A stretch of DNA of 64,000 bases, taken from IMG/VR virus record IMGVR_UViG_3300042308_001511, positions 280,084-344,083 of that record. One strand, 5' to 3'. Below are positions 1-64,000 of this stretch, piece after piece (position 1 is the stretch's first letter; every line of letters begins with the position of its first letter). The notes under the pieces are model-generated. The model had not been told where the DNA came from and did no database searches. It saw nothing but the letters and a program-made list of their open reading frames with translations. The translations under genes were made by a program, and so were the position numbers.

Positions 1-2
1 TC

Positions 3-206
3 GACCTATACAACATCATCCAGAACGAGGACATCACCAAAGCCGAAGGAGCCAACCTAAAGAGCTTATTCGAGACCGAGTTGAGAGTGATGCAGGAAGT
101 GAGCGTACACCTACGCAGTGTACGTTTCGACCCATCGAGTGAAGAAGGAATGGAGCTGCAGCTTGGCCTTTGCCAAAAAGTGTTGAACGGCGAGTCATTG
201 TCATAA
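3..206 (+). CDS. partial hypothetical protein (5' end outside window)
   Basis: Open frame DLYNIIQNED...ESLS* from position 3 to TAA 204-206, followed by ORF at 217. Confidence 0.6.
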   Translation, partial: DLYNIIQNEDITKAEGANLKSLFETELRVMQEVSVHLRSVRFDPSSEEGMELQLGLCQKVLNGESLS

Positions 207-216
207 ATCTACTAAA

Positions 217-735
217 ATGAAATACTTCTCAGATTTCCAGACCGGAAAGACATACAACTACAAAACGCTCTCATTGGACGGCACCAAGACCGTTCGCGAG
301 ACTAACACCAAATACCTTTTCTCCTTCTACACAAGCAACGGAAACGAGATCGACCTTCACTTCTTCCCGAACGATAACTTCTCGGCACCTGAGGGATCCA
401 CGTTCGACGAGAAGAAAAAGAGGAAGTTGAACGACTCCAGGTGCAGGTACATACTGTGTGAGGTCGAGACAATAGTATACGACGTCGAAGGAAACGAGCA
501 CGGACGTGATACGAAGTTCGAGGTGTACGATAAGTCTACGGACAAGCAAACCTTCGCACGTGGAAAGAAAGCTCGTTACAACAAGGATTTCGCACCTTTC
601 ACGAGGTTCTTCAACATCGAGCTGAAGGGCGGGAAGATGGTCTTGGCACCGGGCGGTGTCCACTACGGCGTGGTGCCAGGCACGTTGAAGCACGGAGTGG
701 AGGTGAAGGCGGTTGACTCATTAACAATAGTATAG
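217..735 (+). CDS. hypothetical protein
   Basis: 172-aa ORF in co-directional run. Confidence 0.75.
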   Translation: MKYFSDFQTGKTYNYKTLSLDGTKTVRETNTKYLFSFYTSNGNEIDLHFFPNDNFSAPEGSTFDEKKKRKLNDSRCRYILCEVETIVYDVEGNEHGRDTKFEVYDKSTDKQTFARGKKARYNKDFAPFTRFFNIELKGGKMVLAPGGVHYGVVPGTLKHGVEVKAVDSLTIV

Positions 736-737
736 AA

Positions 738-932
738 ATGGACGGGTTGAGAATCATCGACAACAACACCGGGAACAAGTGGGTCATCAGATCAACGGGC
801 AGAGGGCAGTTCCATCTGTCCAGGATCTATTCCAGCAAGAAGAACAAGAGAAGGCAGCAGTCGGAGCTGGTCTTCTCGGAATCTGAATGTCAAAAGTACA
901 TTAGTAATGGCAATTGGTCAAGCATCGTCTAA
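738..932 (+). CDS. hypothetical protein
   Basis: 64-aa ORF 2 nt after upstream stop. Confidence 0.65.
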   Translation: MDGLRIIDNNTGNKWVIRSTGRGQFHLSRIYSSKKNKRRQQSELVFSESECQKYISNGNWSSIV

Positions 933-975
933 ATAGACGATAATACGTTTTATCGTTTATTTAGACGATTATCTT

Positions 976-1218
976 TCACGATATAGATATGTTTACGCAC
1001 CATTTGACTCTGTGCTGCACGACACCGTTTTCGTTCAGGAAAGTCTCTCTGCGCAGGAAGCCATACAGATCCTTCTGGTCCACGATGACTCTTTCTCTGC
1101 CGTGCAGGCGCTGTAGCCTGAGAATCTCCTCATAGACCTCATCGATTGAGTTCGCTTCTATTTTTCGTGTCATAGATATGTTTTTTGACAAATATAAGGA
1201 ATATATTCTAATGAACAA
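976..1218 (-). CDS. hypothetical protein
   Basis: 80-aa ORF convergent on 738..932. Confidence 0.55.
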   Translation of the reverse strand: MFIRIYSLYLSKNISMTRKIEANSIDEVYEEILRLQRLHGRERVIVDQKDLYGFLRRETFLNENGVVQHRVKWCVNISIS

Positions 1219-1348
1219 AGGACGACTTTATTTTTTTATAAAGCAGGTTGGAGTCTACTCTTCCTGCACTGATGTTGTGCAACGCCCCTTTCCCGGCTTT
1301 CCCAGTGAGTCGATATGTCTTAGCTATGGTCCCATCGTTTCTTTTCAT
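1208..1348 (-). CDS. small hypothetical protein
   Basis: MKRNDG... start chosen because the longer start lies in a hairpin. Confidence 0.4.
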   Translation of the reverse strand: MKRNDGTIAKTYRLTGKAGKGALHNISAGRVDSNLLYKKIKSSFVH

Positions 1349-1380
1349 AAATATAAGGATCTTTCCTGGATTAAACAAAG

Positions 1381-1415
1381 AAAGGTGCCAAAAATACACG
1401 TTTTTTGGCACCTTT
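1381..1415. terminator. hairpin AAAGGTGCCAAAAA-N-TTTTTGGCACCTTT, likely intrinsic terminator
   Basis: Inverted repeat just downstream of 1433..2722; related copy at 5728-5758. Confidence 0.7.
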
Positions 1416-1432
1416 CTATAATCTGTATCAGA

Positions 1433-2722
1433 TTAGTTTTTTATGGCTTTCAGTGATATTGTTTGTCTGTCCTTTGTTATGTTCAGAAAATAAGTCCCTG
1501 GTTGCAGCATCTGTGTATCGATTGAGATTGTGCCTCCGTCGAATACCTGGATTGTTTTCCCTTCGATGGTTGTAAATGTACCGTATGATCCAGGTGTCAA
1601 GCTAATCTCTATCCTATCGTTGAAAGGGTTCGGCCAGAACAACTCTTTAAGTTGTTGTTCACGTAAAGATAAGCTAGATGAGTCTTTTAGTCCTGTATTG
1701 TCCCACAAACACTTCACCGAGTCGAACTGGTAGACGTAGATAGTGTCTGTAGGCTGTACCGGTTTTGTGCCTTTGTTCTCCCATACGAGTGTTTTGATGT
1801 TGAACTGGTGGTTGTCCCAACAGGTTGTATCTGCAGGCCTGGTCGGTATTGCTCTTACAGAGTCCAGCCAGAAATATCCTGCGTACGGGTGGTACATCTG
1901 ACATACGGGAGTATTATCGTTACAATCAGATAGGAACTTACCAGATACTATAATACTATCGAGGTGAACGATTCCTGCGACCTGTGCTGCTGCGTAGTTA
2001 CAGATCTTATACTGAGTGTTGTCGTAGCTGATATAGTAGCCTGAGCAGTCTGTAAAGCCGAGTGCTACGTAGTTGGTGATTGGTCCTGGTTCTGTACCTG
2101 GTACAATCATTATAGGAACACCGGTTGGTTTGTATTCTTTGTTATTGGTTCCAACAACGGAACAACCGTTAGCGTCGGTGAATACGACGTATAGTTTAGG
2201 ATTGTATAGGTTCATAAAGCAACCACCTTGGTTTGGACCGTAGTATTGGGTGAATGTGTTGTCCCAGTTCTTTGTGTATACTTTATCAATCATAGCATAG
2301 TTAGCTTTATCGACTGAAAAGTAAATACAGGTTTGTTGGTTTTGAGGGTTCTGTGGATCTGGCATCTGTATAACATTGAAGGAAGTGACCTTCAGTGAGT
2401 CACAGTCTTTAGTGACAGCGATAGAGATGTTTATTAGTGTGTCCAACGAGAATTTGGCTAAGCCGTCATCTTTCTTCTTACCGAGTACCCAGTAGGTGCC
2501 TGGTACGAGTTCGCCTTTTGTTTTAAAGTTTGTGGCCAGTTCGGATCCCTGTATTGCAGCGTCTACGACTCTATAGATTGACCACTTTTTAATGTTTGTT
2601 CCTGTGGTGTCGACTGATACGGCACCATCATTGAAGTTTGGTCCAGTAGCGTTTGTGACCTTTACTTGTGAGTTTGCTAGGAATGCTAGCATAAATGAGA
2701 TTGTAGCTATTAGTTTTTTCAT
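1433..2722 (-). CDS. secreted protein with type IX secretion (Por) C-terminal sorting domain
   Basis: N-terminal signal peptide MKKLIATISFMLAFLANSQ; C-terminus WPNPF...TTIEGK...IDTQMLQPGTYFLNI...LKAIKN fits type-A T9SS CTD pattern. Confidence 0.8.
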   Translation of the reverse strand: MKKLIATISFMLAFLANSQVKVTNATGPNFNDGAVSVDTTGTNIKKWSIYRVVDAAIQGSELATNFKTKGELVPGTYWVLGKKKDDGLAKFSLDTLINISIAVTKDCDSLKVTSFNVIQMPDPQNPQNQQTCIYFSVDKANYAMIDKVYTKNWDNTFTQYYGPNQGGCFMNLYNPKLYVVFTDANGCSVVGTNNKEYKPTGVPIMIVPGTEPGPITNYVALGFTDCSGYYISYDNTQYKICNYAAAQVAGIVHLDSIIVSGKFLSDCNDNTPVCQMYHPYAGYFWLDSVRAIPTRPADTTCWDNHQFNIKTLVWENKGTKPVQPTDTIYVYQFDSVKCLWDNTGLKDSSSLSLREQQLKELFWPNPFNDRIEISLTPGSYGTFTTIEGKTIQVFDGGTISIDTQMLQPGTYFLNITKDRQTISLKAIKN

Positions 2723-2730
2723 ATTATTTT

Positions 2731-2764
2731 TTATACGAAAATAAATAAAAGATTTGATATGGTG
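2731..2764 (-). repeat. near-identical intergenic promoter repeat (second copy about 4511-4545)
   Basis: TATAC[GA]AAAATAAATAAAAGATTTGATATGGTG at both sites; minus strand reads TATTTT[CT]G (TAnnTTyG). Confidence 0.7.
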
Positions 2765-2765
2765 T

Positions 2766-2799
2766 AAAAAAAAACCGTTCTGTTTTGAACGGGTTTTTT
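2766..2799. terminator. intrinsic terminator
   Basis: AAAAAACCGTTC-loop-GAACGGGTTTTTT downstream of 2813..3157. Confidence 0.65.
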
Positions 2800-2812
2800 A
2801 TAATGTGAAAAA

Positions 2813-3157
2813 CTATGGTCTGTTTTGGTTCTGTTGTTGCTGAGGTTGTGGACAGATGACGTTCATAGTGGCGCCGTAGACCTTTAGGCCCAACGGAGTG
2901 TCCGCACCGTGAAGTTGGTGCCACTGACCCTCTGTTTTCATACCAGGGTTCACCGCCTCACCCTGTTGTTGTGCTCTGTACTGGTCACAAAGACCGTTAG
3001 GGCCATATACCAAACCCTTAATACCCTGTTGTTGCTGTTGTTGAGTCATATTCTGTGAGAATACAAATCCTGTAAACAAAAACGACACTATAAAGGCAAT
3101 CACTTTACTTTTCTCCATCTTTTTATTATTTTTTTTATACGGCACCGAAACCAGCAC
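2813..3157 (-). CDS. Gln-rich exported protein
   Basis: Signal-like segment VIAFIVSFLFTGFVFSQ, poly-Q tracts; true start possibly 3121. Confidence 0.7.
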   Translation of the reverse strand: MLVSVPYKKNNKKMEKSKVIAFIVSFLFTGFVFSQNMTQQQQQQGIKGLVYGPNGLCDQYRAQQQGEAVNPGMKTEGQWHQLHGADTPLGLKVYGATMNVICPQPQQQQNQNRP

Positions 3158-3768
3158 CAGTTATATATTCCATTCCTAAAATCTCCCAAAAGGTACCAAA
3201 ATCTCCACCAAACCCTCGGCCAGAACCTCCAATCATTCTTCCTATCCTCAACCAAACGCTCTGACCTCATAACGTTGGCCCACTCATCGTAGTCTAAATA
3301 AGCCAACTCTGCGTCACCTATATCCCAAGACCCAGGTACCGACCAATCCTTTCCCATGTGACCTGAAAGTGCAAGAACACATACCTCCTCTAACAATGGT
3401 GAAACACCTATGTCTAATCGCTTACTAGCCCTACGAAAACGTCCAACATGCCAAGCATTGACATCTATCAGTGCCACGTAGAACTCGTAATGTACAAACG
3501 AAGAGTCGGGTATGCCATATCTACCCAGATCCAAAAGACGATCTTGTAACTGAAAGTAAGTAAGTTCGAACACAACACTACCATCACCAGAAAGACGATA
3601 ACCCAAGTCCCTATCGAAACCTGTTTCCCAGTCATGCGTGAACCAGTCGTACATCGCCTGCACCGGATCTGAATACTCCTCTACCCAATAACCCTGTGTA
3701 GGACTAAGAACACCATTTACCTTCCTAAGTGGTAATAGAACCAATAACCAGCACATCAATCGTAACAA
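3100..3768 (-). CDS. hypothetical protein
   Basis: 222-aa ORF, hydrophobic N-terminus. Confidence 0.65.
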   Translation of the reverse strand: MLRLMCWLLVLLPLRKVNGVLSPTQGYWVEEYSDPVQAMYDWFTHDWETGFDRDLGYRLSGDGSVVFELTYFQLQDRLLDLGRYGIPDSSFVHYEFYVALIDVNAWHVGRFRRASKRLDIGVSPLLEEVCVLALSGHMGKDWSVPGSWDIGDAELAYLDYDEWANVMRSERLVEDRKNDWRFWPRVWWRFWYLLGDFRNGIYNWCWFRCRIKKIIKRWRKVK

Positions 3769-4112
3769 ATATGACCCTCCAAAGTACCAACACCGTAGAC
3801 GTGTCCTTGTACGTAAACCGTGTAGGTACCTGGTGGAATCTTAAATACACCATGTTCGAAAACTTGACTATAGTAATCACCAAACATAGTTATACCTGAA
3901 ATCTTAACTCCAGTCGCCTGACCATCACCATACTTCATAAACCTGACAGATATCCGTCCAGTCTTAGTCGTGAACGTACCGTTAGTCTGAGTTATGTTGG
4001 GTGTCGATTGCCAAGAAGACCTACGTCCCTGTGTGAAAATTGAACTGCACATCTCACATGAGAAACACCAAACAGAAAATAACAAAAAAACCAATGAAAC
4101 TAATATCCTCAT
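3756..4112 (-). CDS. putative exported protein
   Basis: Signal-peptide-like N-terminus, 118 aa. Confidence 0.7.
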   Translation of the reverse strand: MRILVSLVFLLFSVWCFSCEMCSSIFTQGRRSSWQSTPNITQTNGTFTTKTGRISVRFMKYGDGQATGVKISGITMFGDYYSQVFEHGVFKIPPGTYTVYVQGHVYGVGTLEGHICYD

Positions 4113-4122
4113 AATATGATAT

Positions 4123-4491
4123 TTACTTACCCAGTATTTCTTTGTCAGTTGCTGACATAGATGTAACTACCATCGATAAGCCGGTGGCCATTACTGAGGC
4201 CCATTCAGGAAGTTTGAATATGACACAGATTATGCCTAATATGATGTAAATTAATATACCTATCAGTATTCCTTTACCTAAACTTTTCCAGGTCGGTGGA
4301 ACCTCATCTTCGTCTGCTACTGTAAGTGCCATTATGCCGGAACACACCGTTGCTATTGTTAGTAATAGATAGTATCCACCTGACCAGGTTCCACCGACCC
4401 ACCAGTTTAGTAACAGGTAGTAAAGTGTACCTGTAGCGAGTGTGGTTCCGAGTGCTTTGATGATTCTTGAGATAATTAATGGTAAGTTCAT
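4123..4491 (-). CDS. membrane protein (about 4 TM)
   Basis: Four hydrophobic stretches. Confidence 0.75.
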   Translation of the reverse strand: MNLPLIISRIIKALGTTLATGTLYYLLLNWWVGGTWSGGYYLLLTIATVCSGIMALTVADEDEVPPTWKSLGKGILIGILIYIILGIICVIFKLPEWASVMATGLSMVVTSMSATDKEILGK

Positions 4492-4553
4492 AATAAAAAA
4501 TATTTTTGTTTTTATACAAAAATAAATAAAAGATTTGATATGGTGCTAAAAAA

Positions 4554-4562
4554 TAATATATA
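4554..4562 (+). promoter_or_regulatory. putative late promoter TAATATATA
   Basis: Same 9-mer upstream of genes at 5797, 7295(-), 7378, 12621, 18562, 27086, 30945, 61772(-). Confidence 0.65.
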
Positions 4563-4579
4563 CAAAAAAGAAGATATTT

Positions 4580-5461
4580 ATGAAGTACATAAAGACTTAC
4601 GAAGTGCTGAAGGAGGCCAAGCTTCCCAGAAGGAGGTTCATACTACTGTCAGGCCCCAGCGCCTCTGGTAAGTCAACACTGGCAAAGAACCTAGGTGCCA
4701 CTCACTGGTACGATAAGATGTCCCAGGCGGTACTGATTGGCACCGACGACTTTATGAATAGAAAGGCCTTCGGGGTTATGAAAAGTCTTTGTAAGGCTGC
4801 GGGAATGCCTTTACTGGCCGCTATGATGAAGGACTGGCCGCACGTATTCGACCAATACAAAAAAGACTTCACAAAGTGGCGCAAGACGGCATCAACCGAG
4901 GAGCAGTCAATCTTCGACGACCTACATAAGAGGTTCCCTATCGATAAGGCGAAGGACAACGCTCCACACTTCCACCAAGACGGAAGGATCACAGGGATGG
5001 CCTGGTGTGCTGCACTTCTACCTAAGGAGTGTAAGACCATATTGTTCGACGACATATCTGTTGGTATAAAGAAGTACTTCGATGTTGATGAGTGGATCCT
5101 GTTCACACCATTTGACTGGTTGCTTAAGAACATAACCGACAGGAACTCAGATAAGGATAAGAGTGTTCATATAGACGTGAACTCGGAGGGTACCGCTATA
5201 TACCAGTACTGCCAATGGTGGCAGGCGTCTGCTGAGGCGGATCTCGACAACAAGATGTACACGGCGGATTCTGTTAGGACGATGCTGTCTGCGGCAGGTC
5301 ATAATGATCCAGATGAGGTTCTTTCGCTACTGGGTGTTAAGGGTCTTGATAACGGGTTCTATCTTACGACCAGGGACTGGATCGACGCGGGTTCGAGGAT
5401 TGTGAACACCAGGGATGTTTCTACCGGTAGGGCCGGGGATTTGCCGGGTGGCTTAAAATAA
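4580..5461 (+). CDS. P-loop nucleotide/small-molecule kinase-like protein with N-terminal MKYIKTYE tag
   Basis: Walker A GPSASGKS, IGTDD and ILFDD motifs. Confidence 0.7.
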   Translation: MKYIKTYEVLKEAKLPRRRFILLSGPSASGKSTLAKNLGATHWYDKMSQAVLIGTDDFMNRKAFGVMKSLCKAAGMPLLAAMMKDWPHVFDQYKKDFTKWRKTASTEEQSIFDDLHKRFPIDKAKDNAPHFHQDGRITGMAWCAALLPKECKTILFDDISVGIKKYFDVDEWILFTPFDWLLKNITDRNSDKDKSVHIDVNSEGTAIYQYCQWWQASAEADLDNKMYTADSVRTMLSAAGHNDPDEVLSLLGVKGLDNGFYLTTRDWIDAGSRIVNTRDVSTGRAGDLPGGLK

Positions 5462-5478
5462 CATGGACTTTATGAAAC

Positions 5479-5684
5479 TTACATTCCCAATTCCTTAAGT
5501 TTATCTTCTCTGAGCTCTTCTACGGTTCTGAAGTTTTTCCGATCCAGATAAGACCATCTATCACTATCATTTTTGACTAAAATCAAATCCGGAGACATTC
5601 CATAGTCGTTTGCATCGTACCACTTGCCGACGTGACTGACAGGCGTTCTAATATTGATTGATTACTTACACAAATGACCTTCAT
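5479..5684 (-). pseudogene. frameshifted family-B small protein with C-tag
   Basis: MKVICVSNQSILERLSVT in one frame continues as VGKWYDAND...REDKLKELGM* in another; 206 nt, one base short. Confidence 0.75.
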
Positions 5685-5706
5685 ACTATTGTTATTCTCA
5701 TAGGAA

Positions 5707-5738
5707 CAAATATAGCGATTAAAAAGAAAGGTGCCAAA
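5707..5738 (-). promoter_or_regulatory. Bacteroidota-type housekeeping promoter (-33 TTTG, 20 nt, -7 TATATTTG)
   Basis: Minus strand TTTG-gcacctttctttttaatcgc-TATATTTG, 23 nt before ATG 5684. Confidence 0.75.
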
Positions 5739-5782
5739 AAATACGAGTTTTTTGGCAACTCATCATACTGGGTTCCGGTAAA

Positions 5783-5791
5783 TAATATATA
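5783..5791 (+). promoter_or_regulatory. putative late promoter TAATATATA
   Basis: 5 nt before ATG 5797. Confidence 0.65.
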
Positions 5792-5796
5792 CCCTT

Positions 5797-6441
5797 ATGA
5801 GACTACTGAAGACATTCGAGGGATTCCACCTGGACGAGACAACACAGTTGATAACACACCTCTGCGAGGAACTGGGAGTTGACATAACATCCAGTGAAGA
5901 GATTGAGAGTGCGACAATATACACAACCGACTATTCTGAGTTGTCCGAACTAGAGATTGCTACGATACTAGAAGACCACATACCTATGCTGGGTGAGGGT
6001 AAAAGGATCGCGATGGCAATCGACCGGCTTAAGCCGATGAGGATATTCGTCTACGAGGGTAACCTGATTGATGTGATATTCTCCTACCTAGACTCAAGGC
6101 TCGGTGACATGGAGGTTGAGACCAACAAGAACAGGTGGGGTGAAGACACAATCGTGTACACAAAGGGTGGTTCGTGGTACTTCTGGCACTTCAAAGACGA
6201 CAGTGAGCTGAAGATATCCTACCAGAACGAGAACATACTCAACGAGATTGGATTGAAGAGCAAGCTAATAATGCCCAAAGTGGATCTCGAAGGGTTCATC
6301 GATTACATATCTGGGAACCACTACGAGCGGGGTGAGAAGATTACCGCGAACATATCGGCGGGATCCGTGAAACGTATGAACGTGGTGCATGAGTGGTTCT
6401 CCTCCAGGTTCGAGAAGTTCGACTACGTGGACTTCGTATAA
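5797..6441 (+). CDS. acidic hypothetical protein with N-tag (MRLLKTFEGF)
   Basis: 214-aa ORF; N-terminal motif plus late box. Confidence 0.8.
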   Translation: MRLLKTFEGFHLDETTQLITHLCEELGVDITSSEEIESATIYTTDYSELSELEIATILEDHIPMLGEGKRIAMAIDRLKPMRIFVYEGNLIDVIFSYLDSRLGDMEVETNKNRWGEDTIVYTKGGSWYFWHFKDDSELKISYQNENILNEIGLKSKLIMPKVDLEGFIDYISGNHYERGEKITANISAGSVKRMNVVHEWFSSRFEKFDYVDFV

Positions 6442-6444
6442 GTT

Positions 6445-6699
6445 TTATAGACCAAGTTCCTTTAGCTTCATCTCGCGCCACTCTTCCTTTGAGACGAATC
6501 TCGACCTTAGATACTCGGTGTTGTGACCGAAGTTGTTGATGATCTCGACGAACTCGTCGAACAGGTTTTCTGCATAGTTTACTACCTCGTACTCCTTTCC
6601 GTAGGTCAAGCCCCCAGGGATATGGCCTCTGGATTTGTATCCTCTTTTTGTTGATTCGTTGTTGTCGTAAGGTTCTATACAGACGATTTTTTCACACAT
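6445..6699 (-). CDS. family-B small protein with C-tag
   Basis: VCI...LTYGKEYEV...REMKLKELGL. Confidence 0.85.
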   Translation of the reverse strand: MCEKIVCIEPYDNNESTKRGYKSRGHIPGGLTYGKEYEVVNYAENLFDEFVEIINNFGHNTEYLRSRFVSKEEWREMKLKELGL

Positions 6700-6726
6700 G
6701 CCGTAAATATACGATAAAGTATTAAA

Positions 6727-6753
6727 GAAAAAAGCACCTAAGGTGCCTTTTTT
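6727..6753. terminator. intrinsic terminator
   Basis: AAAAAAGCACC-TAA-GGTGCCTTTTT at end of 6753..7295. Confidence 0.65.
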
Positions 6754-7295
6754 TATCTCATTGATAGGACGAATACTATGTACTCTAATATCAAATCTTT
6801 CCTCCTGTGCTTGTACTCCCAGACGTCCTCCCCGGACTCTAACTCGTCATCTTCGTTAGTGAACTCGTCGAAGAAGGTGTCCGCGAAGTCCTCCTCCTCT
6901 GCGTCAGGATTAGAGGTGCCAAGTTCGTCTTTCAGAATATCCAAGCAGTCCCATAGTTCATCCTGATCGAGCATCTCGAGAAGTTCATCCTCGTCGTAGA
7001 AAATCACATATATCCTGTCGCTGGTACCGCCACCCTGTCCTACGGCGTAGTTCCAACCCTCGTCTTCGAGCATAGGTTTGAACCTGGTCTTAGTGTCTTT
7101 GTCAATGAACGGATTTTGACCATAAGGACCATAAGATGGTTTGTCTGCGTAGGACCATATACGAAACACGTTGTCTTTGGCGAGATTTATCCTCTCGGCA
7201 TCTTTGTCTTCCAGCATCGCAGTGGCTATCTGGTTGACCTGGTCCATTTTGTTATCCTGTCCGAACTCCTCGAACATCATCAGTCTTCTTCTCAT
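6753..7295 (-). CDS. acidic hypothetical protein with N-tag (MRRRLMMFEEF)
   Basis: 180 aa; TAATATATA on minus strand at 7300-7308. Confidence 0.8.
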   Translation of the reverse strand: MRRRLMMFEEFGQDNKMDQVNQIATAMLEDKDAERINLAKDNVFRIWSYADKPSYGPYGQNPFIDKDTKTRFKPMLEDEGWNYAVGQGGGTSDRIYVIFYDEDELLEMLDQDELWDCLDILKDELGTSNPDAEEEDFADTFFDEFTNEDDELESGEDVWEYKHRRKDLILEYIVFVLSMR

Positions 7296-7377
7296 GCTTT
7301 ATATATTAAAAGCATTATCCGTTTTCTTATTGTCTGTTGTGCCAGAATCCGGGAATGTTTGCGTTAATATATACTCT

Positions 7378-8172
7378 ATGAAGTACATTAGAACATACGG
7401 GATCTTCGAGTCGAAGAAGAAGGACGTGAAGGATTACATGGGCAAAGACAGGATCATACTGATAGGTCCACCTACGGTCGGAAAGTCGACCATATCCAAT
7501 GCACTCGCCAAGAGCCTGGGCCTCGAGGTCGTCTCTCTGGACAGGCTACAGGCTGAGTTCGGGTACGGAGAGGATTCCGAGCGCGAGTGCGTGGCCCACG
7601 TCCTGTCGGAGGACTACGAGGGCTTCGACAAGCCTTCGATACTCGACTTCGGTGGAGGGCACGTCTACAAGAAGGACGCTCACAAGCTGCTGAAGGGTTA
7701 CAGGAACATCTTCGTCCTTGTCCCTTCGGAGGACATTGAGTTCAGCAGGGAACTTCTGGAGAAGGGCCACGAGAGGAGGTTGCAGGTAGGTACTGACCGC
7801 GAGCTCAAGAAGGTCATGTCCGCCTACGAGAAGGGTTGGAAGGGAATGGACGAGGGCAAGGCCGAGAAGATGATTGAGTTGATAAAGAAGGTGCTGGAAG
7901 GCGGCGCTGGTAAGATAAAGGTCGAGGATCTACCGCCTAACATGAAGTCGGAGTTCACTGGCTCGTCCTTCTACAAGTCGCAGAAGCCAAAGTACTTCTG
8001 GGACGTCGAGTCAGGCTGGAGGAAGTACCAGGACCTTTTCACGAAGAGGCACGACAGGATAAACAGGTCCATAACGGACAACGTGGTTGAGGTCTACACT
8101 AAGAAGGGCGTCCGCAGGTCGAAGTCGGCCATAGTGAAGGAGATACTGGGTGGTCTGGTGAAATTCACTTAA
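7378..8172 (+). CDS. shikimate-kinase-like P-loop protein with N-tag (MKYIRTYGIFES)
   Basis: ILIGPPTVGKST, SLDRL, ILDFGGG motifs; start at 7378 after TAATATATA 7365-7373. Confidence 0.7.
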   Translation: MKYIRTYGIFESKKKDVKDYMGKDRIILIGPPTVGKSTISNALAKSLGLEVVSLDRLQAEFGYGEDSERECVAHVLSEDYEGFDKPSILDFGGGHVYKKDAHKLLKGYRNIFVLVPSEDIEFSRELLEKGHERRLQVGTDRELKKVMSAYEKGWKGMDEGKAEKMIELIKKVLEGGAGKIKVEDLPPNMKSEFTGSSFYKSQKPKYFWDVESGWRKYQDLFTKRHDRINRSITDNVVEVYTKKGVRRSKSAIVKEILGGLVKFT

Positions 8173-8219
8173 TAAGGGTGAAATTCACTTAAAATAAAAT
8201 TTGAGTGAAAAACACTTAA
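8157..8219. repeat. three copies of GTGAAA(TT/AA)CACTTAA
   Basis: Exact 16-bp copies at 8157-8172 and 8177-8192; 13/15 match at 8205-8219. Confidence 0.85.
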
Positions 8220-8436
8220 TATTTTAGAACCATATGAGGTTGTATGAATGGTGATTCTTCTTTGCAATTGAATTCGAATTCTACGTTGATTTCCGGTATT
8301 ACGCCTTTCACGATACCCTCAACGCCAATGAACTTCTCCATTTGAGAGTTCCAGTGTACGCCAAAATACCGGGAGAAGGTGGTACTTGATGAGGTCTCAA
8401 ACCTGAAACCCTTCGCCTGTCTCCTACTTTTATCAT
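8216..8436 (-). pseudogene. frameshifted and truncated family-A protein
   Basis: Coupled ATG at 8436 gives MIKVGDR; AKGFRF continues in another frame (one base missing); C-tag absent. Confidence 0.7.
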
Positions 8437-8642
8437 CTATGAAGTGATTCAACCGTTATACTTCCATCTTCATGCTTGGTGAACTTATCTCCTTTCGACG
8501 GTAGGTGCATTTTACCGTTGGCTAATCGTATGAATGATCCTACGGTATCACAACCATCTCTTTCTTCTCTTATGCAGTTCCCTTCGAAGAACTTCTGAGC
8601 TTCTCGCCCCATCCATCCTTCATATACTAATTCTTCTTTCAT
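8433..8642 (-). CDS. hypothetical protein
   Basis: MKEELVYEG..., ATGA overlaps at both ends. Confidence 0.75.
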   Translation of the reverse strand: MKEELVYEGWMGREAQKFFEGNCIREERDGCDTVGSFIRLANGKMHLPSKGDKFTKHEDGSITVESLHR

Positions 8643-8896
8643 CTTATTCCCAGTTCTTTTAGTTTGTCTTCTCTTAGTATTACAAGGTACTCGTCGATTG
8701 GGTACCACCAAGCAGAAGTGCCATTGTCTACGTTTTTATTTCCGAATTCTATTTTGAAGGTGCCATTATCGTGGTCTATTTCTACAATGGTTCCATCGAC
8801 GCCTATGAGGTTGTACATAGGTGTTGTCATCGCAACAAATAAGGCTCGCCTCTGTTCTGCGAATTCGAACCCTTTCACTCTGTCTCCTATCTTCAT
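8639..8896 (-). CDS. family-A small protein with C-tag
   Basis: MKIGDRVKGF...WYPIDEYL...REDKLKELGIR. Confidence 0.85.
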   Translation of the reverse strand: MKIGDRVKGFEFAEQRRALFVAMTTPMYNLIGVDGTIVEIDHDNGTFKIEFGNKNVDNGTSAWWYPIDEYLVILREDKLKELGIR

Positions 8897-9120
8897 ATTC
8901 CAAGTTGTTTCAGTTTCTCTTCTCTGTACTCGTCGGGCTCCAGGAATTGTAGGTGTCTGTTGTGAACGACCAGCTCGTACTCGGTCCCGTCGACGGTGAA
9001 GAAGACTAAGGTATAGTATTTGTTCGAGAATTCCGACTTGTAGAGACCACCACAGATGAGCGGCTCGTAACTGTAGTCCTTCAGCGTCGCGTCGTCCGAT
9101 ATGACCTTTACGTATTTCAT
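8893..9120 (-). CDS. family-B-like small protein with C-tag
   Basis: Ends REEKLKQLGI; ATGA coupling. Confidence 0.85.
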   Translation of the reverse strand: MKYVKVISDDATLKDYSYEPLICGGLYKSEFSNKYYTLVFFTVDGTEYELVVHNRHLQFLEPDEYREEKLKQLGI

Positions 9121-9347
9121 ATCCCTAGTTCTTTTAGTCTCCGTTCCCTTTGTATCGCCAGGTACTCCTTGATTGGGTAGGACCAGTAGCCGACTCCGTC
9201 GTAGAATATGCTGAATGTGTCGGTCCCCACGTCGCTTACGACGCCTTCTACACCCACGAAACGGTTCATACCTCTATTGTAGTTAAGGATTGCCGAGTTA
9301 TTGAATGCGGGGAATTTGAATCCTTTCGCTATGTCTCCTATCTTCAT
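9117..9347 (-). CDS. family-A small protein with C-tag
   Basis: AKGFKF...VGVEG...WSYPIKEYL...RERRLKELGI. Confidence 0.85.
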   Translation of the reverse strand: MKIGDIAKGFKFPAFNNSAILNYNRGMNRFVGVEGVVSDVGTDTFSIFYDGVGYWSYPIKEYLAIQRERRLKELGI

Positions 9348-9622
9348 ATCCCAAGTTCTTTAAGTTTTTCTTCTCTCTGCAATACCAGGTATTCGTCCAG
9401 AGGATAGATCCAGTGCTGCATGTTTGGTTCTGCTGGCATTACGCGAAATGTATCTACGTGTATGGGTGTACCGATAAAGCCTATGACCAGCTCGTTCATT
9501 TTCGGCCTGACCTGCCTCGCGATACCTTCCACGCCCACGAACTGTTCCATTAGGTCGTTCCAGTGAACCCCACTCGAGTTTTCGAACCGGAATCCTTTTG
9601 CCTTGTCTCCACGCTTAATCAT
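9344..9622 (-). CDS. family-A small protein with C-tag
   Basis: MIKRGDKAKGFRF...WIYPLDEYL...REEKLKELGI. Confidence 0.85.
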   Translation of the reverse strand: MIKRGDKAKGFRFENSSGVHWNDLMEQFVGVEGIARQVRPKMNELVIGFIGTPIHVDTFRVMPAEPNMQHWIYPLDEYLVLQREEKLKELGI

Positions 9623-9629
9623 CTTTCTA

Positions 9630-9875
9630 TCAAAAATGGTCTGGATCATAAAAGTCTCTATCTATGAATATAAGATCAGAGACCGGTATTGTTTTATAAC
9701 CATCATCGAATGTTTTATTGTTTAGAATAAATGCTGTGCCGAAGTCAAACGAATAATCTGAATTTTGAACGCAGCATATCTTATAGGTATTATCATTGTA
9801 ATTGTATGATACTTTGACAATATCACCTTCTAATACTTCTATGGCAGTGTCTTTGTATTTGAGCTTTATTTTCAT
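9630..9875 (-). CDS. hypothetical protein
   Basis: 81-aa ORF in array. Confidence 0.7.
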   Translation of the reverse strand: MKIKLKYKDTAIEVLEGDIVKVSYNYNDNTYKICCVQNSDYSFDFGTAFILNNKTFDDGYKTIPVSDLIFIDRDFYDPDHF

Positions 9876-9937
9876 GGCAGTTTATGTATTAAAATTTTAT
9901 TTGATCTCGACTTATCTCGCTCAGAGCAATGCCACAA

Positions 9938-10279
9938 TCATATTCCTATTTCTTTTAGTTTTTCTTCTCTATCTCTTCTTAATATCTCATTATCAAAAGG
10001 TATCCAATTTTCATCAAAGCTATACTTATAGATTTTCTTATTATCTTGCCAAATAAGATAAGAAGAAAACTTAACTACATTACCAAGATAGTCTACTCCT
10101 GTAAAAGCTTCTTTGTGTATGCTTTTTCCAAAACCCACTTTTTGAGTTTCTATATCCCTGATTATTTTTAATAAATCTTCAAAATCAATATCTCGCTCTA
10201 TAATTTCTTCGCCAGTAGTTGATATATACTCACCGGGCTTTAAAAACTTTATTTTAAGTATTTTCTCTATTTCCATCAT
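9938..10279 (-). CDS. hypothetical protein with C-tag
   Basis: Ends REEKLKEIGI. Confidence 0.85.
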   Translation of the reverse strand: MMEIEKILKIKFLKPGEYISTTGEEIIERDIDFEDLLKIIRDIETQKVGFGKSIHKEAFTGVDYLGNVVKFSSYLIWQDNKKIYKYSFDENWIPFDNEILRRDREEKLKEIGI

Positions 10280-10554
10280 ATCCCTAATTCTTTTATTCTT
10301 TCTTCTCTATACCATGACACCGGCATGAAGTAGGGATCGAACCAGGGTTCGATCCCAGGCGTGACCACAAGGTTCTCGTCGACCCACTGCTCTATCCAGT
10401 TACAGGTTAGACCATCGTCGGATTTGAGCTTGTAGATCCATTGTCCAAATGAGTCGAGCGCTCGGTCAGTTATCTCGTATGTCTTTCCCAGGACGAGGGT
10501 GTTATAGTTTTCCTCACCTTTCGTGCATATTACTCGTTCTCCTATTTCTAACAT
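10276..10554 (-). CDS. family-B small protein with C-tag
   Basis: VICT...LVLGKTYEI...REERIKELGI. Confidence 0.85.
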   Translation of the reverse strand: MLEIGERVICTKGEENYNTLVLGKTYEITDRALDSFGQWIYKLKSDDGLTCNWIEQWVDENLVVTPGIEPWFDPYFMPVSWYREERIKELGI

Positions 10555-10555
10555 A

Positions 10556-10849
10556 TTACCATTTCTTTCTAAGACCTTCTTTTATCTCTGGATGGTATTT
10601 GTCCACTAGGCGTTCGAACTGACCGTGGTGAAGCCCGTAGATAGGTATTCCACCCTCTCCGCAATAGATTTTTATTACGTGCCCGAACGCTATTACTAAC
10701 TTCGCATGCCTTACGATGTCTTCTGGGTCCGGTAGGCGAGCTCCTATGAAGAACCCGTCGTGGTCGTCTATCTGATCAGCAAGGTCTTTGGCCATAATTT
10801 CCAAAGTACCATACTTTACTTGTTTGAGTATGTCTGTTACTTCCATCAT
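10556..10849 (-). CDS. hypothetical protein
   Basis: 97-aa ORF in array. Confidence 0.75.
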   Translation of the reverse strand: MMEVTDILKQVKYGTLEIMAKDLADQIDDHDGFFIGARLPDPEDIVRHAKLVIAFGHVIKIYCGEGGIPIYGLHHGQFERLVDKYHPEIKEGLRKKW

Positions 10850-10850
10850 C

Positions 10851-11177
10851 CTATAAGTGTTTCTGTGTATATGGAATAATTTCTATTCCTATTGTAACTA
10901 AGGCAAACTGAATCATCTCGTCATCCATATTTAGTTCTCGTATATGATCCGGGTTTCTGACTACACGGTTGGCAGTCTGCAGAGCAGTAAGTTCAGGTGT
11001 GAATTTTTTTAGATCCGTTTTTATAGCGTTTATCTGATCGTTATTTAGTACCTGGACTATTTTGTATAGTTCGATAATACGCTCTCTGGTCGATTTTTCT
11101 TTGATGAGGTCTAATTTCCTTTTCAGGTTCTTGGTAGCCAGTCGTGTTATAAAGTCTTTTTTTCTCGTATCCGTCAT
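10851..11177 (-). CDS. hypothetical protein
   Basis: 108 aa; TATATTTG box at 11223-11230 upstream. Confidence 0.75.
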   Translation of the reverse strand: MTDTRKKDFITRLATKNLKRKLDLIKEKSTRERIIELYKIVQVLNNDQINAIKTDLKKFTPELTALQTANRVVRNPDHIRELNMDDEMIQFALVTIGIEIIPYTQKHL

Positions 11178-11222
11178 CGTCGTTCGTTTCTAGCATCGCG
11201 TGATACGCTCTGCGTTATACTA

Positions 11223-11230
11223 CAAATATA
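11223..11230 (-). promoter_or_regulatory. Bacteroidota-type -7 box TATATTTG
   Basis: Same TATATT[TC]G box at 14064, 18250, 22337, 27005, 28402, 29536, 31635, 35420, 36402, 41485, 46177, 49490, 63140, nearly all in intergenic gaps upstream of minus-strand ORFs. Confidence 0.7.
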
Positions 11231-11248
11231 GTAAAAACTTACGGGAAT

Positions 11249-11551
11249 TTATATGCCGAGTTCGTTTATTCTTTCATGTCTTGTAATCTCTATGTAGTCA
11301 GCGATTGGGTAGGTCCAATAATCATAATTTTGAAAATGAAGCAGATCAGACAAATTCCTGAGGTTCATGAACTTTACTACAAATGTCTCCTCCTTTACCT
11401 CAGCAACTTCACCCTCTTCACCAACGTAGAGATCCATGCTGGGGTGGTAGTTCAGCCCGGTCGTTTTGTCTATTGAAAAGGTGGTCTCAGATCCGTCACC
11501 TATTTTCTCTCCGAACTTGAACCCCTTTACTTTGTCTCCTACTTTTATCAT
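11249..11551 (-). CDS. family-A small protein with C-tag
   Basis: MIKVGDKVKGFKF...WTYPIADY...RHERINELGI. Confidence 0.85.
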   Translation of the reverse strand: MIKVGDKVKGFKFGEKIGDGSETTFSIDKTTGLNYHPSMDLYVGEEGEVAEVKEETFVVKFMNLRNLSDLLHFQNYDYWTYPIADYIEITRHERINELGI

Positions 11552-11552
11552 A

Positions 11553-12314
11553 TCAATGTGGTACAATGATTGTCTTGCCCTCACCCTTCTTTACATGTTC
11601 TCTCTCGTTCAGTATCCTCTTTATAGCAGCGTTCCCAATACCTCTGTTCCTTTTCATTCCTGCCTTATACATCTTCAATAACCTCTCAGTCGATAACTTC
11701 TCTAGTCTTTTGTCCTCGGGTCTCTTATCCTTCTGTGCCAATGGCTTGGCTTTCTCTACCTTTCTTTTGGAGAGCTTGGTCCCGCAAACGTATCTGTGCT
11801 CGTCGTCGCCTACCCTGACCGACCATAGCTGGTAGCCTTTATCCTCGTTTTGGTGCTTGAAGGTGATTGTGGCGTGGTGTCCATTATAGTAGACTGGCTC
11901 ACCTACGGTGAATGAGTTGGCCCACTCCATTTTTACCTGACGGATCTCTTCTTTGAAGTTAATCCCAGGTGGAACCATAATGTTTCGCCAGGTCGTTGTC
12001 TTACCTGAACGTAGCTCTTCCAGGCGTTTTTGCTGCTCGTCCGAGTATATGATACTCTCGATGTCGAAGGTCTCTTCCAGGTCTTCCCCTTTGTTGTCCA
12101 GCAGGTCTTCTATGAGTGAGTTCCTAATCTCGGCTTTGATGTCGAGGTGGTCGATGTGTATGTAGTCAACCAGGAATGAAGGTTCGTGGTTATACATTGA
12201 TATCTTTATGTAGTGTGCGATGTGTGTGCCCTCGTGCCTCTCTAAACTGAGAAGCTTGTGGAATCCGGATACCCTGCTTCGGACTAAGTCCTCTATTCTC
12301 TTACTGTGTTCCAT
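11553..12314 (-). CDS. multi-module hypothetical protein with internal tag-like helix
   Basis: 253 aa; internal IRNSLIEDLLD. Confidence 0.8.
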   Translation of the reverse strand: MEHSKRIEDLVRSRVSGFHKLLSLERHEGTHIAHYIKISMYNHEPSFLVDYIHIDHLDIKAEIRNSLIEDLLDNKGEDLEETFDIESIIYSDEQQKRLEELRSGKTTTWRNIMVPPGINFKEEIRQVKMEWANSFTVGEPVYYNGHHATITFKHQNEDKGYQLWSVRVGDDEHRYVCGTKLSKRKVEKAKPLAQKDKRPEDKRLEKLSTERLLKMYKAGMKRNRGIGNAAIKRILNEREHVKKGEGKTIIVPH

Positions 12315-12335
12315 TTATTCTAGTATTTCGTCAGT

Positions 12336-12596
12336 TTATGTGTTTAGAATTTTTTCAAGGACCTTACCATCTTCGTAATAGAAGTGTGATAAAGTCCAGC
12401 CTTTTTCTATACAGATTTTATCGATGTATTCATCTAATATAGATTCTCTTTGACCACAAAGTAAAGAATCATAATCTTTTACCTCATCCTTTATCAATCG
12501 TTTGGCCTCTCTTACGATGTTCTTACGATGTTTCAATGTCATTGGTCCTTTCATATCAGATGTGTTTAGAAAATAAAGATAAGAATTATATTCCAA
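12336..12596 (-). CDS. hypothetical protein
   Basis: 86-aa ORF. Confidence 0.65.
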   Translation of the reverse strand: MEYNSYLYFLNTSDMKGPMTLKHRKNIVREAKRLIKDEVKDYDSLLCGQRESILDEYIDKICIEKGWTLSHFYYEDGKVLEKILNT

Positions 12597-12620
12597 TTTT
12601 TGATTAATATATATAAACGT

Positions 12621-13055
12621 ATGAGATACATAAAGCTTTACGAGGATTTCTCCGCATCGGATTTGGACCAGGTGATGATGTCCATCTGCGACGACATGTC
12701 GTTTAGTCTCTACTACGAGGGTAATCTGTCCAGGGTCTACACGGTCGATGGGCGGGTTGACGACACCGACCTGTCCAGGTGGAAGGACTACCTCGGTAGC
12801 GAGTGGACCATACTTGTGAACACACTTGTCAATAATAGCTGCGTGACGTTTGTTAGGGGAGACGAGGGTGTTTTCCCTGCGGTAAAAGAGATGTTGATGA
12901 AGTTATGGCCAACGAAGAGGTCGATAGATTACAATGGATTTGGTGGTGTTGATACGAACTGGTTCAGGATCAGGAGAGATCTGATATGGTACTTCGATCT
13001 CAGCTCGTCACAGGCAAGAACTTTGTTGAAGGATCACTACGAAGAGGCAGAGTGA
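12621..13055 (+). CDS. N-tag protein (MRYIKLYEDF), paralog of 19224..19856
   Basis: Shared DQVMMSIC[DE]DMSF; TAATATATA at 12605-12613. Confidence 0.85.
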   Translation: MRYIKLYEDFSASDLDQVMMSICDDMSFSLYYEGNLSRVYTVDGRVDDTDLSRWKDYLGSEWTILVNTLVNNSCVTFVRGDEGVFPAVKEMLMKLWPTKRSIDYNGFGGVDTNWFRIRRDLIWYFDLSSSQARTLLKDHYEEAE

Positions 13056-13370
13056 TCAAATCCCAATCTCCGATAGTCTACAATCTCTTAGAAGCTCTTT
13101 GAATACCAATATATCGACTTCCAATGTATTGTCAAAGCAAATATCATCGGGCATGCTTTGGAGCTTATTGTCTTTATATACGAAATAGCATTTGTTAGGA
13201 TCTAAAAGAATCGATTCTGTAATCTCTCTTATGGCTCTTTCTTCAGATACTCGCCATTTATTGAATGATCCTTTTTCATAGTCCCACTGATAGTCGACCC
13301 AGCGAATGAATCTTTTTCCAAGGCGTTCTCTCTTTTCGCTTTTGATGGCGTTTAAAAGGCTCTCACTCAT
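13056..13370 (-). CDS. hypothetical protein with C-tag
   Basis: Ends RDCRLSEIGI, convergent with + gene. Confidence 0.8.
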   Translation of the reverse strand: MSESLLNAIKSEKRERLGKRFIRWVDYQWDYEKGSFNKWRVSEERAIREITESILLDPNKCYFVYKDNKLQSMPDDICFDNTLEVDILVFKELLRDCRLSEIGI

Positions 13371-13921
13371 ATCCCAAGACTTGATATTTTATCGTCTCTC
13401 TTTCCCTCTACGTCCAGGTACCCTTCTTTTTTCATTAGCCTTTCTACGAATTCTCGTTTTCTCTTACGTTCTTCTTTTTCTGCTATCTCGTCTTTGTATC
13501 TGGTATCAAGGTATTTCTTTATGGTCTCCATTAAGCTGTATTTGTCTAGGTCGAATTTGCCTATTTCTTTACAGGAGAAGATACCTTGTTTCACCAATAG
13601 TCCTTCTAACTCGTCTTCGTCGATGATTAGTTCAAACTCTCCCATAGTAGAGTGGTACAGTCTCTTTCTCTTTTGAAATGAAATCATAAAGAAAGCGGTG
13701 AAGATTATTCTTCCACTATCCTCAAAGAGTTTGTTTGTGACTCCACCTAAAAAGAGCATCATAACGGTTATTAGGATTCCTATAATAGACATTCCTATAA
13801 CTGCACCAATAGTGACTTCGAATTTGGTTTCTTGTGCCATAGCGTATATAAGGCCTATGGCAGGAGCTGTTACGAATGCTATTCCAATTAGTGTGAATAT
13901 TAATCTTTTTAAGTGTCTCAT
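13367..13921 (-). CDS. membrane protein with C-tag, paralog of 58198..58743
   Basis: TM helices; RKRLYHSTMGEF vs RKKTYHSKLGWF; ends RDDKISSLGI. Confidence 0.85.
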   Translation of the reverse strand: MRHLKRLIFTLIGIAFVTAPAIGLIYAMAQETKFEVTIGAVIGMSIIGILITVMMLFLGGVTNKLFEDSGRIIFTAFFMISFQKRKRLYHSTMGEFELIIDEDELEGLLVKQGIFSCKEIGKFDLDKYSLMETIKKYLDTRYKDEIAEKEERKRKREFVERLMKKEGYLDVEGKRDDKISSLGI

Positions 13922-14084
13922 TCTGTCTTATAATTAAAAAATAACAAAAATACATATGGATAAAGTTCCTGATCCATGTACCACTGAGGGAACTTTTAGT
14001 TTGTTCGGTTTCATTTCATGGTCATCCATATGTATTGTGTATTCAGTACAATGTTTTACAATACAAATATAGTGTTTTTATTTA

Positions 14085-14576
14085 TTAAATACCAATCTCC
14101 AACAATTTTTTATCTCTTCTTATTTGGACATAGTCGAAGTATTCATCGATTACCCTTACGGTGTGTTCGAACGCCGGCTTACCTCTGAGGTGGTTGTTTC
14201 TCGCTTCGCTTATCGCAGCACCCATCTTATAGAACTCTTCATATGAAGTTAAACAAAATGCTACGGTATGTACATCATCACCTTTTATAATTGCGTGTGG
14301 TACCATCACTTCTTTCACATAAAGTCGTTTTACTTCTTCTATCGTCAGATATCCAGGTATGACCTCGTGAAGGTTCTCTTTGGTATATCCTTTTCTGATC
14401 CATTCTCTAGCTCCGGCTATGAGCTTGGTCTTTTCCCAGTACCTGTCGTAGTCTGTTATGAATTCGACTTTTCTTTGTATTATACCAATAACATCATATT
14501 CTTTCCCTTCTTCGAAGATTGTTCCACCCGTAAAAGAATGATTGATCATTTTTTCGTTAGTACATCTCAGTCTCAT
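14085..14576 (-). CDS. family-B-related protein with C-tag
   Basis: MRLRCTN...EGKEYDVI...RDKKLLEIGI; coupled start. Confidence 0.8.
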   Translation of the reverse strand: MRLRCTNEKMINHSFTGGTIFEEGKEYDVIGIIQRKVEFITDYDRYWEKTKLIAGAREWIRKGYTKENLHEVIPGYLTIEEVKRLYVKEVMVPHAIIKGDDVHTVAFCLTSYEEFYKMGAAISEARNNHLRGKPAFEHTVRVIDEYFDYVQIRRDKKLLEIGI

Positions 14577-14788
14577 ATCCCAATCTCTTTTAGTTGCAGC
14601 TCTCGCCATTCTTCTGGCGTCCAGAACCAGGTTCCTATGAAATCAACGCCTTTGGCTATTTTGAGTCCATAGAACCATTTCTTTTGGTCTTTCTCTCGTA
14701 TAATCATAATGGCGTTTTGTACATAAACACCTTCATATACTTCACCTTTTCTGAAACCATTGTGAGTATGTTTACATATTAGTTTCAT
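14573..14788 (-). CDS. family-B small protein with C-tag
   Basis: MKLICK...GEVYEG...RELQLKEIGI. Confidence 0.8.
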   Translation of the reverse strand: MKLICKHTHNGFRKGEVYEGVYVQNAIMIIREKDQKKWFYGLKIAKGVDFIGTWFWTPEEWRELQLKEIGI

Positions 14789-15102
14789 AGAGGCATTGTT
14801 ATTTGTTGACCTTCTTCGAAATCGATATCGGTTATGAACTCTACTTTGATCCAATCTTCTGTATAGTGTCTTTGATATTCTTCTTTGACTTCTCCTATGA
14901 AATCGTGTTCGACCCATCTATAGTCTTTTATCTGTAGCCCCTTAGTGATAATATTTACTTTGAGTGGCTTCCAATCTGGATTGACCAGGTTTATATCGGT
15001 GATGATGGCTTTGATAGGTGTATCAACGTCAGGGAACTTTATAGTCACCTGACGCTTGCCGTTGGCTATCTCCTGGAGGAGCTGGTTGAATGAGTATTCC
15101 AT
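14785..15102 (-). CDS. hypothetical protein
   Basis: 105-aa ORF. Confidence 0.75.
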   Translation of the reverse strand: MEYSFNQLLQEIANGKRQVTIKFPDVDTPIKAIITDINLVNPDWKPLKVNIITKGLQIKDYRWVEHDFIGEVKEEYQRHYTEDWIKVEFITDIDFEEGQQITMPL

Positions 15103-15125
15103 ATCACAAATATTGTTAATGCATT

Positions 15126-15407
15126 TTATTTTAATTTTCGTAGACCATAGAATATAAATGCTTTTTCAATCTGTTCTAAACTATATCCTTTAGATTCTTC
15201 ACCGTTATTAAATTTTTTCTCTAAATCATTCATCTTTCTAGTTATACCAAATAACATAAATCTTGACGAAACTAATTTAGTATACACCACTTGATTATAA
15301 TCAGTAAAATCTATGGTTTTAGACTTCTCTCTGACTATATCAACACATAAATCCCACGTAATTCTTTCTTGTGGTGATAAACTATTAAGTAAATTGGTAT
15401 AACTCAT
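15126..15407 (-). CDS. hypothetical protein
   Basis: 93-aa ORF. Confidence 0.7.
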   Translation of the reverse strand: MSYTNLLNSLSPQERITWDLCVDIVREKSKTIDFTDYNQVVYTKLVSSRFMLFGITRKMNDLEKKFNNGEESKGYSLEQIEKAFIFYGLRKLK

Positions 15408-15440
15408 ATTGTACAGATTTTAGTAGTGAACTTCGCGAAC

Positions 15441-15728
15441 TCAGTATTCCGCTCCGGAATTTTCCAATACATAATCGAACCAGTCTTCTGGCATGTCGTC
15501 GCAGTTTCCAGCGATTGCATCTGCTAGTACTTTGTTTCTATCTGAATACCCTTCGGCATCAATCACTTCTTTTATGATTGCTGCGGCGTCTTCTTTGGAT
15601 AGTGTCTTTACGAAGTCGGTGATGGGTGTGATGTTCATTACTTCGTAGGGTCCTTTGTCGTCAAAGGAATATGTACCGAATCGGGTTAAGGCTTCGGTTA
15701 GTTTTTGTAAGATGTTTTCTGCGGTCAT
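15441..15728 (-). CDS. acidic hypothetical protein
   Basis: Start at MTAENIL; the longer ORF would overlap the tRNA-like RNA. Confidence 0.7.
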   Translation of the reverse strand: MTAENILQKLTEALTRFGTYSFDDKGPYEVMNITPITDFVKTLSKEDAAAIIKEVIDAEGYSDRNKVLADAIAGNCDDMPEDWFDYVLENSGAEY

Positions 15729-15756
15729 GTTTAGAGTTTTTATTTTAAAATTTTTA

Positions 15757-15873
15757 GAGTCAGGACAAGATTCGAACTTGTTATAAGAGAGGTCACTTAC
15801 CGCTGATGGGACTTTCACCATCACCCTCTGTATTGCCATACCACGTTGCGTCTACCAATTCCGCCACCTGACT
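15757..15873 (-). ncRNA. tRNA-like RNA with atypical central domain
   Basis: 7-bp acceptor AGTCAGG/CCTGACT; D arm GCG-GAATTGGTAGA-CGC; T arm ACAAG-TTCGAAT-CTTGT; about 66-nt centre with hairpins but no 5-bp/7-nt anticodon arm. Confidence 0.75.
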
Positions 15874-15876
15874 ATT

Positions 15877-15884
15877 CAAAGATA
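15877..15884 (-). promoter_or_regulatory. -7 box TATCTTTG directly upstream of tRNA-like RNA
   Basis: Exact TAnnTTTG 3 nt before the acceptor stem. Confidence 0.7.
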
Positions 15885-15894
15885 AGAATTATCC

Positions 15895-16578
15895 CTAATA
15901 AAATCTAAGTAAGATTGTTTTTTCTCCAGAGCGTGCAAATATAAAATCTTTGTATAATATCTCACTATTCGAGAATATACCGTAAATGTAATCCTCCTCA
16001 AAGTCTGCCTCGTAAATCTCTTCAGTGGTCATAACCCTTCTACCCCTCTTACCAAATATGAAATTAGAGTCCTCTATAAGAACCATTTGATTCTCGTTTA
16101 CGTGATCCATCACATAGTCACCATCATCATCACGTGTTGTCTGTTTATTTGACTGTCCCAAAAAGTCACTAAGATCAAACTCTATTGCTAATGAGTTCCT
16201 ACATTCATAGATATTGTACAACTCTTTGTATCCATACTCCTTAACGGTATCTGCAGGGTCATATACAATAAACTTTCCACCTACCGTTTTTAGTACCACC
16301 CAATGTTTTATGTTACCGTAGTAAACTGCAAGCATCCAAACTTTGTCGGGGTTTTGTAAGAAATAATTGAGAGGAGTTTCCGCCATAACCCGGTGCTTTA
16401 TACCGAGTTTATTTATTATGTCATGCATTCTTGGCCAAGGTGTGCCACCGATTCTGGTAGGAGACATATCGAATATATCTTGTATACCCAGTTCTTCTCG
16501 GTAACCAACAGCACTCATAATCATTCTGAGAGACGTTGGTCCACAAGATGATCCACAATTTTGGTTAAGGTGTTTCAT
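15895..16578 (-). CDS. C39-like cysteine peptidase
   Basis: Q...SCGPTSLRMI, HWVVL, IVYDPA catalytic motifs. Confidence 0.8.
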   Translation of the reverse strand: MKHLNQNCGSSCGPTSLRMIMSAVGYREELGIQDIFDMSPTRIGGTPWPRMHDIINKLGIKHRVMAETPLNYFLQNPDKVWMLAVYYGNIKHWVVLKTVGGKFIVYDPADTVKEYGYKELYNIYECRNSLAIEFDLSDFLGQSNKQTTRDDDGDYVMDHVNENQMVLIEDSNFIFGKRGRRVMTTEEIYEADFEEDYIYGIFSNSEILYKDFIFARSGEKTILLRFY

Positions 16579-17289
16579 TTAGAATAAGTTTAAGTATTGA
16601 GTTATTTCTTTTATCTCTTCAGGGTCAAAGGCACTTAGTAGTTCATCACCTTGTATTTCTTCCAAACTTTTCCCTTCTTTAGCGAGTTCTTCTATGTAGT
16701 CCGCTGCTGACTTTTTATTGGTCTCGTAGAATGCGAGGTGTTCAGTTGTTGGATACTTATCGATTGTACCGTCGTATACTTCTATGGTGAAGTAAACACC
16801 ATCTAAGTCGTTAAAGAGTTTCCTACTTTTCAACCAGTGATCTATGTTCTTTAGTCCGTGGAATGCTTGGCCCCATATGAACTTTACATCCGGTCTTGGG
16901 TTTTCTTTGTAGTAGTATTTAAGCATGTGTCCAATACCTTTTTCTTTATGGTCTGGATGCACAAATAAAGAAACACCTTCTATACCTGTAGAGTCGTCAC
17001 CTTCAAAGTCGTAGAAGTTACCGATTATGACTGGGAGCTTTGTTTTTTTGAGTATATACCCACCTACAATTTCACCGTTTATTTCTGCTACAATTGAAAC
17101 TGAATAATCAAGTTTATTGATAGAGTATTGGTCGTGTTTTTCTTTGGTCTTTGGATCTGCTAAGTCGCCCCAGAATTTACCAAAGTATTGGAACTTAATA
17201 TCCATACAGGTTCTCACATCGGCTTCAGTCATTGGTCTTATCGTTATGCCTTTGTTTAGAAATCCTTCGTATGTTTTCAGTATTTTCAT
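16579..17289 (-). CDS. GNAT N-acetyltransferase with N-tag (MKILKTYEGFL)
   Basis: IRPMTEADV, LFVHPDHKEKGIGHML acetyl-CoA motif; TATAAATA at 17301-17308 (-). Confidence 0.8.
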   Translation of the reverse strand: MKILKTYEGFLNKGITIRPMTEADVRTCMDIKFQYFGKFWGDLADPKTKEKHDQYSINKLDYSVSIVAEINGEIVGGYILKKTKLPVIIGNFYDFEGDDSTGIEGVSLFVHPDHKEKGIGHMLKYYYKENPRPDVKFIWGQAFHGLKNIDHWLKSRKLFNDLDGVYFTIEVYDGTIDKYPTTEHLAFYETNKKSAADYIEELAKEGKSLEEIQGDELLSAFDPEEIKEITQYLNLF

Positions 17290-17350
17290 AGGTGTGTTTT
17301 TATTTATAGAGTATATATTTCACGTAGAAAATACGTTCTCTTTAGTAGCG

Positions 17351-17572
17351 TCAAATTTCATCTTGTTCTTTGATATGTTCTTTGATATCTCCAATACAAT
17401 TGATTCCTTGGTTGCTATTATCTATAGCTACTACTTCTAAATCATTAGGTAATAATTCGCCTAATTTTTTAACCCAGGTCAATCTTACTTTACCGTTACC
17501 AATTCCTACTCTTCTAGCAATTGGTATTATTTCTCCGGTGCTAGGTATTTTTACTCCAAATGTCGTGCTCAT
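17351..17572 (-). CDS. hypothetical protein
   Basis: 73-aa ORF. Confidence 0.7.
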   Translation of the reverse strand: MSTTFGVKIPSTGEIIPIARRVGIGNGKVRLTWVKKLGELLPNDLEVVAIDNSNQGINCIGDIKEHIKEQDEI

Positions 17573-17594
17573 ACTTTTTATGTTTTAAGATTTT

Positions 17595-17948
17595 TTATTC
17601 GAGAACCAGGTCAATCTTCAACTCTCTAATCTCTTCGTCTGTTAGAGCTCCTATTTGTGCCACTCGGTCTAATATAATCTTTTCTAAATCAGTGGCCAAG
17701 CGTACTTCACGGTCGTACACAGAGACTCTTTTTCCACTCAAATAAGGATAGGTGTTTTGACCGTCTTTTCTGAGGAACTCATTACTGGACTTCCGCCACA
17801 TATGGTTCATATTACTGAAGGTCAATCCAAATACTAACGCGTTGGCAAAATCATCGTTCTGTGTGGTGTAAGGTCGTATAAGGCACCAGCTACCATCGTG
17901 TTCGTCGGTGATGAGGTATGTCTCGTCTTTTATGAATGTTCTTTTCAT
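17595..17948 (-). CDS. hypothetical protein with C-tag variant; paralog of 24134..24470
   Basis: Ends IRELKIDLVLE. Confidence 0.8.
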   Translation of the reverse strand: MKRTFIKDETYLITDEHDGSWCLIRPYTTQNDDFANALVFGLTFSNMNHMWRKSSNEFLRKDGQNTYPYLSGKRVSVYDREVRLATDLEKIILDRVAQIGALTDEEIRELKIDLVLE

Positions 17949-18274
17949 ACACCCAGTTCTTTAAGTCTTTCTTCTCTTATATGTTGTAAGTATTCCGCGA
18001 GAGGATAAATTACGCCCCAACTGTTAGACCACGATGTATTGGCTTCGTTGCTGTAGTCTCTATCCCATTCTCTAGGAAATCGAACTTCGAATCTCGGTCC
18101 GACGCCGTGTGGTCCTTCAGATATCTTTTTAACAATTCCTTCGACACCGATGAATCGTTCCTTAGATTCGGTCCAATCTAGGTTTGCCGAGTTTAGTTCG
18201 TGGAATCTGAATCCTTTTACTTTACTGCCTTTCTCTATCACTTTTTTTACAAATATAACAAATATAAGAATCAT
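17945..18274 (-). CDS. family-A small protein with C-tag
   Basis: KVKGFRF...FIGVEG...YPLAEYL...REERLKELGV. Confidence 0.8.
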   Translation of the reverse strand: MILIFVIFVKKVIEKGSKVKGFRFHELNSANLDWTESKERFIGVEGIVKKISEGPHGVGPRFEVRFPREWDRDYSNEANTSWSNSWGVIYPLAEYLQHIREERLKELGV

Positions 18275-18465
18275 TCTGTAACCTTTATTATGTCGTTCGA
18301 AAAATAATCGCTAACTTTTTCTTCCTCTCCATATGGTCTGAAGTAAAGAAGACCGTCTCTTTTGTAGATCCTGTGTTGACCCGCTTGTTGTACATCTACC
18401 AGGTCTCCATCCGCGAGTTCGTTGTCGAACTTGTCTATACATTTTATTTTCATGTTGTCTCTCAT
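18271..18465 (-). CDS. hypothetical protein
   Basis: 64-aa ORF. Confidence 0.65.
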   Translation of the reverse strand: MRDNMKIKCIDKFDNELADGDLVDVQQAGQHRIYKRDGLLYFRPYGEEEKVSDYFSNDIIKVTE

Positions 18466-18561
18466 GTCGTTTTTTTAGTAAAGATAAGGTGGTGGTTTGG
18501 TGTCCACAACGGACAATTGTCCTCATTTGTTTTAGGGTAAATAATAATAATATATACTCGT

Positions 18562-19227
18562 ATGAAAATTAGAATGTTTGAGAATTGGTCACAAGACTTC
18601 GTGACAGATTTCACCGACAACGGTTTCGATGTTGATGTGAATGAATATACTATCAACGGACAGTATAAGGGTAAGTTCGTGGTTACACAGGTTTCCAGGT
18701 GGTTCGACGATATGTTGGGTAAGATAGATACCGAGTACAATATAATGAGGACTAAGACATTCTTTAATTCGATTACAGGGAATGCCAACTTCGAGGTTGT
18801 TGTTGCACCTCCTACGAGTGGAAACTCGATTGAGTTTATGTTGGATGGTGTCAAGCATGAGTTCTATATAAAATATGTCAGGTGTTTCGGTAGCGGATCT
18901 GAAATAGGCCTTGCGTTTGTGGGTAACCGTGGTGATGGAGATTCTGGAACGATTTATATCAGTGTAGTTGAGAGTCCTGTGAGGAAGACGAAGAAGATCC
19001 GTTTTGGTTACAACAACAGGACCAAAAACGTTCTTGTGTCGATGGATGTAGTGGGTAAGCTACTGGAACTAATCATCTCAGATAAATTAGAGGTAGGTGA
19101 TTATGGTGAGAGAAAGAAGTATAGTGAGTTAACTAATGAAGAGCTAATTATTCGTAAATTTGATGGTGGGATGACCAAGCAGAAGTTCGATTTACATATA
19201 GATGCAATAAAGAGTGTAGTGAGATGA
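18562..19227 (+). CDS. N-tag protein (MKIRMFENW)
   Basis: 221 aa; TAATATATA at 18548-18556. Confidence 0.8.
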   Translation: MKIRMFENWSQDFVTDFTDNGFDVDVNEYTINGQYKGKFVVTQVSRWFDDMLGKIDTEYNIMRTKTFFNSITGNANFEVVVAPPTSGNSIEFMLDGVKHEFYIKYVRCFGSGSEIGLAFVGNRGDGDSGTIYISVVESPVRKTKKIRFGYNNRTKNVLVSMDVVGKLLELIISDKLEVGDYGERKKYSELTNEELIIRKFDGGMTKQKFDLHIDAIKSVVR

Positions 19228-19856
19228 GGTACATAAAACTATATGAAGAGTTCTCCAAGAACGAGTTCGACCAGGTGATGATGTCAATCTGTGAGGATAT
19301 GTCCTTCGAGGTCTACGAAGATTTCCCTTCTACTGAGGATGTAAGGGTCTACTTGGTGGACGGTTTACCTAACATAGATCGTTCTAGGTATGAAGAGTAT
19401 TTGGGTGATGATTGGCATATTATTTCGAAAGAGTACAGGTATCTCGATAAGTGTATGGTTAGTTTCGTGAAGGGTGAGCCTAGTGATGCAGCTCTTAAGT
19501 GGTTGGAGGATGTGTATGGTGACCTGAGACGAGAAGAGGAGCATCTTCCTTCGACTGAATGGGGAGCTTATGGTGAGAAGGCGGGTATTTCCTACAACTA
19601 CATTGATGGTACTGGTAGGAAGATACTATCATTCGTTGTGCGTGATGTTTTAAATCAATCGATGGATCCGTTCGATATGGAATCTTCGGGTGGTACGAAA
19701 GTATATTTCAACACTGATGTGCGTGACTTCCTACGAGCTTGTTTCGGTCTGTCGGATTTATTTGCACATATTCTAAGAGATATAGTAAATATTTGGATTA
19801 AGGATGTGTATGGTATAAACGGTCATGTCTATCTTCTTCCTCCTAATAACAGGTAG
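19224..19856 (+). CDS. N-tag protein (MRYIKLYEEF)
   Basis: ATGA-coupled; paralog of 12621..13055. Confidence 0.85.
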   Translation: MRYIKLYEEFSKNEFDQVMMSICEDMSFEVYEDFPSTEDVRVYLVDGLPNIDRSRYEEYLGDDWHIISKEYRYLDKCMVSFVKGEPSDAALKWLEDVYGDLRREEEHLPSTEWGAYGEKAGISYNYIDGTGRKILSFVVRDVLNQSMDPFDMESSGGTKVYFNTDVRDFLRACFGLSDLFAHILRDIVNIWIKDVYGINGHVYLLPPNNR

Positions 19857-19858
19857 TT

Positions 19859-20116
19859 TTAGATTCCTAGTTGATTGAGTTTGTTTTCTCTCATCTCTAC
19901 CGCGAAGTAATTTTTGAGTATTTCTCTGTCGTGAAATTGAATGTTCTTGTGAGTTATCTCGACCGTTTCTAATGGATCTGGATTGTAGTCGCTGTATGTT
20001 AGTTCGTAGTCAATGAATCTAATATATATTCGCCATCGATCGTAATTGAATCTACCAGAGTTCTTTACGACCTCTTTAAACCCTATGCTTTTTATTTCTC
20101 TTATTAGGTCTTCCAT
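19859..20116 (-). CDS. hypothetical protein with C-tag
   Basis: Ends RENKLNQLGI. Confidence 0.8.
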   Translation of the reverse strand: MEDLIREIKSIGFKEVVKNSGRFNYDRWRIYIRFIDYELTYSDYNPDPLETVEITHKNIQFHDREILKNYFAVEMRENKLNQLGI

Positions 20117-20117
20117 A

Positions 20118-20576
20118 TTATGGATTTTTATCGGTGCACATCTCTTTTTTAATCGCTTCTTCCACCTTGGAATACCAGGTGGCAGTGGAGGTGGTTGGTG
20201 GACTCACCTCTCGTTTGAGTGCGTCTTCTACCTTATAATAGTATTGGAATTTCGTTGGATCAGGTGTACCCACCTCTCGTTTGAGTGCGTCTTCTACCAG
20301 CACCTTCGTTATTGCTTGTATTTCCTCGTATTTCAAATGGAAATTGGATTCGAAAAACTCCCAGTATTTATAATAGTGTGTCCAGAATTTTTCATTTTTA
20401 CAATCCTGGTAGAATATCCATTGACCATCTTTATGATATATGAATTCTAATCCATCTTCATTATATACATTACAATTGATAATCTCAATTCCTGACGTAA
20501 TTTCGCAGAACAGGTCTATGACAGTGTTTTGGTTCCCCATCAGTAAATCAATCTTTATGTCTCTTACTTCTTTCAT
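20118..20576 (-). CDS. hypothetical protein with N-terminal tag remnant and C-terminal 22-aa repeats
   Basis: Start via TAATG overlap: MKEVRDIKIDLL...; three VE[DE]A[LI]K[RK]E repeats. Confidence 0.75.
   Translation of the reverse strand: MKEVRDIKIDLLMGNQNTVIDLFCEITSGIEIINCNVYNEDGLEFIYHKDGQWIFYQDCKNEKFWTHYYKYWEFFESNFHLKYEEIQAITKVLVEDALKREVGTPDPTKFQYYYKVEDALKREVSPPTTSTATWYSKVEEAIKKEMCTDKNP
20139..20298. repeat. in-frame tandem repeat, 66-nt period
   Basis: 28-bp exact copies at 20205-20232 and 20271-20298; degenerate copy at 20139-20166. Confidence 0.85.
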
Positions 20577-20839
20577 TAGTCTAAAAGTTCTTCTTCTCTT
20601 GCATAAAACTGTTCGCCATTTTCGTCGGTGAAATAGTAGATATAATTTCCACCTTTCATACCACATTTGTCTATGGTTATAATCTTCCCATCCATCTTTA
20701 CCTTATCTCCTTTGTAGAATAATGGCATACTTATCCAATGGGGAAAAAGGTCTAGCACCTGTTGTACTTTACCATTGTCTCCGATTATCTCTTTTATCTT
20801 TCTTTCGAATCCTGATAGGTTGTCCATTTCTTCTTTCAT
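20576..20839 (-). CDS. hypothetical protein
   Basis: MKEEMD... start avoids overlap with upstream gene. Confidence 0.7.
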   Translation of the reverse strand: MKEEMDNLSGFERKIKEIIGDNGKVQQVLDLFPHWISMPLFYKGDKVKMDGKIITIDKCGMKGGNYIYYFTDENGEQFYAREEELLD

Positions 20840-20862
20840 AGGTACAATATACGGAAAATAAT

Positions 20863-21138
20863 TTACCTCATCTCTATTTCCTCTAATGATACAACGTTCA
20901 CCTCTGCCAGTGTGTGGTATTTTGCCCACTGCTCTATGTAGATGCCACGCATCGGATCATCATCATCGTTTAGTTTCTCGTCAATCTCGCGGTAGTATTC
21001 TTTCACTTTCACTAAGAGTTTGTTTGCCTTTTCTACGTAGGCAAGTGCGAGTTCTTTGTCATTGGTTACGAACAGGTTACCTCTGTGGAAGTCGTCCCAA
21101 CTTCCGCTTGTGTATGTTATTATGTACATATTTTTCAT
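20863..21138 (-). CDS. hypothetical protein
   Basis: MKNMYIITY..., coupled start. Confidence 0.75.
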   Translation of the reverse strand: MKNMYIITYTSGSWDDFHRGNLFVTNDKELALAYVEKANKLLVKVKEYYREIDEKLNDDDDPMRGIYIEQWAKYHTLAEVNVVSLEEIEMR

Positions 21139-21386
21139 TGTATTTCTAATTTGTTCAATTGTCTTTCTCTCCACTCTTTTTGTGTGTAAAATCTTTCTTC
21201 AATATCACCGCCGACCCAATGTGGAATACCATCTCCGTTTGTATTTTTTATGATGCTACCTGGCCCGTCTACGAAAGTAATTTCATACATATCACCTGGT
21301 ATGAAATGGTATTCATAAGACCCTCCGGTTTTACCATATAGTGCGGTATAGGGTTTATTAACATAGATTATATCTCCTACTTTCAT
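21135..21386 (-). CDS. family-B-like small protein with C-tag
   Basis: Ends RERQLNKLEIQ. Confidence 0.8.
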   Translation of the reverse strand: MKVGDIIYVNKPYTALYGKTGGSYEYHFIPGDMYEITFVDGPGSIIKNTNGDGIPHWVGGDIEERFYTQKEWRERQLNKLEIQ

Positions 21387-21724
21387 ATTCCTAGTTCTAT
21401 TAGTCTCTGTTCTCGTATCTCACGGAGATACTCTTTTATAGGATAGCACCATTTCCTTGGCGGCACTTCCTCTAAACGATAATCTCCTTCATTCGAACTT
21501 GATAATACTAATCTTTCAATTTCCTCATCAGGAAGGATTTCGAATTGTATGGTTATGTAGTTTTCATTCGGTGTTCTGGATTCGTATACTATTTCTACTA
21601 TTGATCCCTCGCGACCGATGTATTTCTCCATACGTTGATCCCAGTACATATTCGAAGAGTTTTTCTTATTTGTGAACCTGAACCCTTTTGCTTTTTGTCC
21701 TAACTCTAGTGTACCTACTTTCAT
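21383..21724 (-). CDS. family-A protein with C-tag
   Basis: AKGFRF...MEKYIGREG...WCYPIKEYL...REQRLIELGI. Confidence 0.85.
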   Translation of the reverse strand: MKVGTLELGQKAKGFRFTNKKNSSNMYWDQRMEKYIGREGSIVEIVYESRTPNENYITIQFEILPDEEIERLVLSSSNEGDYRLEEVPPRKWCYPIKEYLREIREQRLIELGI

Positions 21725-21921
21725 ATCCCCAGTTCTTCCAGCTGTTTCTCTCTCCACTTATTCATTGGTATTACCGTTCTTATATTATGCCAGGTAAAAT
21801 AACCTTTATCATCAACTATTTTATAGTCAAAATAAGTTTGGTCGATAACGTCATATGCCTTACCATAGGTGAGGTTCGTAGTTGTGCCGTAGCTGATCTC
21901 GCTTATACAAACAACTTTCAT
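21721..21921 (-). CDS. family-B small protein with C-tag
   Basis: MKVVCIS...LTYGKAYDV...REKQLEELGI. Confidence 0.85.
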   Translation of the reverse strand: MKVVCISEISYGTTTNLTYGKAYDVIDQTYFDYKIVDDKGYFTWHNIRTVIPMNKWREKQLEELGI

Positions 21922-21922
21922 T

Positions 21923-22339
21923 TCATTTCGTTTTTGTAATCTCTTTGTCGAAGCAGTATAGAGCATCCAGAACCTCTTTCTTTGTGTCGAAGTTGTTCCA
22001 TTCGTTGAAGTAATCGAAAACACACCCGTCTACGCCGTCTGCGTAAATAGATACTTCCCACCACTTTGTCTCACACTCTTCGTTGAATATATCCACCGTG
22101 AAGTTCTTGCCGTGGTATGTGTACCACCCAATCCCATTTTTGGTCACTTTGATACCGTCTTCTTTCAGGATCTCACCGAAAGACTTTGGCTTACACAGCT
22201 TGGCCCACTTCTTCGCTAGTTTGTCGTACTGAGATTTATAGTCAGTGTAGTTCATCTTACCTGCTTTATAGTCTTCACCAAGTGTCAGAATGTTTTGTTT
22301 TATTTCTTCGTGTGTCATCGCAGTGGGTTTGTTTAACAA
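21923..22339 (-). CDS. hypothetical protein
   Basis: 138-aa ORF. Confidence 0.75.
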   Translation of the reverse strand: MLNKPTAMTHEEIKQNILTLGEDYKAGKMNYTDYKSQYDKLAKKWAKLCKPKSFGEILKEDGIKVTKNGIGWYTYHGKNFTVDIFNEECETKWWEVSIYADGVDGCVFDYFNEWNNFDTKKEVLDALYCFDKEITKTK

Positions 22340-22390
22340 ATATAGTTAAATGGTTTAACACCTCATCATATCCCCCATTGTATTTTTATT

Positions 22391-23650
22391 TTATTGTTTC
22401 TTCTTTGTCTTCTTTTTAGTTGGTATTGGCGGTAAAGATTTGAACTCTGTCAGTGTAGGCTCGAGTCCTTTCATTATCGGCCTCAGGTACGACACGTGTT
22501 CCTTTTCGTACTGTTCTATTATCCAACTTTCTTTAAACTCTTTCTCTATCTTTGTGACCAGGTCGCCGAACTCTCGGTCCAACTCTGTGAAGACTTTGAC
22601 AATCTCCGGGTTCCCCATCGTTTCTTTGTATATTTCTGGGTAATTCTGTTTGGCGTAGAGTAGGTACCATCCCGTGAATGTCCTGAACTCGTACCAAGCG
22701 AAGTAGGTCGATAGGCAGCCTTCCTCGAATATTTTCAACGACACCTTGTCACCTTTCACCTTTGCTGTCTGGTATCCTATCCAGTTAGACCGGGTTCCGT
22801 TATAGTATGCAGAGAACTCGTCCATCATTCCGTATATGCCCCACGAGTTGGCACTTACTTTCGAGTTGGCACTTACGTAGGTGCCGTACCTGAATATCTT
22901 TGATGGTGCGTCCTTTGGAACTATGGCTATGAACTCGCATGAATTGTAAGGTTTAGTGTGTCTCGCCCATAGGTCGTGGCCGGGTGTTATCATATAGCGG
23001 TGTCGAAGATCTTTGTCCCATCCCCAGTCTATCTTGTTGTAGTGATGTGTCGTCTCGTGTAGTAGCGTGTTGAGTTTATGTGGAAAACTTACACTGGTGT
23101 CACCACCGTATGGTATAGTCTTTCCATTTACCACAGAGTTGTAACATCCGGGACCGCAGTACGCACTATCTACTACTATCATATACTCTGGACACCACTT
23201 TTTGATACTGGCGATGGCTTTGTTCTTTATATACTCTTGACTTTGCTTGATGTAGAGCTCGTTGTTCTTTCTTATCCATTCTAGTCTTTCCCATTCCTTT
23301 ATGGTTGGAAACAAATTGGCTTCGTATTTCTTTATTCGTTTTGGATTGAATATTCCTTCGTAGAGATCGTTTTTCTTGTCGTCGTATCGCATGAACTTGG
23401 GAACCTTACCTTTCATAACTATTCCGAAACGTTTTATTATGTATGTGCCGGAGTCGATCTTCTCGATCGGTATTCTGACATCCTTTGGTTTGTATGGTTT
23501 TTGATAAGAGTGTGTAACAAAGGTTCCGTCGCTGTAGAACCTTATGGCTTTTATTGGTTTGTTTCCGGTTAGGTATACTTTGGAAGTGTCTGGTTGTGCC
23601 AGTGATATAAGTGGTAACAGAAGTAGTATAATGAGTTTCATATCCTTCAA
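22391..23650 (-). CDS. exported protein with HExxH zincin-like motif
   Basis: Signal peptide LIILLLLPLISLA; LLHETTHH. Confidence 0.6.
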   Translation of the reverse strand: MKDMKLIILLLLPLISLAQPDTSKVYLTGNKPIKAIRFYSDGTFVTHSYQKPYKPKDVRIPIEKIDSGTYIIKRFGIVMKGKVPKFMRYDDKKNDLYEGIFNPKRIKKYEANLFPTIKEWERLEWIRKNNELYIKQSQEYIKNKAIASIKKWCPEYMIVVDSAYCGPGCYNSVVNGKTIPYGGDTSVSFPHKLNTLLHETTHHYNKIDWGWDKDLRHRYMITPGHDLWARHTKPYNSCEFIAIVPKDAPSKIFRYGTYVSANSKVSANSWGIYGMMDEFSAYYNGTRSNWIGYQTAKVKGDKVSLKIFEEGCLSTYFAWYEFRTFTGWYLLYAKQNYPEIYKETMGNPEIVKVFTELDREFGDLVTKIEKEFKESWIIEQYEKEHVSYLRPIMKGLEPTLTEFKSLPPIPTKKKTKKKQ

Positions 23651-23663
23651 ATGTAAGGATATA

Positions 23664-24137
23664 TTAGTATTTACAGTGTATGTTTAGATAGATACCTTTC
23701 ATTTGTGCATTGATATATACAAATCGAATAAAGTAGGTTGTATTCTTTTTTATGTAGGTATATTCTTCAAATGAAGTAACCTCGCTTAAGAAGTTGGATT
23801 CATTTATATCTACTTTGACTTTTGTTCTATCTTTTGGTAAATCTTTGGCAAATTTATTTAAAACATTAGTAATAGAATCTGATGAGACATTACTTTTTAG
23901 ATCAACACCATCATAATCATTAAGATAATAAAGCCCGGTGAATCCTTTTGTTTTGACCATATCGACTATTATGTCGATTTTTTTTGAATAAAGAATGTCC
24001 AAAAGGCGGTTTTTATATTTGTTATGATTGGCAAATACTTTTGTAGGTTGCCATGTATCTGAAGCGTCTATATCTGTACTATCTGATTGTGAGTACAAAT
24101 TCAATGCTATCAATAAGAATAAAGTTAAAATTTTCAT
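23664..24137 (-). CDS. putative exported protein
   Basis: Signal peptide MKILTLFLLIALNLYSQ. Confidence 0.75.
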   Translation of the reverse strand: MKILTLFLLIALNLYSQSDSTDIDASDTWQPTKVFANHNKYKNRLLDILYSKKIDIIVDMVKTKGFTGLYYLNDYDGVDLKSNVSSDSITNVLNKFAKDLPKDRTKVKVDINESNFLSEVTSFEEYTYIKKNTTYFIRFVYINAQMKGIYLNIHCKY

Positions 24138-24470
24138 AGTAGGCTGCCTATTTTTATGTCTCTTATTTCCTGTTCGGTCAGAGCGAATTTTATTTCTGTT
24201 GCTTGTTGGTGCATTAGTATTTCGATTTCGGTCGCTGATCTGGTTTCCCTACTCTTTATGCTTATAGCGTTGGTAAACCACCAAGGCCACGTATTCTCAC
24301 CGTCGTTTAAACAACAATGAGGTTTCGCTCCAGTGATTGTTCATATCGGTTAGTACATATGCACCAAGAGACCATTGATCGTCCTCTATTTGTGTCCTTA
24401 AAGGACGGAATATGGCGATTCCACCTTTGGTCTCACACACGTATGTTTCTCCTTCTATGAACACTCTCAT
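24134..24470 (-). pseudogene. split paralog of 17595..17948 (+1 frame break)
   Basis: MRVFIEGETY...SLLFK (ORF 24297..24470) continues as DGENTWP...EIRDIKIGSLL* in the +1 frame; 337 nt = 3n+1. Confidence 0.8.
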
Positions 24471-24480
24471 TGTTTATCCT

Positions 24481-24717
24481 TTATTCAATTCCAATTTCTT
24501 TTAGTTTAAGTTCCCTGAACTCTTCCTGTGTCACGAACCTAGTTCTTAGGTAGTCATTGCTTATACCCATATCGTTGATGAGCGTGTAGAATCTTATGTG
24601 ATATGTTTCGATTACGTAGTATGTCTTCCCATAGGTAAGCTCTTGACCTCCATTTTGTCCGAATTTGAGTATGTCGGTCTCGCAGTCTATGCAGACGAGT
24701 GGTTTTCCTTTCATCAT
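24481..24717 (-). CDS. family-B small protein with C-tag
   Basis: VCID...LTYGKTYYV...RELKLKEIGIE. Confidence 0.85.
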   Translation of the reverse strand: MMKGKPLVCIDCETDILKFGQNGGQELTYGKTYYVIETYHIRFYTLINDMGISNDYLRTRFVTQEEFRELKLKEIGIE

Positions 24718-24718
24718 C

Positions 24719-25045
24719 TTACTTTTTTGATTCGTGCCACTCCCGTTTGTTGGTGTATGTCTTCCTGTGTTCGTCTATCATACCAAGTGCCTCTTCGTAT
24801 TCGTAGATCCTTTCCTTCTCGAAGATTTCGAGTGTCTCACCACCCAATCCTCTCTTAACGTAGAGTTTGTGTGGGTTCGCCACACAGGTCTCAATCTCGT
24901 TTCCTTCTCCTGTGTAGTCTCTAACATATCCGTAAGGCTTGTCGATCAACTGTGCGAAGTTTTTCTTGCTGTTCGTTGCGCAGATGATTAGTACCTCTAC
25001 ACCTCTTATCAGAGTCGTTAGGTTGTATTGTTTTAGTTTTGCCAT
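24719..25045 (-). CDS. hypothetical protein
   Basis: 108-aa ORF. Confidence 0.75.
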   Translation of the reverse strand: MAKLKQYNLTTLIRGVEVLIICATNSKKNFAQLIDKPYGYVRDYTGEGNEIETCVANPHKLYVKRGLGGETLEIFEKERIYEYEEALGMIDEHRKTYTNKREWHESKK

Positions 25046-25065
25046 ACTGTGAATATAAGGATTTT

Positions 25066-25617
25066 TTAGAAGTTCTTGTATGTCTCGAAAGATTTTCCGG
25101 TTGTGTCACCACCGTAGTTGTCAACTTCTTCACCATCGTAGAACACCTCGCCTACTATATCTCCGTAGAAGTATTGGTCTATACCTATCTCGTCATAGAT
25201 CTTGATTTTCATTTTGGTGATGTCGAACTCGTCCTCTGTTGTTATGTCTCCTTGGAAGAAACTACCTTTCTCGAAAGAGATACACATAAGAAGATCCTTC
25301 GTCTCGTCGACTGGGACGTACTCATACTCTACAAGTTCGAAGTCTTCTGTGTCGTGGTCGTGTAGGCTCTCGGAGTCTATTGTAAAAACAGTTTCGCCTT
25401 CTTCGTCGGTGATTTCTATGGTGTATCCACCGGACGCGCCCCATTTGTGGAACTGGTTATCTATCTCGTGCCAGCCACCAATCTCGTCTAAGTCTTCATC
25501 TACTGCCTCAACGAGTTCTTTGTAGGGGTTGTTCAGTATTTTCTTTATGTCTTCGTTAACGGATCCGATGGTGACTTCACTACCATATCCGCTGATTGAT
25601 ATTTTGTAAGTTCTCAT
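25066..25617 (-). CDS. highly acidic protein, related to 33855..34787
   Basis: D/E-rich; shared layout (FDITKMKI / FDFSKITF; VFYDGEE / VFYGEE). Confidence 0.75.
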   Translation of the reverse strand: MRTYKISISGYGSEVTIGSVNEDIKKILNNPYKELVEAVDEDLDEIGGWHEIDNQFHKWGASGGYTIEITDEEGETVFTIDSESLHDHDTEDFELVEYEYVPVDETKDLLMCISFEKGSFFQGDITTEDEFDITKMKIKIYDEIGIDQYFYGDIVGEVFYDGEEVDNYGGDTTGKSFETYKNF

Positions 25618-25639
25618 ATTGTAAATATAAGGAAGTTTT

Positions 25640-25966
25640 TCATAGTATAAGTTCGATCCTGGCGTCTCGTTTTTCTTGTTCGGTCACTTTATGCTTAACG
25701 AACCTTTCTTCGAATTTCCTTGCGTTTTCTTCGTCATCGTTGTGATACTCGATCCAGTGTGAGTTATTTGTGCTATATCTGAATCGTTCTTCGAGTTCAT
25801 TCGAACTTGCATACTTCATCACTGCCCAGTTCGTTATAACTCCCTGTATGGTGGTTATCTGTCCGTTTTCTGCGATGTGAATGACACATAGCCAGTAGCT
25901 AAGCATCTCACTGAACATAGAACCTCTCTTTGGGTTAAGCAGTGCGTTTTTGGTTTTGTTTTCCAT
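25640..25966 (-). CDS. hypothetical protein with C-tag variant
   Basis: Ends RDARIELIL. Confidence 0.8.
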   Translation of the reverse strand: MENKTKNALLNPKRGSMFSEMLSYWLCVIHIAENGQITTIQGVITNWAVMKYASSNELEERFRYSTNNSHWIEYHNDDEENARKFEERFVKHKVTEQEKRDARIELIL

Positions 25967-25979
25967 TTCTTCTTATGTT

Positions 25980-26219
25980 TTAGATTCCGAGTGAATCGAT
26001 CCTCTGTTCTCTGTATTCTGCCATATCCATAAAGTCTGACCTGCGGCGGACCCTGTATTGACCGTCTTCACAGGTGACGATGACAAGTTTTGGTCCTAGC
26101 TCACCAGTTGGTGTGTACGTTGAAGGGCAGTCTGATGTCTCGTAAGCCTTTCTAGCTTTCATTAACCATACTCCGTTACCATCCTTCCAATCGTGTTTGG
26201 ATATCATTATATCGTTCAT
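25980..26219 (-). CDS. small protein with C-tag
   Basis: Ends REQRIDSLGI. Confidence 0.8.
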   Translation of the reverse strand: MNDIMISKHDWKDGNGVWLMKARKAYETSDCPSTYTPTGELGPKLVIVTCEDGQYRVRRRSDFMDMAEYREQRIDSLGI

Positions 26220-26431
26220 ATTCCTAGTTTTTCCAGTACGAGTTGTCTTTTTTCCACAGTTGATATGAATAGTTCTCTATCGTATATTGCATAGTCGGTT
26301 TCGCCGTTTCCCCAGTATATTGCGTAGTAGTTTACTCTATCCACCGCATCGTACCATTCGCCAATCTTTATGTCGGTGTGATAGCCGGATCTGTTTGATA
26401 CACACTGAACTTTTATCCTCTGTCGTTTCAT
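26216..26431 (-). CDS. family-B small protein with C-tag
   Basis: QCVSN...IGEWYDA...RQLVLEKLGI. Confidence 0.8.
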   Translation of the reverse strand: MKRQRIKVQCVSNRSGYHTDIKIGEWYDAVDRVNYYAIYWGNGETDYAIYDRELFISTVEKRQLVLEKLGI

Positions 26432-26694
26432 ATTCCGAGTTCTTTTATCTTTTGGTCTCTTAGTCGTATTTTGTATTCGTCGAGATTTATGGTGATGTCT
26501 TTTTTATAGGTGAAATGTTTCTTCATACCTTGTACGTTCTTTATGATAGTAAAGTAATAGTTCACCATTAGTAAGTCTTCGGTAAAGTCTAATTGTATTT
26601 CGTAGATTTTATCGATGACTATTTTATCTCTTTCTATCGTAGGCTCTTTTTCGGTTATAAAGTCCTTTATCAGTTCGTTGTCGTATTCGATCAT
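26428..26694 (-). CDS. small protein with C-tag
   Basis: Ends RDQKIKELGI. Confidence 0.85.
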   Translation of the reverse strand: MIEYDNELIKDFITEKEPTIERDKIVIDKIYEIQLDFTEDLLMVNYYFTIIKNVQGMKKHFTYKKDITINLDEYKIRLRDQKIKELGI

Positions 26695-26945
26695 TCTATT
26701 CCTAGTTCATCGAGTTTTCTGTCTCTTTGTCTCTGTGCCTCGCTGAGGTTGATTAGTCGGCCTCTTGTGTGTGAATTTGGGCTGTGGAAGTTTTTGTTGT
26801 GACTCGACGTCCACGGTATGTCGAGCTCGCTGGACCAAATCCATATTCTATCGTACGTGAAGTTCTTGTCGTCGAGTTCCTCTATCGTGAACGTCTTTTC
26901 TGGCTGTGTTTCCCAGTACACGAGGTCTCCTACCTGGTAGTTCAT
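26691..26945 (-). CDS. small SH3/KOW-like protein with C-tag
   Basis: YQVGDLVYW...RDRKLDELGIE. Confidence 0.8.
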   Translation of the reverse strand: MNYQVGDLVYWETQPEKTFTIEELDDKNFTYDRIWIWSSELDIPWTSSHNKNFHSPNSHTRGRLINLSEAQRQRDRKLDELGIE

Positions 26946-27085
26946 ATCCCTATTACTTTTACGTGCGACTTTATATCCATTGGTGTTCCTGCTGTTTTAT
27001 TTTCCGAATATAAGTAAATAATATGTAACTGACAAATTATAGTTATTTTATTTTTAATATATAAGATATAAAAAAAATATTTATA

Positions 27086-28258
27086 ATGGCAACATTTACC
27101 ACATCAAAAACTTCTGGAAGTATATATGTATCTGTTAATACAACAACGGGTTATTGGATGAGTTTCCATAATGGAAGTTATAATGGAAATTCAAACACCC
27201 CACAGATATATAGTGATTCTGGTACCTTCAATTATTGGGGTAAAAGATTGGATGTAATTGCAACAAATGGTGAATTTACAATTGTCGCGTGTGATGTTAA
27301 TGGAAACATTGGTGGTGATATAACTTTGTTGAATTTATATTCTAGTTCTGATATAATTGCGTTTGACGGAACTGGTTTGACCGCTTTGACTAAATTGAGT
27401 ATAGAGGGTGCATCGAATATTAGAGGTCAGCTAACATCTTTTGATGCGACTGGTATGACTTCATTGAATTGGTTATACTTAAGGAGTAATTTACTAACAA
27501 ATATAAACGTAACTGGTTTAGTAAATCTAACTAAGTTAGTGTTGGATGGTAATCAATTAACTTGGGGAGGTATAAGTGGTTTAAATACTTTGAGTAGTTT
27601 AACTTGGTTAAACTTAAATGGTAACTTATTAACTACATTTGATGGTTCAGGTTTGAGCTCGTTATTACAACTTGATTTGTTCTACAATCAGGTAACAACA
27701 TCTGGAATAACTAATTTACCAAATACATTGGTTAAATTGAATTTACGTTATAATAGACTTACATCATTTGATGCTACTAGTTTAGTAAACTTAACTGAAC
27801 TTAGTTTACAGATGAATCAAATAACATCTGTAAATTTATCTGGCCTAACAAAATTGATTTTACTTAATTTATCTGATAATTTATTGACAGATATAAATGT
27901 TTCTGGATTGACTAGTTTGAAATATATAAATCTTACTGGTAATCGTTTATCTACAATGGATGTAAGTGGTCTAACTAATTTAGTTGATTTGAGATTATGG
28001 CGTAATTCGTCTATAACACCTAGTGTTAACAATCAGATATTACAACAATTGGATCAAAATGGTGCTATTGGTGATACTTCTACTAGTAAGGGTTACTTTC
28101 CAGCAAATGGTGTTTTTTGGTCTAATAATGGTAGAACTTCTGTTAGTAATGTAAGTTTCAATAATTTGACGAATAAAAATTGGGAATTTGATGGTTTGGA
28201 TTTGATTGCGAGTCCAACTCGTCAGTTATCGGGCACTAAGGACAGAAAAAACTTATAA
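27086..28258 (+). CDS. leucine-rich repeat protein (internalin-like)
   Basis: About 10 repeats LxLxxNxLTxxDxSGLTxL; TAATATATA at 27055-27063. Confidence 0.9.
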   Translation: MATFTTSKTSGSIYVSVNTTTGYWMSFHNGSYNGNSNTPQIYSDSGTFNYWGKRLDVIATNGEFTIVACDVNGNIGGDITLLNLYSSSDIIAFDGTGLTALTKLSIEGASNIRGQLTSFDATGMTSLNWLYLRSNLLTNINVTGLVNLTKLVLDGNQLTWGGISGLNTLSSLTWLNLNGNLLTTFDGSGLSSLLQLDLFYNQVTTSGITNLPNTLVKLNLRYNRLTSFDATSLVNLTELSLQMNQITSVNLSGLTKLILLNLSDNLLTDINVSGLTSLKYINLTGNRLSTMDVSGLTNLVDLRLWRNSSITPSVNNQILQQLDQNGAIGDTSTSKGYFPANGVFWSNNGRTSVSNVSFNNLTNKNWEFDGLDLIASPTRQLSGTKDRKNL

Positions 28259-28447
28259 ATTTGTTATATCACCTACGGGATTTCCATTTAGATTTACCTC
28301 ATTTTCTTGTGATAAGGAAAAAACAGAGATAGATAAAAAGATGAAAGTGATGATAAACGTTTTCATATTTGAATTTTTTAGGTGAGTAATTATCTACACA
28401 ACAAATATAATGAAAATATTTTATAAAGTGGTATTCGGTAGAAAATA

Positions 28448-29170
28448 TCAATTACATATTGCCTTTATTAGTGCTGCCTCTTGCTTCGGGGATATCCTTC
28501 CGTTACGGTCGTAGTATTCCAATACACTAGATACGAATTGTGATGATTTGTGGTTTATCTCACGGCTCTTCACCAGGAACTTGGCTTGTCTTATACAATC
28601 TATACCTTCTGATTTGTCGTCGAGTAGCGAGTTTATCTTCGCGTCTCTCATATCGGATTTGTCTGACTCTATGTAGTCGAGGAATGCAATCCATTCGCAT
28701 TCCTCCATCGTGTAGTAGCTTTTGTTGAACGTAGATATGATTATCTTTATCTCGTTCTTATCCTGTATGCAGTAGAAACTATTTATCGGACAGTTCTTGT
28801 AATTAATGAGTATTCGGTCTCCTTCCTTCTTACAAAAGCTTAGGTCATAGGGGTTCAAGCTATCAAAATTCAACTTCTGTGGATAGGAGTAGTCGACTTC
28901 GCAGTTTCCGAATACTTCCATTGTTTTTATGAACTCCTCGTCAGATATGTCTTCTATTCTCTTACCTATGTTCAGTATCTTCTCTACGGGCTTCCACCAC
29001 GCGGTCCAACTTATGCATTCCGGTTCTAAAATCGCCTCAGCTCCTCGCATCTCGGCAATACCCCTAACCTTACGTGTCTGCCAGACTTGTACGGTCTGAT
29101 ACCAGCCAGCTGTGTTCACCTTTCCAAAGTCTTCTTCTGCAGAGAATGATATGTAGAAGTTTGTTACCAT
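28448..29170 (-). CDS. hypothetical protein with internal tag-like helix
   Basis: 240 aa; internal MRDAKINSLLD. Confidence 0.8.
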   Translation of the reverse strand: MVTNFYISFSAEEDFGKVNTAGWYQTVQVWQTRKVRGIAEMRGAEAILEPECISWTAWWKPVEKILNIGKRIEDISDEEFIKTMEVFGNCEVDYSYPQKLNFDSLNPYDLSFCKKEGDRILINYKNCPINSFYCIQDKNEIKIIISTFNKSYYTMEECEWIAFLDYIESDKSDMRDAKINSLLDDKSEGIDCIRQAKFLVKSREINHKSSQFVSSVLEYYDRNGRISPKQEAALIKAICN

Positions 29171-29517
29171 CTACTTTCTATATCTGTGGTCTCGTTGATT
29201 ATGAATTGTGATCCGTCTTCTATTGATTCACCTGATTGTAGGAATAAATCTTCACTTTTCCACGCGCTGTTGTAGAACTCTTCATATTCGGGTTCTATTA
29301 ATGGTGCTATACTATCTTGAGTCTCTGGATCTAATTCGTTCCAAAGATCTTCGTCGTCATTTAGTTCATAAAGTAAAGTATCTATGTATTGTACGAAATC
29401 TTTTTCGGTTGTGCCTTCGTAAGGAATTGATATTTCCCTGAACTTCTCTGGATCCAGAGTAATATGTTCTGATTGTCTTAGAACGGTGTATCGTTCTACT
29501 TTTCGAATTGTTATCAT
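29164..29517 (-). CDS. acidic hypothetical protein
   Basis: 117-aa ORF. Confidence 0.75.
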   Translation of the reverse strand: MITIRKVERYTVLRQSEHITLDPEKFREISIPYEGTTEKDFVQYIDTLLYELNDDEDLWNELDPETQDSIAPLIEPEYEEFYNSAWKSEDLFLQSGESIEDGSQFIINETTDIESRW

Positions 29518-29626
29518 ATTTTTTTATTTAGTATTCAAATATAACTATTTATTTTGAATTGTAAAAAGAAATATGGAAAGACTGTCGGGTTTGTGTGTTT
29601 ATATATATCCTAAACTAATAAAACAT

Positions 29627-30202
29627 ATGTTATCCAGAGAAAAGATGATTAGTATGATTAGGAGGTCACAAACCTACATATCTGTATTACTATTCACTTT
29701 TGTTTTCATATTCTGTTGGAAGACTACGAATCTCGATATAACAAAGATAGAGTTATCGAAATGGGGTCAATCTGGATTTGTTTCTATTATATGGAATAGT
29801 GCGGTATTAATTTTCTCATTATCAATTGCGGTAAATTCATGGTTGTATATGAGGGGACATAAACGACTTAAGCATCGTAGGAAGTTTTATATTCTTTTCG
29901 CGTTTCTTCCGATGGCATTGGCTGTGGTTGGTTTATTTGATGCGTTTTCACATCCTTATATTCACTCGGTTGCAGCAGGTCTTTATTTCTTCGTATATCC
30001 ACTTACCATTTTTCTTTTTGCACATTTCAATAGAAAGAATATGCAATATTTACAATGGACTACACATATAACTTTAGCGGTATTGATGGCAATTGCACCA
30101 ATATCATTTATGCTTTTGTTTAAAGGAAAGGCAATAGCAGAAACGGTACACACATTGCTCGTAATCATATACAATGTAATGATTGCTAGACACGAGCATT
30201 AA
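29627..30202 (+). CDS. multi-pass membrane protein (DUF998-like)
   Basis: About 5-6 TM; LSKWG, VGLFD...IHSVAA pattern; TATATATA at 29600. Confidence 0.6.
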   Translation: MLSREKMISMIRRSQTYISVLLFTFVFIFCWKTTNLDITKIELSKWGQSGFVSIIWNSAVLIFSLSIAVNSWLYMRGHKRLKHRRKFYILFAFLPMALAVVGLFDAFSHPYIHSVAAGLYFFVYPLTIFLFAHFNRKNMQYLQWTTHITLAVLMAIAPISFMLLFKGKAIAETVHTLLVIIYNVMIARHEH

Positions 30203-30220
30203 TAAAAATAAAATAATAAA

Positions 30221-30886
30221 ATGAAAAATCAAAAATGGAAATACAATCAGAAGGCAGAAGACGCGTGGCAAGTTTTGAGAATACAAAGTGAGTTTATAAA
30301 GGGATTCGATGAATTATCTGAGTTAACTCCATGTATATCGGTCTTCGGATCTGCTAGGACTGATAAAGACGACAAATATTATAAAGAAGCAACTAGATTG
30401 TCTGAGATGATTGTAAAAAGTGGATATGGTGTAATAACTGGTGGTGGACCAGGAATAATGGAGGCTGCAAATATGGGTGCGTATGGTAATGATGGTAAAT
30501 CTGTGGGTTTGGAAATTGAATTACCATTTGAGACAAGTGCTAATAAGTATATTGATAAATTGGTTTCGTGTAGGTATTTCTTTACACGAAAAGTATTCTT
30601 TTTGAAGTATTCACAAGCATTTGTTGGTTTTCCGGGTGGTTTTGGAACATTAGATGAATTGTTCGAAACATTGACACTTATGCAGACTGGACATCTAAGG
30701 ATGTTGCCAATTGTTTTAGTTGGTAAAGACTATTGGAAAGGGATGATTAAATGGATTAAGAAAACTATGTTAGAGGATGGTAAAGTTTCTAAAGAAGATT
30801 TAAACCTTTTCAAAGTTGTTGATACTGCAGAAGAAGCGATGGAGTATATTTTATCGAAATTGGAAGAGAACAAACCTAACTTTTAG
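30221..30886 (+). CDS. LOG-family nucleotide 5'-monophosphate phosphoribohydrolase
   Basis: SVFGSAR, ITGGGPGIMEAAN, FFTRK, PGGFGTLDELFE motifs. Confidence 0.9.
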   Translation: MKNQKWKYNQKAEDAWQVLRIQSEFIKGFDELSELTPCISVFGSARTDKDDKYYKEATRLSEMIVKSGYGVITGGGPGIMEAANMGAYGNDGKSVGLEIELPFETSANKYIDKLVSCRYFFTRKVFFLKYSQAFVGFPGGFGTLDELFETLTLMQTGHLRMLPIVLVGKDYWKGMIKWIKKTMLEDGKVSKEDLNLFKVVDTAEEAMEYILSKLEENKPNF

Positions 30887-30944
30887 TAACTGGTTTTGGT
30901 GTATAGTTTATAATATATAGTTTATAAAAAAAAATAAATCTACG

Positions 30945-31154
30945 ATGATAAAATTGAAGAAGTTTGAGGAGTTGGATTACGAACAGCTTAGAGACCAAAC
31001 GAATAGAGACTTCCACGGAAGTAAATCAGATACTGTTGAATATCCGGATGTTAGGAATATGAATAGGGATGAGTTGAAGGACTATCTTGAAACTATTGGT
31101 GTTCCATCAAACATACTCGATGAAACTGTGGATAATATACTTAGTGCACTATAA
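30945..31154 (+). CDS. small N-tag protein (MIKLKKFEEL)
   Basis: TAATATATA at 30911-30919. Confidence 0.75.
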   Translation: MIKLKKFEELDYEQLRDQTNRDFHGSKSDTVEYPDVRNMNRDELKDYLETIGVPSNILDETVDNILSAL

Positions 31155-31155
31155 T

Positions 31156-31187
31156 AAAAATACCTTCCAATTGGAAGGTATTTTTTT
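31156..31187. terminator. bidirectional intrinsic terminator
   Basis: AAAAATACCTTCC-AATT-GGAAGGTATTTTT between convergent genes. Confidence 0.85.
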
Positions 31188-31617
31188 ATTCAAATGTTAC
31201 TATTTTTCCTATAAATACACAATGTTTATTATATTTTGATTTCTCACCAGTTTCCACATTCACCACAAAAAATGCTTCTTTAGATTCTTTGGCATCGTAC
31301 ATCTCGTACTCTGTCATACCTTCAAAGTTTATTACTTCAAGATAACAATTCTTTGGAATTGCCATTCCTGATATGATTTTACCATCTGTTGATTTCACAT
31401 ATATTTTGTTTGTACTTTTTCTATACACAACGAAGAAGTCTGCACCATAACCTAATATTTGCTTATCATCATCTATTGTCTCCACAAAAAGTGTCTTACC
31501 TGTCTCAGAACTAACTATTGCGGTCTGGTAGTCGTCTAGCTCGTCTAAATATATTTCACTTTGTGCACTTACCAGTGTAGATAAGAATAGTAATGTGATT
31601 GTGATAATGTTTCTCAT
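31186..31617 (-). CDS. putative exported protein
   Basis: Signal peptide ending VSAQ. Confidence 0.75.
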   Translation of the reverse strand: MRNIITITLLFLSTLVSAQSEIYLDELDDYQTAIVSSETGKTLFVETIDDDKQILGYGADFFVVYRKSTNKIYVKSTDGKIISGMAIPKNCYLEVINFEGMTEYEMYDAKESKEAFFVVNVETGEKSKYNKHCVFIGKIVTFE

Positions 31618-31666
31618 AGTAGTTTTCGTTTCTACGAATATACTAAATTTTTATCAATTACGGTCT

Positions 31667-31957
31667 TTATATTCCTAATTCTTCTAATTTCAAGTCTCTT
31701 AGCATTTTGTACTTCCATTCTATGTATTCACTATCCATATAATGGAAAACAAGTGTTTCCAGGAATACGAAGAATCCTTCAGGTGTCAGTTCACATATTT
31801 TCTCACATGCGTATAGGTTTGAACCCATAGAGAAATTGATGTAATAGTCGGTAGGCTCAAATGGTGCCACCGGCCATTGACTTAAGTTTATATCTCCCAG
31901 TGAACTTATAAACGGTTTAGCCTCTTTGATCAACAGTTCTATCGTTTCCTTCTTCAT
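31667..31957 (-). CDS. small protein with C-tag
   Basis: Ends RDLKLEELGI. Confidence 0.85.
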   Translation of the reverse strand: MKKETIELLIKEAKPFISSLGDINLSQWPVAPFEPTDYYINFSMGSNLYACEKICELTPEGFFVFLETLVFHYMDSEYIEWKYKMLRDLKLEELGI

Positions 31958-32193
31958 ATGCCTAGTTCCTCAATCTTTCTTTGTCGGTTCATTGCCAGTG
32001 TATCTTCGGTCTCGTACCATATACCACTATCGAAATCGATATTTATCTTCCAGTCACCATCGTCAACGGTGTAGAATAGTTTTGAGTTCTCTATGACTAA
32101 TCGGTATAGTGTTGTTGATATTTCACCTGTTCCAACCTCTCTACACTGAACGTATAAACCATCGACGAGTTCTTCTATACTAAGTTTCCTCAT
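31954..32193 (-). CDS. small protein with C-tag
   Basis: Ends RQRKIEELGI. Confidence 0.85.
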   Translation of the reverse strand: MRKLSIEELVDGLYVQCREVGTGEISTTLYRLVIENSKLFYTVDDGDWKINIDFDSGIWYETEDTLAMNRQRKIEELGI

Positions 32194-32618
32194 CTCGCAC
32201 CTTTGTATGCAGCTTGTTTTAAAGTATCTACAATGGCGTTTCTAGGGTATTCTACAGATAGTGCACTTTCGTCTACCTCATATTTCCTAAAGCCTATCTT
32301 CTTCATTGTGAGCTTGTGTCCTATCTTATCAGGATCGACCTGTGCAACCGGATTCTCTCCGTATACGTCTACTCCGAACTCCAACTTTTCCAACTGGATG
32401 GTTTCTGCCTTCATATCCAGAATGAGCGTCAGTTTGCACGATATCATTTCGGGTCCATCCTGGTAAGGACTTGGTCTCTTAGGTATGTCAGATAGTCTTA
32501 CTCCGAATACGTCTGCATTTTCTTCTTCTTCGTCTATAGAGAAGTTCATTACTCTTGTCTGCATAGTCAATGGATGAGCTGTTTCACTCCATATAACTCT
32601 TTGTCCGTCTATCTTCAT
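32190..32618 (-). CDS. hypothetical protein
   Basis: 142-aa ORF. Confidence 0.75.
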   Translation of the reverse strand: MKIDGQRVIWSETAHPLTMQTRVMNFSIDEEEENADVFGVRLSDIPKRPSPYQDGPEMISCKLTLILDMKAETIQLEKLEFGVDVYGENPVAQVDPDKIGHKLTMKKIGFRKYEVDESALSVEYPRNAIVDTLKQAAYKGAR

Positions 32619-32672
32619 AGTTTTTTCTTTATATTACTAACGAATGTAGTGAAAAATATTATAAATACCAAC

Positions 32673-32699
32673 AAAAAACGAGGCATATACCTCGTTTTT
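32673..32699. terminator. intrinsic terminator
   Basis: AAAAAACGAGG-CATATA-CCTCGTTTTT after 32706..33215. Confidence 0.75.
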
Positions 32700-32705
32700 C
32701 TTTTG

Positions 32706-33215
32706 TTATTCACTATAAAGGTGATGTGTCTCCGCTACGAGGTAGTCCATCAGAATAATGCTTCTTTCTTGATCGTCTTTACAATTTTCCCACATATCTT
32801 CTCCGTCCACGTATTTTCCGGTCTCGTCGTCGTAGATTCCTGAGAAGTATTGGCTTGCATAGCCACCGTCTTCTTGGCCCAGTACAGATTGTACTTCGTA
32901 GACCGCTTCGTTGAGGTCATCTACGAGTATAGAGTTCCACCATTTGGTTTCGTACGCGACGCAGTACCTGGTTATATCTCTTCCGGTTGCCTCCCATTCT
33001 AGTCTTATTTCCCAGCCAATCTCACTCAGCAAATACTCACATCGTTTGAGGTCTATTCCTTCTTTGTTGTCCTCGTTTGAATATTGCCATATCCTCAGCT
33101 CGGTTCCCGGTATTTCGATCCTGTCGGGGCTTACTTCTATATCCTCGAACATAGAGATGATGATTTGTGTCACCTCGTCAAATCCGAACTCCTCGAACAT
33201 CTTTATCCTTCTCAT
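32706..33215 (-). CDS. acidic N-tag protein (MRRIKMFEEF)
   Basis: TATATATA at 33221-33228. Confidence 0.8.
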   Translation of the reverse strand: MRRIKMFEEFGFDEVTQIIISMFEDIEVSPDRIEIPGTELRIWQYSNEDNKEGIDLKRCEYLLSEIGWEIRLEWEATGRDITRYCVAYETKWWNSILVDDLNEAVYEVQSVLGQEDGGYASQYFSGIYDDETGKYVDGEDMWENCKDDQERSIILMDYLVAETHHLYSE

Positions 33216-33282
33216 ACGTTTATATATACGGTTTAGAGTATATATTTATTATCGTTTCGGTTAATTGCCATTAGACGGGTCA

Positions 33283-33789
33283 TTATTTTTTCAATTCTTG
33301 TATCAATTTAGTCAATTGTTCATCTGTATGAATATTGATAAATTGATCTTTTACCATCATATGGATTACATCTTCTGGGAAGTTTACTTTAAAATTAGTT
33401 CCCCATGAATCTGAAATCATTCTAAATGCAAATGGTTTAGTTTTTATGTAATCTACATATTCTTCTGTATCAATATTATCTTCATAAACATATTTCTCAT
33501 CTACTTCAGTATCATTAAATATATCATGGTAATCAAAGAAACTGTTTTGGAATAAAAAACCAGTGGGTGGAATTCTCATCATTTCTTCGGCATAAGGATC
33601 TATATAAAGTTCGTGATATCTACCATTCGTATCAACGGCTTGGTAATGATCTAATATTTTACTTTCTCTTATAGAACCGAGTCGATGGTAAATTATATTG
33701 TATCCATCTTCTGTGACAAGATTGTTGAGATAGTTTAAAGAGTTTCTGATACTATCAACTTGAATAGGATTTTCTTTTGTACCAATCAT
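33283..33789 (-). CDS. hypothetical protein
   Basis: 168-aa ORF. Confidence 0.75.
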   Translation of the reverse strand: MIGTKENPIQVDSIRNSLNYLNNLVTEDGYNIIYHRLGSIRESKILDHYQAVDTNGRYHELYIDPYAEEMMRIPPTGFLFQNSFFDYHDIFNDTEVDEKYVYEDNIDTEEYVDYIKTKPFAFRMISDSWGTNFKVNFPEDVIHMMVKDQFINIHTDEQLTKLIQELKK

Positions 33790-33830
33790 ATAAGTTTTTT
33801 TATATTATTTTTAAACTTGCCTAATAAAAA

Positions 33831-33856
33831 AACAAAGGTGTAAAACACCTTTGTTT
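33831..33856. terminator. intrinsic terminator
   Basis: AACAAAGGTG-TAAAA-CACCTTTGTT. Confidence 0.75.
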
Positions 33857-34787
33857 ATCCATATAAGAAAAAATCAAGTCTTTCGTAGCCTCTGGATTCA
33901 CCGTATTTGAGTTCGATACCTTTATCTCTGTGCCAGTTCTCTTCCATATCAAGTAACTCTTCTCCGTAGAAGACATGACTGAATACTACGTCGTTGCCCC
34001 TGAAATCGTTTGAACCTAAATAACTTAAGAAAGTAATCTTTGAAAAGTCGAACTCTTCGTCTCCGGTCTCAACCATGAAAGACCATGTTGTGATGTCGTC
34101 GAAATAGATGGTAACACCGTGCTCTCTACCCTGCTCTTCGTCGAACTTTACTAAACCAGGATATTCAAGTTGATCGTTCACAAACTTACATCCGTGTTCG
34201 TTTATATTCCAATGTGTGTACTCACTATCACCGGTACTGAAACCGAAGTCCGGATTGACATCCTTTATCTTACGGATCTTTAATAAATCTTCGTATCCAT
34301 CGTCGCCTTCTTCAATCTCGTCAGTATTGCCACCTGCGTCTCCTTCCATAAAGTCGGATAAGTTTGTCTCTGACATTACTTCGTTTCCGTCATAGTCGTA
34401 TACGGCGATTGTTGCGTCGTCTTCGAATAGTGATATACCTGTGAACGTTCCATATCCGAGCCAACTGTATTCTGGATAATCGAATAGTGCCTCCATCATG
34501 ATGTAGTGACCGAACTCTTCCTCAATGTATTCGTTAACAACTCGGTTAAAGTTTGGCAGCTTCGCCAGGTCTTCTCTGGAGATTTCGTTGAACAACTCCT
34601 CTACGTGGTTACCTGGTCCATCCATCGGGAGGTTGAAGATTAGATTTAGGAAGTCATTCTCGTCTTCCACGTTTTCTCCTTTACATAACTCTACTGCTAG
34701 TGTTAGTTCATCTCTGAACTCTTTCATTAGTGTTCCGAAAAAGTATTTCGGGATCCTTCCCGATACTTGAATTTCAAATAGTCCCAT
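33855..34787 (-). CDS. highly acidic hypothetical protein
   Basis: 310 aa, D/E-rich. Confidence 0.8.
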   Translation of the reverse strand: MGLFEIQVSGRIPKYFFGTLMKEFRDELTLAVELCKGENVEDENDFLNLIFNLPMDGPGNHVEELFNEISREDLAKLPNFNRVVNEYIEEEFGHYIMMEALFDYPEYSWLGYGTFTGISLFEDDATIAVYDYDGNEVMSETNLSDFMEGDAGGNTDEIEEGDDGYEDLLKIRKIKDVNPDFGFSTGDSEYTHWNINEHGCKFVNDQLEYPGLVKFDEEQGREHGVTIYFDDITTWSFMVETGDEEFDFSKITFLSYLGSNDFRGNDVVFSHVFYGEELLDMEENWHRDKGIELKYGESRGYERLDFFLYG

Positions 34788-34798
34788 TTTGTGTCCTT

Positions 34799-35017
34799 TT
34801 ATATTTCTATTATTTTATCAATCTTCATATCCCTTATATCCTCTTTTTCGACGTAGTAGATAATGGCGGTATACCTGTAACCGAGAGTACCTGCCGATGC
34901 GGAGTGTTCCGTTTTGATCACCTGTCTGATGTCAATGGTTTCCAGGAATTTGTTTAAATCACTCTCTAAATAGCCAGTGTACTCGCTGGAGAATATTTTT
35001 ATTTTTGCGTTTATCAT
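34799..35017 (-). CDS. small protein with C-tag variant
   Basis: Ends RDMKIDKIIEI. Confidence 0.8.
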   Translation of the reverse strand: MINAKIKIFSSEYTGYLESDLNKFLETIDIRQVIKTEHSASAGTLGYRYTAIIYYVEKEDIRDMKIDKIIEI

Positions 35018-35415
35018 AGTATGTCTTTTAGTCTGTGATCCCTTATCTCTTCGGTCGGGTTTTCATTTAGTCTTATTATACTTTCGTCTAAACGATTTTT
35101 CATATGTTCCATTTTAGACATCTCGTCACAGATTTCTTTTAGTATGAGTATGAAATCCTCCTCCATTGCCTCAGTGATGTCGTTTGGTGAAATGGTTATG
35201 TATTTACCCCACCCGACAAACTCCCACATTCCTTCGATAAACGAAGTACCTAACATATATGGAGTAATCTTCACAAAGTAATCGATGTCCTTTATTATTC
35301 GGAATTCAATCTTATCCTCTCCGTATTTCATGAAACTTATACGTTGGATACTTTCCTTTCCGAAGACTTTCTCAAGTATCTCTTGCATACGTTCGACGGT
35401 TATACGTTTTTCCAT
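35014..35415 (-). CDS. hypothetical protein with C-tag variant
   Basis: Ends RDHRLKDIL. Confidence 0.8.
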   Translation of the reverse strand: MEKRITVERMQEILEKVFGKESIQRISFMKYGEDKIEFRIIKDIDYFVKITPYMLGTSFIEGMWEFVGWGKYITISPNDITEAMEEDFILILKEICDEMSKMEHMKNRLDESIIRLNENPTEEIRDHRLKDIL

Positions 35416-35439
35416 ATTACGAATATAAGGATAGTTTTT

Positions 35440-35733
35440 TTAGATTCCAATAGAACTAAGCTTGTGATTACGTAATAACGTCTCCAACGAACTTGTTTGG
35501 TGTTTAAAGACTACCTTCTCCCAGTATTCGAGTCCCATTTTGGTATCACGCATCGTGAAAGATGACCAGATGAACCAGTTCAGATATGTGTAGTCGTCAG
35601 AAAGTATTTTCTCAGTTCTTACAACCACGTCTTTGTGAAGGTCGACCTCTTTTAGCCATTCATCTTGTACGTCTTTTGGTAGTGTTTCAAGCCATTCACG
35701 TCCCAAAAATCGAAATGTGTAATTCATTGTCAT
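35440..35733 (-). CDS. small protein with C-tag
   Basis: Ends RNHKLSSIGI; related to 46545..46787. Confidence 0.8.
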   Translation of the reverse strand: MTMNYTFRFLGREWLETLPKDVQDEWLKEVDLHKDVVVRTEKILSDDYTYLNWFIWSSFTMRDTKMGLEYWEKVVFKHQTSSLETLLRNHKLSSIGI

Positions 35734-35740
35734 ACTTTTA

Positions 35741-36286
35741 CTATAAACCGAGCTCTTCTATACGTTTGTTCCTTGTGTAGGATCTCATAAGTGGCTGTGG
35801 ATCCATACTGAACATATACTCGCCGAGGTCGTCGGGTATCAGGCAGTCGTATTCCTTCTCGATGTTCATTATGACCTCTACCATATCTAAGTCGTCAACG
35901 TTCATCTCGTTGAACGTCTTGGCGCTGTAGTTCCATTCGAAATCGTAGTCTAGGTGTTCGCGTATCATGTCGTTGAAGGTCTTCGGAAACAGCAACGTAA
36001 CTAATTGTTCTATCGTCTTTATCGTCATTTTTTCCAGTATTTCGTTTATTCTTTTCTCCCTGTGCATCGACTTGTTCCGCGCTTCGTCTGGAATGAAGTC
36101 TTTCGTCCAGTAGCTCGCTACCCTTCCTACTCTTTGTGAGTTTGTCCAGTGCTTAGGTTTTTTCGGATAGCTTATTACCCTTCCTTGGAATGTTCCATCT
36201 GGATCCGCGGTATTGCAGCTTGTTGAAATTACCTCCACGACGAACTCTGGTTCTACTTTGGCAATCCATCTCTCTCCTGTTTTCAT
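35741..36286 (-). CDS. apparent fusion: SH3-like module plus ACP-like domain lacking the Ser, two tags
   Basis: Internal REKRINEILE; C-half MNVDDLDMVEVIMNIEKEYDCLIPDD matches ACP helix II; ends RNKRIEELGL. Confidence 0.75.
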   Translation of the reverse strand: MKTGERWIAKVEPEFVVEVISTSCNTADPDGTFQGRVISYPKKPKHWTNSQRVGRVASYWTKDFIPDEARNKSMHREKRINEILEKMTIKTIEQLVTLLFPKTFNDMIREHLDYDFEWNYSAKTFNEMNVDDLDMVEVIMNIEKEYDCLIPDDLGEYMFSMDPQPLMRSYTRNKRIEELGL

Positions 36287-36420
36287 ATCCCTATACCGTT
36301 TAGTGTTACATGGTTGTACGTTCACGTGATTATCTTCTCAATAGAATAATTATCACGATGATTATTAATAATGTCATAATTTTATTTTTTTTTATGTCTT
36401 ACGAATATAGCAAAAATAAA

Positions 36421-36819
36421 TCAGTGTGTGTAATAGTTAAAGTAATAATTCATTTTGCCGAACATACCACCTTCCATCTCGGCGAACACATAGAACCTAA
36501 GTTTTGTAATTTCGTATTTAAGAACCTCACTTGCAATCTCTCTGATGAACTGTCGTGTATCGAATGCGTCATTCAAATAAGAACTCGCGTTACGCGTGTG
36601 TTTAATCTGTTGTTTATAAGGTAACGAGTATCGGTCGGTCTTCACTGACGCATGTGTGTTTATCATATCAAGCATCTTTATGACCTTTTCTTCTATTGAC
36701 TTTTCGAGATTACACATTTGCTTCTCATACTCTTCAAGAGTTAGTTCCTTTCTATCTTTTCCAGACATTAGACCCAATAGAGTATTGTTACTTTCCGGTA
36801 TCGCTCTTAATTTCATCAA
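36421..36819 (-). CDS. hypothetical protein
   Basis: 132-aa ORF. Confidence 0.75.
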   Translation of the reverse strand: MMKLRAIPESNNTLLGLMSGKDRKELTLEEYEKQMCNLEKSIEEKVIKMLDMINTHASVKTDRYSLPYKQQIKHTRNASSYLNDAFDTRQFIREIASEVLKYEITKLRFYVFAEMEGGMFGKMNYYFNYYTH

Positions 36820-37199
36820 TCTATAAATCTCAATTTGTATTCTCTTATTTCTGATTGATTTGCGGGTTCGGGCATTTCATTTCCAGATGAATCGACGAGA
36901 ACTGATAAGTCAATGTATTTATCACCTGTCAATTTTATCAATTGCTCAATAATCTTATTTGATGAGGATTGATCTTCCATTGCATCGTATATATCCTGTC
37001 CGATTTCTTTTAGAGGTAATAGGTTATGTTTAACAAAGTGATTTTTTATATCATGATTATCGAGTGATAGAGCAACAAGTATGTATTTCTCTAAATCGCT
37101 TAGTTTTCCTATAACATCGGTCATATCACCCGCGTTTAGGTATTTATAGGTCTCTATGAATTCATTCGATACCTCTAATTTTTCTTTAGTTTCTTCCAT
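36816..37199 (-). CDS. hypothetical protein
   Basis: 127 aa; ends IREYKLRFID (weak tag). Confidence 0.75.
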   Translation of the reverse strand: MEETKEKLEVSNEFIETYKYLNAGDMTDVIGKLSDLEKYILVALSLDNHDIKNHFVKHNLLPLKEIGQDIYDAMEDQSSSNKIIEQLIKLTGDKYIDLSVLVDSSGNEMPEPANQSEIREYKLRFID

Positions 37200-37205
37200 A
37201 GTTTA

Positions 37206-37520
37206 TCAATTTTTGTAAATCCATTTGTCTTCTTCGTCAAAGTAGTAGTTCTTTGTTTCTTCTGAGTTTTCAGACCTAATCTCACAATAAACCTCATTCT
37301 CTTGACAGATTTCCTCACATAGTAATGTGTCGATGTCCTCGATGTCGTCAGTGTCTAAGTTCAAAGAGATTGATAACATTTCCTCGTCTTCATCATAGTC
37401 TGTATCGACTTCTGCTTCAGCTTCAGGGTAATCACTTTGAAACCGATTAGTTATGTTATTTACTATTGTGTCGAAGTCTGAATCGGCATCAATAAAAATG
37501 TAGAATTTTGTGGTTATCAT
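37206..37520 (-). CDS. highly acidic hypothetical protein
   Basis: MITTKF..., D/E-rich. Confidence 0.7.
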   Translation of the reverse strand: MITTKFYIFIDADSDFDTIVNNITNRFQSDYPEAEAEVDTDYDEDEEMLSISLNLDTDDIEDIDTLLCEEICQENEVYCEIRSENSEETKNYYFDEEDKWIYKN

Positions 37521-37525
37521 AGCTA

Positions 37526-38122
37526 TTATTTTTTGTTTGTTTTTAATATTTCTTTTGCTTTTTCGAACGCAGTCAACATACGTTCCGGTGTCCGGCATCC
37601 TTCGAATGTATAGTATCCCCTAATGGACAATTTTTCTATTCTACAAGTCTCGTAGAGTTTTCTGAATCCATATATTTCGAGTAGTACTTGGTACCACTCA
37701 ACAGAATCTGAAACGTTGTAGAGTAGGTATTCTGAGTTTGACTTCACTACCTTTGAGAAATCTGTTTTAGTTCTCGGACAAGTAGTCAGTTTATCGAACA
37801 CAACCTTTCCACGTGGAGTGAGCTGACTTTGGTCCCAAGTACATCTTGTCGCATTTTTTTCGAAGAGTGTTAACACCCTCTGTGCTTTCTCCGAGAACTC
37901 GTCACCGAGTACTGTGTTTATGGCGGAGTCTCTTTGTATCTGATCTTGTAGTTGTTCTATAGTTTGCGTACGTGACTGTTCCGACTCTTGTGTGGCCTCT
38001 ACCGTTATGACCGTAATTTCCTCGTTACCGTTCTCTATTAGAAACTTTAGGAGATCCTTTTGTTTTTCGAACCAACGGTCGGTACCGAACCTTCTTTTCA
38101 CTAAATATATTTTCTTATTCAT
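37526..38122 (-). CDS. hypothetical protein with internal tag-like helix
   Basis: Internal QRDSAINTVLGD. Confidence 0.8.
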   Translation of the reverse strand: MNKKIYLVKRRFGTDRWFEKQKDLLKFLIENGNEEITVITVEATQESEQSRTQTIEQLQDQIQRDSAINTVLGDEFSEKAQRVLTLFEKNATRCTWDQSQLTPRGKVVFDKLTTCPRTKTDFSKVVKSNSEYLLYNVSDSVEWYQVLLEIYGFRKLYETCRIEKLSIRGYYTFEGCRTPERMLTAFEKAKEILKTNKK

Positions 38123-38420
38123 CTATTCCAATTTTACTTAGTTGCATCTCTCGGTATACCTGCTTCAGTAGGGGATAAGCGTGGTTCGCGTGGCTTGTGT
38201 CTACTTCGTCGGGGTTGATATCACCGGTGAGCAGGATTACGTACGCACCTGTGAACTCGTGGTGGTTTCTATGCCTGGTGAAGATGGCCACCCTGACCTG
38301 CCTCATATACTCATCGTCGATGTTGAATCCACGTTCGAGCATTATCTGTTCGATGTTGTCATAGAACTTGTACTCTATGATTGTATCGTTTTTGAATGAT
38401 ATGTAGAGGTAGCCTTCCAT
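38115..38420 (-). CDS. small protein with C-tag
   Basis: Ends REMQLSKIGIDE. Confidence 0.8.
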   Translation of the reverse strand: MEGYLYISFKNDTIIEYKFYDNIEQIMLERGFNIDDEYMRQVRVAIFTRHRNHHEFTGAYVILLTGDINPDEVDTSHANHAYPLLKQVYREMQLSKIGIDE

Positions 38421-38423
38421 TTA

Positions 38424-38768
38424 TTATTTTGATTCGATTATTTCTTCAACTGCTTGTATCATCATTTCTATCTCCGGTCGGTTTCCGTCTATCAGTTCGC
38501 GTGTGTCTTTACTACCTTTAAACCTCCAGTATAACATATGTGCTATAAGGAAAAATAATGCTACATTAAATGTTATTATTAGGAATCCTAAAAAATGTAT
38601 GATACAAGGTACAATCAACCAAGGTATGAACGAGATTATCCATAATACCTTCTCACTGAAGATTGATCTCAATACTTTTAGAAGTTTTAGATATCTTTTT
38701 ATGTACTTTTCACTTTTACCATCAAGATCTTTTTTAACATCTTCTTTTATTTCATCATATGTTTTCAT
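38424..38768 (-). CDS. membrane protein
   Basis: Two hydrophobic helices. Confidence 0.75.
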   Translation of the reverse strand: MKTYDEIKEDVKKDLDGKSEKYIKRYLKLLKVLRSIFSEKVLWIISFIPWLIVPCIIHFLGFLIITFNVALFFLIAHMLYWRFKGSKDTRELIDGNRPEIEMMIQAVEEIIESK

Positions 38769-38770
38769 AA

Positions 38771-39064
38771 CTAAGATAGTATTCGTTTTATGTTGCCGTT
38801 TTTGTCTGTTATGACGGTTTTCCCGGTTTTGTAAACTATTCTTACGTCTGTTCCATTAAACCTTGCTTCACTACAATCTTTCCAGTATGATCCAAAAGTG
38901 TTGCCGTTTTTGTCACATAACCAGACCTTACCATCTGTTTTTGTAACTAAGTATCTTTCGGTTACTGTGTCATAATCCGCGAATACGACATTACTCTGTA
39001 GTTGTGATCCGGTGTTCCCGTTTTGATCACATTTATATAAACGTCCGTCTTTTATGATAAACAT
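38771..39064 (-). CDS. small beta-repeat protein
   Basis: Three D[QK]NGN repeats. Confidence 0.75.
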   Translation of the reverse strand: MFIIKDGRLYKCDQNGNTGSQLQSNVVFADYDTVTERYLVTKTDGKVWLCDKNGNTFGSYWKDCSEARFNGTDVRIVYKTGKTVITDKNGNIKRILS

Positions 39065-39105
39065 ATTTTTATTTTTAGGTTATTGTAAATATAATAAAAA
39101 TTATA

Positions 39106-39582
39106 TTATATACCTATCTTTTCTAATTTCTTTTCTCTTACCTTGGCTGGGTCAGTTAGGTCGCAAAGCATCCTATAACTGGATCTTTTTAGAAAATTCG
39201 TCAGCAACGAACCTGTGAATAGTCCAATCATTGTTTCCCCGAACATCATTCCACCAAAGCCTGGTGCCCACGAGGAGACCGTGAAGTTGTCCTCGATTGA
39301 TAAAATATTATGTCTACATTCTTTATTATAGATTGCAAGTGAGTACACTCTGTCGTCAATAAACATCTTAAACCTGCCTGGATATTGTTCGTTTATTTCC
39401 TCAATCTTTACTCTTCCTGCTCTCAGTGAACGCCAGAGTCTCCACCTGTTGACCCAGTACTTTCGTTCACCGGTCGCCTCGTAGAAGATTGCCATTCCGA
39501 CACCGAGTGTTAGTATCATAAGTGCCGTCCATATGATGGACCTAGGTGGTTGTTTTTCTACTAATATGTGGTCACTTCTCAT
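39106..39582 (-). CDS. membrane protein with C-tag
   Basis: N-terminal TM; ends REKKLEKIGI. Confidence 0.8.
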   Translation of the reverse strand: MRSDHILVEKQPPRSIIWTALMILTLGVGMAIFYEATGERKYWVNRWRLWRSLRAGRVKIEEINEQYPGRFKMFIDDRVYSLAIYNKECRHNILSIEDNFTVSSWAPGFGGMMFGETMIGLFTGSLLTNFLKRSSYRMLCDLTDPAKVREKKLEKIGI

Positions 39583-39797
39583 TTCACATCATTTAGTAGT
39601 TCGTCGATGCGGTTATTTCTTCTCTCAGACTTTACCCTGGCCATCCTTTCTTCCGGAGTTTCCCCGTAATCTATGTTGTGGTAGTAGCTCAGGTAGTCCA
39701 GTGCGGACTGGTCGTCCACAAAGTTTTTGGTGTAGCCGTCGACGTTGATCTCATAACATTTTCCGTATTGGTCGCCATATGTCTTTATCTCTTTCAT
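39579..39797 (-). CDS. small protein with C-tag variant
   Basis: MKEIKTY...RNNRIDELLNDVK. Confidence 0.75.
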   Translation of the reverse strand: MKEIKTYGDQYGKCYEINVDGYTKNFVDDQSALDYLSYYHNIDYGETPEERMARVKSERRNNRIDELLNDVK

Positions 39798-40363
39798 ACT
39801 CCTATCTTTTTTAGTTTGTCTTCCCTCTCCTGCATCTTCGTCTTGAACCTCGGCAGGCGAAAGAAGTCCGTAGGTCCGAACCACCTCAGGTGAAGTTGTT
39901 GATCCTGGCCTTTAGCAATCAGTCTTCCGAACGCGTGGTGATGGTAGATGCCGTCTATCACCTCGATCTCGTGGCTTTCGTAGAGTATGTCTTTGGTGGT
40001 TTCAGTTGCGTCCCAGTCCTCCATAAATGTGATTACGATGAAGGAAATCAAGCCGATTACACCGACGACGATGCACGCTATGGTACCTGGTCCGACGACC
40101 TGTCTTTTCAGACAGAGGTTTGACTGGTTCATCTTGTCGGGGAATAGCGTCTGCTCCTTGTCGAATGTCTCTGTGCTACCATTGTATAGCTCGTAGTAGT
40201 ATTTGCCTCCGTCTTGGAAGATTGACTGTACGGATGAGAACACTGTCTCACGTTCAATCATATAAGCTGATATGAATAGTGTTATCGAGGCGACGAGTAG
40301 TAGAAATCTTTTCCAGTTCTCAATCACAATTCTTGGTATAAATAGTAGGAAGAATTTTATCAT
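39794..40363 (-). CDS. two-TM membrane protein with C-tag
   Basis: Similar layout to 43515..44123; ends REDKLKKIGV. Confidence 0.8.
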   Translation of the reverse strand: MIKFFLLFIPRIVIENWKRFLLLVASITLFISAYMIERETVFSSVQSIFQDGGKYYYELYNGSTETFDKEQTLFPDKMNQSNLCLKRQVVGPGTIACIVVGVIGLISFIVITFMEDWDATETTKDILYESHEIEVIDGIYHHHAFGRLIAKGQDQQLHLRWFGPTDFFRLPRFKTKMQEREDKLKKIGV

Positions 40364-40380
40364 TTCTTTAAATTATTATT

Positions 40381-40683
40381 CTATTTTATCCCGAGGTCTT
40401 TAAGTTTCTTTTCTCTTACAAGTTCGGTCATATGTTTTTCTACGAAGTCTTTGAACTGGTGATGTTCGTAGTCCATACCAGAACCGTGATACTCAAGATA
40501 TGTCATAACGGCAGGTTTTGTAAGTTCTATAAGATCTTCCAAATCTTTCTGTTCATATTTGGATAATTTTTTGTATTTCTCGATACCGTCTATCTGGTAA
40601 ATCAGATCCTCTATGACTTTTCGGAGTGTGCCACCGGTCAGATTCATCAGTAAATCGTCGTATGTCGGTTTTTTTGATTCCAT
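40381..40683 (-). CDS. small protein with C-tag
   Basis: Ends REKKLKDLGIK. Confidence 0.85.
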   Translation of the reverse strand: MESKKPTYDDLLMNLTGGTLRKVIEDLIYQIDGIEKYKKLSKYEQKDLEDLIELTKPAVMTYLEYHGSGMDYEHHQFKDFVEKHMTELVREKKLKDLGIK

Positions 40684-40691
40684 AGTTTCTG

Positions 40692-40937
40692 TTATATTCC
40701 TAAATCACCTAATTTCTTTTCTCGTTGTAGTGCGTCCCATTCGGACTTCGGCATCATATAGTCTTTGTGTATCTGTCTATACATTTTGTTTTCATCTATC
40801 AGTGTCACATATACACCTGATAGGTTAGATACGTTCTCGTATTCCTTTCCTAAAATTAGAGTTCCGTCTCTGGACATTCTTTCCATTTTAGGTTGCCAAT
40901 CTTTCGTAGGTTTGTAGAAGACGTATATCTCTTTCAT
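40692..40937 (-). CDS. family-B small protein with C-tag
   Basis: LILGKEYE...REKKLGDLGI. Confidence 0.85.
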   Translation of the reverse strand: MKEIYVFYKPTKDWQPKMERMSRDGTLILGKEYENVSNLSGVYVTLIDENKMYRQIHKDYMMPKSEWDALQREKKLGDLGI

Positions 40938-41179
40938 ATTCCTAGCTCGTCTATTTTTTTGTTTCTTAGTTCTATCAGGTCATCGTCTGTTATTTTTAGA
41001 GTTACCTGCTTGTTGTCTATGCTTACATCACTTATGTGGTACTTTCCGACCTCAATGCCGTAGTACTTTCTGTACAGATCCATTATCAGTGTAGTACTGT
41101 CTTTTTCACGTATGAGGTCTAATGGATCTATTTCCTTCGAAGTTATGATCCGGTCATTGTTCTGTATTCGTATTAGCAT
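40934..41179 (-). CDS. small protein with C-tag
   Basis: Ends RNKKIDELGI. Confidence 0.85.
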   Translation of the reverse strand: MLIRIQNNDRIITSKEIDPLDLIREKDSTTLIMDLYRKYYGIEVGKYHISDVSIDNKQVTLKITDDDLIELRNKKIDELGI

Positions 41180-41469
41180 TAGATTATTTCCTTTATGTGT
41201 GTGTTGCTACAAGCGTGAGATTTTGCTCTGTAACTCGTCCAGACGAACTTACTACCTGTTCCCTTCTCCTTTGGCTTGATGAACTGGAAACGTATCTCCA
41301 CGGTCTTCATAGACGGTGTTTTCTCGTCGTCTGTCTCTACGATGTCGTTTGCGAAGATTGTACCGTTGTTTTTGAACCTATTGTCTTCTGCGAGCATTGA
41401 GAAGAATCTCATAAGGTCTTTCTGATCTGCGTTTTTGAATTTGTCCTCGTTGAAGCTTAATCTGTTCAT
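41179..41469 (-). CDS. hypothetical protein
   Basis: 96-aa ORF. Confidence 0.7.
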   Translation of the reverse strand: MNRLSFNEDKFKNADQKDLMRFFSMLAEDNRFKNNGTIFANDIVETDDEKTPSMKTVEIRFQFIKPKEKGTGSKFVWTSYRAKSHACSNTHIKEII

Positions 41470-41518
41470 AGTCGTTCTTTTTTACGAATATAGTTATTTA
41501 GATTTTTATTTCAAATAA

Positions 41519-41545
41519 AAAAAAAGCGAGCATTGCTCGCTTTTT
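41519..41545. terminator. intrinsic terminator
   Basis: AAAAAGCGAGC-ATT-GCTCGCTTTTT after methyltransferase pair. Confidence 0.8.
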
Positions 41546-41546
41546 A

Positions 41547-42200
41547 TTAAAATGGATTGTCAGATATGTTTATCATCCCAAATTCGTTCTGAAAATTATC
41601 TATTTCTGGATATCTTGAACCGTTCGCGTAATGATTGAAAATGTCCATAATTCTTCTTGGGTGTTCTTTTACGTGTTCCTCACCTTTTACAAAAACGGCT
41701 ACATAATCAAACCATATATCTTGCTCTTTTAGTGAAGTGAATTGTTCTAAGACTACACAATCGTGTCCATTTCTTTTCGCCCATTTTGATAGTGCTTGTG
41801 CACTATCTGGATAAAATCTCCAACAATCGACCGGCCAACGGTGAAAAGCACCATTTGATGGTGCGTTTAAATAAAAAAGACCACCTGGTTTAAGTACTCG
41901 CATAATCTCAAGAAAAGAAAGCCAAAAGAATTCGGAGTGTTCGAAACATGAAGAACTAATTATGTAGTCTACAGAGTTATCTTCTAATGGATAAACATAT
42001 GCATCTTCCAAAACAAGATCAACGTTGTTTCCTTTTTGAAAATCTAATCCAATATATTTAACATTTGATGGTACTATATTTCTCATTGAGAATTGTCCTC
42101 CTACTGCTTGTGATCCAATATCTACAATTGTTTTACCTTCTTCGTTCTTAACATAACTTATTATGAAACGGTGTGCATTTTTTACTGATGTATCGTGCAT
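41547..42200 (-). CDS. class I SAM-dependent methyltransferase
   Basis: IVDIGS, YIGLDF, YPLEDNSVDYIISSSCFEH, RVLKPGGLF motifs. Confidence 0.85.
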   Translation of the reverse strand: MHDTSVKNAHRFIISYVKNEEGKTIVDIGSQAVGGQFSMRNIVPSNVKYIGLDFQKGNNVDLVLEDAYVYPLEDNSVDYIISSSCFEHSEFFWLSFLEIMRVLKPGGLFYLNAPSNGAFHRWPVDCWRFYPDSAQALSKWAKRNGHDCVVLEQFTSLKEQDIWFDYVAVFVKGEEHVKEHPRRIMDIFNHYANGSRYPEIDNFQNEFGMINISDNPF

Positions 42201-42206
42201 ATATTT

Positions 42207-42866
42207 TTATCTTTTTGTTATTATAACAATAGAGTTTAAAAAGTTTATAGATTCTATATCAGTTCTTATACCAGATGACTTAACATATGCTGTTTGTTCT
42301 AACATATCTTCTCTTCTTGCATGTATAGGTTCAAAATTATCACATAGACTTCCGTTGAAGTTAACATCATCTACTAAAATCTTAAAGTGTTCTATAGAAC
42401 TACCTTCTACACGAAGACCTCCTCCAAAATTTTGCCAGTATGCACAACATGAATCCTCTACTACGTATGTTCCACCATTTACCAAATATGGAAAAAGAAA
42501 ATTGAAAGATTTTAGTACATGTTGTTGTAAATGTGAACCGTCGTCAATTATAAGGTCGAACTGACCGTATTTCTCAACTACACTGCTAAGAAAATCATAA
42601 TCGTCTTGTGATCCAATCTCTATCTTTATCCTATCTTGTTCGTAGGTTTTGCAATGTGGATTTATATCAATTCCGACTACAGTGGAGTTAGGATAAAATT
42701 CTGACCAAGTTTTGACTGATGAACCTGCCAATACTCCTATCTCTAATATTTTTATTTGTTGATTTCTTTCAAATCTAAGGTATTTCTCATATTTATCACA
42801 ATAGTTGTGGATTTCAGAACTTTTATCTGTACCATTTTCTCTTGCGATTTCGTCTAATCTTTTCAT
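42207..42866 (-). CDS. class I SAM-dependent methyltransferase (sugar O-methyltransferase-like)
   Basis: GTDK..HNY, ILEIGVLAGSS, VGIDI, FDLIIDDGSH motifs. Confidence 0.85.
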   Translation of the reverse strand: MKRLDEIARENGTDKSSEIHNYCDKYEKYLRFERNQQIKILEIGVLAGSSVKTWSEFYPNSTVVGIDINPHCKTYEQDRIKIEIGSQDDYDFLSSVVEKYGQFDLIIDDGSHLQQHVLKSFNFLFPYLVNGGTYVVEDSCCAYWQNFGGGLRVEGSSIEHFKILVDDVNFNGSLCDNFEPIHARREDMLEQTAYVKSSGIRTDIESINFLNSIVIITKR

Positions 42867-42912
42867 TAATTTTTTTTATTATTTTAGTGAAAAATAATAT
42901 AAATGTTTTTAA

Positions 42913-43515
42913 TCATAAAGGTTTGAATATACGTTCGAGATCGCTGTTATGTTTTTCTTTTTGTGTTTTTCCGTCGTCCATCAAATCATAGTATCTGATT
43001 CTTCCTACACAGTTCTTCTCTATGTGACATTTAGCTTCTACGATAGACACCGGATCCTGTATACGGTATTTGTGCCCCTCGAACTCGAAGTAGTTGTTAT
43101 GAGTGTTTCCTGTGTTTTCGAAGAAGTCTACCTTCCTTTTTATGGTAGATTTGAGACCGAAAAATCGTTTGATTGCACCTGATTTTACCTCCTCTTCGAA
43201 GTATATGTAACCTAATCGGTTTTCCATAGTAAGGTCACCGTCGTTGGGTGATCCGTAGAGTTGTCCTGAAGAATAACCACTATACCTGAACCTCGAGTCT
43301 ATAAGGATGTCGATGTCATTTATATCCCTTTCTATGAGACCATATAAGTTGAGTGCTAGCGATCCGGTGATGATATCATCCGGAAGTTCTTTCGCAATGA
43401 ACCTTAGCTCTGATGTGAACTTCGCAATCGCCTTATCACAGATTTCTATTTTTCTTTCACCGGAGACGATGTCTATCTTCATATCTCTCAGTTCTTGTTG
43501 CCATTGTCCTTCCAT
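42913..43515 (-). CDS. nucleotidyltransferase-like protein with N-terminal tag remnant
   Basis: ITGSLAL...RDINDIDIL (GS/DxD signature); begins ...ELRDMKIDIVSG. Confidence 0.55.
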   Translation of the reverse strand: MEGQWQQELRDMKIDIVSGERKIEICDKAIAKFTSELRFIAKELPDDIITGSLALNLYGLIERDINDIDILIDSRFRYSGYSSGQLYGSPNDGDLTMENRLGYIYFEEEVKSGAIKRFFGLKSTIKRKVDFFENTGNTHNNYFEFEGHKYRIQDPVSIVEAKCHIEKNCVGRIRYYDLMDDGKTQKEKHNSDLERIFKPL

Positions 43516-44123
43516 CAGTTGATTCCTATTTCATCTAATTTTCTATCTCTTATCTCGTCTTTCTCGATACAGTCTTCGAGTTCCATAAACTCACTTATAC
43601 TCATACTCAGTCCGTACATCTCTTTCTTTGTCTTAGGTGAGTAAGACACCAACACCTTTTTGGTGTAAGCAGTATAGACGAAGTTGGTCGACCAGTTGTG
43701 TTGTTCTTTATTGGTGAGCTTTACGTCTTGAAGTATGGTTGCCTCAACTGCCTTCGGTATCTCCAAATCCTCCACGAAAAAACTTACGATAACGAACACT
43801 AATAGCGCTGAGGTCAGTCCAATAATTAAGATCTTACCCTCGCCGACCTCGGTCCTCTTTATGTAGTATCCGTCATCATCTTCAAACACCTCGAGCTTTT
43901 CTTCCGACTCTATCGTGTCGTTATTAAGTACGTAGTAGTGAGTGCCGTCCTTCGATTGGAAGTGTTTGTATATCTCACGGAATACTATAATATTGTCAAT
44001 CGTGAGTGACATAATGAAGAAGGTTAGTACTACGGGTAGCAGTATAGCTCTCGCTGGGTTTAACTTGATTATGTTTATTACGAGGTTTTTCCAGAACCTT
44101 CTTCTGTCTTGTTTGAACATCAT
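43515..44123 (-). CDS. two-TM membrane protein with C-tag
   Basis: Ends RDRKLDEIGIN. Confidence 0.8.
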   Translation of the reverse strand: MMFKQDRRRFWKNLVINIIKLNPARAILLPVVLTFFIMSLTIDNIIVFREIYKHFQSKDGTHYYVLNNDTIESEEKLEVFEDDDGYYIKRTEVGEGKILIIGLTSALLVFVIVSFFVEDLEIPKAVEATILQDVKLTNKEQHNWSTNFVYTAYTKKVLVSYSPKTKKEMYGLSMSISEFMELEDCIEKDEIRDRKLDEIGIN

Positions 44124-44458
44124 AGCTTAAGTGTTTTGTCTATTCTCCAGTTTCTAATATTTTCTCTTATCTCGATGAACTCGTCGAGATGATTTATTTG
44201 ACGTTCTTTGTATTCGGTAACCTTCTTTATGATGTAGTCAATCACAGTCTCGTCCTCGATCCTCTCGGATTCCTCCTTACCTGGGTAGCCGAACCAAAAC
44301 GCTGGTTCTTGTCCGAATCTTCGGTCTACACATATTTCTATGTCTTTGTTATTCCTGGCCTCAAGCCAATCAATGTTTTTCCAAACTACGGCCATCCGGC
44401 AGGTTATGCCGGTTGTACCGCCGTCTCGGTATCTGTTTATTTTCTGTATTACTAACAT
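44120..44458 (-). CDS. hypothetical protein
   Basis: Ends RNWRIDKTLKL (tag variant). Confidence 0.75.
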   Translation of the reverse strand: MLVIQKINRYRDGGTTGITCRMAVVWKNIDWLEARNNKDIEICVDRRFGQEPAFWFGYPGKEESERIEDETVIDYIIKKVTEYKERQINHLDEFIEIRENIRNWRIDKTLKL

Positions 44459-44519
44459 AAAAATATTATTTTAATGCAACATCATGATATATACTACATA
44501 CTATTCGTGATTTTAGATA

Positions 44520-45266
44520 TCAGAATATTTTTTTTGCCACAAGTACCCTAACCGTCTTCATTTTGGTTGAGTTCATACGGTGGTAACCATCTATAGCTCT
44601 GTAACCATCACCACACGGAACTACGACACCCCTTATTCCTTTATATCTTTCGTCTGAGTAGTGTTCCGTATTCTTCTTTCGAACGTTCTTAAGATGTTGT
44701 ATGGCACCGAACTTTATTTTGTCCAGTTCGACAACGGTATCCTCGTAGGTGCAATCCAGTAGGTCCTGGTGAACTGAGCCATATTCTAATAACATAAGTG
44801 CCTCGACGATGTCCTCGACATTTTGTAACTGACATATTCGAACAATATCGTCTATGATAATCCTCGCAGTTTCTTCAACGATACAGACACCCTCGACCTC
44901 TTCACCGTAGTATCCGGCGGATACATCTATGTTCCACTTCTCTGGTGACCATATCTTATGTGAACGACAGATCCTTTCCGTTGCGTAATGTAGTATCTCC
45001 ATATCAGGAAGACCCAACAACTCGTTGATCCTCGATTCCCTTTTCTTCTGCTTGTCCATAGTACCGAAGGTCATCTCGATGATACGCTCAATCACACGTG
45101 TCATATTAACATTGCTAACTCTTTTATAATCCACCGTACCGCAGCGGCATATACCCTCGTCATCACAGCCAGACTCTTTACACGAGTAAGACCAACGTGT
45201 ATCGAGCGTGACACCCGTAAATTGGAAGTCGAAGTCTACCAGTTCAAATATGTATGGATCAATCAT
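44520..45266 (-). CDS. hypothetical protein with C-terminal ParB/Srx-like motif
   Basis: GVVVP..DGYRAIDGYHR; internal RESRINELLG. Confidence 0.5.
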   Translation of the reverse strand: MIDPYIFELVDFDFQFTGVTLDTRWSYSCKESGCDDEGICRCGTVDYKRVSNVNMTRVIERIIEMTFGTMDKQKKRESRINELLGLPDMEILHYATERICRSHKIWSPEKWNIDVSAGYYGEEVEGVCIVEETARIIIDDIVRICQLQNVEDIVEALMLLEYGSVHQDLLDCTYEDTVVELDKIKFGAIQHLKNVRKKNTEHYSDERYKGIRGVVVPCGDGYRAIDGYHRMNSTKMKTVRVLVAKKIF

Positions 45267-45454
45267 CAGTCTAAGTCTATTCCGAGTTCTTCACTACAGA
45301 CATAGTCAAGTATTACTGCCATAGACATGATTTGTTCATACATATCCAGTCCGCCCATTTCAGTTTTTATATTTATTCCTAACATAAAAACTAAATAGTT
45401 TGCGTATACCTGTGCAATAGGTTTGATGATTTGGTTTTTTATAAATGATTTCAT
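45266..45454 (-). CDS. small hypothetical protein
   Basis: 62-aa ORF, coupled. Confidence 0.65.
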   Translation of the reverse strand: MKSFIKNQIIKPIAQVYANYLVFMLGINIKTEMGGLDMYEQIMSMAVILDYVCSEELGIDLD

Positions 45455-45492
45455 AATCTTTTTTTTTTTTACTAATGTAAGTAATATATTTC

Positions 45493-45921
45493 TTAGTCCA
45501 AAATTTGGTCTAATATTTGTTCCCTTCTCTCACCCTCGTCGTCGAAGTCTTCCTCGTCGAGTTCCCTTGCCAGGTTGTGCCAGTCCTCTTCGTTCTGTCT
45601 GCTTGCAAGAAGTCCTGCCAGTATACACGAGTTCAGATTCTTTGGTTCGAAACAATACTCGCTTGCGATTTCGAACGACTCTGTGAGACTAGGATCGTTT
45701 TCTGTTAGGTACTTCATCGCGTCGTAATGATAGATAAACTCTTCTTGTAAGATTGTAGTGTCCCATATTAACTCGTTCAGATCATCGAGTTCGTAGATGC
45801 TGTCGACACTTTCTATCTCCTCAATTATGGCGTCTATGTCGATGTCGTGATATTTCGGATTTTCGTCGTAGATTTCTCTGATCCTTTGTTTTAGTCTTCT
45901 GTTTGGTTCGAAGTCGTTCAT
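45493..45921 (-). CDS. highly acidic protein with C-tag variant (DNA-mimic candidate)
   Basis: D/E-rich and helical; ends REQILDQILD. Confidence 0.7.
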   Translation of the reverse strand: MNDFEPNRRLKQRIREIYDENPKYHDIDIDAIIEEIESVDSIYELDDLNELIWDTTILQEEFIYHYDAMKYLTENDPSLTESFEIASEYCFEPKNLNSCILAGLLASRQNEEDWHNLARELDEEDFDDEGERREQILDQILD

Positions 45922-46163
45922 ATACCTATTTTGTTAAGTTGTTGTTCTCTCCATTCTTGGTCTGAGGTGAATTTGCTCATGTCGAAATATCTGAAATAAC
46001 CGTCGTCGCATTTCACCTTTACTTCATATAAAATGTTTTGTATGTTCGCTCCTCTAAATGAAACCGTGTTATTACGATATGTTAAAACATTGTAAAACCT
46101 GTCTTTTGTCAGTATAATCCTATCATCAGAGGACTTTATTGTATGTTTCGCACGTAGGTTCAT
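45918..46163 (-). CDS. family-B-like small protein with C-tag
   Basis: LTKDRFY...VKCDDG...REQQLNKIGI. Confidence 0.8.
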   Translation of the reverse strand: MNLRAKHTIKSSDDRIILTKDRFYNVLTYRNNTVSFRGANIQNILYEVKVKCDDGYFRYFDMSKFTSDQEWREQQLNKIGI

Positions 46164-46215
46164 CTTTTCTTTACTACAAATATAGCCATTCCCTTTGTGG
46201 TTTTATATATAGTAT

Positions 46216-46548
46216 ATGAGAAATTTTTTGATTTTGGTTTTACTATTGACGGGATGTGCTAGACATCACTCTACTAACTATACTGTTTCGGTAGGGGAAA
46301 AGTTTAGTATAGAACATAGGTCAAATCCGAGTACTGGATATCATTGGGTCGTAGATACGAAGGGTGTTTGTGATATAGACTCTGTCTTATACGTACAGGA
46401 TCCTGCACCGGAAGGTTATTGTGGTGTCGGTGGTGTCGAAACTCACCATTTCACAGCACTTCATCAGGGTATTGATACACTTACCTTTGTTTATATGAGA
46501 GGTGATGATGCCGCCGAGGCTAGGAGGTACACCGTTTGGGTTCGTTAG
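46216..46548 (+). CDS. chagasin-family (I42) cysteine peptidase inhibitor lipoprotein
   Basis: Lipobox LLLTGC; SNPSTGYHW and GVGGVE motifs; TATATATA at 46204. Confidence 0.85.
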   Translation: MRNFLILVLLLTGCARHHSTNYTVSVGEKFSIEHRSNPSTGYHWVVDTKGVCDIDSVLYVQDPAPEGYCGVGGVETHHFTALHQGIDTLTFVYMRGDDAAEARRYTVWVR

Positions 46549-46787
46549 ACTCCCAGTTCGGCTAGCTTCGCCTCACGTTCTATTTTAGTATTGAGTTCGA
46601 TGTCCATAAATATTCTTTCCCAGTATACGTGACCTTCGTTTGTCATTGTCCAATTCAGTGTGCTACTTATGAAAATACGGAACGTGTCGAACTCGTGCTC
46701 CCTCCAAATCAAATTAGAAGTATGGTTACCGATCCATTTTTCTCGTATGTCTTCGGGCATCGCGTCTATGTAGTGTCCGCCATTCAT
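46545..46787 (-). CDS. small protein with C-tag
   Basis: Ends REAKLAELGV, convergent with + gene. Confidence 0.8.
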   Translation of the reverse strand: MNGGHYIDAMPEDIREKWIGNHTSNLIWREHEFDTFRIFISSTLNWTMTNEGHVYWERIFMDIELNTKIEREAKLAELGV

Positions 46788-47038
46788 ATACCCAGTTCGT
46801 TTAGTTTCTTATCTCTGTTTGGCCAAACATTCAACTTATCACATAAGTCGTGGAGTTCTTTAATATCTTCATCACTTACTATCCAACCAGCACCAGACGC
46901 CTTCAAACCATGTTTATAAAGAACAACATCTGGAGTATCCCCGTGTAGACCTGGATAACTTACGTCATAGTCTGTATGTTGTCTATCTCTAACAGCTGCA
47001 CATCCAATTCGTATATCGAGAAAATATCTATCTTTCAT
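46784..47038 (-). CDS. small protein with C-tag
   Basis: Ends RDKKLNELGI. Confidence 0.85.
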   Translation of the reverse strand: MKDRYFLDIRIGCAAVRDRQHTDYDVSYPGLHGDTPDVVLYKHGLKASGAGWIVSDEDIKELHDLCDKLNVWPNRDKKLNELGI

Positions 47039-47271
47039 ATACCTATGTTTTTTAGTCTCATTTCTCTTGCTTCTTTCATTGTGACGAATCTGTCTGATGT
47101 GTAGACAATCTCTTCACCGTTGTCGTTGATGACTGCAACGTCGGTCTGTACTCCTTCGTGTTTCTCGTAAAGGTCGTCCTCGGATTCGTATACCTTTCCG
47201 ATGGTAAGGCTCTGTGTTTTGTCACTGAGTAGTGATGGACCGTTCCATATACACACTACTTTGTTTTTCAT
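47035..47271 (-). CDS. family-B small protein with C-tag
   Basis: MKNKVVCI...LTIGKVYE...REMRLKNIGI. Confidence 0.85.
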   Translation of the reverse strand: MKNKVVCIWNGPSLLSDKTQSLTIGKVYESEDDLYEKHEGVQTDVAVINDNGEEIVYTSDRFVTMKEAREMRLKNIGI

Positions 47272-47537
47272 ATTCCTAAATCGTTTAGTTTTCTTTCTCT
47301 CAACTCTCTTAATGTTCCAAAATGTTTTTTGTTGAATGGCCATAGAAATGCACCAACCTTTACCAAAAATCTGTTCTGTGGTGACCATTCGTCGAGGTAC
47401 TCACCAATATAACTATAATAACATTCACCTTCTTTTACTTCGATGTTTCCTAAATCAATATGTATCATAGACATATCTTTTAGACAATAGACTTCTTCGT
47501 ACAATTTGTCTTTTACTATAGGTGCTAAAAAACTCAT
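47268..47537 (-). CDS. small protein with C-tag
   Basis: Ends RERKLNDLGI. Confidence 0.8.
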   Translation of the reverse strand: MSFLAPIVKDKLYEEVYCLKDMSMIHIDLGNIEVKEGECYYSYIGEYLDEWSPQNRFLVKVGAFLWPFNKKHFGTLRELRERKLNDLGI

Positions 47538-47830
47538 ATTCCAATCTCTTTTAGTTTAATTTCTCTGAATAATGGCAGTAACCATTTCTCGTAGGAGTAC
47601 GCCTCTTCTTCCACGAAGTCTCTCATTATTAAGTCGTAGAACTTATCTTTGATTGGTTCGAAGAAGTCCAACACCTCAATCTCGTGTCGATCCTCGTACA
47701 CCTTCATCTTACAGAATACCGTTCCAGTGCGTACGTTGTATAGCGTAAAGATTCTGTGTCTTGGAATATAGTGAACCTCTCTTTGCTTGCTGAAGAACTT
47801 CATCTCATTTCCTTCGTTGATCCATCTCAT
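47534..47830 (-). CDS. small protein with C-tag
   Basis: Ends REIKLKEIGI. Confidence 0.85.
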   Translation of the reverse strand: MRWINEGNEMKFFSKQREVHYIPRHRIFTLYNVRTGTVFCKMKVYEDRHEIEVLDFFEPIKDKFYDLIMRDFVEEEAYSYEKWLLPLFREIKLKEIGI

Positions 47831-47843
47831 ATTCCAATCTCTT

Positions 47844-48074
47844 TTAGTTTATTCCTAAATCATCTAGCACTTTTCCTCTGTCCTCTGCGATCCTCTTTGT
47901 TATGAGTTCGTCAATGAACCTGATCCACCTCTTTATGTAGGCGTCTGGTGGTGCTTGTTGTGCACCAGTGAGCATCGTCCTCAGCTCGTAAGTGCTGAGA
48001 TCTGAAAGGAAAACGATTTTGCCCGCTAGTTGTAAGGTCGAGAACTCAGAACATAAGTCCATATATGTCTTCAT
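47844..48074 (-). CDS. small protein with C-tag
   Basis: Ends RGKVLDDLGIN. Confidence 0.75.
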   Translation of the reverse strand: MKTYMDLCSEFSTLQLAGKIVFLSDLSTYELRTMLTGAQQAPPDAYIKRWIRFIDELITKRIAEDRGKVLDDLGIN

Positions 48075-48175
48075 AATATTCCAATATTGTTTAGTTTCCT
48101 GTCGCGGATGGCCAGGTTCGGTACTGTCTTCTCGTCACCTGGAAGTCTGTGTAAATGTATTATCCTTTGTTTCAT
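48071..48175 (-). CDS. 34-aa microprotein with C-tag (not in ORF track)
   Basis: MKQRIIHLHRLPGDEKTVPNLAIRDRKLNNIGIL*; ATGA overlaps at both ends. Confidence 0.7.
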   Translation of the reverse strand: MKQRIIHLHRLPGDEKTVPNLAIRDRKLNNIGIL

Positions 48176-48393
48176 ATTCCTATCTCTTTCAGTTTTTTCT
48201 GCCTACATTCGTCGAGTGGTATAAATAAATTTTTAGGGTATGTGTTGAATGCACCTAGATCGTTCCTCAGTGAGTAGTTGTTGTGTTGGTCTATTGTTGC
48301 TTCGTAGACTTTACCCACTGTAAGTTTTAGTAATCTCGAAAGTGGATTGGTAGTTTCATCGAGAAATCTATTGGATATGCACATCAGTTTCAT
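48172..48393 (-). CDS. family-B small protein with C-tag
   Basis: MKLMCIS...LTVGKVYE...RQKKLKEIGI. Confidence 0.85.
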   Translation of the reverse strand: MKLMCISNRFLDETTNPLSRLLKLTVGKVYEATIDQHNNYSLRNDLGAFNTYPKNLFIPLDECRQKKLKEIGI

Positions 48394-48641
48394 ATACCTA
48401 TTTGTTTTAGTTTCCTTTCTCTTAGACTTTCCCTAAGGAACGCAGAATATTTACGTTCACTATACAATATACCATTAAAGTAAATGTTTTTTGAATGATC
48501 CAGATAGTCAATCAGTCTTTTTAGTTCGTACATTCCGTGCATCGAAATTTTACCATCTTCGTCTTTGAAGAATATCCATTTTTCGATCTCTAAGTTTTTC
48601 ATTATTATGTACTTCCCATCGAAGCCGATTGTTTCGTCCAT
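48390..48641 (-). CDS. small protein with C-tag
   Basis: Ends RERKLKQIGI. Confidence 0.85.
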   Translation of the reverse strand: MDETIGFDGKYIIMKNLEIEKWIFFKDEDGKISMHGMYELKRLIDYLDHSKNIYFNGILYSERKYSAFLRESLRERKLKQIGI

Positions 48642-48642
48642 A

Positions 48643-48975
48643 TTATATCCCTATTTTTCTTATCTGTATCTCCCTTACTGCCGCTCTTAGTGAACTCTTG
48701 ATTGGTTCCTCGAAGTTCTTTATTTTTATTACGTCTCGTTGTCCGAGATTTTCCTTATCGTATACCTCATCACCGATGACATCCCTTGTCACACCGCACT
48801 CCTCGTCGAGTATTGGCTCGGTCACTATGTGGTGAAACCTAATATCATCACCGTCAACCTCTATACCAGTAATAAACACGTTCATCGCCATCTTCTCGTG
48901 AATCGGAAGGTGTTTGTTAGTCTCGTAGATGTGTGTTCTTATTATGAAATTGTCTTCCTCGTCTGTGTGTATCAT
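48643..48975 (-). CDS. small protein with C-tag
   Basis: Ends REIQIRKIGI. Confidence 0.8.
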   Translation of the reverse strand: MIHTDEEDNFIIRTHIYETNKHLPIHEKMAMNVFITGIEVDGDDIRFHHIVTEPILDEECGVTRDVIGDEVYDKENLGQRDVIKIKNFEEPIKSSLRAAVREIQIRKIGI

Positions 48976-49220
48976 ATTCCTAGTTCTTTAAGTTTTTGTT
49001 CTCTTACCTCTTGTATGTCTCTGAAGTGTTCAGCGTCGTACTTCCTAAACTTTCCGTCTTCACACTTCACTACATAAGATGGTTTTCCTGGTTTGTATGT
49101 ATTTGGATCGTATGTGGTTGGTGTTAGTTCGTATTCATAAATATTACCATATATAAGTATGTATTCGTAACCACCACGATGTTTTGGTATACTTAAATCT
49201 ATTTTAGACTGACATTTCAT
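48972..49220 (-). CDS. family-B small protein with C-tag
   Basis: LIYGNIYE...VKCEDG...REQKLKELGI. Confidence 0.85.
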   Translation of the reverse strand: MKCQSKIDLSIPKHRGGYEYILIYGNIYEYELTPTTYDPNTYKPGKPSYVVKCEDGKFRKYDAEHFRDIQEVREQKLKELGI

Positions 49221-49483
49221 ATTCCTAGTTCGTTTAGTCTTTGGTTTCTACAAAGTGGTAACAACTCAGTAAAGTCCTTACTGAGTCTTCGCATAATTTT
49301 GTTGCGGTGTATAGACCTGTCGAGGTCCCAAGTTGTGTAGGACCCTATATTCATTATCTTTATAGTGTAGTGACCGGTCTCGGCTTTGTCGTGACAGATT
49401 ACGGTAGGTGTGACACCCATTCGCTTATACATCATTAGATGATCTACTATGTTCGCTGTTATGTCGTCAAGATTGTACCTCAT
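49217..49483 (-). CDS. small protein with C-tag
   Basis: Ends RNQRLNELGI; -7 box at 49490. Confidence 0.85.
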   Translation of the reverse strand: MRYNLDDITANIVDHLMMYKRMGVTPTVICHDKAETGHYTIKIMNIGSYTTWDLDRSIHRNKIMRRLSKDFTELLPLCRNQRLNELGI

Positions 49484-49518
49484 ATTCTACGAATATAAGG
49501 AATTTTTAATGATTGATG

Positions 49519-50226
49519 TTATGTTTCGAACCTGGCTTTCATAGTCAGGTAATTTTTGTAAATTTCTTCATCTGTTAATATCCTTTCGTATATTCTAAAG
49601 TTGGATATGTCACCTTTGAATGGATAGGGGTTGTTAAAATACCAATTACCCATTATAAGATAGTTATTAACGGATGATGTCAACGGTTGAGTCATTGTTC
49701 CTGCTGGCCATGTCTGAGTGTTTATTAGAAAGCCGTTGACGTAAATTTTTGCATTTGCTGTAGTTGCGACTAGGTTGTACTCAACCGTACACGTAACGTT
49801 ATACCATGTATTGTTACTGAAAGTAACACCTGAATAAAGACTCTTCTGTGAATTTGATCCGTTGTTTGTGTAGTATGAGAAATGAAACTCACCGTTTGGA
49901 CGGAATCCTAAGTATGGTACATAAAATCCCCAGACTATATTGTATGCACTCACACTCTCCTGTCTATTGAACCAAACATCAAATGTTCTCGAATTTGTCG
50001 AGAATATGTTCTCATTATTCGATGCAGAACTTCCTAAGTTACCATCGAAAGTCAAAACACCTGCATTATTTGGATTGTAAGTGGCACCAGATAAAGATAG
50101 TGTTTGTCGTTTACGTGTAAGGTCTGCCCATCCATTTGTTGTATTAACAAATGAACGACTGTTTGCTACATCCAGATATAGTGATAGATTATCAGTTGTT
50201 AGTTTAGGTCCTAGTTGAATCGACAT
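49519..50226 (-). CDS. LamG/concanavalin-A-like jellyroll protein
   Basis: LYLDVAN..SF, WYNVT, KIYVNG, FKGDISNFRIYERILTDEEI. Confidence 0.85.
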   Translation of the reverse strand: MSIQLGPKLTTDNLSLYLDVANSRSFVNTTNGWADLTRKRQTLSLSGATYNPNNAGVLTFDGNLGSSASNNENIFSTNSRTFDVWFNRQESVSAYNIVWGFYVPYLGFRPNGEFHFSYYTNNGSNSQKSLYSGVTFSNNTWYNVTCTVEYNLVATTANAKIYVNGFLINTQTWPAGTMTQPLTSSVNNYLIMGNWYFNNPYPFKGDISNFRIYERILTDEEIYKNYLTMKARFET

Positions 50227-50241
50227 TTCTTTATATTTAGT

Positions 50242-51663
50242 TTAGTATCCGAACCTTGCTTTTTGTGCGTTGTAGTTCTGTAGTATCTCTGAATCGGTGA
50301 GTATCCTTTTGTAAATCTTTAGATTGGATATCTTTCCGTTGAATGGGTATATGCCAGTTGGTCCATAGTTAGCCATTTTTAATCCACCACCTTGGAAAAC
50401 AGAATCTACGGTTCCTGCAGCGGTAGTCAAATTTGTAACAAGTGTACCATTTATGTACATTTTTGCAGTAGATGTTGTTGCTATATCGTCTTGTACCAAT
50501 GTACACACCACGTTGTACCAGGTATTGTCCGAATATGAAATTGGTGAAATTATGGTTCTCTGTTGTGGCACTCCTGCTGCTACGGTAGCAGAGGTTGTGT
50601 ACCACGAGAATAATATTTTATTTAGGTTGGTACTATCTCTGAATGATAGATATGGAAGTAAGTTATTTGAGAAAATCATATTAAACTGGTTTATACTAGA
50701 TGTTCTATTGAACCAAACGTCCCATGTCATTTCGTAGTTTTGTGTGAAAATTGTTGAGGTTGATGCAGAACTTCCTGCAGCACCGTCAAACTTCAAAGTA
50801 CGTGATATATCTGGAGTATAAGACGCACCACTAATTGGAAGAGTTCCGTAGTTTTTTGCCATATCGGTCCATCCGGTTGTAGTATTTATAAATGACCTAG
50901 TATCATTTGCATCTATATAAAAGTTAAGACCTTCTCCAACTATATCATTTTCAAATCTGGTATTTTGTGCATTGTAGTTTTGTAGTATCTCTTCTGCAGT
51001 CAGTGCTTTATTATAAAATCTCGTTTGAGAGAATAATCCTTGCCATGGGTAGTTGTTATCTGTTGCTGCTGTATAACCACCTGCCACTCTGGATACGGTG
51101 AGTTGTGTTGTTGTTGGATTAACCGTTGTTGTTCCAGTTACGTTCGATATATATTTTCCGTTTAGATAAAATTGAATGGTTCTATCTGTTTTTACTACCA
51201 TTGATAATAAACCCCAATTTTTCGACAAATCATAGTTACTAACCGTTGCACCGTAGAAATAGTTGCCACCGGTCTGTCTGAAACTAAATTTCCATTGGCT
51301 TGGTGTACTGACACATGATATCATAACCCATGGCCATGTTGCACCTGGACCACAAAGTGAATTTAGTGAAGTCGTGTTTTCTCTCATTTTGACGGTGAAT
51401 TCCATAGTGTACTCTGACTGGTCTACAAAAACGATGTTATTGGTTGTGGATATCCATGTAGGTGTTCCCACAGTTGCTCCTTTGGTGTCGAAACAACCTA
51501 ACCCCACCGGATTATAACCGATAGTTCCGACTAAAAGTCCAGAATTCCTTCCAGTTAAATCTTTGTAATCAACACCAGTACTAGGGTATGATTTGGTGTT
51601 GGCAGGATCGAGGTAGTATATCAATCCGTCAGTTACTATGCTAGGTCCTATGTTTGTTGCCAT
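50242..51663 (-). CDS. tandem two-domain LamG-like protein
   Basis: Two DGL..Y.D.A....S / F.Y...LT..EILQNYNA units; second unit resembles 49519..50226. Confidence 0.85.
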   Translation of the reverse strand: MATNIGPSIVTDGLIYYLDPANTKSYPSTGVDYKDLTGRNSGLLVGTIGYNPVGLGCFDTKGATVGTPTWISTTNNIVFVDQSEYTMEFTVKMRENTTSLNSLCGPGATWPWVMISCVSTPSQWKFSFRQTGGNYFYGATVSNYDLSKNWGLLSMVVKTDRTIQFYLNGKYISNVTGTTTVNPTTTQLTVSRVAGGYTAATDNNYPWQGLFSQTRFYNKALTAEEILQNYNAQNTRFENDIVGEGLNFYIDANDTRSFINTTTGWTDMAKNYGTLPISGASYTPDISRTLKFDGAAGSSASTSTIFTQNYEMTWDVWFNRTSSINQFNMIFSNNLLPYLSFRDSTNLNKILFSWYTTSATVAAGVPQQRTIISPISYSDNTWYNVVCTLVQDDIATTSTAKMYINGTLVTNLTTAAGTVDSVFQGGGLKMANYGPTGIYPFNGKISNLKIYKRILTDSEILQNYNAQKARFGY

Positions 51664-51666
51664 ATC

Positions 51667-52134
51667 TTAAAAGTAGTCGAAGTTTGATTTATAGTCGTAA
51701 GGATCCATCGTCTTAACATATATATCGGGCCAAAGTCTGTTGAGTTCGTCTATGCTTTCTTCGAGTAGATAGGTTGCCTCTATGTCCATCACCTCCATAT
51801 CGTCCTCGTCTATCATTGTGAGACAAACGCTGACCTCCGGTTCGCCTGCGGCATCTATCGCCTCCTGTATCTCATCATAGTTGTTGATGTCGAACGTGTA
51901 GTCCTCTGGTCTGGTCGAACTATCGAACGATGTGCTGAATATGTACTCGCTACCTCCGTGTTGACTCACCGGATTGTCCACGGTTGCCATAACCATGAGC
52001 GAACCTCCATTGTCGATACTATCGAGTGCTAAGTCGTAGACGTTTTGTATCGCACCCCGTATGTCACTTAGTACGTCGATAGCTTCCTTTCCCTGTGTGG
52101 ACTCGAACGCCTTCCAGCTCTTTATCTTTTTCAT
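51667..52134 (-). CDS. acidic N-tag protein (MKKIKSWKAFES)
   Basis: Coupled to and paralogous with 52131..52580. Confidence 0.8.
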   Translation of the reverse strand: MKKIKSWKAFESTQGKEAIDVLSDIRGAIQNVYDLALDSIDNGGSLMVMATVDNPVSQHGGSEYIFSTSFDSSTRPEDYTFDINNYDEIQEAIDAAGEPEVSVCLTMIDEDDMEVMDIEATYLLEESIDELNRLWPDIYVKTMDPYDYKSNFDYF

Positions 52135-52580
52135 CCTATCCATATCGTTATTCCTTTCCATTCCTCTTTCAACTCGTCTAGTGCTCTTTCTTGTAGTTCC
52201 TCGGTCTTTTCTTGGTCAAAGTTTATTTCTTTTCCAAACCTTGTGTTGGTGTTCTCGGTTAGTAGATAAAACCATACAGCAGGTTTCATTCCTTCTGAAA
52301 GAGCTTGCTCGACCCAATTGACACTATCATACTCAAATACGATGTCACGGTTTTCGTGGTTAATCATACCACTCGCGATTGATGTATTTGGCGTTTTCTC
52401 GTGATAGAGTCCTTCGTGTGGTGAAGGTATTGTCATTGAGTATCCAAGGTATCCATCTTCGTCAATGTGTTCGATGCTAAGCATAAAGACTTGGTTGGTC
52501 AGTTCTCTAAGATCACTCTCCATCTGTTCGAGAAGATTTTTATTGTTCTCAAACATCGCGTACGACTTTATTCTTTTCAT
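52131..52580 (-). CDS. acidic N-tag protein (MKRIKSYAMFEN)
   Basis: TATATATA at 52585-52592. Confidence 0.8.
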   Translation of the reverse strand: MKRIKSYAMFENNKNLLEQMESDLRELTNQVFMLSIEHIDEDGYLGYSMTIPSPHEGLYHEKTPNTSIASGMINHENRDIVFEYDSVNWVEQALSEGMKPAVWFYLLTENTNTRFGKEINFDQEKTEELQERALDELKEEWKGITIWIG

Positions 52581-52611
52581 ACCATATATATAAAATTGCT
52601 ATATTCACGTT

Positions 52612-52935
52612 ATGGATTTCGGATACTACATATTAGACGAACAAAAAAGACCTGTGAAGTGTGACGACTTTTCTAAGGTGGGGAATTTTATGGGTATGTC
52701 TGTCGCTAGGAACTCACACAACGGTGTCGAGGTTTCGACTGTTTTTTTGGTTATGGAACATGGAACTGACGAGTTGGGAAGGCCTCTACTTTTTGAGTCA
52801 ATGGTCTTTGGTGGTCCACATGATGGTATTCAGTTTAGATATTCTACTTGGGAAGATGCCGAAGCTGGTCATGAGTCATTACTATGGGTTTTGACTGAGG
52901 AGAGAGATAAAAAACTTGGTGAGTTGGGTATTTAG
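52612..52935 (+). CDS. small protein with C-tag (only + strand case seen)
   Basis: EVSTVFL...FESMVFGG...RDKKLGELGI. Confidence 0.8.
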   Translation: MDFGYYILDEQKRPVKCDDFSKVGNFMGMSVARNSHNGVEVSTVFLVMEHGTDELGRPLLFESMVFGGPHDGIQFRYSTWEDAEAGHESLLWVLTEERDKKLGELGI

Positions 52936-53153
52936 TCTAATAATGAATTAATTTTTTTATCACGCAAATCTATTTGTACCTTCTTCCAATAATTATCGTG
53001 TATCGAGAATGTGAGATTGTCCTTTCCGTTCCTTATCGTGAAGAACCAAGTGTCACCAATAAGCTGTTCTATCATTACATCCATACCCTCGAAGAAGTTT
53101 ATGTGTACCTCCTCAATCTCACCAAAAACTCCTATTCTATATTTTTCCATCAT
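52932..53153 (-). CDS. small protein with C-tag variant
   Basis: Ends RDKKINSLLD. Confidence 0.8.
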   Translation of the reverse strand: MMEKYRIGVFGEIEEVHINFFEGMDVMIEQLIGDTWFFTIRNGKDNLTFSIHDNYWKKVQIDLRDKKINSLLD

Positions 53154-53182
53154 AAATCGTTTAACTTTTTATATATAGTTGT

Positions 53183-54853
53183 ATGAAAAGATTAATGACG
53201 CGTCAACAATTCTTAAACGAAGCACACATTTACTTCGACGATTACCTGGTAGACACGCTGAGTGAGATAGACAACACGATAGCAAAGAGGCTTCTCGACC
53301 TACACAAGAAACAGCAAGACACGGATATCGCTTTCGCGATGCAGGGCAAGAAAGGTAAAGTCAATATAATAACTTATAAAAAAGCAGCAGAGACGCTACG
53401 TAAGAAGGAGGACGACGTTTTCATAAACGATGTGGCAGATGACGTAGAGGCAGACAAGCCACTCGACGACGACTGGCAGATAAAGTCTTTTAACTTCCTT
53501 AGAGACAATAAAGCAATGACCGCGACCAAAATATCGAGGCTTGTAAACACCCTCTTCCCTAAGGAGTACGAAGACACAGAAGGACAAAAGACACTAAGAG
53601 ACCTGATAGACAAATATGGTGCACTTACCGACGACACAATGAAGTTTGAGGTCGTGAAGGGTGAGGAGGTAAAGAAGTGGTATCTTGAAGACAACTACGA
53701 GACAACAAAGGGAGACCTCGGTGGAAGTTGTATGAGACACGACCGATGTCAGACCTACTTCGACATATACATCAAGAATCCGGACGTGGTCAGCATACTA
53801 ATTTGTCTCGGTGCGAAAGGAACGTTGATAGGAAGAGCACTCATCTGGAACCTGTCGGACAGCAATGATCCGTCGCAGCTGATGGACAGGATTTACTTCA
53901 GAGACGAGAGGGTCAAAGAAAAGTTCATAAGCTACGCAGAGGATAACGATATGGCCTACAAACCCGGAAGGGGTCTGACCAATATCGTCTGGCGTGGAGA
54001 GAGATTCAAAAAATCACCGAAGGTAAAACTCGAAGAGTGGGAGTTCGACGAATATCCGTATATGGACACATTCGCGAAGCTCGACATCGAGGACGGTACA
54101 CTATACAACTCAGAAGACAAGGCCGACGGCTTCTACATACTCACATCCACAGACGGTGGATACCACGAGAGAGAGATTGTCTGGTCAACCTACGAAGACC
54201 AGGAGATAGACGAAGAAGAGGCGGTGTGGAGCGAGCCAATACAGGATTGGGTAAGCAGGGAAAATTCCGTATACGTCAGCACGGACTACGACAGAACAAC
54301 AGGCGATTACCCTAAGGACCACCCGGACATCGTACACATACCGAACGAAGGATATTTTCATATCGACGATACACTATGGAGTGAGTGCATGGAACAAGCG
54401 ATACTCTACTCCGACGCGATAGAAATAGTAGGTCACATCGACGATATGGAGGCAGACTCGTTTGGACACGAGATTGACTATGTCGATAGATCGAAAAAAC
54501 TCGTAATCTGGCGGGATATGCTCTGTGCGAACTGGCTGAGGTACCTAATAGACAATGATATCTGGGACGAGAAGCCGTTCCTCGACGACGACGTGGTAAA
54601 GGTAGAGAACGGAAAGTACTACCTAGTCGACTGGTCAATCGTCGCTTACGAGACCGAGAAGGGGCAGCTTTCATTCAAGCATTGTCAGGTTCTCAACATT
54701 AACAACGATGGACTTAAAGAGGTTATGACTGACACGCCTAGTTACTACTGGAACTTGAAATCAGAGATAAAAAAAGAATTAATCTCGGCACTCAAAGGTA
54801 AAGATGATAAAGAGGTAGAGAAGATTGAGAAGTGGATACTAAATACCCAATAG
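53183..54853 (+). CDS. large acidic protein with N-tag-like start (MKRLMTRQQFLNE)
   Basis: 556 aa; GSCMRH...GRALIW...MDRIY core; TATATATA at 53170. Confidence 0.85.
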   Translation: MKRLMTRQQFLNEAHIYFDDYLVDTLSEIDNTIAKRLLDLHKKQQDTDIAFAMQGKKGKVNIITYKKAAETLRKKEDDVFINDVADDVEADKPLDDDWQIKSFNFLRDNKAMTATKISRLVNTLFPKEYEDTEGQKTLRDLIDKYGALTDDTMKFEVVKGEEVKKWYLEDNYETTKGDLGGSCMRHDRCQTYFDIYIKNPDVVSILICLGAKGTLIGRALIWNLSDSNDPSQLMDRIYFRDERVKEKFISYAEDNDMAYKPGRGLTNIVWRGERFKKSPKVKLEEWEFDEYPYMDTFAKLDIEDGTLYNSEDKADGFYILTSTDGGYHEREIVWSTYEDQEIDEEEAVWSEPIQDWVSRENSVYVSTDYDRTTGDYPKDHPDIVHIPNEGYFHIDDTLWSECMEQAILYSDAIEIVGHIDDMEADSFGHEIDYVDRSKKLVIWRDMLCANWLRYLIDNDIWDEKPFLDDDVVKVENGKYYLVDWSIVAYETEKGQLSFKHCQVLNINNDGLKEVMTDTPSYYWNLKSEIKKELISALKGKDDKEVEKIEKWILNTQ

Positions 54854-55174
54854 TTGATCTATTCTACTATTTCTTAATTCTATACGATTCTCTATAAATG
54901 AACTTAGGTTTGAACTCGAACATATTATACCACGTTCGTCGGTGAAGATGTACTTCCATTTATAGTTACCTTCTCGTTGGACTATGAAGACCACTATGGC
55001 ATCGTATATCACACCACATCGCATTGATATTATTTTACCATTTTTTTGGTTTACGTACATATTTTTTTTGACCATTATTCTGACCTGCTCTGCCTCAGTG
55101 TTCAGTGTCATGCTTCGATTCCAGTATTTCAGATCTGCAGTATGTTGCTTCTCTGGCCTTATTTTATACATCAT
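54839..55174 (-). CDS. small protein with C-tag
   Basis: Ends RNSRIDQLLGI. Confidence 0.75.
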   Translation of the reverse strand: MMYKIRPEKQHTADLKYWNRSMTLNTEAEQVRIMVKKNMYVNQKNGKIISMRCGVIYDAIVVFIVQREGNYKWKYIFTDERGIICSSSNLSSFIENRIELRNSRIDQLLGI

Positions 55175-55428
55175 TTAAGTATTTCGTTAAGTTTGTCTTC
55201 TCTTCTTTCCCAGTCCTCTGTTTTGTTGGTGTACATCCAATCCCCTGCTATGATCACCTCTTTTCTTTTACAACAAATGCACCTTCTTATTTCCCGTTCA
55301 AAGGGTTGATCTATGTGATTTGTTCTCCACCTCGTAATGTATTTTGGAAAAGTGGATCTCAGTGTTATATTTGCTTTGTAATGTTCCCATATATGGAAAC
55401 CGAACTTACATTTTATTTTCTGTATCAT
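55171..55428 (-). CDS. small Cys/His protein with C-tag variant
   Basis: CKFGFHIW...RRCICC; ends REDKLNEILK. Confidence 0.8.
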   Translation of the reverse strand: MIQKIKCKFGFHIWEHYKANITLRSTFPKYITRWRTNHIDQPFEREIRRCICCKRKEVIIAGDWMYTNKTEDWERREDKLNEILK

Positions 55429-55799
55429 TTAAGTACTTTTTCGAGTGCCTCATCTCTAAGCTCGGCCTTTATGTATGATAGTGTCGCGTCGAGACCAATC
55501 TCTTTACGCATATCCATATACCTTTTGAATTCCCTTATGTTCACACAGTTGATTGTGAACTCCCTCTCGTAGTCGTTCCGATATGTGGTCATCCATATTT
55601 TTGCGGCGCTGGGTATGAAGTGGTTTTGGCAGAGTATCATATAAAACTCTCCCGAGAATTTTCGTAACATGTCCGTTATCTGTCGCATGTCGTGCACCCT
55701 CCATATTTGTGGATGTGGGAGTATTGGATTCTGCCCACCGAATGTCATTGCGACAATCAGATTCCTATTCCGTCTAATGCGTTTTGTCTTTTCCATCAC
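55425..55799 (-). CDS. hypothetical protein with C-tag variant
   Basis: Ends RDEALEKVLK. Confidence 0.8.
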   Translation of the reverse strand: MMEKTKRIRRNRNLIVAMTFGGQNPILPHPQIWRVHDMRQITDMLRKFSGEFYMILCQNHFIPSAAKIWMTTYRNDYEREFTINCVNIREFKRYMDMRKEIGLDATLSYIKAELRDEALEKVLK

Positions 55800-56119
55800 T
55801 CAATACCGAGATTGATTAATCTTTCCTCTCTTAGGTACTTTTCCCAATCCTTGAACTCGTTAATCATCGTAGTGAGACCTCTTCGATATCCCTCCATTTC
55901 GAGTGCGTTCAGTGTGAAACCGTTCTCTTTGTAGTCGTCAATCGTTTGGTTCGCAGACTCGAGTTCTCGATTTAGTTCGTGCATCACTGCTTCGTAGTGT
56001 TTCTTATAACGGAGTTCCTCGTTGTCGTTCAGTTTTTCATTGACCATTGACTCGACCATCTGATTGAGTTTCTTTGCAATTATTCTTATCTCTTCTTGCT
56101 CTATGTTTATTTTTTCCAT
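55796..56119 (-). CDS. coiled-coil protein with C-tag
   Basis: Ends REERLINLGIE. Confidence 0.8.
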   Translation of the reverse strand: MEKINIEQEEIRIIAKKLNQMVESMVNEKLNDNEELRYKKHYEAVMHELNRELESANQTIDDYKENGFTLNALEMEGYRRGLTTMINEFKDWEKYLREERLINLGIE

Positions 56120-56238
56120 CGTAATTTATTTTTCTATTTGATTATTGTACAAAAATAATAAAACGATTTTATTATTTGCCATATATAAGTTAGTGCGAGA
56201 ATTATATTTTCGCTAATTTTATATTATAATTATTTTGT

Positions 56239-57105
56239 ATGCGAGTTATATGTGTAAAAATAGGGTCTCTTTCTGAGTTTGAGACGTTCCTTCTTGCCGA
56301 AAATTTGGGATTGGATTACTTATCTATGAATGAGATAAGAAGAGATAAGACTGTTAGGAAATATTGGTTTGACCTGAATGGTGGAAGACTTTTGGCAGTA
56401 GAAAGGGTTATACTGGGTGAAAAAGAGTTTGACCCTATGATGCCTTTAGATTCATTACAATTAGATTCAATTCGTAAAAGTAAGCCTGTTCAGGCAGGTG
56501 AACCAACTAGGAAGTTTAAAGGTGACATAGAAGAGAAGAGGAAAGATTTTCAGCGATTGTTGGAAGAGGAAAGGAAATACAAAGAGGATATGTTGAACCG
56601 TAAGGACTATAATCCTGGTAACATAGTTTGTATAAATTCTAAATCTACATTGGATCAGGTTTTCGCGGTTTGTGTTGTAAATGATGTGGATCCAGTTACG
56701 ACAATTTCTTTTATATACGGTAATAGTCACTTAGATATGACACGTGTTTGGTTTGAAAAAATAACCGGTGTTTTGGTTGCATATAGTTACTACGAATATG
56801 GTAGAGATAACTTTGTTATGGTTGATTGTTTGATACCTAAAAAAGCGATATATCAGATGAGTCACACTCCTGTTAATGTACCGAAATTGAAGGTTTCTGA
56901 TGTTGCAATAGATGCGTATGGTAAGTTGAAAGAGTTAGGAATAGACTTAGGTATACAAAAGTTAGAGAACGTCGTTCTGGTTCAAAAGAACAGAGAGTTT
57001 TTGGAAAAATTACAGAGTGAACTTGCAGATGCAATCGATACTGAAGATTATGAGAAGGCTGCAGTTCTTAGAGATAGAATAAATGCACTAAAGGATAGAG
57101 ATTAA
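56239..57105 (+). CDS. protein with C-terminal UVR (UvrB/UvrC) motif
   Basis: LEKLQSELADAIDTEDYEKAAVLRDRINAL. Confidence 0.75.
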   Translation: MRVICVKIGSLSEFETFLLAENLGLDYLSMNEIRRDKTVRKYWFDLNGGRLLAVERVILGEKEFDPMMPLDSLQLDSIRKSKPVQAGEPTRKFKGDIEEKRKDFQRLLEEERKYKEDMLNRKDYNPGNIVCINSKSTLDQVFAVCVVNDVDPVTTISFIYGNSHLDMTRVWFEKITGVLVAYSYYEYGRDNFVMVDCLIPKKAIYQMSHTPVNVPKLKVSDVAIDAYGKLKELGIDLGIQKLENVVLVQKNREFLEKLQSELADAIDTEDYEKAAVLRDRINALKDRD

Positions 57106-57404
57106 ATTCCTAAATCTCTTAGTTTTTTTTCTCTCTTCATTGCTGATATAAGTGAATTTGGTTGTATACTGAGTACCTTATCTACTACGAAATCAGAGAT
57201 TGTTAATTTATATTTCGTCTCTACTTCAATAATAGCGCCTATTACATCCAGTTCATCCATATCCATATCGTAGAAAGTATTTGCGTTCGGATCCCACTTT
57301 ATACTACAAAGGTTCTCACATATTTCGTCAAATGGTATTTGCATATCACATATAACAGATATAAGAGTTTCTAAGTTTGTAATAAGTTTCTTTGAGTCCA
57401 TCAC
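57102..57404 (-). CDS. acyl-carrier-protein-like, Ser replaced by Glu, with C-tag
   Basis: DMDMDELDVIGAIIEVETKYKLTISD aligns to ACP DSLDxVELxMxxEExFxxxIxD; ends REKKLRDLGI. Confidence 0.65.
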   Translation of the reverse strand: MMDSKKLITNLETLISVICDMQIPFDEICENLCSIKWDPNANTFYDMDMDELDVIGAIIEVETKYKLTISDFVVDKVLSIQPNSLISAMKREKKLRDLGI

Positions 57405-57409
57405 ATTTG

Positions 57410-57712
57410 TTATTTTAATATTTCACCGAGTATAGATTCTCTTAATTCTTCTTTTGTGTAGAACGGAAATGTGTAGTTGGTGTCATCAAATTCGAAAGTC
57501 CAGGTTGCATCGCCTCCACTATCATCTTTTATTCTTATACTACGATTGGATTTGAATATTATAATGTATTGTTTTCCTTTTGTTAGTAATCGATTTTCAT
57601 CTTTTTCATCTGGAACCCATTTTCCGTTTTCTGAATATTTAAGTTGATACGCATCTCTTTTTGCCACACATTTACCACCGGTAACGAACTCGTCTTTTTG
57701 TTCTTGTGTCAT
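57410..57712 (-). CDS. family-B protein with C-tag variant
   Basis: KCVA...LTKGKQY...RESILGEILK. Confidence 0.8.
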   Translation of the reverse strand: MTQEQKDEFVTGGKCVAKRDAYQLKYSENGKWVPDEKDENRLLTKGKQYIIIFKSNRSIRIKDDSGGDATWTFEFDDTNYTFPFYTKEELRESILGEILK

Positions 57713-57960
57713 ATTCTTTTAATTTTGTAACTTCCACATATTGTCCTGGATTGTCCATTTTCGTCTGTGAAGTCAACACATTCTCCGGTTATGACAGGAT
57801 CTGTTGTGAGGTGGTACTCACCATTGTGTATTATTTGCCAGTTTTGTTTGTCACTTGGTTTTGAAATTTTTATAATCATTGCGATTACTAATATCGTCGA
57901 TGATATAATTATCAACAATGTCGTTTTTTTATCTACACCAAAAATATTTTCAATATTCAT
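57709..57960 (-). CDS. single-TM membrane protein
   Basis: N-terminal hydrophobic helix. Confidence 0.75.
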   Translation of the reverse strand: MNIENIFGVDKKTTLLIIISSTILVIAMIIKISKPSDKQNWQIIHNGEYHLTTDPVITGECVDFTDENGQSRTICGSYKIKRI

Positions 57961-58167
57961 TTAGTTTAATTTTTTTATCATCTCGTCCGCCATCTTAGCT
58001 GCGATGTCCGCTACTTTGTCGAGGTTGTGCTCGCTCTGTATGTTCATAGTCTTTATAAGACTGGACATTGCTTCTATTGCAATTTTGTCTCTGATACTCA
58101 TTTCGTTTGCTGGTGCATTACTAAATGCTTTCAGTCTTTCTCTGTTGTTATATTCAATTGGATCCAT
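57961..58167 (-). CDS. small hypothetical protein
   Basis: MSIRDKIAIEAM...A.KMADEMI pattern, 68 aa. Confidence 0.7.
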   Translation of the reverse strand: MDPIEYNNRERLKAFSNAPANEMSIRDKIAIEAMSSLIKTMNIQSEHNLDKVADIAAKMADEMIKKLN

Positions 58168-58197
58168 ATTGATTTTTTTTTAATTTTTATATTTTTT

Positions 58198-58743
58198 TTA
58201 GATACCAAGTTCGTTTATCTTTTTATCTCGTCTGGTCTCTGTGTCGAGGAAGCCGTCCCACTTCTTCATCTTTGCAATCAGTTCGTCCTGTTTCTCGCGT
58301 TCGTGTTTTTCGTTGAGTACGCTTTTGTACTCACGATCTAACATTTCCTTTATGGTATTGGGTACGTCGTAGTTGTCTAATGAAATCTCACCGATTTCGA
58401 GGCAATGAAAAAATCCTTGTTTGTAGACGAATATTTTATTAGCAGAGCGAAATATGTAAAGGTCGAACCAGCCGAGTTTCGAGTGGTAAGTCTTCTTTCT
58501 CTGTCGTGTAAACATCCACCAGAACATAGGAAATATCTTTCCGGTGTATTTTCCTTCTTCGACCATCTTTTCAAACAGAAAGAAAATTGCGGTCTGAACA
58601 ACAATTGTCACTAAGATTATAAGTACTAGAGCTATATTTCCGAGTATTCCTTCGAAATTAGATTTGTGTAAAATGGTTATTGGTATTATTGCGTTCGCCA
58701 AAATACCTAATAATATGTAAACTATCTTCTTAATTATCTCCAT
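58198..58743 (-). CDS. membrane protein with C-tag, paralog of 13367..13921
   Basis: TM helices; ends RDKKINELGI. Confidence 0.85.
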   Translation of the reverse strand: MEIIKKIVYILLGILANAIIPITILHKSNFEGILGNIALVLIILVTIVVQTAIFFLFEKMVEEGKYTGKIFPMFWWMFTRQRKKTYHSKLGWFDLYIFRSANKIFVYKQGFFHCLEIGEISLDNYDVPNTIKEMLDREYKSVLNEKHEREKQDELIAKMKKWDGFLDTETRRDKKINELGI

Positions 58744-58987
58744 CTTCTAATAAATTTTCTATTCTACTATTTCGCCATTCGTCGATATCCATAAAGTTCT
58801 TACTAAATACACTAAGTTTACCAGTGTCGGTGTCAGTGGTTGGATAAAAAATTACCATTTCATCGTCGTGGTATTCTTTGGTATATGCGAGTTCGAAAAC
58901 TTCTCCTTTATGGTAGGCATGATGTGTCCCGTTATACCAGACTTTATGTAGTGTTTCGGGTCCGTCGTTTATGGCTATTACTTTCAT
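58730..58987 (-). CDS. family-B-like protein with C-tag variant
   Basis: MKVIAIN...RNSRIENLLEDGDN. Confidence 0.8.
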   Translation of the reverse strand: MKVIAINDGPETLHKVWYNGTHHAYHKGEVFELAYTKEYHDDEMVIFYPTTDTDTGKLSVFSKNFMDIDEWRNSRIENLLEDGDN

Positions 58988-59033
58988 AATACAAAAATAA
59001 TAAACTTCTTTCTAACCTTAGTTTTTTTAATAA

Positions 59034-59058
59034 AAAAAGACACCAAAAAGGTGTCTTT
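59034..59058. terminator. intrinsic terminator
   Basis: AAAGACACC-AAAAA-GGTGTCTTT after 59087..60817. Confidence 0.7.
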
Positions 59059-59086
59059 GATTTTATTTTAAAGTCTAATTTTTCTT

Positions 59087-60817
59087 TTAGAGTTGAGTTA
59101 CATTGAATCCGTATAGAGACCATCCCTTGCTTATAAGGTTCGTTAATGCAGTGTCACTTGCATGAGTTCTCAAAAGGTCATTTGTACTGTATTTAGTTCT
59201 AGTAAGTGAGCCGTTTACAACACCACTTGCGTCTAATCCTGTCAATAATGAATCGACTTCTGTAGGAGTTACTGAAGTTAGTCTATAAATATCTACGTCT
59301 TTAGCACTATAAGGTAGATTAAACGAAGTTATATCTAATTGTTTCAATTCTATAGTAAAAAGCTCTCCAAATGAAGCTAAGTCAATGTATGGCCAATTTA
59401 TATTCACTAAGTAAAGTCTTTCGAGTGAGTTCCATAGGTTAGTATTGCTATGGAATGTTGATATTGTTGTATCGAATATTGATGGGGTTATATCAAGTTG
59501 TGACATATCCTTCAGACTTAAATCTGTTAGTGATGTTAGATTTAAAAGATTAATCGCAGATACACCAACATTTTCAAGAAACAATCGTTTTAGGTTGTTT
59601 GGTAATTGCATAATACTTGAAGAATAATTGGGTGAATCCAATATAATAATTGTATCCAAATAAGGAAGTTGTAAATCGGTACTAACTAATGCTGCATTAT
59701 TTCTCAAATCGATATTGTCTAAGTTTTCACAACCAGTACTATTTATATTAGTCAAATTTGTACAATTGCTTAATTGTAACATTGTTACACCATCGTGGCC
59801 ACCTAAGTCTAAAGATGTAATAGGTAAGTTTGTGATATTCAGTAATTTAGTTACATAATGTGGAGAGTTCCATTCTGACCTGTTGCTTGTTATAGTTCCA
59901 TCTAATTTTATGAAAGATGGTTGTTGCCAATTAGGTATATTAGTCAATGACATTACTCCTGTGAACGATTGTAGGTTCTCAAGTGTTATATGCTCAATGT
60001 TAGTTAATAATGAGAAATTTAAATCAGAAGTTGTAATTACTGTATTGTTTTTTATTGTAAGGTATTTCAATTGAGTTACCTTATCTAGTGAGAATTCTAA
60101 GTATTTGTTGTTGGTTAGTTCTATACTAGATATATATCCTGGCATCATTCCAGTATTAACGTTTCCATTAACGTCACAGCTCCATATTTTTATCAATTTT
60201 GGTCCATATGAATTCATAGTTCCATCAGGAACCGACGTATTTGTCTTTTGGAAGGTTGTCCATGATGGTAGTATTTCTGAAGTTCCGTCCCAATATAATA
60301 TACGATAATATCCTTCTGATGATCCGATTCTACCATCTATTATATCGCCAGTTAAAAGTTGTGCTTTCAGGATAAATGCATTTGGTGGTGCAACCAATTG
60401 TTGTTCAACAACTCTACGTAGTGTACATGATTTACCACCTACTTGTATTGCAAAACTTGCAGTTCCTGATGTTGATGGAGTTCCTGATATTGTATATGTT
60501 AATGTACCACTACTTAGTAAAAAGAAACCTGATTGTAGTTTTGCATTAAGACCAGTAACACCAGTTGAATTTACCGTTTGTGTTGGGTATGAACCTCCAT
60601 TACCACCAGCATATGAAACCGATGATGATGCACTTACCGGTTTAAGTGCTACTAATGTACCGTAGTTGGTAAAAGATCCACAATTTAGAGATTGTATAGT
60701 TCCGTCCCAGTCATCTACAATAGATGTTCTAGGCCAATTGTTTGGATTTTTGTATGGTTTGATACCTGCAATGAGATTTCCCCACATATTGTACCATTTA
60801 CTTCTGTCGATAGGCAT
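59087..60817 (-). CDS. LRR protein with Ig-like N-terminal module; related to 27086..28258
   Basis: Degenerate LRRs; shares [AS]CDVNGN and C-cap (LD..G...RT..S.....NL..K.W...G) with 27086 protein. Confidence 0.8.
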   Translation of the reverse strand: MPIDRSKWYNMWGNLIAGIKPYKNPNNWPRTSIVDDWDGTIQSLNCGSFTNYGTLVALKPVSASSSVSYAGGNGGSYPTQTVNSTGVTGLNAKLQSGFFLLSSGTLTYTISGTPSTSGTASFAIQVGGKSCTLRRVVEQQLVAPPNAFILKAQLLTGDIIDGRIGSSEGYYRILYWDGTSEILPSWTTFQKTNTSVPDGTMNSYGPKLIKIWSCDVNGNVNTGMMPGYISSIELTNNKYLEFSLDKVTQLKYLTIKNNTVITTSDLNFSLLTNIEHITLENLQSFTGVMSLTNIPNWQQPSFIKLDGTITSNRSEWNSPHYVTKLLNITNLPITSLDLGGHDGVTMLQLSNCTNLTNINSTGCENLDNIDLRNNAALVSTDLQLPYLDTIIILDSPNYSSSIMQLPNNLKRLFLENVGVSAINLLNLTSLTDLSLKDMSQLDITPSIFDTTISTFHSNTNLWNSLERLYLVNINWPYIDLASFGELFTIELKQLDITSFNLPYSAKDVDIYRLTSVTPTEVDSLLTGLDASGVVNGSLTRTKYSTNDLLRTHASDTALTNLISKGWSLYGFNVTQL

Positions 60818-60860
60818 ATTATTTTTTTTTTTTTTTATTTATCGAATGAACGATATTTTA

Positions 60861-61772
60861 TTATTCATAAGCACTTGATGTAGTATCGTATTCAATCACG
60901 AATCTGAATTTGAGGTCAGGTATATTACCATAATTTGCGTAAGAAAGTGGCCACATTTGAAATGATATGTAAGATGTATAATACTTTTCAACTGGTGTAT
61001 TTTGTGGTATTCTCCAACTTCCACTATATGGATATGGAACGGTTCCAAGAGACTTATTACCAATGAGTGTACCTTCTAATTTATAAGTAGTAGAATCCAA
61101 ACTAACTTCTTCCGAGAATGTTACCTTTTCTCCCCATATTGTTCCTGGATCTCCTATATTTGCCGATGTGTATATTGAACCTGCGGTGGCTGCTGTTCCT
61201 GCAACTATATTATTTAGTTGAAATTGCGTCAGAGGATTTAAAACATTTCCTGGACCATTTGTAATGAATTCACCAACATTTGATGTTGTTGGGTCCTGAT
61301 CCAAATCATAGTTTATATTATAGTAGTTGTATCCGCCCATACCTTGAATTCTTACTTGTGTATTGGATAAGTTTCCTTTATAAATTATGTTTGTGTATAC
61401 TTTTATTTTACGTATTGCAAACCATGGTGTTATTGGTCGAAATGCTATAATTGACCATTGGTCTGGGTTGTATCCACCTACTACGAAACCAGGAGTTTTT
61501 TGAATTGCTGGTAAGTTTTTACCATTGTAAAATAATGAGGTACTGTAATATCCTTTTATCACACCATAATTTTCTTGGTTAGCGGCAACGACTATAGGAT
61601 TGAATCCGGATCCTCCTGTTCCTGAATCTATTGATAGACTCATTACACCACTATCGTATTGACCATATGATGTTGGAATTGGCCAATCGGTTGTTGGGTT
61701 TTTGTGTGGTTTAATCCCTGATATAGGTTTACCCCAAAGATTGTACCATTTACTTCTGTCGATAGGTGGCAT
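60861..61772 (-). CDS. putative virion-associated protein sharing N-terminal peptide with 59087..60817
   Basis: IDRSKWYN[ML]WG..I.GIKP.KNP; G/T/N-rich; TAATATATA at 61821-61829 (-). Confidence 0.65.
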   Translation of the reverse strand: MPPIDRSKWYNLWGKPISGIKPHKNPTTDWPIPTSYGQYDSGVMSLSIDSGTGGSGFNPIVVAANQENYGVIKGYYSTSLFYNGKNLPAIQKTPGFVVGGYNPDQWSIIAFRPITPWFAIRKIKVYTNIIYKGNLSNTQVRIQGMGGYNYYNINYDLDQDPTTSNVGEFITNGPGNVLNPLTQFQLNNIVAGTAATAGSIYTSANIGDPGTIWGEKVTFSEEVSLDSTTYKLEGTLIGNKSLGTVPYPYSGSWRIPQNTPVEKYYTSYISFQMWPLSYANYGNIPDLKFRFVIEYDTTSSAYE

Positions 61773-61870
61773 ATTTTCATTTTGTTTTTTTTTATCGATA
61801 AAACGATAAGCTTTTTTTTCTATATATTAATTTATAGGTATGAATAATTTGTACTTCTGAGTTTCTGATA

Positions 61871-61878
61871 TATAAATA
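61871..61878 (+). promoter_or_regulatory. TATAAATA late-promoter-like box
   Basis: Identical to the T4 late promoter consensus, 15 nt before endolysin ATG. Confidence 0.6.
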
Positions 61879-61893
61879 AAATAATTTTGAGTT

Positions 61894-62616
61894 ATGATTT
61901 TGAAATTAGGATCAAAAGGTGATGACGTCAAAAGACTTCAGGAGAAGTTGGGACTTGGAATGGACGGCACTTTCGGTGTTGTTACTGAGAAAGCTGTAAA
62001 GGATTGGCAATCAAAGAACGGACTTGTTTCGGATGGTATTGTAGGAGATTCTACGTGGGGTAAATTGTTCGGTACTAATGTAGAGGTCGATGCTAATGCA
62101 CCATTAGCATTTATTAGCAAATTGAAAGGGCACATACCTGATGCAGTTTTTTCACAACTTCCTACAACGTGTGCTGCTTATAACATAATTACACCACTTA
62201 GACTTGCACACTTTATGGCACAATGTGCTCACGAATCTGGAAACTTTGTTTGGACAACAGAATTGGCAACTGGTAAGGCATATGAGGGTAGAAAAGATTT
62301 AGGTAATATACAACCGGGTGATGGTGTTAGGTTTAAGGGAAGAGGTTATATACAACTAACAGGAAGAGCCAATTATGAAAAGTTTTCTAAGTTCTGTGGT
62401 GAGGATTGTGTTACTAACCCAGAGTTAGTTGCAACTAAATACCCAATGTTATCTGCTGCTTACTTTTTTCAGAAGACTAAACTTTGGGACATTTGTGATC
62501 AAGGTTCTGATGAAACGGTTGTTACGAAGGTTTCTAAAAGGGTAAATGGTGGAACGAATGGATTAGAAGACAGGAAAAAGAAGTTCAAAAACTTCTGGTC
62601 TATATTATCAAAGTAA
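61894..62616 (+). CDS. endolysin: peptidoglycan-binding domain plus GH19 lysozyme
   Basis: LKLGSKGDDVKRLQ...DGIVGDST; RLAHFMAQCAHESG, FKGRGYIQLTGRANY, VNGGTNGLEDR. Confidence 0.9.
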   Translation: MILKLGSKGDDVKRLQEKLGLGMDGTFGVVTEKAVKDWQSKNGLVSDGIVGDSTWGKLFGTNVEVDANAPLAFISKLKGHIPDAVFSQLPTTCAAYNIITPLRLAHFMAQCAHESGNFVWTTELATGKAYEGRKDLGNIQPGDGVRFKGRGYIQLTGRANYEKFSKFCGEDCVTNPELVATKYPMLSAAYFFQKTKLWDICDQGSDETVVTKVSKRVNGGTNGLEDRKKKFKNFWSILSK

Positions 62617-62627
62617 TTATAATTGAT

Positions 62628-62831
62628 ATGAAAATAAAGTTATTTGAGAAATTCAATTCGAAAAAGAAGAAGACTTTCAATATAGAAGATTGTCCATCTT
62701 TCGGTGAGTTCAGTAAGTTATTGACTGATTTGAAAAAGTTGGCAGAAAAAGTTAGAAAAGAGATGCCACATGGTACTAAAAGTGATTTAGATGACTATAT
62801 TGAGAATAGAATTTTCGGTAGAGATGTATAA
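62628..62831 (+). CDS. small N-tag protein (MKIKLFEKF)
   Basis: Downstream of endolysin in same orientation. Confidence 0.75.
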   Translation: MKIKLFEKFNSKKKKTFNIEDCPSFGEFSKLLTDLKKLAEKVRKEMPHGTKSDLDDYIENRIFGRDV

Positions 62832-62832
62832 A

Positions 62833-63120
62833 TCAATTGAGTAGGTCGTCAATCTTTTTATCTCTATCGTGTTCTGTAAGTCTTCTCTGAATGGCGTCTA
62901 TTCCTTTTATGAAATTCATAACATAACCGGGTATGATGTGGTGTTTGTCTGATGTGAAATAATCTAACTTCTTACAATTAGCATATGGATACTTTTTACT
63001 AAGAGATTCGAATGTCGTTTCTTCGTCTAAGTCAAGTATCTCATAGCGTATACCCGTTCTGGCTAACTTACGTGATTCCTGTGCGTAGACCGCTATGTCA
63101 TTGAATTTAATGAAATACAT
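62833..63120 (-). CDS. small protein with C-tag variant
   Basis: Ends RDKKIDDLLN; -7 box at 63140. Confidence 0.8.
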   Translation of the reverse strand: MYFIKFNDIAVYAQESRKLARTGIRYEILDLDEETTFESLSKKYPYANCKKLDYFTSDKHHIIPGYVMNFIKGIDAIQRRLTEHDRDKKIDDLLN

Positions 63121-63151
63121 ATTTTTGTTGTGATTTCTACAAATATAAAAA

Positions 63152-63439
63152 TTAATAAAGACCTTTCAAAAGTTCGTCAATCTTCATTTCTCTGAAAATG
63201 TCCTTTTGTATCAGAAAACTTTTGTGTACTTTGTAACCATTCGGCCTACCACCTAAATCTTTACCTTCTTCCAATACCTCTACGCTATCACCCCATAGTC
63301 TTATAACGACGTAAGTAGTTCCGTCTATAAGTTGTCTGGGATAACCATTACCCTTCCTTCGGAATACAATCACCCGGTCACCAATCACGTAGGATATGCT
63401 ACCCGACATTATTGTGTCTTTTAATTTCCAAGTATCCAT
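63152..63439 (-). CDS. small SH3-like protein with C-tag variant
   Basis: YVIGDRV...REMKIDELLKGLY. Confidence 0.8.
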   Translation of the reverse strand: MDTWKLKDTIMSGSISYVIGDRVIVFRRKGNGYPRQLIDGTTYVVIRLWGDSVEVLEEGKDLGGRPNGYKVHKSFLIQKDIFREMKIDELLKGLY

Positions 63440-63987
63440 TTTGTATCGTGTGTTACGTTTGTGTCGTAAATCGCGTACTCTATCTCGACCTTCTCGTATT
63501 CGAAAGAACGGAAATGACTAAGCATACTCCAGTCGTTCTTTCCGGAAATAATTTTCTCAATTGACCTAACTTCTCCTTCGAACTCCTTCGCATTCACCAT
63601 ATTACTCCTGTACGTAAGCATATTGATGAACTTGCCATCATCTGTCTTTTTGAAAAAGTTCTTTGACAACTTCGCAGTTCCACTGAACTCACATATACTT
63701 TCGTTTAGGAAATCGACAAGATCTTCGAGATCCTGCTTGGTCTCCTTCGTGACGATGACTCCGATGTGTGACTCGAAGTAACATCCGTTCGGGATTGGGT
63801 CTCCGTGCCATAGTGGATGGTCTTTGTCTTTATCCTGTGGTACTGCCGGATGCCACGGCACTGTTTCTATCTTGTTCCTGACCACACTGTAGCCCATCTC
63901 CTTCAGGCGCTTGGCTATCCTCTCGGACTCCTCGTATGCAGTCCTGTTGTCACCGAAGAACTTCGAGCTGGTCATCACGTCTTTCAT
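63421..63987 (-). CDS. hypothetical protein
   Basis: 188-aa ORF. Confidence 0.75.
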   Translation of the reverse strand: MKDVMTSSKFFGDNRTAYEESERIAKRLKEMGYSVVRNKIETVPWHPAVPQDKDKDHPLWHGDPIPNGCYFESHIGVIVTKETKQDLEDLVDFLNESICEFSGTAKLSKNFFKKTDDGKFINMLTYRSNMVNAKEFEGEVRSIEKIISGKNDWSMLSHFRSFEYEKVEIEYAIYDTNVTHDTKWILGN

Positions 63988-64000
63988 GCTGGACCTGTCC

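What the first reader, a model, noticed from the sequence alone, without database searches (positions are those of the whole stretch)
1433..2722. Phage-encoded type IX secretion system cargo protein
Seen: Sec-type signal peptide, Cys/Thr-rich body and a C-terminal segment with the type-A T9SS CTD pattern (xPNP...G+...I....L..G.Y.L.I......K..K). Established: such CTDs route proteins through the Bacteroidota T9SS to the cell surface. Inference: the phage uses host T9SS to display or release a protein, perhaps for receptor masking/superinfection exclusion or adhesion. This also points to a Bacteroidota host.
Basis: partly seen in the sequence, partly recalled or inferred. Interest (0 to 1): 0.68.

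Follow-up and report, generated by a model that had tools for sequence, protein, structure and literature searches.

The report
Huge-phage gene for a T9SS-exported surface protein
A 344-kb freshwater phage carries a conserved, self-contained gene for a non-enzymatic binding protein that has every sequence and fold hallmark of cargo exported by the Bacteroidota type IX secretion system, so the phage probably re-decorates its host's surface; similar phage genes were noted in 2019-2020 but none has been tested.

Summary
Window 1433..2722 (-) is a real 429-aa gene. It encodes a Sec signal peptide that ends ANS|Q (the Bacteroidetes "Q-rule"), a 10-cysteine all-beta body, and a C-terminal type-A T9SS sorting domain. 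That domain passes both curated HMM cut-offs, and its model superposes best on solved CTDs.

The gene is not a mis-assembled host fragment:
- An independent river assembly bridges it and both flanks.
- About 25 orthologues sit on related phage contigs.
- dN/dS is 0.1-0.2.

The contig is a tailed huge phage whose DnaK is closest to the 630-735-kb "huge phages". Its expression signals are Bacteroidota-like (no Shine-Dalgarno, A-rich leaders, TAnnTTTG-like box).

New here, the cargo is a mosaic:
- two Ig/FN3-like domains shared with bacterial T9SS cargo;
- a 4-Cys OB-fold domain that otherwise occurs as more than 100 clusters of unnamed ~100-aa lipoproteins;
- a variable-copy Cys/Trp stalk repeat;
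- an exchangeable CTD.

It lies as a terminator-promoter-gene-terminator cassette behind four other envelope-targeted genes.

Routing by Sec then T9SS is well supported. The role (superinfection exclusion, adhesion or protease inhibition) remains inference. Phage-encoded T9SS cargo was already reported (Bellas 2020; de Jonge 2019), so this is a new member of a known kind.

The parts
1433..2722 (-). Whole gene (429 codons + TAA): phage-encoded T9SS type-A cargo protein P0001
2666..2722 (-). Sec/SPI signal peptide, residues 1-19, predicted cleavage ANS|Q (Q-rule)
   Evidence: sequence; conservation; heuristic census; Q-rule literature PMC5837995
2108..2665 (-). D1-D2, residues 20-205: two Ig/FN3-like beta-sandwich domains. 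The module is shared with the N-termini of bacterial signal-peptide + CTD proteins (P0029, P0030, P0034, P0035, P0037).
   Evidence: AF2; FN3 matches at Z 7.2-7.7 for residues 17-103; HMMER E 5e-38 to 6e-14; alignment A6; bacterial context
1838..2107 (-). D3, residues 206-295: 4-Cys OB-fold domain (DC[ST]G.Y ... Y.[IV]CN ... C ... C.[ML]YH). It is homologous to more than 100 clusters of unnamed ~100-aa lipoproteins.
1688..1837 (-). Stalk, residues 296-345: Cys/Trp repeat (NCWD.YQF...W.N.G.QP) with variable copy number among orthologues, from 0 to about 6
   Evidence: alignment A1
1637..1687 (-). Low-confidence Ser-rich linker, residues 346-362 (GLKDSSSLS...): the likely region of CTD removal
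   Evidence: pLDDT below 50 at 349-356; conservation; that it is the cleavage region is inference
1436..1636 (-). Type-A T9SS C-terminal sorting domain, residues 363-429
1379..1417 (-). Intrinsic-terminator-like hairpin (16-bp stem + T tract) 16 nt after the stop codon
2728..2764 (-). 37-nt AT-rich promoter-like element directly upstream of the ATG. It is repeated at 97 % identity at 4509-4545. It contains TATTTTCG here and a perfect TAnnTTTG in the second copy. The leader is A-rich with no Shine-Dalgarno.
2775..2792 (-). Terminator-like hairpin + T9 that separates the upstream ORF from the cargo cassette
2813..4491 (-). Upstream same-strand block of envelope-targeted small genes. It holds a 122-aa multi-TM protein (4123..4491), a 118-aa protein with a signal peptide and Cys/lipobox-like end (3756..4112), a 222-aa ORF (3100..3768), and a 101-aa Gln-rich protein whose signal peptide ends VFS|Q (2813..3118). 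The order is the same in relative L025.

Best explanation
The gene is an accessory ('moron'-type) cassette of a huge tailed phage that infects a freshwater Bacteroidota host.

Proposed mechanism, step by step.
1. During infection the gene is transcribed from its own Bacteroidota-style promoter-like element (inferred).
2. The product is exported by Sec and cleaved after ANS, which exposes Gln-20 for pyroglutamate formation (inferred from the Q-rule).
3. It folds in the periplasm with up to five disulfides (inferred).
4. Its type-A CTD hands it to the host T9SS translocon (SprA/PorV) for passage across the outer membrane (sequence and fold shown, secretion inferred).
5. The CTD is removed in the Ser-rich linker. 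The protein is then most likely tethered by its new C-terminus, so that the variable-length Cys/Trp stalk projects the N-terminal modules outward (inferred).

The mature protein has no catalytic domain. It is a string of binding-type modules: two Ig/FN3-like domains borrowed from bacterial T9SS surface proteins, plus a disulfide-stapled OB-fold domain borrowed from small Bacteroidota lipoproteins. Its job is therefore to bind something at the cell surface.

My ranking of the roles, given that it is T9SS cargo:
- masking or altering a surface receptor to exclude further phages, about 0.35;
- adhesion or aggregation of the infected cell, about 0.25;
- potempin-like inhibition of a secreted or surface peptidase, about 0.15;
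- something else, about 0.25.
For: Architecture.
- The signal peptide has a conserved Q at +1.
- The CTD is above both curated cut-offs and sits at the extreme C-terminus.
- The CTD model matches translocon-bound and other solved CTDs at Z 8.4-10.3.
- Ten cysteines are conserved or nearly so, and none lies in the CTD.

Selection and retention of the CTD.
- dN/dS is 0.09-0.12 for the body and 0.12-0.21 for the CTD in unsaturated pairs.
- CTDs have been exchanged between lineages but always kept. P0006 is 94 % identical in the body and 51 % in the CTD. P0017, P0020, P0021, P0022 and P0024 are 64-68 % in the body and 31-37 % in the CTD.
- The single CTD-less relative is an 83-bp deletion/frameshift.

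Resident phage gene.
- Orthologues lie on contigs that share many other genes with this genome.
- An independent 9.1-kb river contig bridges 1253-5478 at about 98 % identity.
- Pattern scans found no relatives of the whole family in IMG/VR or in GTDB species representatives.

Cassette. Hairpin terminators lie on both sides, and there is a repeated promoter-like element.

Bacteroidota host.
- AGGAG occurs upstream of 1 of 493 ORFs, while A reaches 0.5 or more at -9..-17.
- Six phage signal peptides end in [AS]Q.
- The DnaK is closest to the huge phages LR745206 and LR756501-2, and more distantly (about 52 %) to Prevotella Lak phages.

Binding modules.
- Fold matches are to Ig/FN3 chains, including the T9SS adhesin GhpA and PorZ.
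- D1-D2 is shared with bacterial SP+CTD proteins.
- D3 is a confident OB-fold (pLDDT 86) nearest to Bacteroidota lipoprotein OB domains.

Precedent: PMC7468147 and PMC6949934.
Against: - There is no experimental evidence of expression, secretion, CTD cleavage or surface anchoring.
- The host is unidentified, so the presence of a T9SS in it is unverified.
- The CTD bit scores are only 1-4 bits above their cut-offs.
- Similar beta-sandwiches without a T9SS role (DUF3244, alpha-2-macroglobulin MG domains) also appear among the fold matches at Z 8-9.
- Ig-like domains are common on phage virions.
- The full-length model is only moderate (pLDDT 67.8, pTM 0.31).
- The gene seems dispensable. One contig from an RNA library joins 1476 to 2808 without it (a single contig with short flanks), and one relative is frameshifted.
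- The promoter assignment rests on a one-mismatch TAnnTTTG box.
- Nothing discriminates between the candidate roles.
Confidence: 0.75

Rival explanations
1. Potempin-like inhibitor. The protein is T9SS cargo, but its active part is the OB-fold D3. The disulfide-stapled beta4-beta5 loop (C...C.MYH) would insert into and block a secreted or surface peptidase of the host or of competitors. This would protect virions, receptors or the infected cell.
For: - D3 matches potempin A (Foldseek 8b2m E 7e-3, TM 0.53; VIA 8b2n_B Z 7.0) and potempin D (8ehb, Z 6.5).
- Potempins are 98-132-residue OB-fold or beta-barrel outer-membrane lipoproteins that inhibit T9SS-secreted peptidases. Their functional loops lie between beta4 and beta5 (PMC9890683).
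- The stand-alone D3 relatives are lipoproteins of the same size.
Against: - The D3 profile shows no sequence similarity to any PDB chain, potempins included.
- A Z of about 7 is in the range of common arrangements, and NigD-like, DUF1344 and generic OB folds score the same.
- No peptidase gene is linked. Neighbours have no Pfam peptidase hit, whereas potempin genes sit immediately upstream of their target peptidase.
Confidence: 0.12
2. Adhesin or aggregation factor. The displayed Ig/FN3 + OB modules make the infected cell stick to particles, other cells or polysaccharide. That would change its fate, for example by keeping it in a nutrient-rich or host-rich micro-niche, rather than blocking other phages.
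For: - The best global fold matches are chains of Ig/FN3 domains from adhesins (GhpA, fibronectin, Bap/BSP, a large adhesion protein).
- The D1-D2 module occurs in bacterial multi-paralogue clusters of CTD surface proteins next to a Laminin_G_3 + CTD gene.
- A legume-lectin-like gene is adjacent to the cargo gene in relatives L023, L002 and L003.
- The variable stalk length is typical of surface adhesins.
Against: - Ig/FN3 matches are generic.
- No carbohydrate-binding or known adhesin family is detected by HMM.
- The benefit to a lytic huge phage is speculative.
Confidence: 0.2
3. Not T9SS cargo. The C-terminal domain would be just an Ig-like beta-sandwich, and the protein would stay periplasmic, be membrane-associated, or decorate the virion.
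For: - The CTD HMM scores are close to threshold.
- Non-T9SS sandwiches appear among the fold hits.
- In huge phage LR756501 a PF18962-type domain lies internally rather than at the C-terminus of a 446-aa ORF. This shows that the domain can occur in non-canonical positions in phages.
Against: - The top fold hits are genuine CTDs, including ones imaged in the translocon.
- The CTD is terminal in all intact family members.
- Three CTD flavours have been swapped in while a CTD was always kept.
- The CTD is under purifying selection.
- A signal peptide plus 10 Cys argue against a cytoplasmically assembled virion protein.
Confidence: 0.08
4. Assembly artefact: a host (Bacteroidota) gene wrongly joined into a viral contig.
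For: - The modules are of bacterial type.
- Many contigs in other metagenomes break at the two intergenic flanks, 1226-1371 and 2766-2799.
Against: - An independent 9,113-bp contig from another study bridges both junctions.
- The same gene sits in phage-type neighbourhoods in L002, L003 and L023-L026.
- The gene lies 61 kb from the contig end.
- Composition and expression signals match the rest of the genome.
- The breaks are explained by a multi-copy small ORF and by flank variability.
Confidence: 0.02

Closest known systems
T9SS CTD-tagged genes of the 76-kb cryoconite 'Cryophage' (Bellas et al. 2020, PMC7468147)
   Same: These are phage-encoded genes with type-A T9SS sorting domains in a Bacteroidota phage. 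They lie in flexible, variable regions. The authors proposed hijacking of the host T9SS and a possible role in superinfection exclusion.
   Different: Cryophage's cargo are an endoglucanase, a GH39 and a PA14 protein, that is, enzymes or known domains. Here the cargo is a non-enzymatic mosaic (Ig/FN3 x2 + 4-Cys OB-fold + stalk) in a 344-kb huge phage, and it forms a conserved family under purifying selection. There is no sequence relationship apart from the CTD.
T9SS sorting-domain ORFs next to crAss-BACON ORFs in gut phage lineages (de Jonge et al. 2019, PMC6949934)
   Same: PF18962-type domains are annotated in genomes of phages of Bacteroidota.
   Different: Those ORFs sit near head and structural modules and carry BACON repeats, and they come from a gut habitat. 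A signal peptide or export was not analysed.
Bacterial type-A T9SS cargo (e.g. F. johnsoniae NucA and FspA, P. gingivalis RgpB, T. forsythia mirolase)
   Same: They share the Sec signal peptide and the C-terminal ~70-residue beta-sandwich CTD. The CTD fold matches at Z 8.4-10.3 with 13-27 % identity, and HMM membership holds.
   Different: This gene is encoded by a virus. The cargo body is unrelated to these enzymes. Secretion is untested.
Potempins A, C and D of Tannerella forsythia (PMC9890683)
   Same: They are small disulfide-containing OB-fold modules of Bacteroidota outer-membrane lipoproteins. The fold similarity to D3 is Z 6.5-7.0.
   Different: There is no detectable sequence homology, no linked peptidase gene, and a different anchoring mode (a domain inside a CTD protein rather than a lipoprotein). 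Other OB lipoprotein domains (NigD-like, DUF1344, 3k0y) match equally well.
Phage superinfection-exclusion surface proteins such as T5 Llp or Cor (from general knowledge, not tested here)
   Same: These are phage-encoded, exported envelope proteins made during infection or lysogeny that block the phage's own receptor. This is the functional analogy proposed for the cargo.
   Different: Those are lipoproteins of Proteobacteria phages that use the Lol pathway. No homology exists, and exclusion is not shown here.

Membership tests
T9SS type-A CTD cargo (PF18962 / TIGR04183) | C-terminal sorting domain scoring above the curated HMM cut-offs | tested here: met
   PF18962 scores 30.9 against 27. TIGR04183 scores 24.3 against 23. 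The genome six-frame search gives 33.1 bits.
T9SS type-A CTD cargo (PF18962 / TIGR04183) | Domain located at the extreme C-terminus | tested here: met
   Residues 363-429 of 429. The same holds in all intact relatives.
T9SS type-A CTD cargo (PF18962 / TIGR04183) | [quoted passage not shown] | tested here: met
   An n/h/c-region with A-x-S|Q is conserved in the family and is picked up by a heuristic scan. No dedicated predictor (SignalP) was available.
T9SS type-A CTD cargo (PF18962 / TIGR04183) | CTD adopts the Ig-like beta-sandwich of solved CTDs | tested here: met
   8glk_D Z 10.3 at 2.1 A over 71 residues; PorZ 10.2; mirolase CTD 9.5; PorU 9.0; RgpB 8.7; FspA 8.4.
T9SS type-A CTD cargo (PF18962 / TIGR04183) | Secretion depends on T9SS components, and the CTD is removed by PorU-type sortase | not testable with these tools
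   This needs expression in wild type versus T9SS mutants. The host is unknown.
Phage 'moron' (autonomous accessory cassette) | Own terminator(s) and promoter flanking a gene not needed for the lytic core | tested here: inconclusive
   Hairpin terminators lie on both sides. A repeated 37-nt promoter-like element carries a near-TAnnTTTG box. A gene-less junction 1476->2808 was seen in one contig only. No transcript mapping was done.
SprB repeat proteins (PF13573) | HMM match to the SprB repeat | tested here: not met
   There is no PF13573 hit at E <= 10 in P0001 or at E <= 5 in six D1-D2 relatives. The only pointer was language-model neighbours scoring 0.83-0.86, which is below the reliable range.
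Potempins (Bacteroidota lipoprotein peptidase inhibitors) | Sequence or profile homology to PotA-E | tested here: not met
   The D3 profile of 129 sequences finds no potempin chain at E <= 10.
Potempins (Bacteroidota lipoprotein peptidase inhibitors) | OB-fold or beta-barrel scaffold with a functional beta4-beta5 loop | tested here: inconclusive
   The OB-fold is confident. PotA scores Z 7.0 and Foldseek E 7e-3, but other OB lipoproteins score equally.
Potempins (Bacteroidota lipoprotein peptidase inhibitors) | Gene immediately upstream of its target peptidase gene | tested here: not met
   No peptidase family is found in the ten neighbouring ORFs.
Unnamed 4-Cys OB-fold lipoprotein domain family (D3) | Conserved C-G-Y ... 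C-N ... C ... C-x-x-H signature and significant profile match | tested here: met
   The hits comprise 147 proteins at E <= 1e-3, and most of them are ~100-aa proteins that match residues 214-294 only. The invariant columns are C, G, Y, C, N, C, C and H. 86 of 125 have a lipobox-like signal-peptide end. There is no Pfam or NCBIfam model.

The most novel reading that the evidence does not exclude
Huge phages of Bacteroidota would routinely hijack the host T9SS. This family would be a dedicated, surface-anchored exclusion or shielding factor. Its OB-fold module, recruited from a large uncharacterised family of Bacteroidota lipoproteins, would bind or inhibit a specific T9SS-dependent surface component (a receptor adhesin or peptidase). 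The swappable CTD and the variable stalk would tune it to different host strains. That would make it the first functionally defined viral T9SS effector, and it would also assign a function to the orphan lipoprotein family.
Probability: 0.2. Interest if true: 0.72.

Novelty: new member of a known kind. Interest (0 to 1): 0.45.

Why it matters
No virus-encoded T9SS substrate has been tested experimentally. The idea rests on a few genomic remarks from 2019-2020.

This family is a clean test case:
- It is one gene per genome and strongly conserved.
- It has an obvious signal peptide and a modular CTD.
- It recurs in lake and river metagenomes from about nine studies.

If secretion is confirmed, it would show that huge phages re-engineer the outer surface of Bacteroidota through the phylum's own secretion and attachment pathway. 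That has consequences for phage-phage competition, particle attachment and carbon cycling in fresh waters.

The CTD and the Q-rule also give cheap, independent host-phylum markers for uncultured phages.

As a by-product, the work exposes a large unnamed family of 4-Cys OB-fold lipoproteins that deserves a name and a function.

Tried and rejected
1. Isolated-phage relatives. Megablast of window 1-8000 and tblastn of P0001 against 50,697 phage records gave no match.
2. PHROGs and Pfam for the cargo body gave nothing beyond the CTD. A weak Wzt_C hit overlaps the CTD and is below its cut-off.
3. Pattern scans for the family in IMG/VR and GTDB representatives gave no confirmed relatives. Scans with the D3 alignments failed for lack of a conserved 7-10-column stretch, so the taxonomic range of the lipoprotein family could not be mapped. 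Only one member carries a name, 'Bacteroidia bacterium'.
4. The SprB-repeat lead, from my reading of the NDG...GTY and DANGC motifs and from Atlas features, was not confirmed by HMM.
5. The Pfam terminase (PF17289, PF03237), sheath (PF04984) and HK97 capsid (PF05065) models are silent on this genome. Phage status therefore rests on the IMG/VR and CheckV classification, on PHROG structural, baseplate and tail-spike hits, and on gene content.
6. I first wondered whether the 632-aa phrog_22485 protein was a chimallin. It is a DnaK.
8. The D1-D2 scan of GTDB representatives found one locus only. It lies in a MAG labelled Actinomyces viscosus, which is almost certainly mis-binned. Its context is bacterial with several CTD proteins, so no host genus could be named.
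9. No type-B CTD (CHU_C) was found in the genome, but the controls were silent too, so this is uninformative.
10. Complex prediction was not used, because the host's T9SS proteins are unknown.
Full report
OBSERVATION

The ORF at window 1433..2722 on the minus strand is real and encodes 429 residues.

Residues 1-19 form a textbook Sec signal peptide: MKK, then a 13-residue hydrophobic core, then A-N-S|Q. In an alignment of 26 family members the hydrophobic core drifts while its character is kept, and the Gln after the predicted cleavage site is nearly invariant. That is the 'Bacteroidetes Q-rule' (PMC5837995). It has already been noted in Porphyromonas phage proteins (PMC10367356).

The mature part holds ten cysteines. 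The first six are invariant, two more are nearly so, and none lies in the C-terminal domain.

The C-terminal 67 residues match the type-A T9SS sorting domain on several counts:
- They pass the curated cut-offs of both PF18962 (30.9 against 27 bits) and TIGR04183 (24.3 against 23).
- A family profile finds only CTD-bearing chains in the PDB.
- The AF2 model of residues 357-429 superposes best on the NucA CTD imaged inside the T9SS translocon (8glk_D, Z 10.3, 2.1 A over 71 residues).
- The next best matches are the CTDs of PorZ, mirolase, PorU, RgpB and FspA.

CONTEXT: A PHAGE, AND NOT A MIS-ASSEMBLY

The window is the last 64 kb of a 344,083-bp IMG/VR virus record that CheckV rates 91 % complete. 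The gene lies 61 kb from the contig end and is the only PF18962 match in the genome.

The genome has about 495 mostly small ORFs. PHROG matches include:
- a baseplate wedge subunit;
- tail-spike and virion structural proteins;
- T4-type topoisomerase II;
- RNR and NAD-ligase;
- a Lon-like protease;
- at least four ~600-aa homing endonucleases.

Standard Pfam terminase, sheath and capsid models are silent, which is not unusual for very divergent huge phages. The phage's DnaK is 82, 78 and 64 % identical to those of the 635-735-kb metagenomic huge phages LR745206, LR756502 and LR756501, and about 52 % identical to Prevotella Lak phages.

The stretch occurs in lake and river metagenomes from about nine independent studies. 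In one of them a single 9,113-bp contig bridges window 1253-5478 at about 98 % identity, covering both junctions of the gene.

Twenty-seven relatives were found, at 29-93 % identity in the word search, and nearly all carry PF18962. They lie on contigs that share many other genes with this genome, although the immediate neighbours differ. Pattern scans found no relatives in IMG/VR or in GTDB species representatives.

The gene is under purifying selection. dN/dS is 0.09-0.12 in the body and 0.12-0.21 in the CTD for pairs with unsaturated dS.

The host-fragment rival is therefore rejected.

HOST PHYLUM

Besides the CTD itself, four independent signals point to Bacteroidota:
- The Q-rule holds in this protein and in at least five other signal-peptide proteins of the phage.
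- Shine-Dalgarno motifs are virtually absent (AGGAG upstream of 1 of 493 ORFs, with no enrichment of GGAG, GAGG or AGGA over a control window). At the same time there is a strong A-rich leader at -9..-17.
- Sigma-70-type promoters are depleted around the gene (3 found against 8.3 expected). A promoter-like element is present whose second copy carries a perfect TAnnTTTG box.
- The phage is akin to a huge-phage group that includes Prevotella Lak phages.

ANATOMY OF THE CARGO

The full-length AF2 model is moderate (pLDDT 67.8) and all-beta. Foldseek returns chains of Ig/FN3-like domains: the Aureispira T9SS 'grappling hook' GhpA, fibronectin, PorZ and biofilm adhesins. The Atlas neighbours are all Bacteroidota CTD proteins. 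No catalytic family is detected.

An exhaustive profile search with the body split it into modules.

- D1-D2 (residues 20-205) recurs at the N-terminus of other proteins that also have a Q-rule signal peptide and a CTD, but different middle domains (Ig_7, PKD). Two of these lie on an ordinary bacterial contig among housekeeping genes. They sit beside further CTD proteins, including a Laminin_G_3 + CTD gene.
- D3 (about residues 214-294) is homologous to more than 100 clusters of small (~100-aa) proteins with a lipobox-type signal peptide. These share an invariant C-G-Y...C-N...C...C-x-x-H signature.
  - None has a Pfam or NCBIfam model.
  - One is annotated from a Bacteroidia MAG.
  - A triple-D3 lipoprotein sits directly downstream of Wzz and Wzy_C genes in bacterial contigs.
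  - Modelled with 129 sequences, D3 folds confidently (pLDDT 86, pTM 0.74) as a beta1-beta2-beta3-alpha-beta4-beta5 OB-fold.
  - Its nearest structures are OB domains of Bacteroidota lipoproteins: 3k0y, NigD-like proteins, DUF1344 and potempins A and D, at Z 6.5-7.4. Generic OB folds follow.
  - There is no sequence-level link to any of them.
  - Potempins are outer-membrane lipoprotein inhibitors of T9SS-secreted peptidases that act through their beta4-beta5 loops (PMC9890683). In D3 that loop carries two of the conserved cysteines and the MYH motif. This is suggestive, but it is not evidence of inhibition.
- Residues 296-345 are a Cys/Trp repeat whose copy number varies from 0 to about 6 among orthologues. 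That behaviour fits a spacer or stalk.
- A low-confidence Ser-rich linker (residues 346-362) precedes the CTD.

CTDs are mosaic. P0006 is 94 % identical in the body but 51 % in the CTD. Five relatives with 64-68 % body identity have a third CTD type at 31-37 %. A CTD is nevertheless always kept. The only CTD-less relative (P0027) is an 83-bp deletion and frameshift of an otherwise 97-100 % identical gene.

GENE LAYOUT

Reading along the coding strand, the layout is:
1. the upstream ORF;
2. a hairpin followed by a T9 tract (2792-2775);
3. a 37-nt AT-rich element (2764-2728) that is repeated at 97 % identity ahead of the 4491(-) gene;
4. an A-rich leader;
5. the gene;
6. a 16-bp-stem terminator hairpin (1417-1379).

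This is the layout of an autonomous accessory cassette.

In other metagenomes many contigs break in the two flanks. One contig from an RNA library joins 1476 to 2808 with 18 unrelated letters, which is a variant without the gene. The evidence for that variant is weak: one contig, with flanks of 61 and 32 nt.

Upstream on the same strand, in the same order in relative L025, lie four further genes:
- a multi-TM protein;
- a protein whose signal peptide ends in a lipobox-like Cys;
- a 222-aa ORF;
- a Gln-rich secreted protein whose signal peptide ends VFS|Q.

Together with the cargo gene they form a small module of envelope-directed products. Contigs of the RNA library cover parts of this block, but DNA carry-over cannot be excluded.

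MECHANISM

Shown:
- the architecture;
- family membership of the CTD by sequence and by fold;
- purifying selection;
- phage residency;
- Bacteroidota-type signals.

Inferred:
- Sec export and cleavage before Gln-20, followed by pyroglutamate formation;
- disulfide formation in the periplasm;
- CTD-dependent passage through SprA/PorV;
- CTD removal in the linker, then either release or covalent tethering.

Because the variable stalk sits between the binding modules and the CTD, I favour tethering by the new C-terminus, with the modules projecting outward.

The cargo is non-enzymatic, so it should act by binding. I rank receptor masking or superinfection exclusion first, adhesion second and potempin-like inhibition third. 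Nothing here discriminates between them firmly.

COMPARISON AND NOVELTY

Phage-encoded T9SS cargo is not new as a genomic observation.
- Bellas et al. 2020 reported three CTD-tagged genes in the 76-kb Cryophage. They called it a unique occurrence and already suggested hijacking of the T9SS and superinfection exclusion.
- de Jonge et al. 2019 noted T9SS sorting-domain ORFs in gut crAss-BACON phages.

I found no paper on such genes in huge or jumbo phages and no experimental test.

In my own check, 4 of 5 related huge phages carry PF18962 ORFs. One (LR756504) is a canonical signal-peptide + CTD protein, and one (LR756501) carries the domain internally.

The finding is thus a new member of a known kind. 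The added value lies in four things:
- a well-defined conserved family;
- its mosaic origin from host-type envelope modules;
- the CTD swapping;
- the orphan OB-fold lipoprotein family it uncovers.

LIMITS

- No SignalP was available.
- The host genus is unknown.
- The taxonomic range of the D3 family is unmapped, because the scans failed.
- Only Logan contigs could be laid, not raw reads, so transcription start, strand and level are unknown.
- The full-length model has uncertain domain packing.

Noticed in passing
window 2813-4491 (-): Four consecutive same-strand genes upstream of the cargo gene all look envelope-directed. They are a 122-aa multi-TM protein, a 118-aa protein whose signal peptide ends ...VWCFSC (lipobox-like), a 222-aa ORF with a hydrophobic N-terminus, and a 101-aa Gln-rich protein whose signal peptide ends VFS|Q. 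The order is the same in relative L025. None has a Pfam hit.
   Followed up: partly
window 2728-2764 and 4509-4545 (-): A 37-nt AT-rich element is repeated at 97 % identity in front of the cargo gene and in front of the 4491(-) block. The second copy holds a perfect Bacteroidota -7 box (TAnnTTTG). It is possibly a shared phage promoter class.
   Followed up: partly
window 1208-1348 (-); G000 277082-277246: A small ORF of about 46 aa lies just downstream of the cargo gene and is a paralogue of a 54-aa ORF 4 kb away. Copies also flank the gene in L024, L025, L026 and L003. Contig depth rises, and many contigs end, at 1226-1371 in other metagenomes. It is possibly a multi-copy element that promotes shuffling of neighbouring cassettes.
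   Followed up: partly
window 1476 -> 2808 (junction seen in run X20): One 366-nt contig from a freshwater metatranscriptome library joins these two points with 18 unrelated letters. This is a phage variant that lacks the cargo gene. It is a single contig with short flanks.
   Followed up: no
G000 275806-276453 (-), outside the window (L011:15806-16453): A 215-aa legume-lectin-like protein (PF03388, 24.4 bits against a cut-off of 24). Its homologue lies next to the cargo gene in relatives L023, L002 and L003, where it is a 429-aa Laminin_G_3 protein. In a bacterial contig a Laminin_G_3 + CTD gene sits beside D1-D2 + CTD paralogues, which may be a trace of joint capture from a host.
   Followed up: partly
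window 22391-23650 (-), 23664-24137 (-), 31186-31617 (-); G000 277248-278042 (-): Further phage ORFs have signal peptides that end ...LAQ, ...YSQ, ...SAQ and ...IAQ (Q-rule). They have no Pfam family. The phage appears to encode a small secretome adapted to Bacteroidota.
   Followed up: partly
whole genome G000 (493 ORF starts): There is practically no Shine-Dalgarno signal, but A reaches 0.5 or more at positions -9 to -17 upstream of starts. Together with CTD and Q-rule proteins, this is a usable host-phylum marker for uncultured phages.
   Followed up: yes
L019 (LR756501.1 652757-655969), ORF 622..1962 (-): In the 735-kb huge phage a PF18962-type domain (43 bits) sits in the N-terminal third of a 446-aa signal-peptide protein, not at the C-terminus. 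A Cys/Trp-rich domain follows it. This is a non-canonical placement of the sorting domain.
   Followed up: no
L027 6163-7041 and L028 7913-8791 (bacterial contigs): A 292-aa lipoprotein made of three D3-type OB-fold repeats lies immediately downstream of Wzz-like and Wzy_C (O-antigen ligase/polymerase-like) genes in two independent assemblies. This hints at a link between this orphan family and surface polysaccharide.
   Followed up: no
L038/L039 (CALPVI020000039.1): A 10.6-kb contig carrying several T9SS CTD proteins with Q-rule signal peptides is filed in a MAG labelled Actinomyces viscosus. It is very likely a mis-binned Bacteroidota contig.
   Followed up: no
G000 127767-129584, 132671-134479, 189534-191453, 175667-177259 (outside window): At least four large (530-640 aa) homing or HNH endonuclease paralogues (phrog_3339, 559, 1314) are scattered in the genome. 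There is also a phage DnaK at 138004-139902.
   Followed up: no

What the first reader, a model, noticed from the sequence alone, without database searches (positions are those of the whole stretch)
4554..62831. Second address system: T4-CTS-like N-terminal tag coupled to a late-promoter box (candidate packaged and injected proteins)
Seen: about 14 ORFs start M[KR]x[IL]Kx[FY]E[EDG]F or close variants (4580, 5797, 7295-, 7378, 12621, 17289-, 18562, 19224, 30945, 33215-, 52134-, 52580-, 53183, 62628). Eleven have TAATATATA, TATATATA or TATAAATA within about 5-30 nt upstream; the other three directly follow a gene that does. Established: T4 internal proteins IPI-III share an N-terminal capsid targeting sequence (MKT[YF]xEF..., cleaved after Glu by the prohead protease), and T4 late promoters are TATAAATA. 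Inference: these are internal head proteins injected with the DNA. The set includes enzymes (two P-loop kinases, a GNAT) and several acidic proteins, a possible pre-loaded host-takeover or anti-defence payload scattered as late islands among early genes.
Basis: partly seen in the sequence, partly recalled or inferred. Interest (0 to 1): 0.82.

Follow-up and report, generated by a model that had tools for sequence, protein, structure and literature searches.

The report
Late-promoter N-terminal address tag in megaphage
About one gene in ten in this piece of a giant lake phage starts with the same ten-residue peptide and sits behind the promoter that drives the capsid genes. The layout closely mirrors the tag phage T4 uses to load proteins into its head, so these may be proteins packed in the virion and injected with the DNA, but packaging is untested.

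Summary
Thirteen ORFs start with M-[KR]-x-[IL]-K-x-[FY]-E-x-[FY] or a one-residue variant. A fourteenth (53183) carries a related form, ..QQFLNE. Eleven have a TAATATATA, TATATATA or TATAAATA box upstream, eight of them only 4-5 nt before the ATG. The other three follow such a gene in an operon.

The tag is selected at the peptide level and sits on unrelated bodies (P-loop kinases, GNAT; ankyrin, LRR, SET, ATP-grasp in relatives). AlphaFold2 predicts it as a free N-terminal extension of the GNAT.

The system is not local. It occurs across uncultured 'Mahaphage'-type megaphages of Bacteroidetes: 310 distinct tagged ORFs in about 1.8 Mb examined.

In these relatives the same box precedes the major capsid gene (61 of 74 loci), and in the complete relative also portal, sheath, terminase and protease-scaffold. 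That relative encodes a gp55-like late sigma factor. Its head module is T4-type (Gp23, Gp20, gp21-like protease).

The tag core K-T-[FY]-E-x-F aligns with the T4 capsid targeting sequence MKT[YF]xEF.

The capsid-cargo reading is therefore the best hypothesis (about 0.45), but packaging, cleavage and injection are untested, and most tags lack a T4-type L/I-x-E cleavage site.

The parts
4580..5461 (+). Tagged ORF, 293 aa, MKYIKTYEVL..; P-loop NTPase or kinase-like body
   Evidence: The P-loop follows the tag at about residue 20. Box at 4554-4562, 17 nt before the ATG.
4554..4562 (+). TAATATATA box of gene 4580
   Evidence: In other lake strains contigs diverge just upstream of it, at 4497-4553.
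5797..6441 (+). Tagged ORF, 214 aa, MRLLKTFEGF..; acidic paralogue family
   Evidence: Box at 5783-5791, 5 nt before the ATG.
6753..7295 (-). Tagged ORF, 180 aa, MRRRLMMFEEF.. (one-residue insertion variant); acidic paralogue family
   Evidence: Box at 7300-7308 (-), 4 nt before the ATG.
7378..8172 (+). Tagged ORF, 264 aa, MKYIRTYGIFES.. (two-residue insertion subtype); P-loop kinase-like
   Evidence: SKI 1.9e-5 and AAA families. Box at 7365-7373, 4 nt before the ATG.
12621..13055 (+). Tagged ORF, 144 aa, MRYIKLYEDF..; acidic paralogue family
   Evidence: Box TAATATATATAA at 12605-12616.
16579..17289 (-). Tagged ORF, 236 aa, MKILKTYEGF..; GNAT acetyltransferase; a peptidase C39 gene (15895-16578) follows in the same operon
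   Evidence: Most orthologues keep the tag, and the linker varies. In the AlphaFold2 model residues 1-12 have pLDDT below 50 and the fold starts at residue 15. Boxes AAATATATAC and TATAAATA at 17301-17320 (-).
18562..19227 (+). Tagged ORF, 221 aa, MKIRMFENW.. (one-residue deletion variant)
   Evidence: Box at 18548-18556, 5 nt before the ATG.
19224..19856 (+). Tagged ORF, 210 aa, MRYIKLYEEF..; operon-internal, no box of its own
   Evidence: Its ATG overlaps the stop of gene 18562.
30945..31154 (+). Tagged ORF, 69 aa, MIKLKKFEEL.. (variant)
   Evidence: Box at 30911-30919, 25 nt before the ATG.
32706..33215 (-). Tagged ORF, 169 aa, MRRIKMFEEF..; acidic paralogue family
   Evidence: Boxes at 33220-33228 (-) and 33238-33246 (-).
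52131..52580 (-). Tagged ORF, 149 aa, MKRIKSYAMFEN..; heads an operon with 52134- and two LamG-domain proteins (50242-51663, 49519-50226)
   Evidence: The palindromic box at 52585-52592 is shared with the divergent gene 52612-52935.
51667..52134 (-). Tagged ORF, 155 aa, MKKIKSWKAFES..; operon-internal
   Evidence: The start at 52134 overlaps the stop of the preceding tagged gene. The longest ORF starts upstream, at 52161.
53183..54853 (+). ORF, 556 aa, MKRLMTRQQFLNE..; does not fit the main tag but fits the T4-like 'type C' form (..F-[IL]-x-E)
   Evidence: Box at 53170-53177, 5 nt before the ATG. It is the only one of the 14 with a TM-like segment.
62628..62831 (+). Tagged ORF, 67 aa, MKIKLFEKF.. 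(variant); follows the endolysin gene
61868..62616 (+). Box ATATATAAATA (contains TATAAATA) followed by the untagged endolysin gene 61894-62616 (PG_binding_1 + GH19)
   Evidence: A typical late gene behind the same box, inside the window.
27055..28258 (+). TAATATATA box and an untagged LRR protein (390 aa): a boxed gene without the tag

Best explanation
SHOWN
- The window comes from an uncultured megaphage of Bacteroidetes. A 98%-identical orthologue lies on a 660,742-bp contig. The relatives are the 'Mahaphage' genomes of 634-735 kb.
- Genes in the window are read from two promoter classes. One is a host-like TAnnTTTG class, which heads long operons of small genes. The other is a phage-specific T(A/T)TATATA box, one base away from the T4 late promoter TATAAATA.
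- In relatives this box precedes the capsid, portal, sheath, terminase and protease-scaffold genes. A gp55-like late sigma factor is encoded.
- A subset of boxed genes encodes soluble proteins that share only a ten-residue N-terminal peptide: M-K-[YH]-[LI]-K-x-[FY]-E-x-[FY]. Many of them have the box just 4-6 nt from the ATG, so their mRNAs are probably leaderless.
- The peptide is conserved as amino acids, not as DNA. It is appended through a variable linker to unrelated folds. AlphaFold2 predicts it as a free, unpacked extension.

INFERRED (about 0.45)
- The peptide is a capsid (prohead-core) targeting tag that works like the T4 CTS MKT[YF]xEF. Its two aromatic residues, spaced Ar-x-x-Ar, correspond to the T4 CTS residues 4 and 7 that are needed for targeting.
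- These residues would dock the cargo onto the scaffold part of the gp21-like protease-scaffold protein while the Gp23-type shell assembles. That scaffold carries about 10 tandem repeats of KNIxYSEY[LIV]AENLD, a similar aromatic-acidic motif.
- Cargo whose tag continues with [ILV]-x-E would be clipped by the protease, as in T4. Most cargo would keep the tag.
- The cargo would leave with the DNA and act before any phage gene is expressed. It includes kinase-like, GNAT, SET, ankyrin and LRR proteins, small acidic proteins, and in a relative an RNA ligase and a 2H-phosphoesterase/exonuclease.
For: Tag is real and non-random.

Selection acts on the peptide:
- Synonymous codons vary in the window.
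- Codon choice inside 310 tags matches that in the protein bodies.
- The same peptide is kept in genomes of 22-39% GC.

The tag is modular:
- With the first 12 residues removed, the 310 tagged ORFs fall into 212 clusters, 179 of them singletons.
- Bodies match P-loop, GNAT, Ank, LRR, SET and ATP-grasp families.
- GNAT orthologues keep the tag at 55-70% identity while the linker varies.
- In the AlphaFold2 model residues 1-12 are disordered and the fold begins at residue 15.

Cargo is soluble: TM-like segments occur in 1.9% of tagged proteins against 8.5% of controls, p = 2e-5.

The tag is not a by-product of leaderless initiation:
- Tag frequency is 9.2% in leaderless and 8.3% in leadered boxed genes.
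- Three window tags are operon-internal.
- Leaderless early genes are untagged.

The promoter is late:
- A box lies upstream of the capsid gene in 61 of 74 loci, including 42-46% GC lineages.
- A box lies upstream of portal, capsid, sheath, terminase, neck and protease-scaffold genes in LR745206.1.
- A gp55-like sigma factor matches phrog_234 at 1.9e-7.
- The endolysin in the window lies behind ATATATAAATA.

The head is T4-type: Pfam Gp23 at 1.8e-26, Portal_T4 at 2.7e-57, head maturation protease phrog_207 at 4e-30. In a pairwise comparison with T4 gp21 the NRNxRxY, GExxHP and SSR motifs are conserved.

Cleavage specificity inferred as L/I-x-E: 29 such sites in the 707-aa protease-scaffold protein, one in every repeat.

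Match to the T4 CTS:
- T4 ipI, ipII and ipIII begin MKTFKEF and MKTYQEFIAE (PMC8442874).
- Targeting depends on residues 4 and 7, processing on residues 8 and 10 (PMC9026906).
- 19 N-termini of the form M.KKY.[QE]F[IL].E occur in LR745206.1, against 0.5 expected.
- In tags with an aromatic at position 10, [ILV]11 and E13 co-occur 16 times against 6 expected, p = 4e-6, for example MKRIKLFEQFIAE.
Against: - There is no direct evidence that any tagged protein is in a virion, is cleaved, or is injected.
- No member of the clade is cultured. The nearest cultured relative examined, Tenacibaculum phage PTm1, has a similar protease-scaffold and capsid pair but no tags and almost no boxes.
- Most tags lack an L/I-x-E site. 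Such sites are no more common after the tag than in controls: 0.33 against 0.30.
- Sixty main-type and 19 type-C tags in the 936 genes of LR745206.1 (about 8%), and 14 of about 139 in the window, is far more cargo species than any known phage head carries.
- The box also precedes some replication and recombination genes (UvsX-like, helicase, gyrase), so it may be 'middle plus late' rather than strictly late.
- Late timing is inferred from gene content, not measured. No RNA run was listed.
- The similarity to the T4 CTS involves 4-6 residues, too short for a statistical claim of homology.
Confidence: 0.45

Rival explanations
1. The tag is a genuine peptide address, but for another partner or place that exists late in infection. 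Candidates are a phage-built compartment or assembly factory, a hub or chaperone protein, the tail or baseplate, or a protease or unfoldase that times the proteins' turnover. Capsid loading is not involved.
For: - All the evidence that the tag is a modular, peptide-level, free N-terminal extension on soluble proteins fits equally well.
- The very large number of tagged species, about 8-10% of genes, is easier to reconcile with a cytoplasmic sorting or regulatory system than with head cargo.
- Most tags have no protease site.
- A peptidase C39 gene sits directly behind the tagged GNAT gene, an arrangement kept in the 660-kb relative.
- The ten residues form an amphipathic pattern, like the encapsulation peptides of bacterial microcompartments (my own knowledge, not tested).
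Against: - No compartment or hub gene was identified.
- The register match to the T4 CTS, the T4-type head module, and the aromatic-acidic repeats in the scaffold are unexplained coincidences under this reading.
- The C39 leader consensus (double glycine) is absent from the tags.
Confidence: 0.25
2. The conserved N-terminus is an expression feature rather than an address. The first ten codons, or the nascent peptide, would be what lets ribosomes start and clear the 5' end of leaderless or short-leader late mRNAs in a host that does not use Shine-Dalgarno pairing.
For: - The box lies only 4-6 nt from the ATG in 8 of the 11 boxed window genes, and in 67 genes of LR745206.1.
- Lys (AAA) at codon 2 and A/U-rich codons dominate the tag.
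- Codon 6 ends in A in more than 80% of tags, a nucleotide-level bias.
Against: - Synonymous usage otherwise equals that of the protein bodies.
- In the 39% GC window the tag is written with AAG, TAC, CTG, TTC and GAG.
- Tag frequency is the same in leaderless and leadered boxed genes.
- Three window tags are operon-internal.
- Leaderless early genes and the highly expressed late structural genes lack the tag.
- Conservation reaches residue 10 with defined aromatic positions, beyond the three to five codons my own knowledge suggests are known to affect early elongation.
Confidence: 0.1
3. The shared promoter and first ten codons are a mobile cassette end. The conserved DNA would serve as a recombination joint through which new genes are swapped in. 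The peptide would be a tolerated passenger with no function of its own, or all tagged genes would descend from one expanded family.
For: - Five window members (5797, 7295-, 12621, 19224, 33215-) are clear paralogues that share about 30 N-terminal residues.
- In other lake strains contigs break away just upstream of the box of gene 4580.
- Tagged genes are scattered as single-gene cassettes, and hairpins lie between some neighbouring cassettes.
Against: - DNA identity across tags is low because synonymous codons vary, which is poor substrate for homologous exchange.
- Bodies belong to unrelated Pfam families and to 212 clusters.
- Amino-acid conservation across 22-39% GC genomes shows purifying selection on the peptide itself.
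Confidence: 0.1

Closest known systems
[quoted passage not shown]
   Same: - About ten residues at the extreme N-terminus, shared by otherwise unrelated proteins.
- The core K-T-[YF]-x-x-F is shared. T4 has MKTFKEF and MKTYQEFIAE. This clade has ..K-T-[FY]-E-x-F.
- The two aromatic positions correspond to the T4 residues 4 and 7 needed for targeting (PMC9026906).
- The phage has Gp23-type capsid, Gp20-type portal and gp21-type protease genes.
- A subclass continues with [ILV]-x-E in the T4 register.
   Different: - Three extra residues (MK[YH][LI]) precede the core.
- Most copies lack the L/I-x-E cleavage site.
- Tens of cargo species per genome, against three to a handful in T4.
- Many genes are probably leaderless, whereas T4 ip genes have a Shine-Dalgarno leader.
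- Packaging has not been shown.
T4-type late promoter (TATAAATA) read by the gp55 sigma factor
   Same: - An A/T-only 8-bp element, one base different (TATATATA).
- The exact TATAAATA occurs upstream of 17289- and of the endolysin gene.
- The element precedes head and tail genes at a similar distance, 26-37 nt upstream of the capsid gene. In T4 it lies about 28 nt upstream of genes 22 and 24.
- A gp55-like protein is encoded in the relative.
   Different: - The consensus differs by one base and usually extends to TAATATATA(C/G/A).
- There is a second spacing class, 4-6 nt from the ATG.
- The host is a Bacteroidetes with a different RNA polymerase and sigma-A.
- Dependence on gp55, gp33 or the sliding clamp, and the timing, were not tested.
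Ejection and inner-body proteins of phiKZ-like giant phages (phiKZ, 201phi2-1, SPN3US)
   Same: Giant phages that load many different proteins into the head and process them with a gp21-like protease that cuts after Glu. N-terminal propeptides are thought to target the proteins. Paralogues have conserved N-termini (PMC5694885, PMC9026906).
   Different: Their propeptides are mostly longer than 100 residues and are removed at S/A-x-E. The tag here is 10 residues and usually has no such site. The head lineage and host phylum are also different.
Cargo-loading peptides of encapsulins and encapsulation peptides of bacterial microcompartments
   Same: Short terminal peptides, joined by a flexible linker, that are sufficient to address unrelated enzymes into a protein shell. 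Encapsulin shells share the HK97 fold. This comparison rests on my own knowledge.
   Different: Those are cellular compartments. Encapsulin tags are usually C-terminal and have a different consensus. No homology is proposed.

Membership tests
T4-type capsid targeting sequence (CTS) | Short (about 10 aa) peptide at the extreme N-terminus, shared by otherwise unrelated proteins | tested here: met
   Logo of 310 tags: information is confined to residues 1-10. 212 clusters remain after removing the first 12 residues. Bodies fall in different Pfam families.
T4-type capsid targeting sequence (CTS) | Hydrophobic or aromatic residues at fixed spacing that are needed for targeting (T4 residues 4 and 7: Y/F..F) | tested here: met
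   [FY]7 in 308 of 310 tags (required by the search pattern) and [FY]10 in 147 of 310 (not required), spaced Ar-x-x-Ar. The core K-T-[FY]-E-x-F matches T4 K-T-[YF]-x-E-F (PMC9026906). This shows a resemblance of pattern, not function.
T4-type capsid targeting sequence (CTS) | L/I-x-E protease site at the end of the tag, so that the tag is removed | tested here: not met
   No enrichment of [LI].E after the tag: 0.33 against 0.30 in controls. Only a subclass has it in register: 16 of the 153 tags with an aromatic at position 10, plus the 19 type-C N-termini in LR745206.1. In the window only 53183 has it in the exact register.
T4-type capsid targeting sequence (CTS) | The phage builds a T4-type prohead: Gp23 shell, Gp20 portal, gp21 protease, scaffolding core | tested here: met
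   Met in relatives, not in the window's own genome. Pfam Gp23 at 1.8e-26. Portal_T4 at 2.7e-57. phrog_207 head maturation protease at 4e-30. Pairwise comparison with T4 gp21 gives E = 3e-4 with the catalytic motifs conserved. Scaffold repeats in 63 of 80 loci.
T4-type capsid targeting sequence (CTS) | Tagged proteins are physically inside the capsid and enter the host with the DNA | not testable with these tools
   No cultured member and no proteome. No paper contains the tag peptides.
T4-type late promoter | TATAAATA-like -10 element upstream of late (structural, lysis) genes | tested here: met
   Box upstream of the capsid gene in 61 of 74 loci. Box upstream of 12 of 14 structural genes in LR745206.1. 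Endolysin in the window. The consensus is TATATATA, one base away from T4.
T4-type late promoter | A gp55-family late sigma factor is encoded by the phage | tested here: met
   LR745206.1 189151-189516 matches phrog_234 'late sigma transcription factor' at 1.9e-7. It also gives a weak direct hit to T4 gp55, E = 0.32. None was found in the window itself.
T4-type late promoter | Transcription late in infection, dependent on replication and the sliding clamp | not testable with these tools
   No RNA run was listed for this phage.
Leaderless mRNA | The transcript starts at the start codon or within a few nucleotides of it | tested here: inconclusive
   The spacing between box and ATG is bimodal: 4-6 nt (67 genes) and 17-29 nt. 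A -10-type element ending 4-6 nt before the ATG implies a start at or beside the ATG, but no 5'-end data exist.
Single expanded paralogue family (not a tag) | Similarity extends beyond the N-terminus through the proteins | tested here: not met
   Only 5 of the 14 window proteins share more than the tag. 179 of 212 clusters are singletons.

The most novel reading that the evidence does not exclude
Megaphages of this clade use a universal ten-residue loading tag that mimics a unit of their own repeat-built scaffold. With it they pre-load the head with roughly 80-100 different soluble effectors: kinases, acetyl- and methyltransferases, ankyrin and LRR binders, acidic candidate DNA mimics, and RNA-repair and nucleotide-degrading enzymes. 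About a tenth of the proteome would then be delivered as protein together with the DNA, forming a virion-borne takeover and anti-defence arsenal far larger than in any known phage. The tag would also be a ready-made handle for packaging foreign proteins.
Probability: 0.3. Interest if true: 0.9.

Novelty: new variant of a known kind. Interest (0 to 1): 0.75.

Why it matters
Huge phages carry hundreds of genes of unknown role, and nobody knows which products travel in the particle. A sequence-readable tag tied to the capsid promoter would give a genome-only way to list candidate virion cargo in thousands of uncultured megaphage genomes. More than 2,100 relatives of the capsid protein were found, and the phage occurs in many lake and river metagenomes.

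It would extend the T4 internal-protein principle, in which diverse anti-defence proteins share only a targeting peptide, to another phylum of hosts and to a much larger scale. It suggests a concrete mechanism, docking on aromatic-acidic scaffold repeats. It would also offer a short tag for loading proteins into very large capsids.

Even if the destination turns out not to be the capsid, a peptide address shared by about 8-10% of a phage proteome appears to be a new organising principle. No paper in the searchable library contains the tag peptides.

Tried and rejected
- Megablast of 50242-54853, and tblastn of the 19224 protein, against the phage collection: no match.
- tRNA scan of the window: none.
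- PHROGs and Pfam on the acidic paralogue family and on the 18562, 30945, 52134-, 52580- and 53183 proteins: no family. For 62628 only a DUF6859 match below its cut-off.
- ESM Atlas look-up of the 12621 protein: only unnamed viral clusters.
- My guess that the recurrent 204-aa tagged family (..LIIVDVQKSF..) is an isochorismatase: Pfam gave no hit, so I dropped the name.
- Cultured relative PTm1, fetched whole in the hope of annotated virion proteins carrying the tag: it has no tags at all.
- Samples of 50 kb around the capsid genes of LR756500, LR756501, LR756504 and Lak-B1: 0-1 tags each. The structural region of the tag-rich LR745206.1 is equally poor, so this did not settle the phyletic range.
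- Search for RNA runs to map transcript starts: none listed.
- DNA contigs of four lake runs laid on 4400-8400. Of the 40 differences shown (out of 283), only one falls in a tag codon, at 4607, giving L10M. This is too incomplete for a dN/dS statement.
- Attempt to reach the capsid gene of the window's own lineage, the 660,742-bp contig. It was not among the 120 listed capsid homologues or the 80 metagenome loci, so the late-promoter test rests on relatives.
- Sigma-70 and terminator consensus scan of 4400-20000: counts close to those of shuffles, not informative.
- phmmer of the protease domain against PDB sequences: no protease hit. PHROGs and a pairwise BLAST later resolved it.
- Rejected: a DNA-level motif, a by-product of leaderless translation, and a single paralogue family. 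Reasons are given under the rival explanations.

Full report
**What the window is**

The 64-kb window has 38.8% GC, is 93% coding and holds about 139 genes, mostly on the minus strand. A protein with a type IX secretion sorting domain points to a Bacteroidetes phage. So do TAnnTTTG-type promoters without Shine-Dalgarno sequences.

- The endolysin (61894-62616) is 51% identical to one in LR745206.1, an uncultured phage of 634,780 bp.
- The tagged GNAT has a 98%-identical orthologue on a 660,742-bp JGI contig with conserved neighbours.
- DNA of the window is found in many lake and river metagenomes.
- The window is therefore an accessory-gene region of a 'Mahaphage'-type megaphage.

**Check of the observation**

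All 14 starts are real ATG-initiated ORFs.

- Nine fit a strict regular expression. Four are one-residue variants.
- 53183 fits a related form instead.
In eight genes the box ends only 4-5 nt before the ATG.
- The joint promoter-tag pattern is absent from 100 shuffles.
- The tag-box association has Fisher p = 1.3e-8.
- None of the 19 genes behind the second, host-like promoter class is tagged.

**Peptide or nucleotide?**

- In the window the same residues are written with AAA or AAG, TAC or TAT, TTC or TTT, GAA or GAG, and CTN or TTR.
- Over 310 tags, synonymous usage equals that of the protein bodies. The one exception is a preference for A at the third base of codon 6.
- The peptide persists in genomes from 22 to 39% GC.
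- Selection therefore acts on the amino-acid sequence.

**A clade-wide system**

- Almost every hit is a true ORF starting MK[YH][IL]K.[FY]E.[FY], with TAATATATA 3-5 nt upstream. Many lie on contigs of 200-508 kb.
- One recurrent tagged family is 69-70% identical in the complete genomes LR745206.1 and LR756502.1.
- I fetched LR745206.1 whole. It has 60 tagged ORFs among 936 crude gene calls.
- The logo is M K [YH] [LI] K [TLK] [FY] E [ENS] [FY]. Positions 3 and 10 are conserved although the search pattern did not require them. Nothing is conserved after residue 10.

**The tag is a module**

- Without the first 12 residues, the 310 proteins form 212 clusters, 179 of them singletons.
- Bodies include P-loop kinases, GNAT, ankyrin, LRR, SET and ATP-grasp.
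- GNAT orthologues keep the tag while the linker to the first strand varies from 3 to 14 residues.
- In an AlphaFold2 model residues 1-12 have pLDDT below 50 and make no contacts. The fold starts at residue 15.
- Tagged proteins are depleted in TM-like segments: 1.9% against 8.5%.
- In LR745206.1 tag frequency is the same behind leaderless (9.2%) and leadered (8.3%) boxes, against 3.7% without a box.
- Three window tags are operon-internal, and leaderless early genes are untagged.
- The tag is therefore not a by-product of leaderless initiation.

**The box is a late promoter of T4 type**

- In LR745206.1 TAATATATA occurs 191 times, 148 of them within 60 nt upstream of a gene start. The spacing is bimodal: 4-6 nt and 17-29 nt.
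- The box or a close variant precedes these genes:
  - portal (Pfam Portal_T4);
  - major capsid protein (Pfam Gp23);
  - tail sheath and large terminase;
  - neck and head-completion proteins;
  - the protease-scaffold gene.
- That makes 12 of 14 structural genes, against 4 of 11 replication genes.
- In 74 metagenomic capsid loci, 61 have GGTTATATATAGAT 26-37 nt before the capsid ATG. These include lineages of 42-46% GC.
- LR745206.1 encodes a gp55-like late sigma factor.
- The T4 promoters of genes 22 and 24, read here from the T4 record, are TTATAAATA.. at the same distance.
- In the window the endolysin has ATATATAAATA upstream, and gene 17289 has an exact TATAAATA.
It is passed in relatives only, because the window has no capsid gene.

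**Comparison with the T4 CTS**

- T4 ipI, ipII and ipIII begin MKTFKEF.. and MKTYQEFIAE.. (PMC8442874).
- Targeting needs residues 4 and 7. Processing needs residues 8 and 10. gp21 cuts after L/I-x-E (PMC9026906).
- T4 internal proteins are a diverse set of defence-countering proteins that share only the CTS (PMC3012670).
- With a three-residue offset, the tag core K5-T6-[FY]7-E8-x9-[FY]10 matches K2-T3-[YF]4-x5-E6-F7.
- Among tags with an aromatic at position 10, [ILV]11 and E13 co-occur 16 times against 6 expected (p = 4e-6). One example is MKRIKLFEQFIAE.
- LR745206.1 has 19 further N-termini of the form M.KKY.[QE]F[IL].E, against 0.5 expected. Thirteen of them have the box.
- Their bodies include a T4-type RNA ligase and a 2H-phosphoesterase plus exonuclease, which also gives a weak Acb1 match below its cut-off.

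**The protease-scaffold protein**

- The 707-aa protein encoded just upstream of the capsid gene is a gp21-like protease.
- It is fused to a scaffold with about 10 tandem repeats of KNIxYSEY[LIV]AENLD. The repeats are conserved in 63 of 80 loci.
- Each repeat carries an [LIV]-A-E site and an aromatic-acidic heptad (YSEYIAE) that resembles YQEFIAE.
- This suggests that cargo tags dock by imitating a scaffold unit. That step is inference.

**What argues against the capsid reading**

- Most tags have no L/I-x-E site, and none is enriched after the tag.
- The number of tagged species is very high.
- PTm1, a cultured relative with the same protease-scaffold and capsid arrangement, has no tags.
- The box also precedes some replication and recombination genes.
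- There are no expression or virion data.
- I therefore put capsid targeting at about 0.45 and another late destination at 0.25. An expression feature and a cassette-joint or common-descent explanation get 0.1 each.

**Novelty**

No paper in the searchable library contains the tag peptides. Searches on huge phages and on the CTS turned up no paper describing such a tag. I rate the finding as a new variant of a known kind: a T4-style targeting tag and late promoter in a different phage clade, at a much larger scale.

Noticed in passing
window, e.g. 8639-9649(-), 26216-26945(-), 40381-41179(-), 46545-47038(-), 48972-49483(-): At least 31 of about 139 genes end in ..R[ED]xK[LI]xELGI, with the stop codon overlapping the next ATG (..GGnATATGA). 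Nearly all are small minus-strand ORFs in early-type operons. This could be a C-terminal peptide tag (presumably the scan's 'first address system') or an RNA-level translational-coupling signal.
   Followed up: partly
window 24719-25045(-), 25066-25617(-), 35014-35415(-), 49217-49483(-) and other operon heads: A second promoter class, CCTTATATT[CT][GA] (the Bacteroidetes TAnnTTTG type), heads the long small-gene operons. It also often lies only 4-7 nt from the ATG, so early mRNAs may be leaderless too. None of these genes is tagged.
   Followed up: partly
LR745206.1 198546-200669 (L134:8546-10666); loci L144-L223: The gp21-like protease is fused to a scaffold with about 10 tandem 14-residue repeats, KNIxYSEY[LIV]AENLD, conserved in 63 of 80 related loci. 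The capsid protein N-terminus has a strongly conserved WMSEYAEFH stretch (W, M, Y, A and H invariant in the alignment). Both resemble the T4 CTS heptad YQEFIAE.
   Followed up: partly
window 4497-4553: Contigs from other lake metagenomes match the window up to this point and then continue with unrelated sequence. One continuation is a terminator-like hairpin followed by TTTTTTATA. The break lies just upstream of the TAATATATA box of gene 4580, so tagged genes may be exchanged as promoter-bounded cassettes.
   Followed up: no
window 15895-16578(-): A peptidase C39 (papain-like, leader-peptide-processing family) gene follows the tagged GNAT gene in one operon. The pair is conserved on the 660,742-bp relative contig.
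   Followed up: no
LR745206.1 448257-449573(-) and 470485-471747(+): Proteins with the T4-like 'type C' N-terminus include a fusion of a 2H phosphoesterase (which also gives a weak Acb1 match below its cut-off) to an RNase T-type exonuclease, and a T4 Rnl1-type RNA ligase. Both enzyme types are known from phage counter-defence.
   Followed up: no
window 1433-2722(-), 2813-4491(-), 22391-24137(-), 31186-31617(-): Several phage genes encode proteins with N-terminal signal peptides. One has a type IX secretion C-terminal sorting domain (Por_Secre_tail, 3.3e-7), so the phage seems to make proteins for export by the host T9SS.
   Followed up: no
window 59087-60817(-), 60861-61772(-), 49519-51663(-), 30221-30886(+): Two paralogues start MP(P)IDRSKWYN.WG; the 576-aa one gives a weak LRR_EndoS match, below its cut-off. 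There is a pair of LamG/concanavalin-like proteins downstream of two tagged genes. There is also a LOG/SLOG (lysine-decarboxylase-like) gene at 30221-30886.
   Followed up: no
tags in window, LR745206.1 and L001-L120: Codon 6 of the tag ends in A in more than 80% of cases: ACA is 81% of Thr codons there, against 45% in the protein bodies. It is the only clear nucleotide-level bias inside the tag.
   Followed up: no
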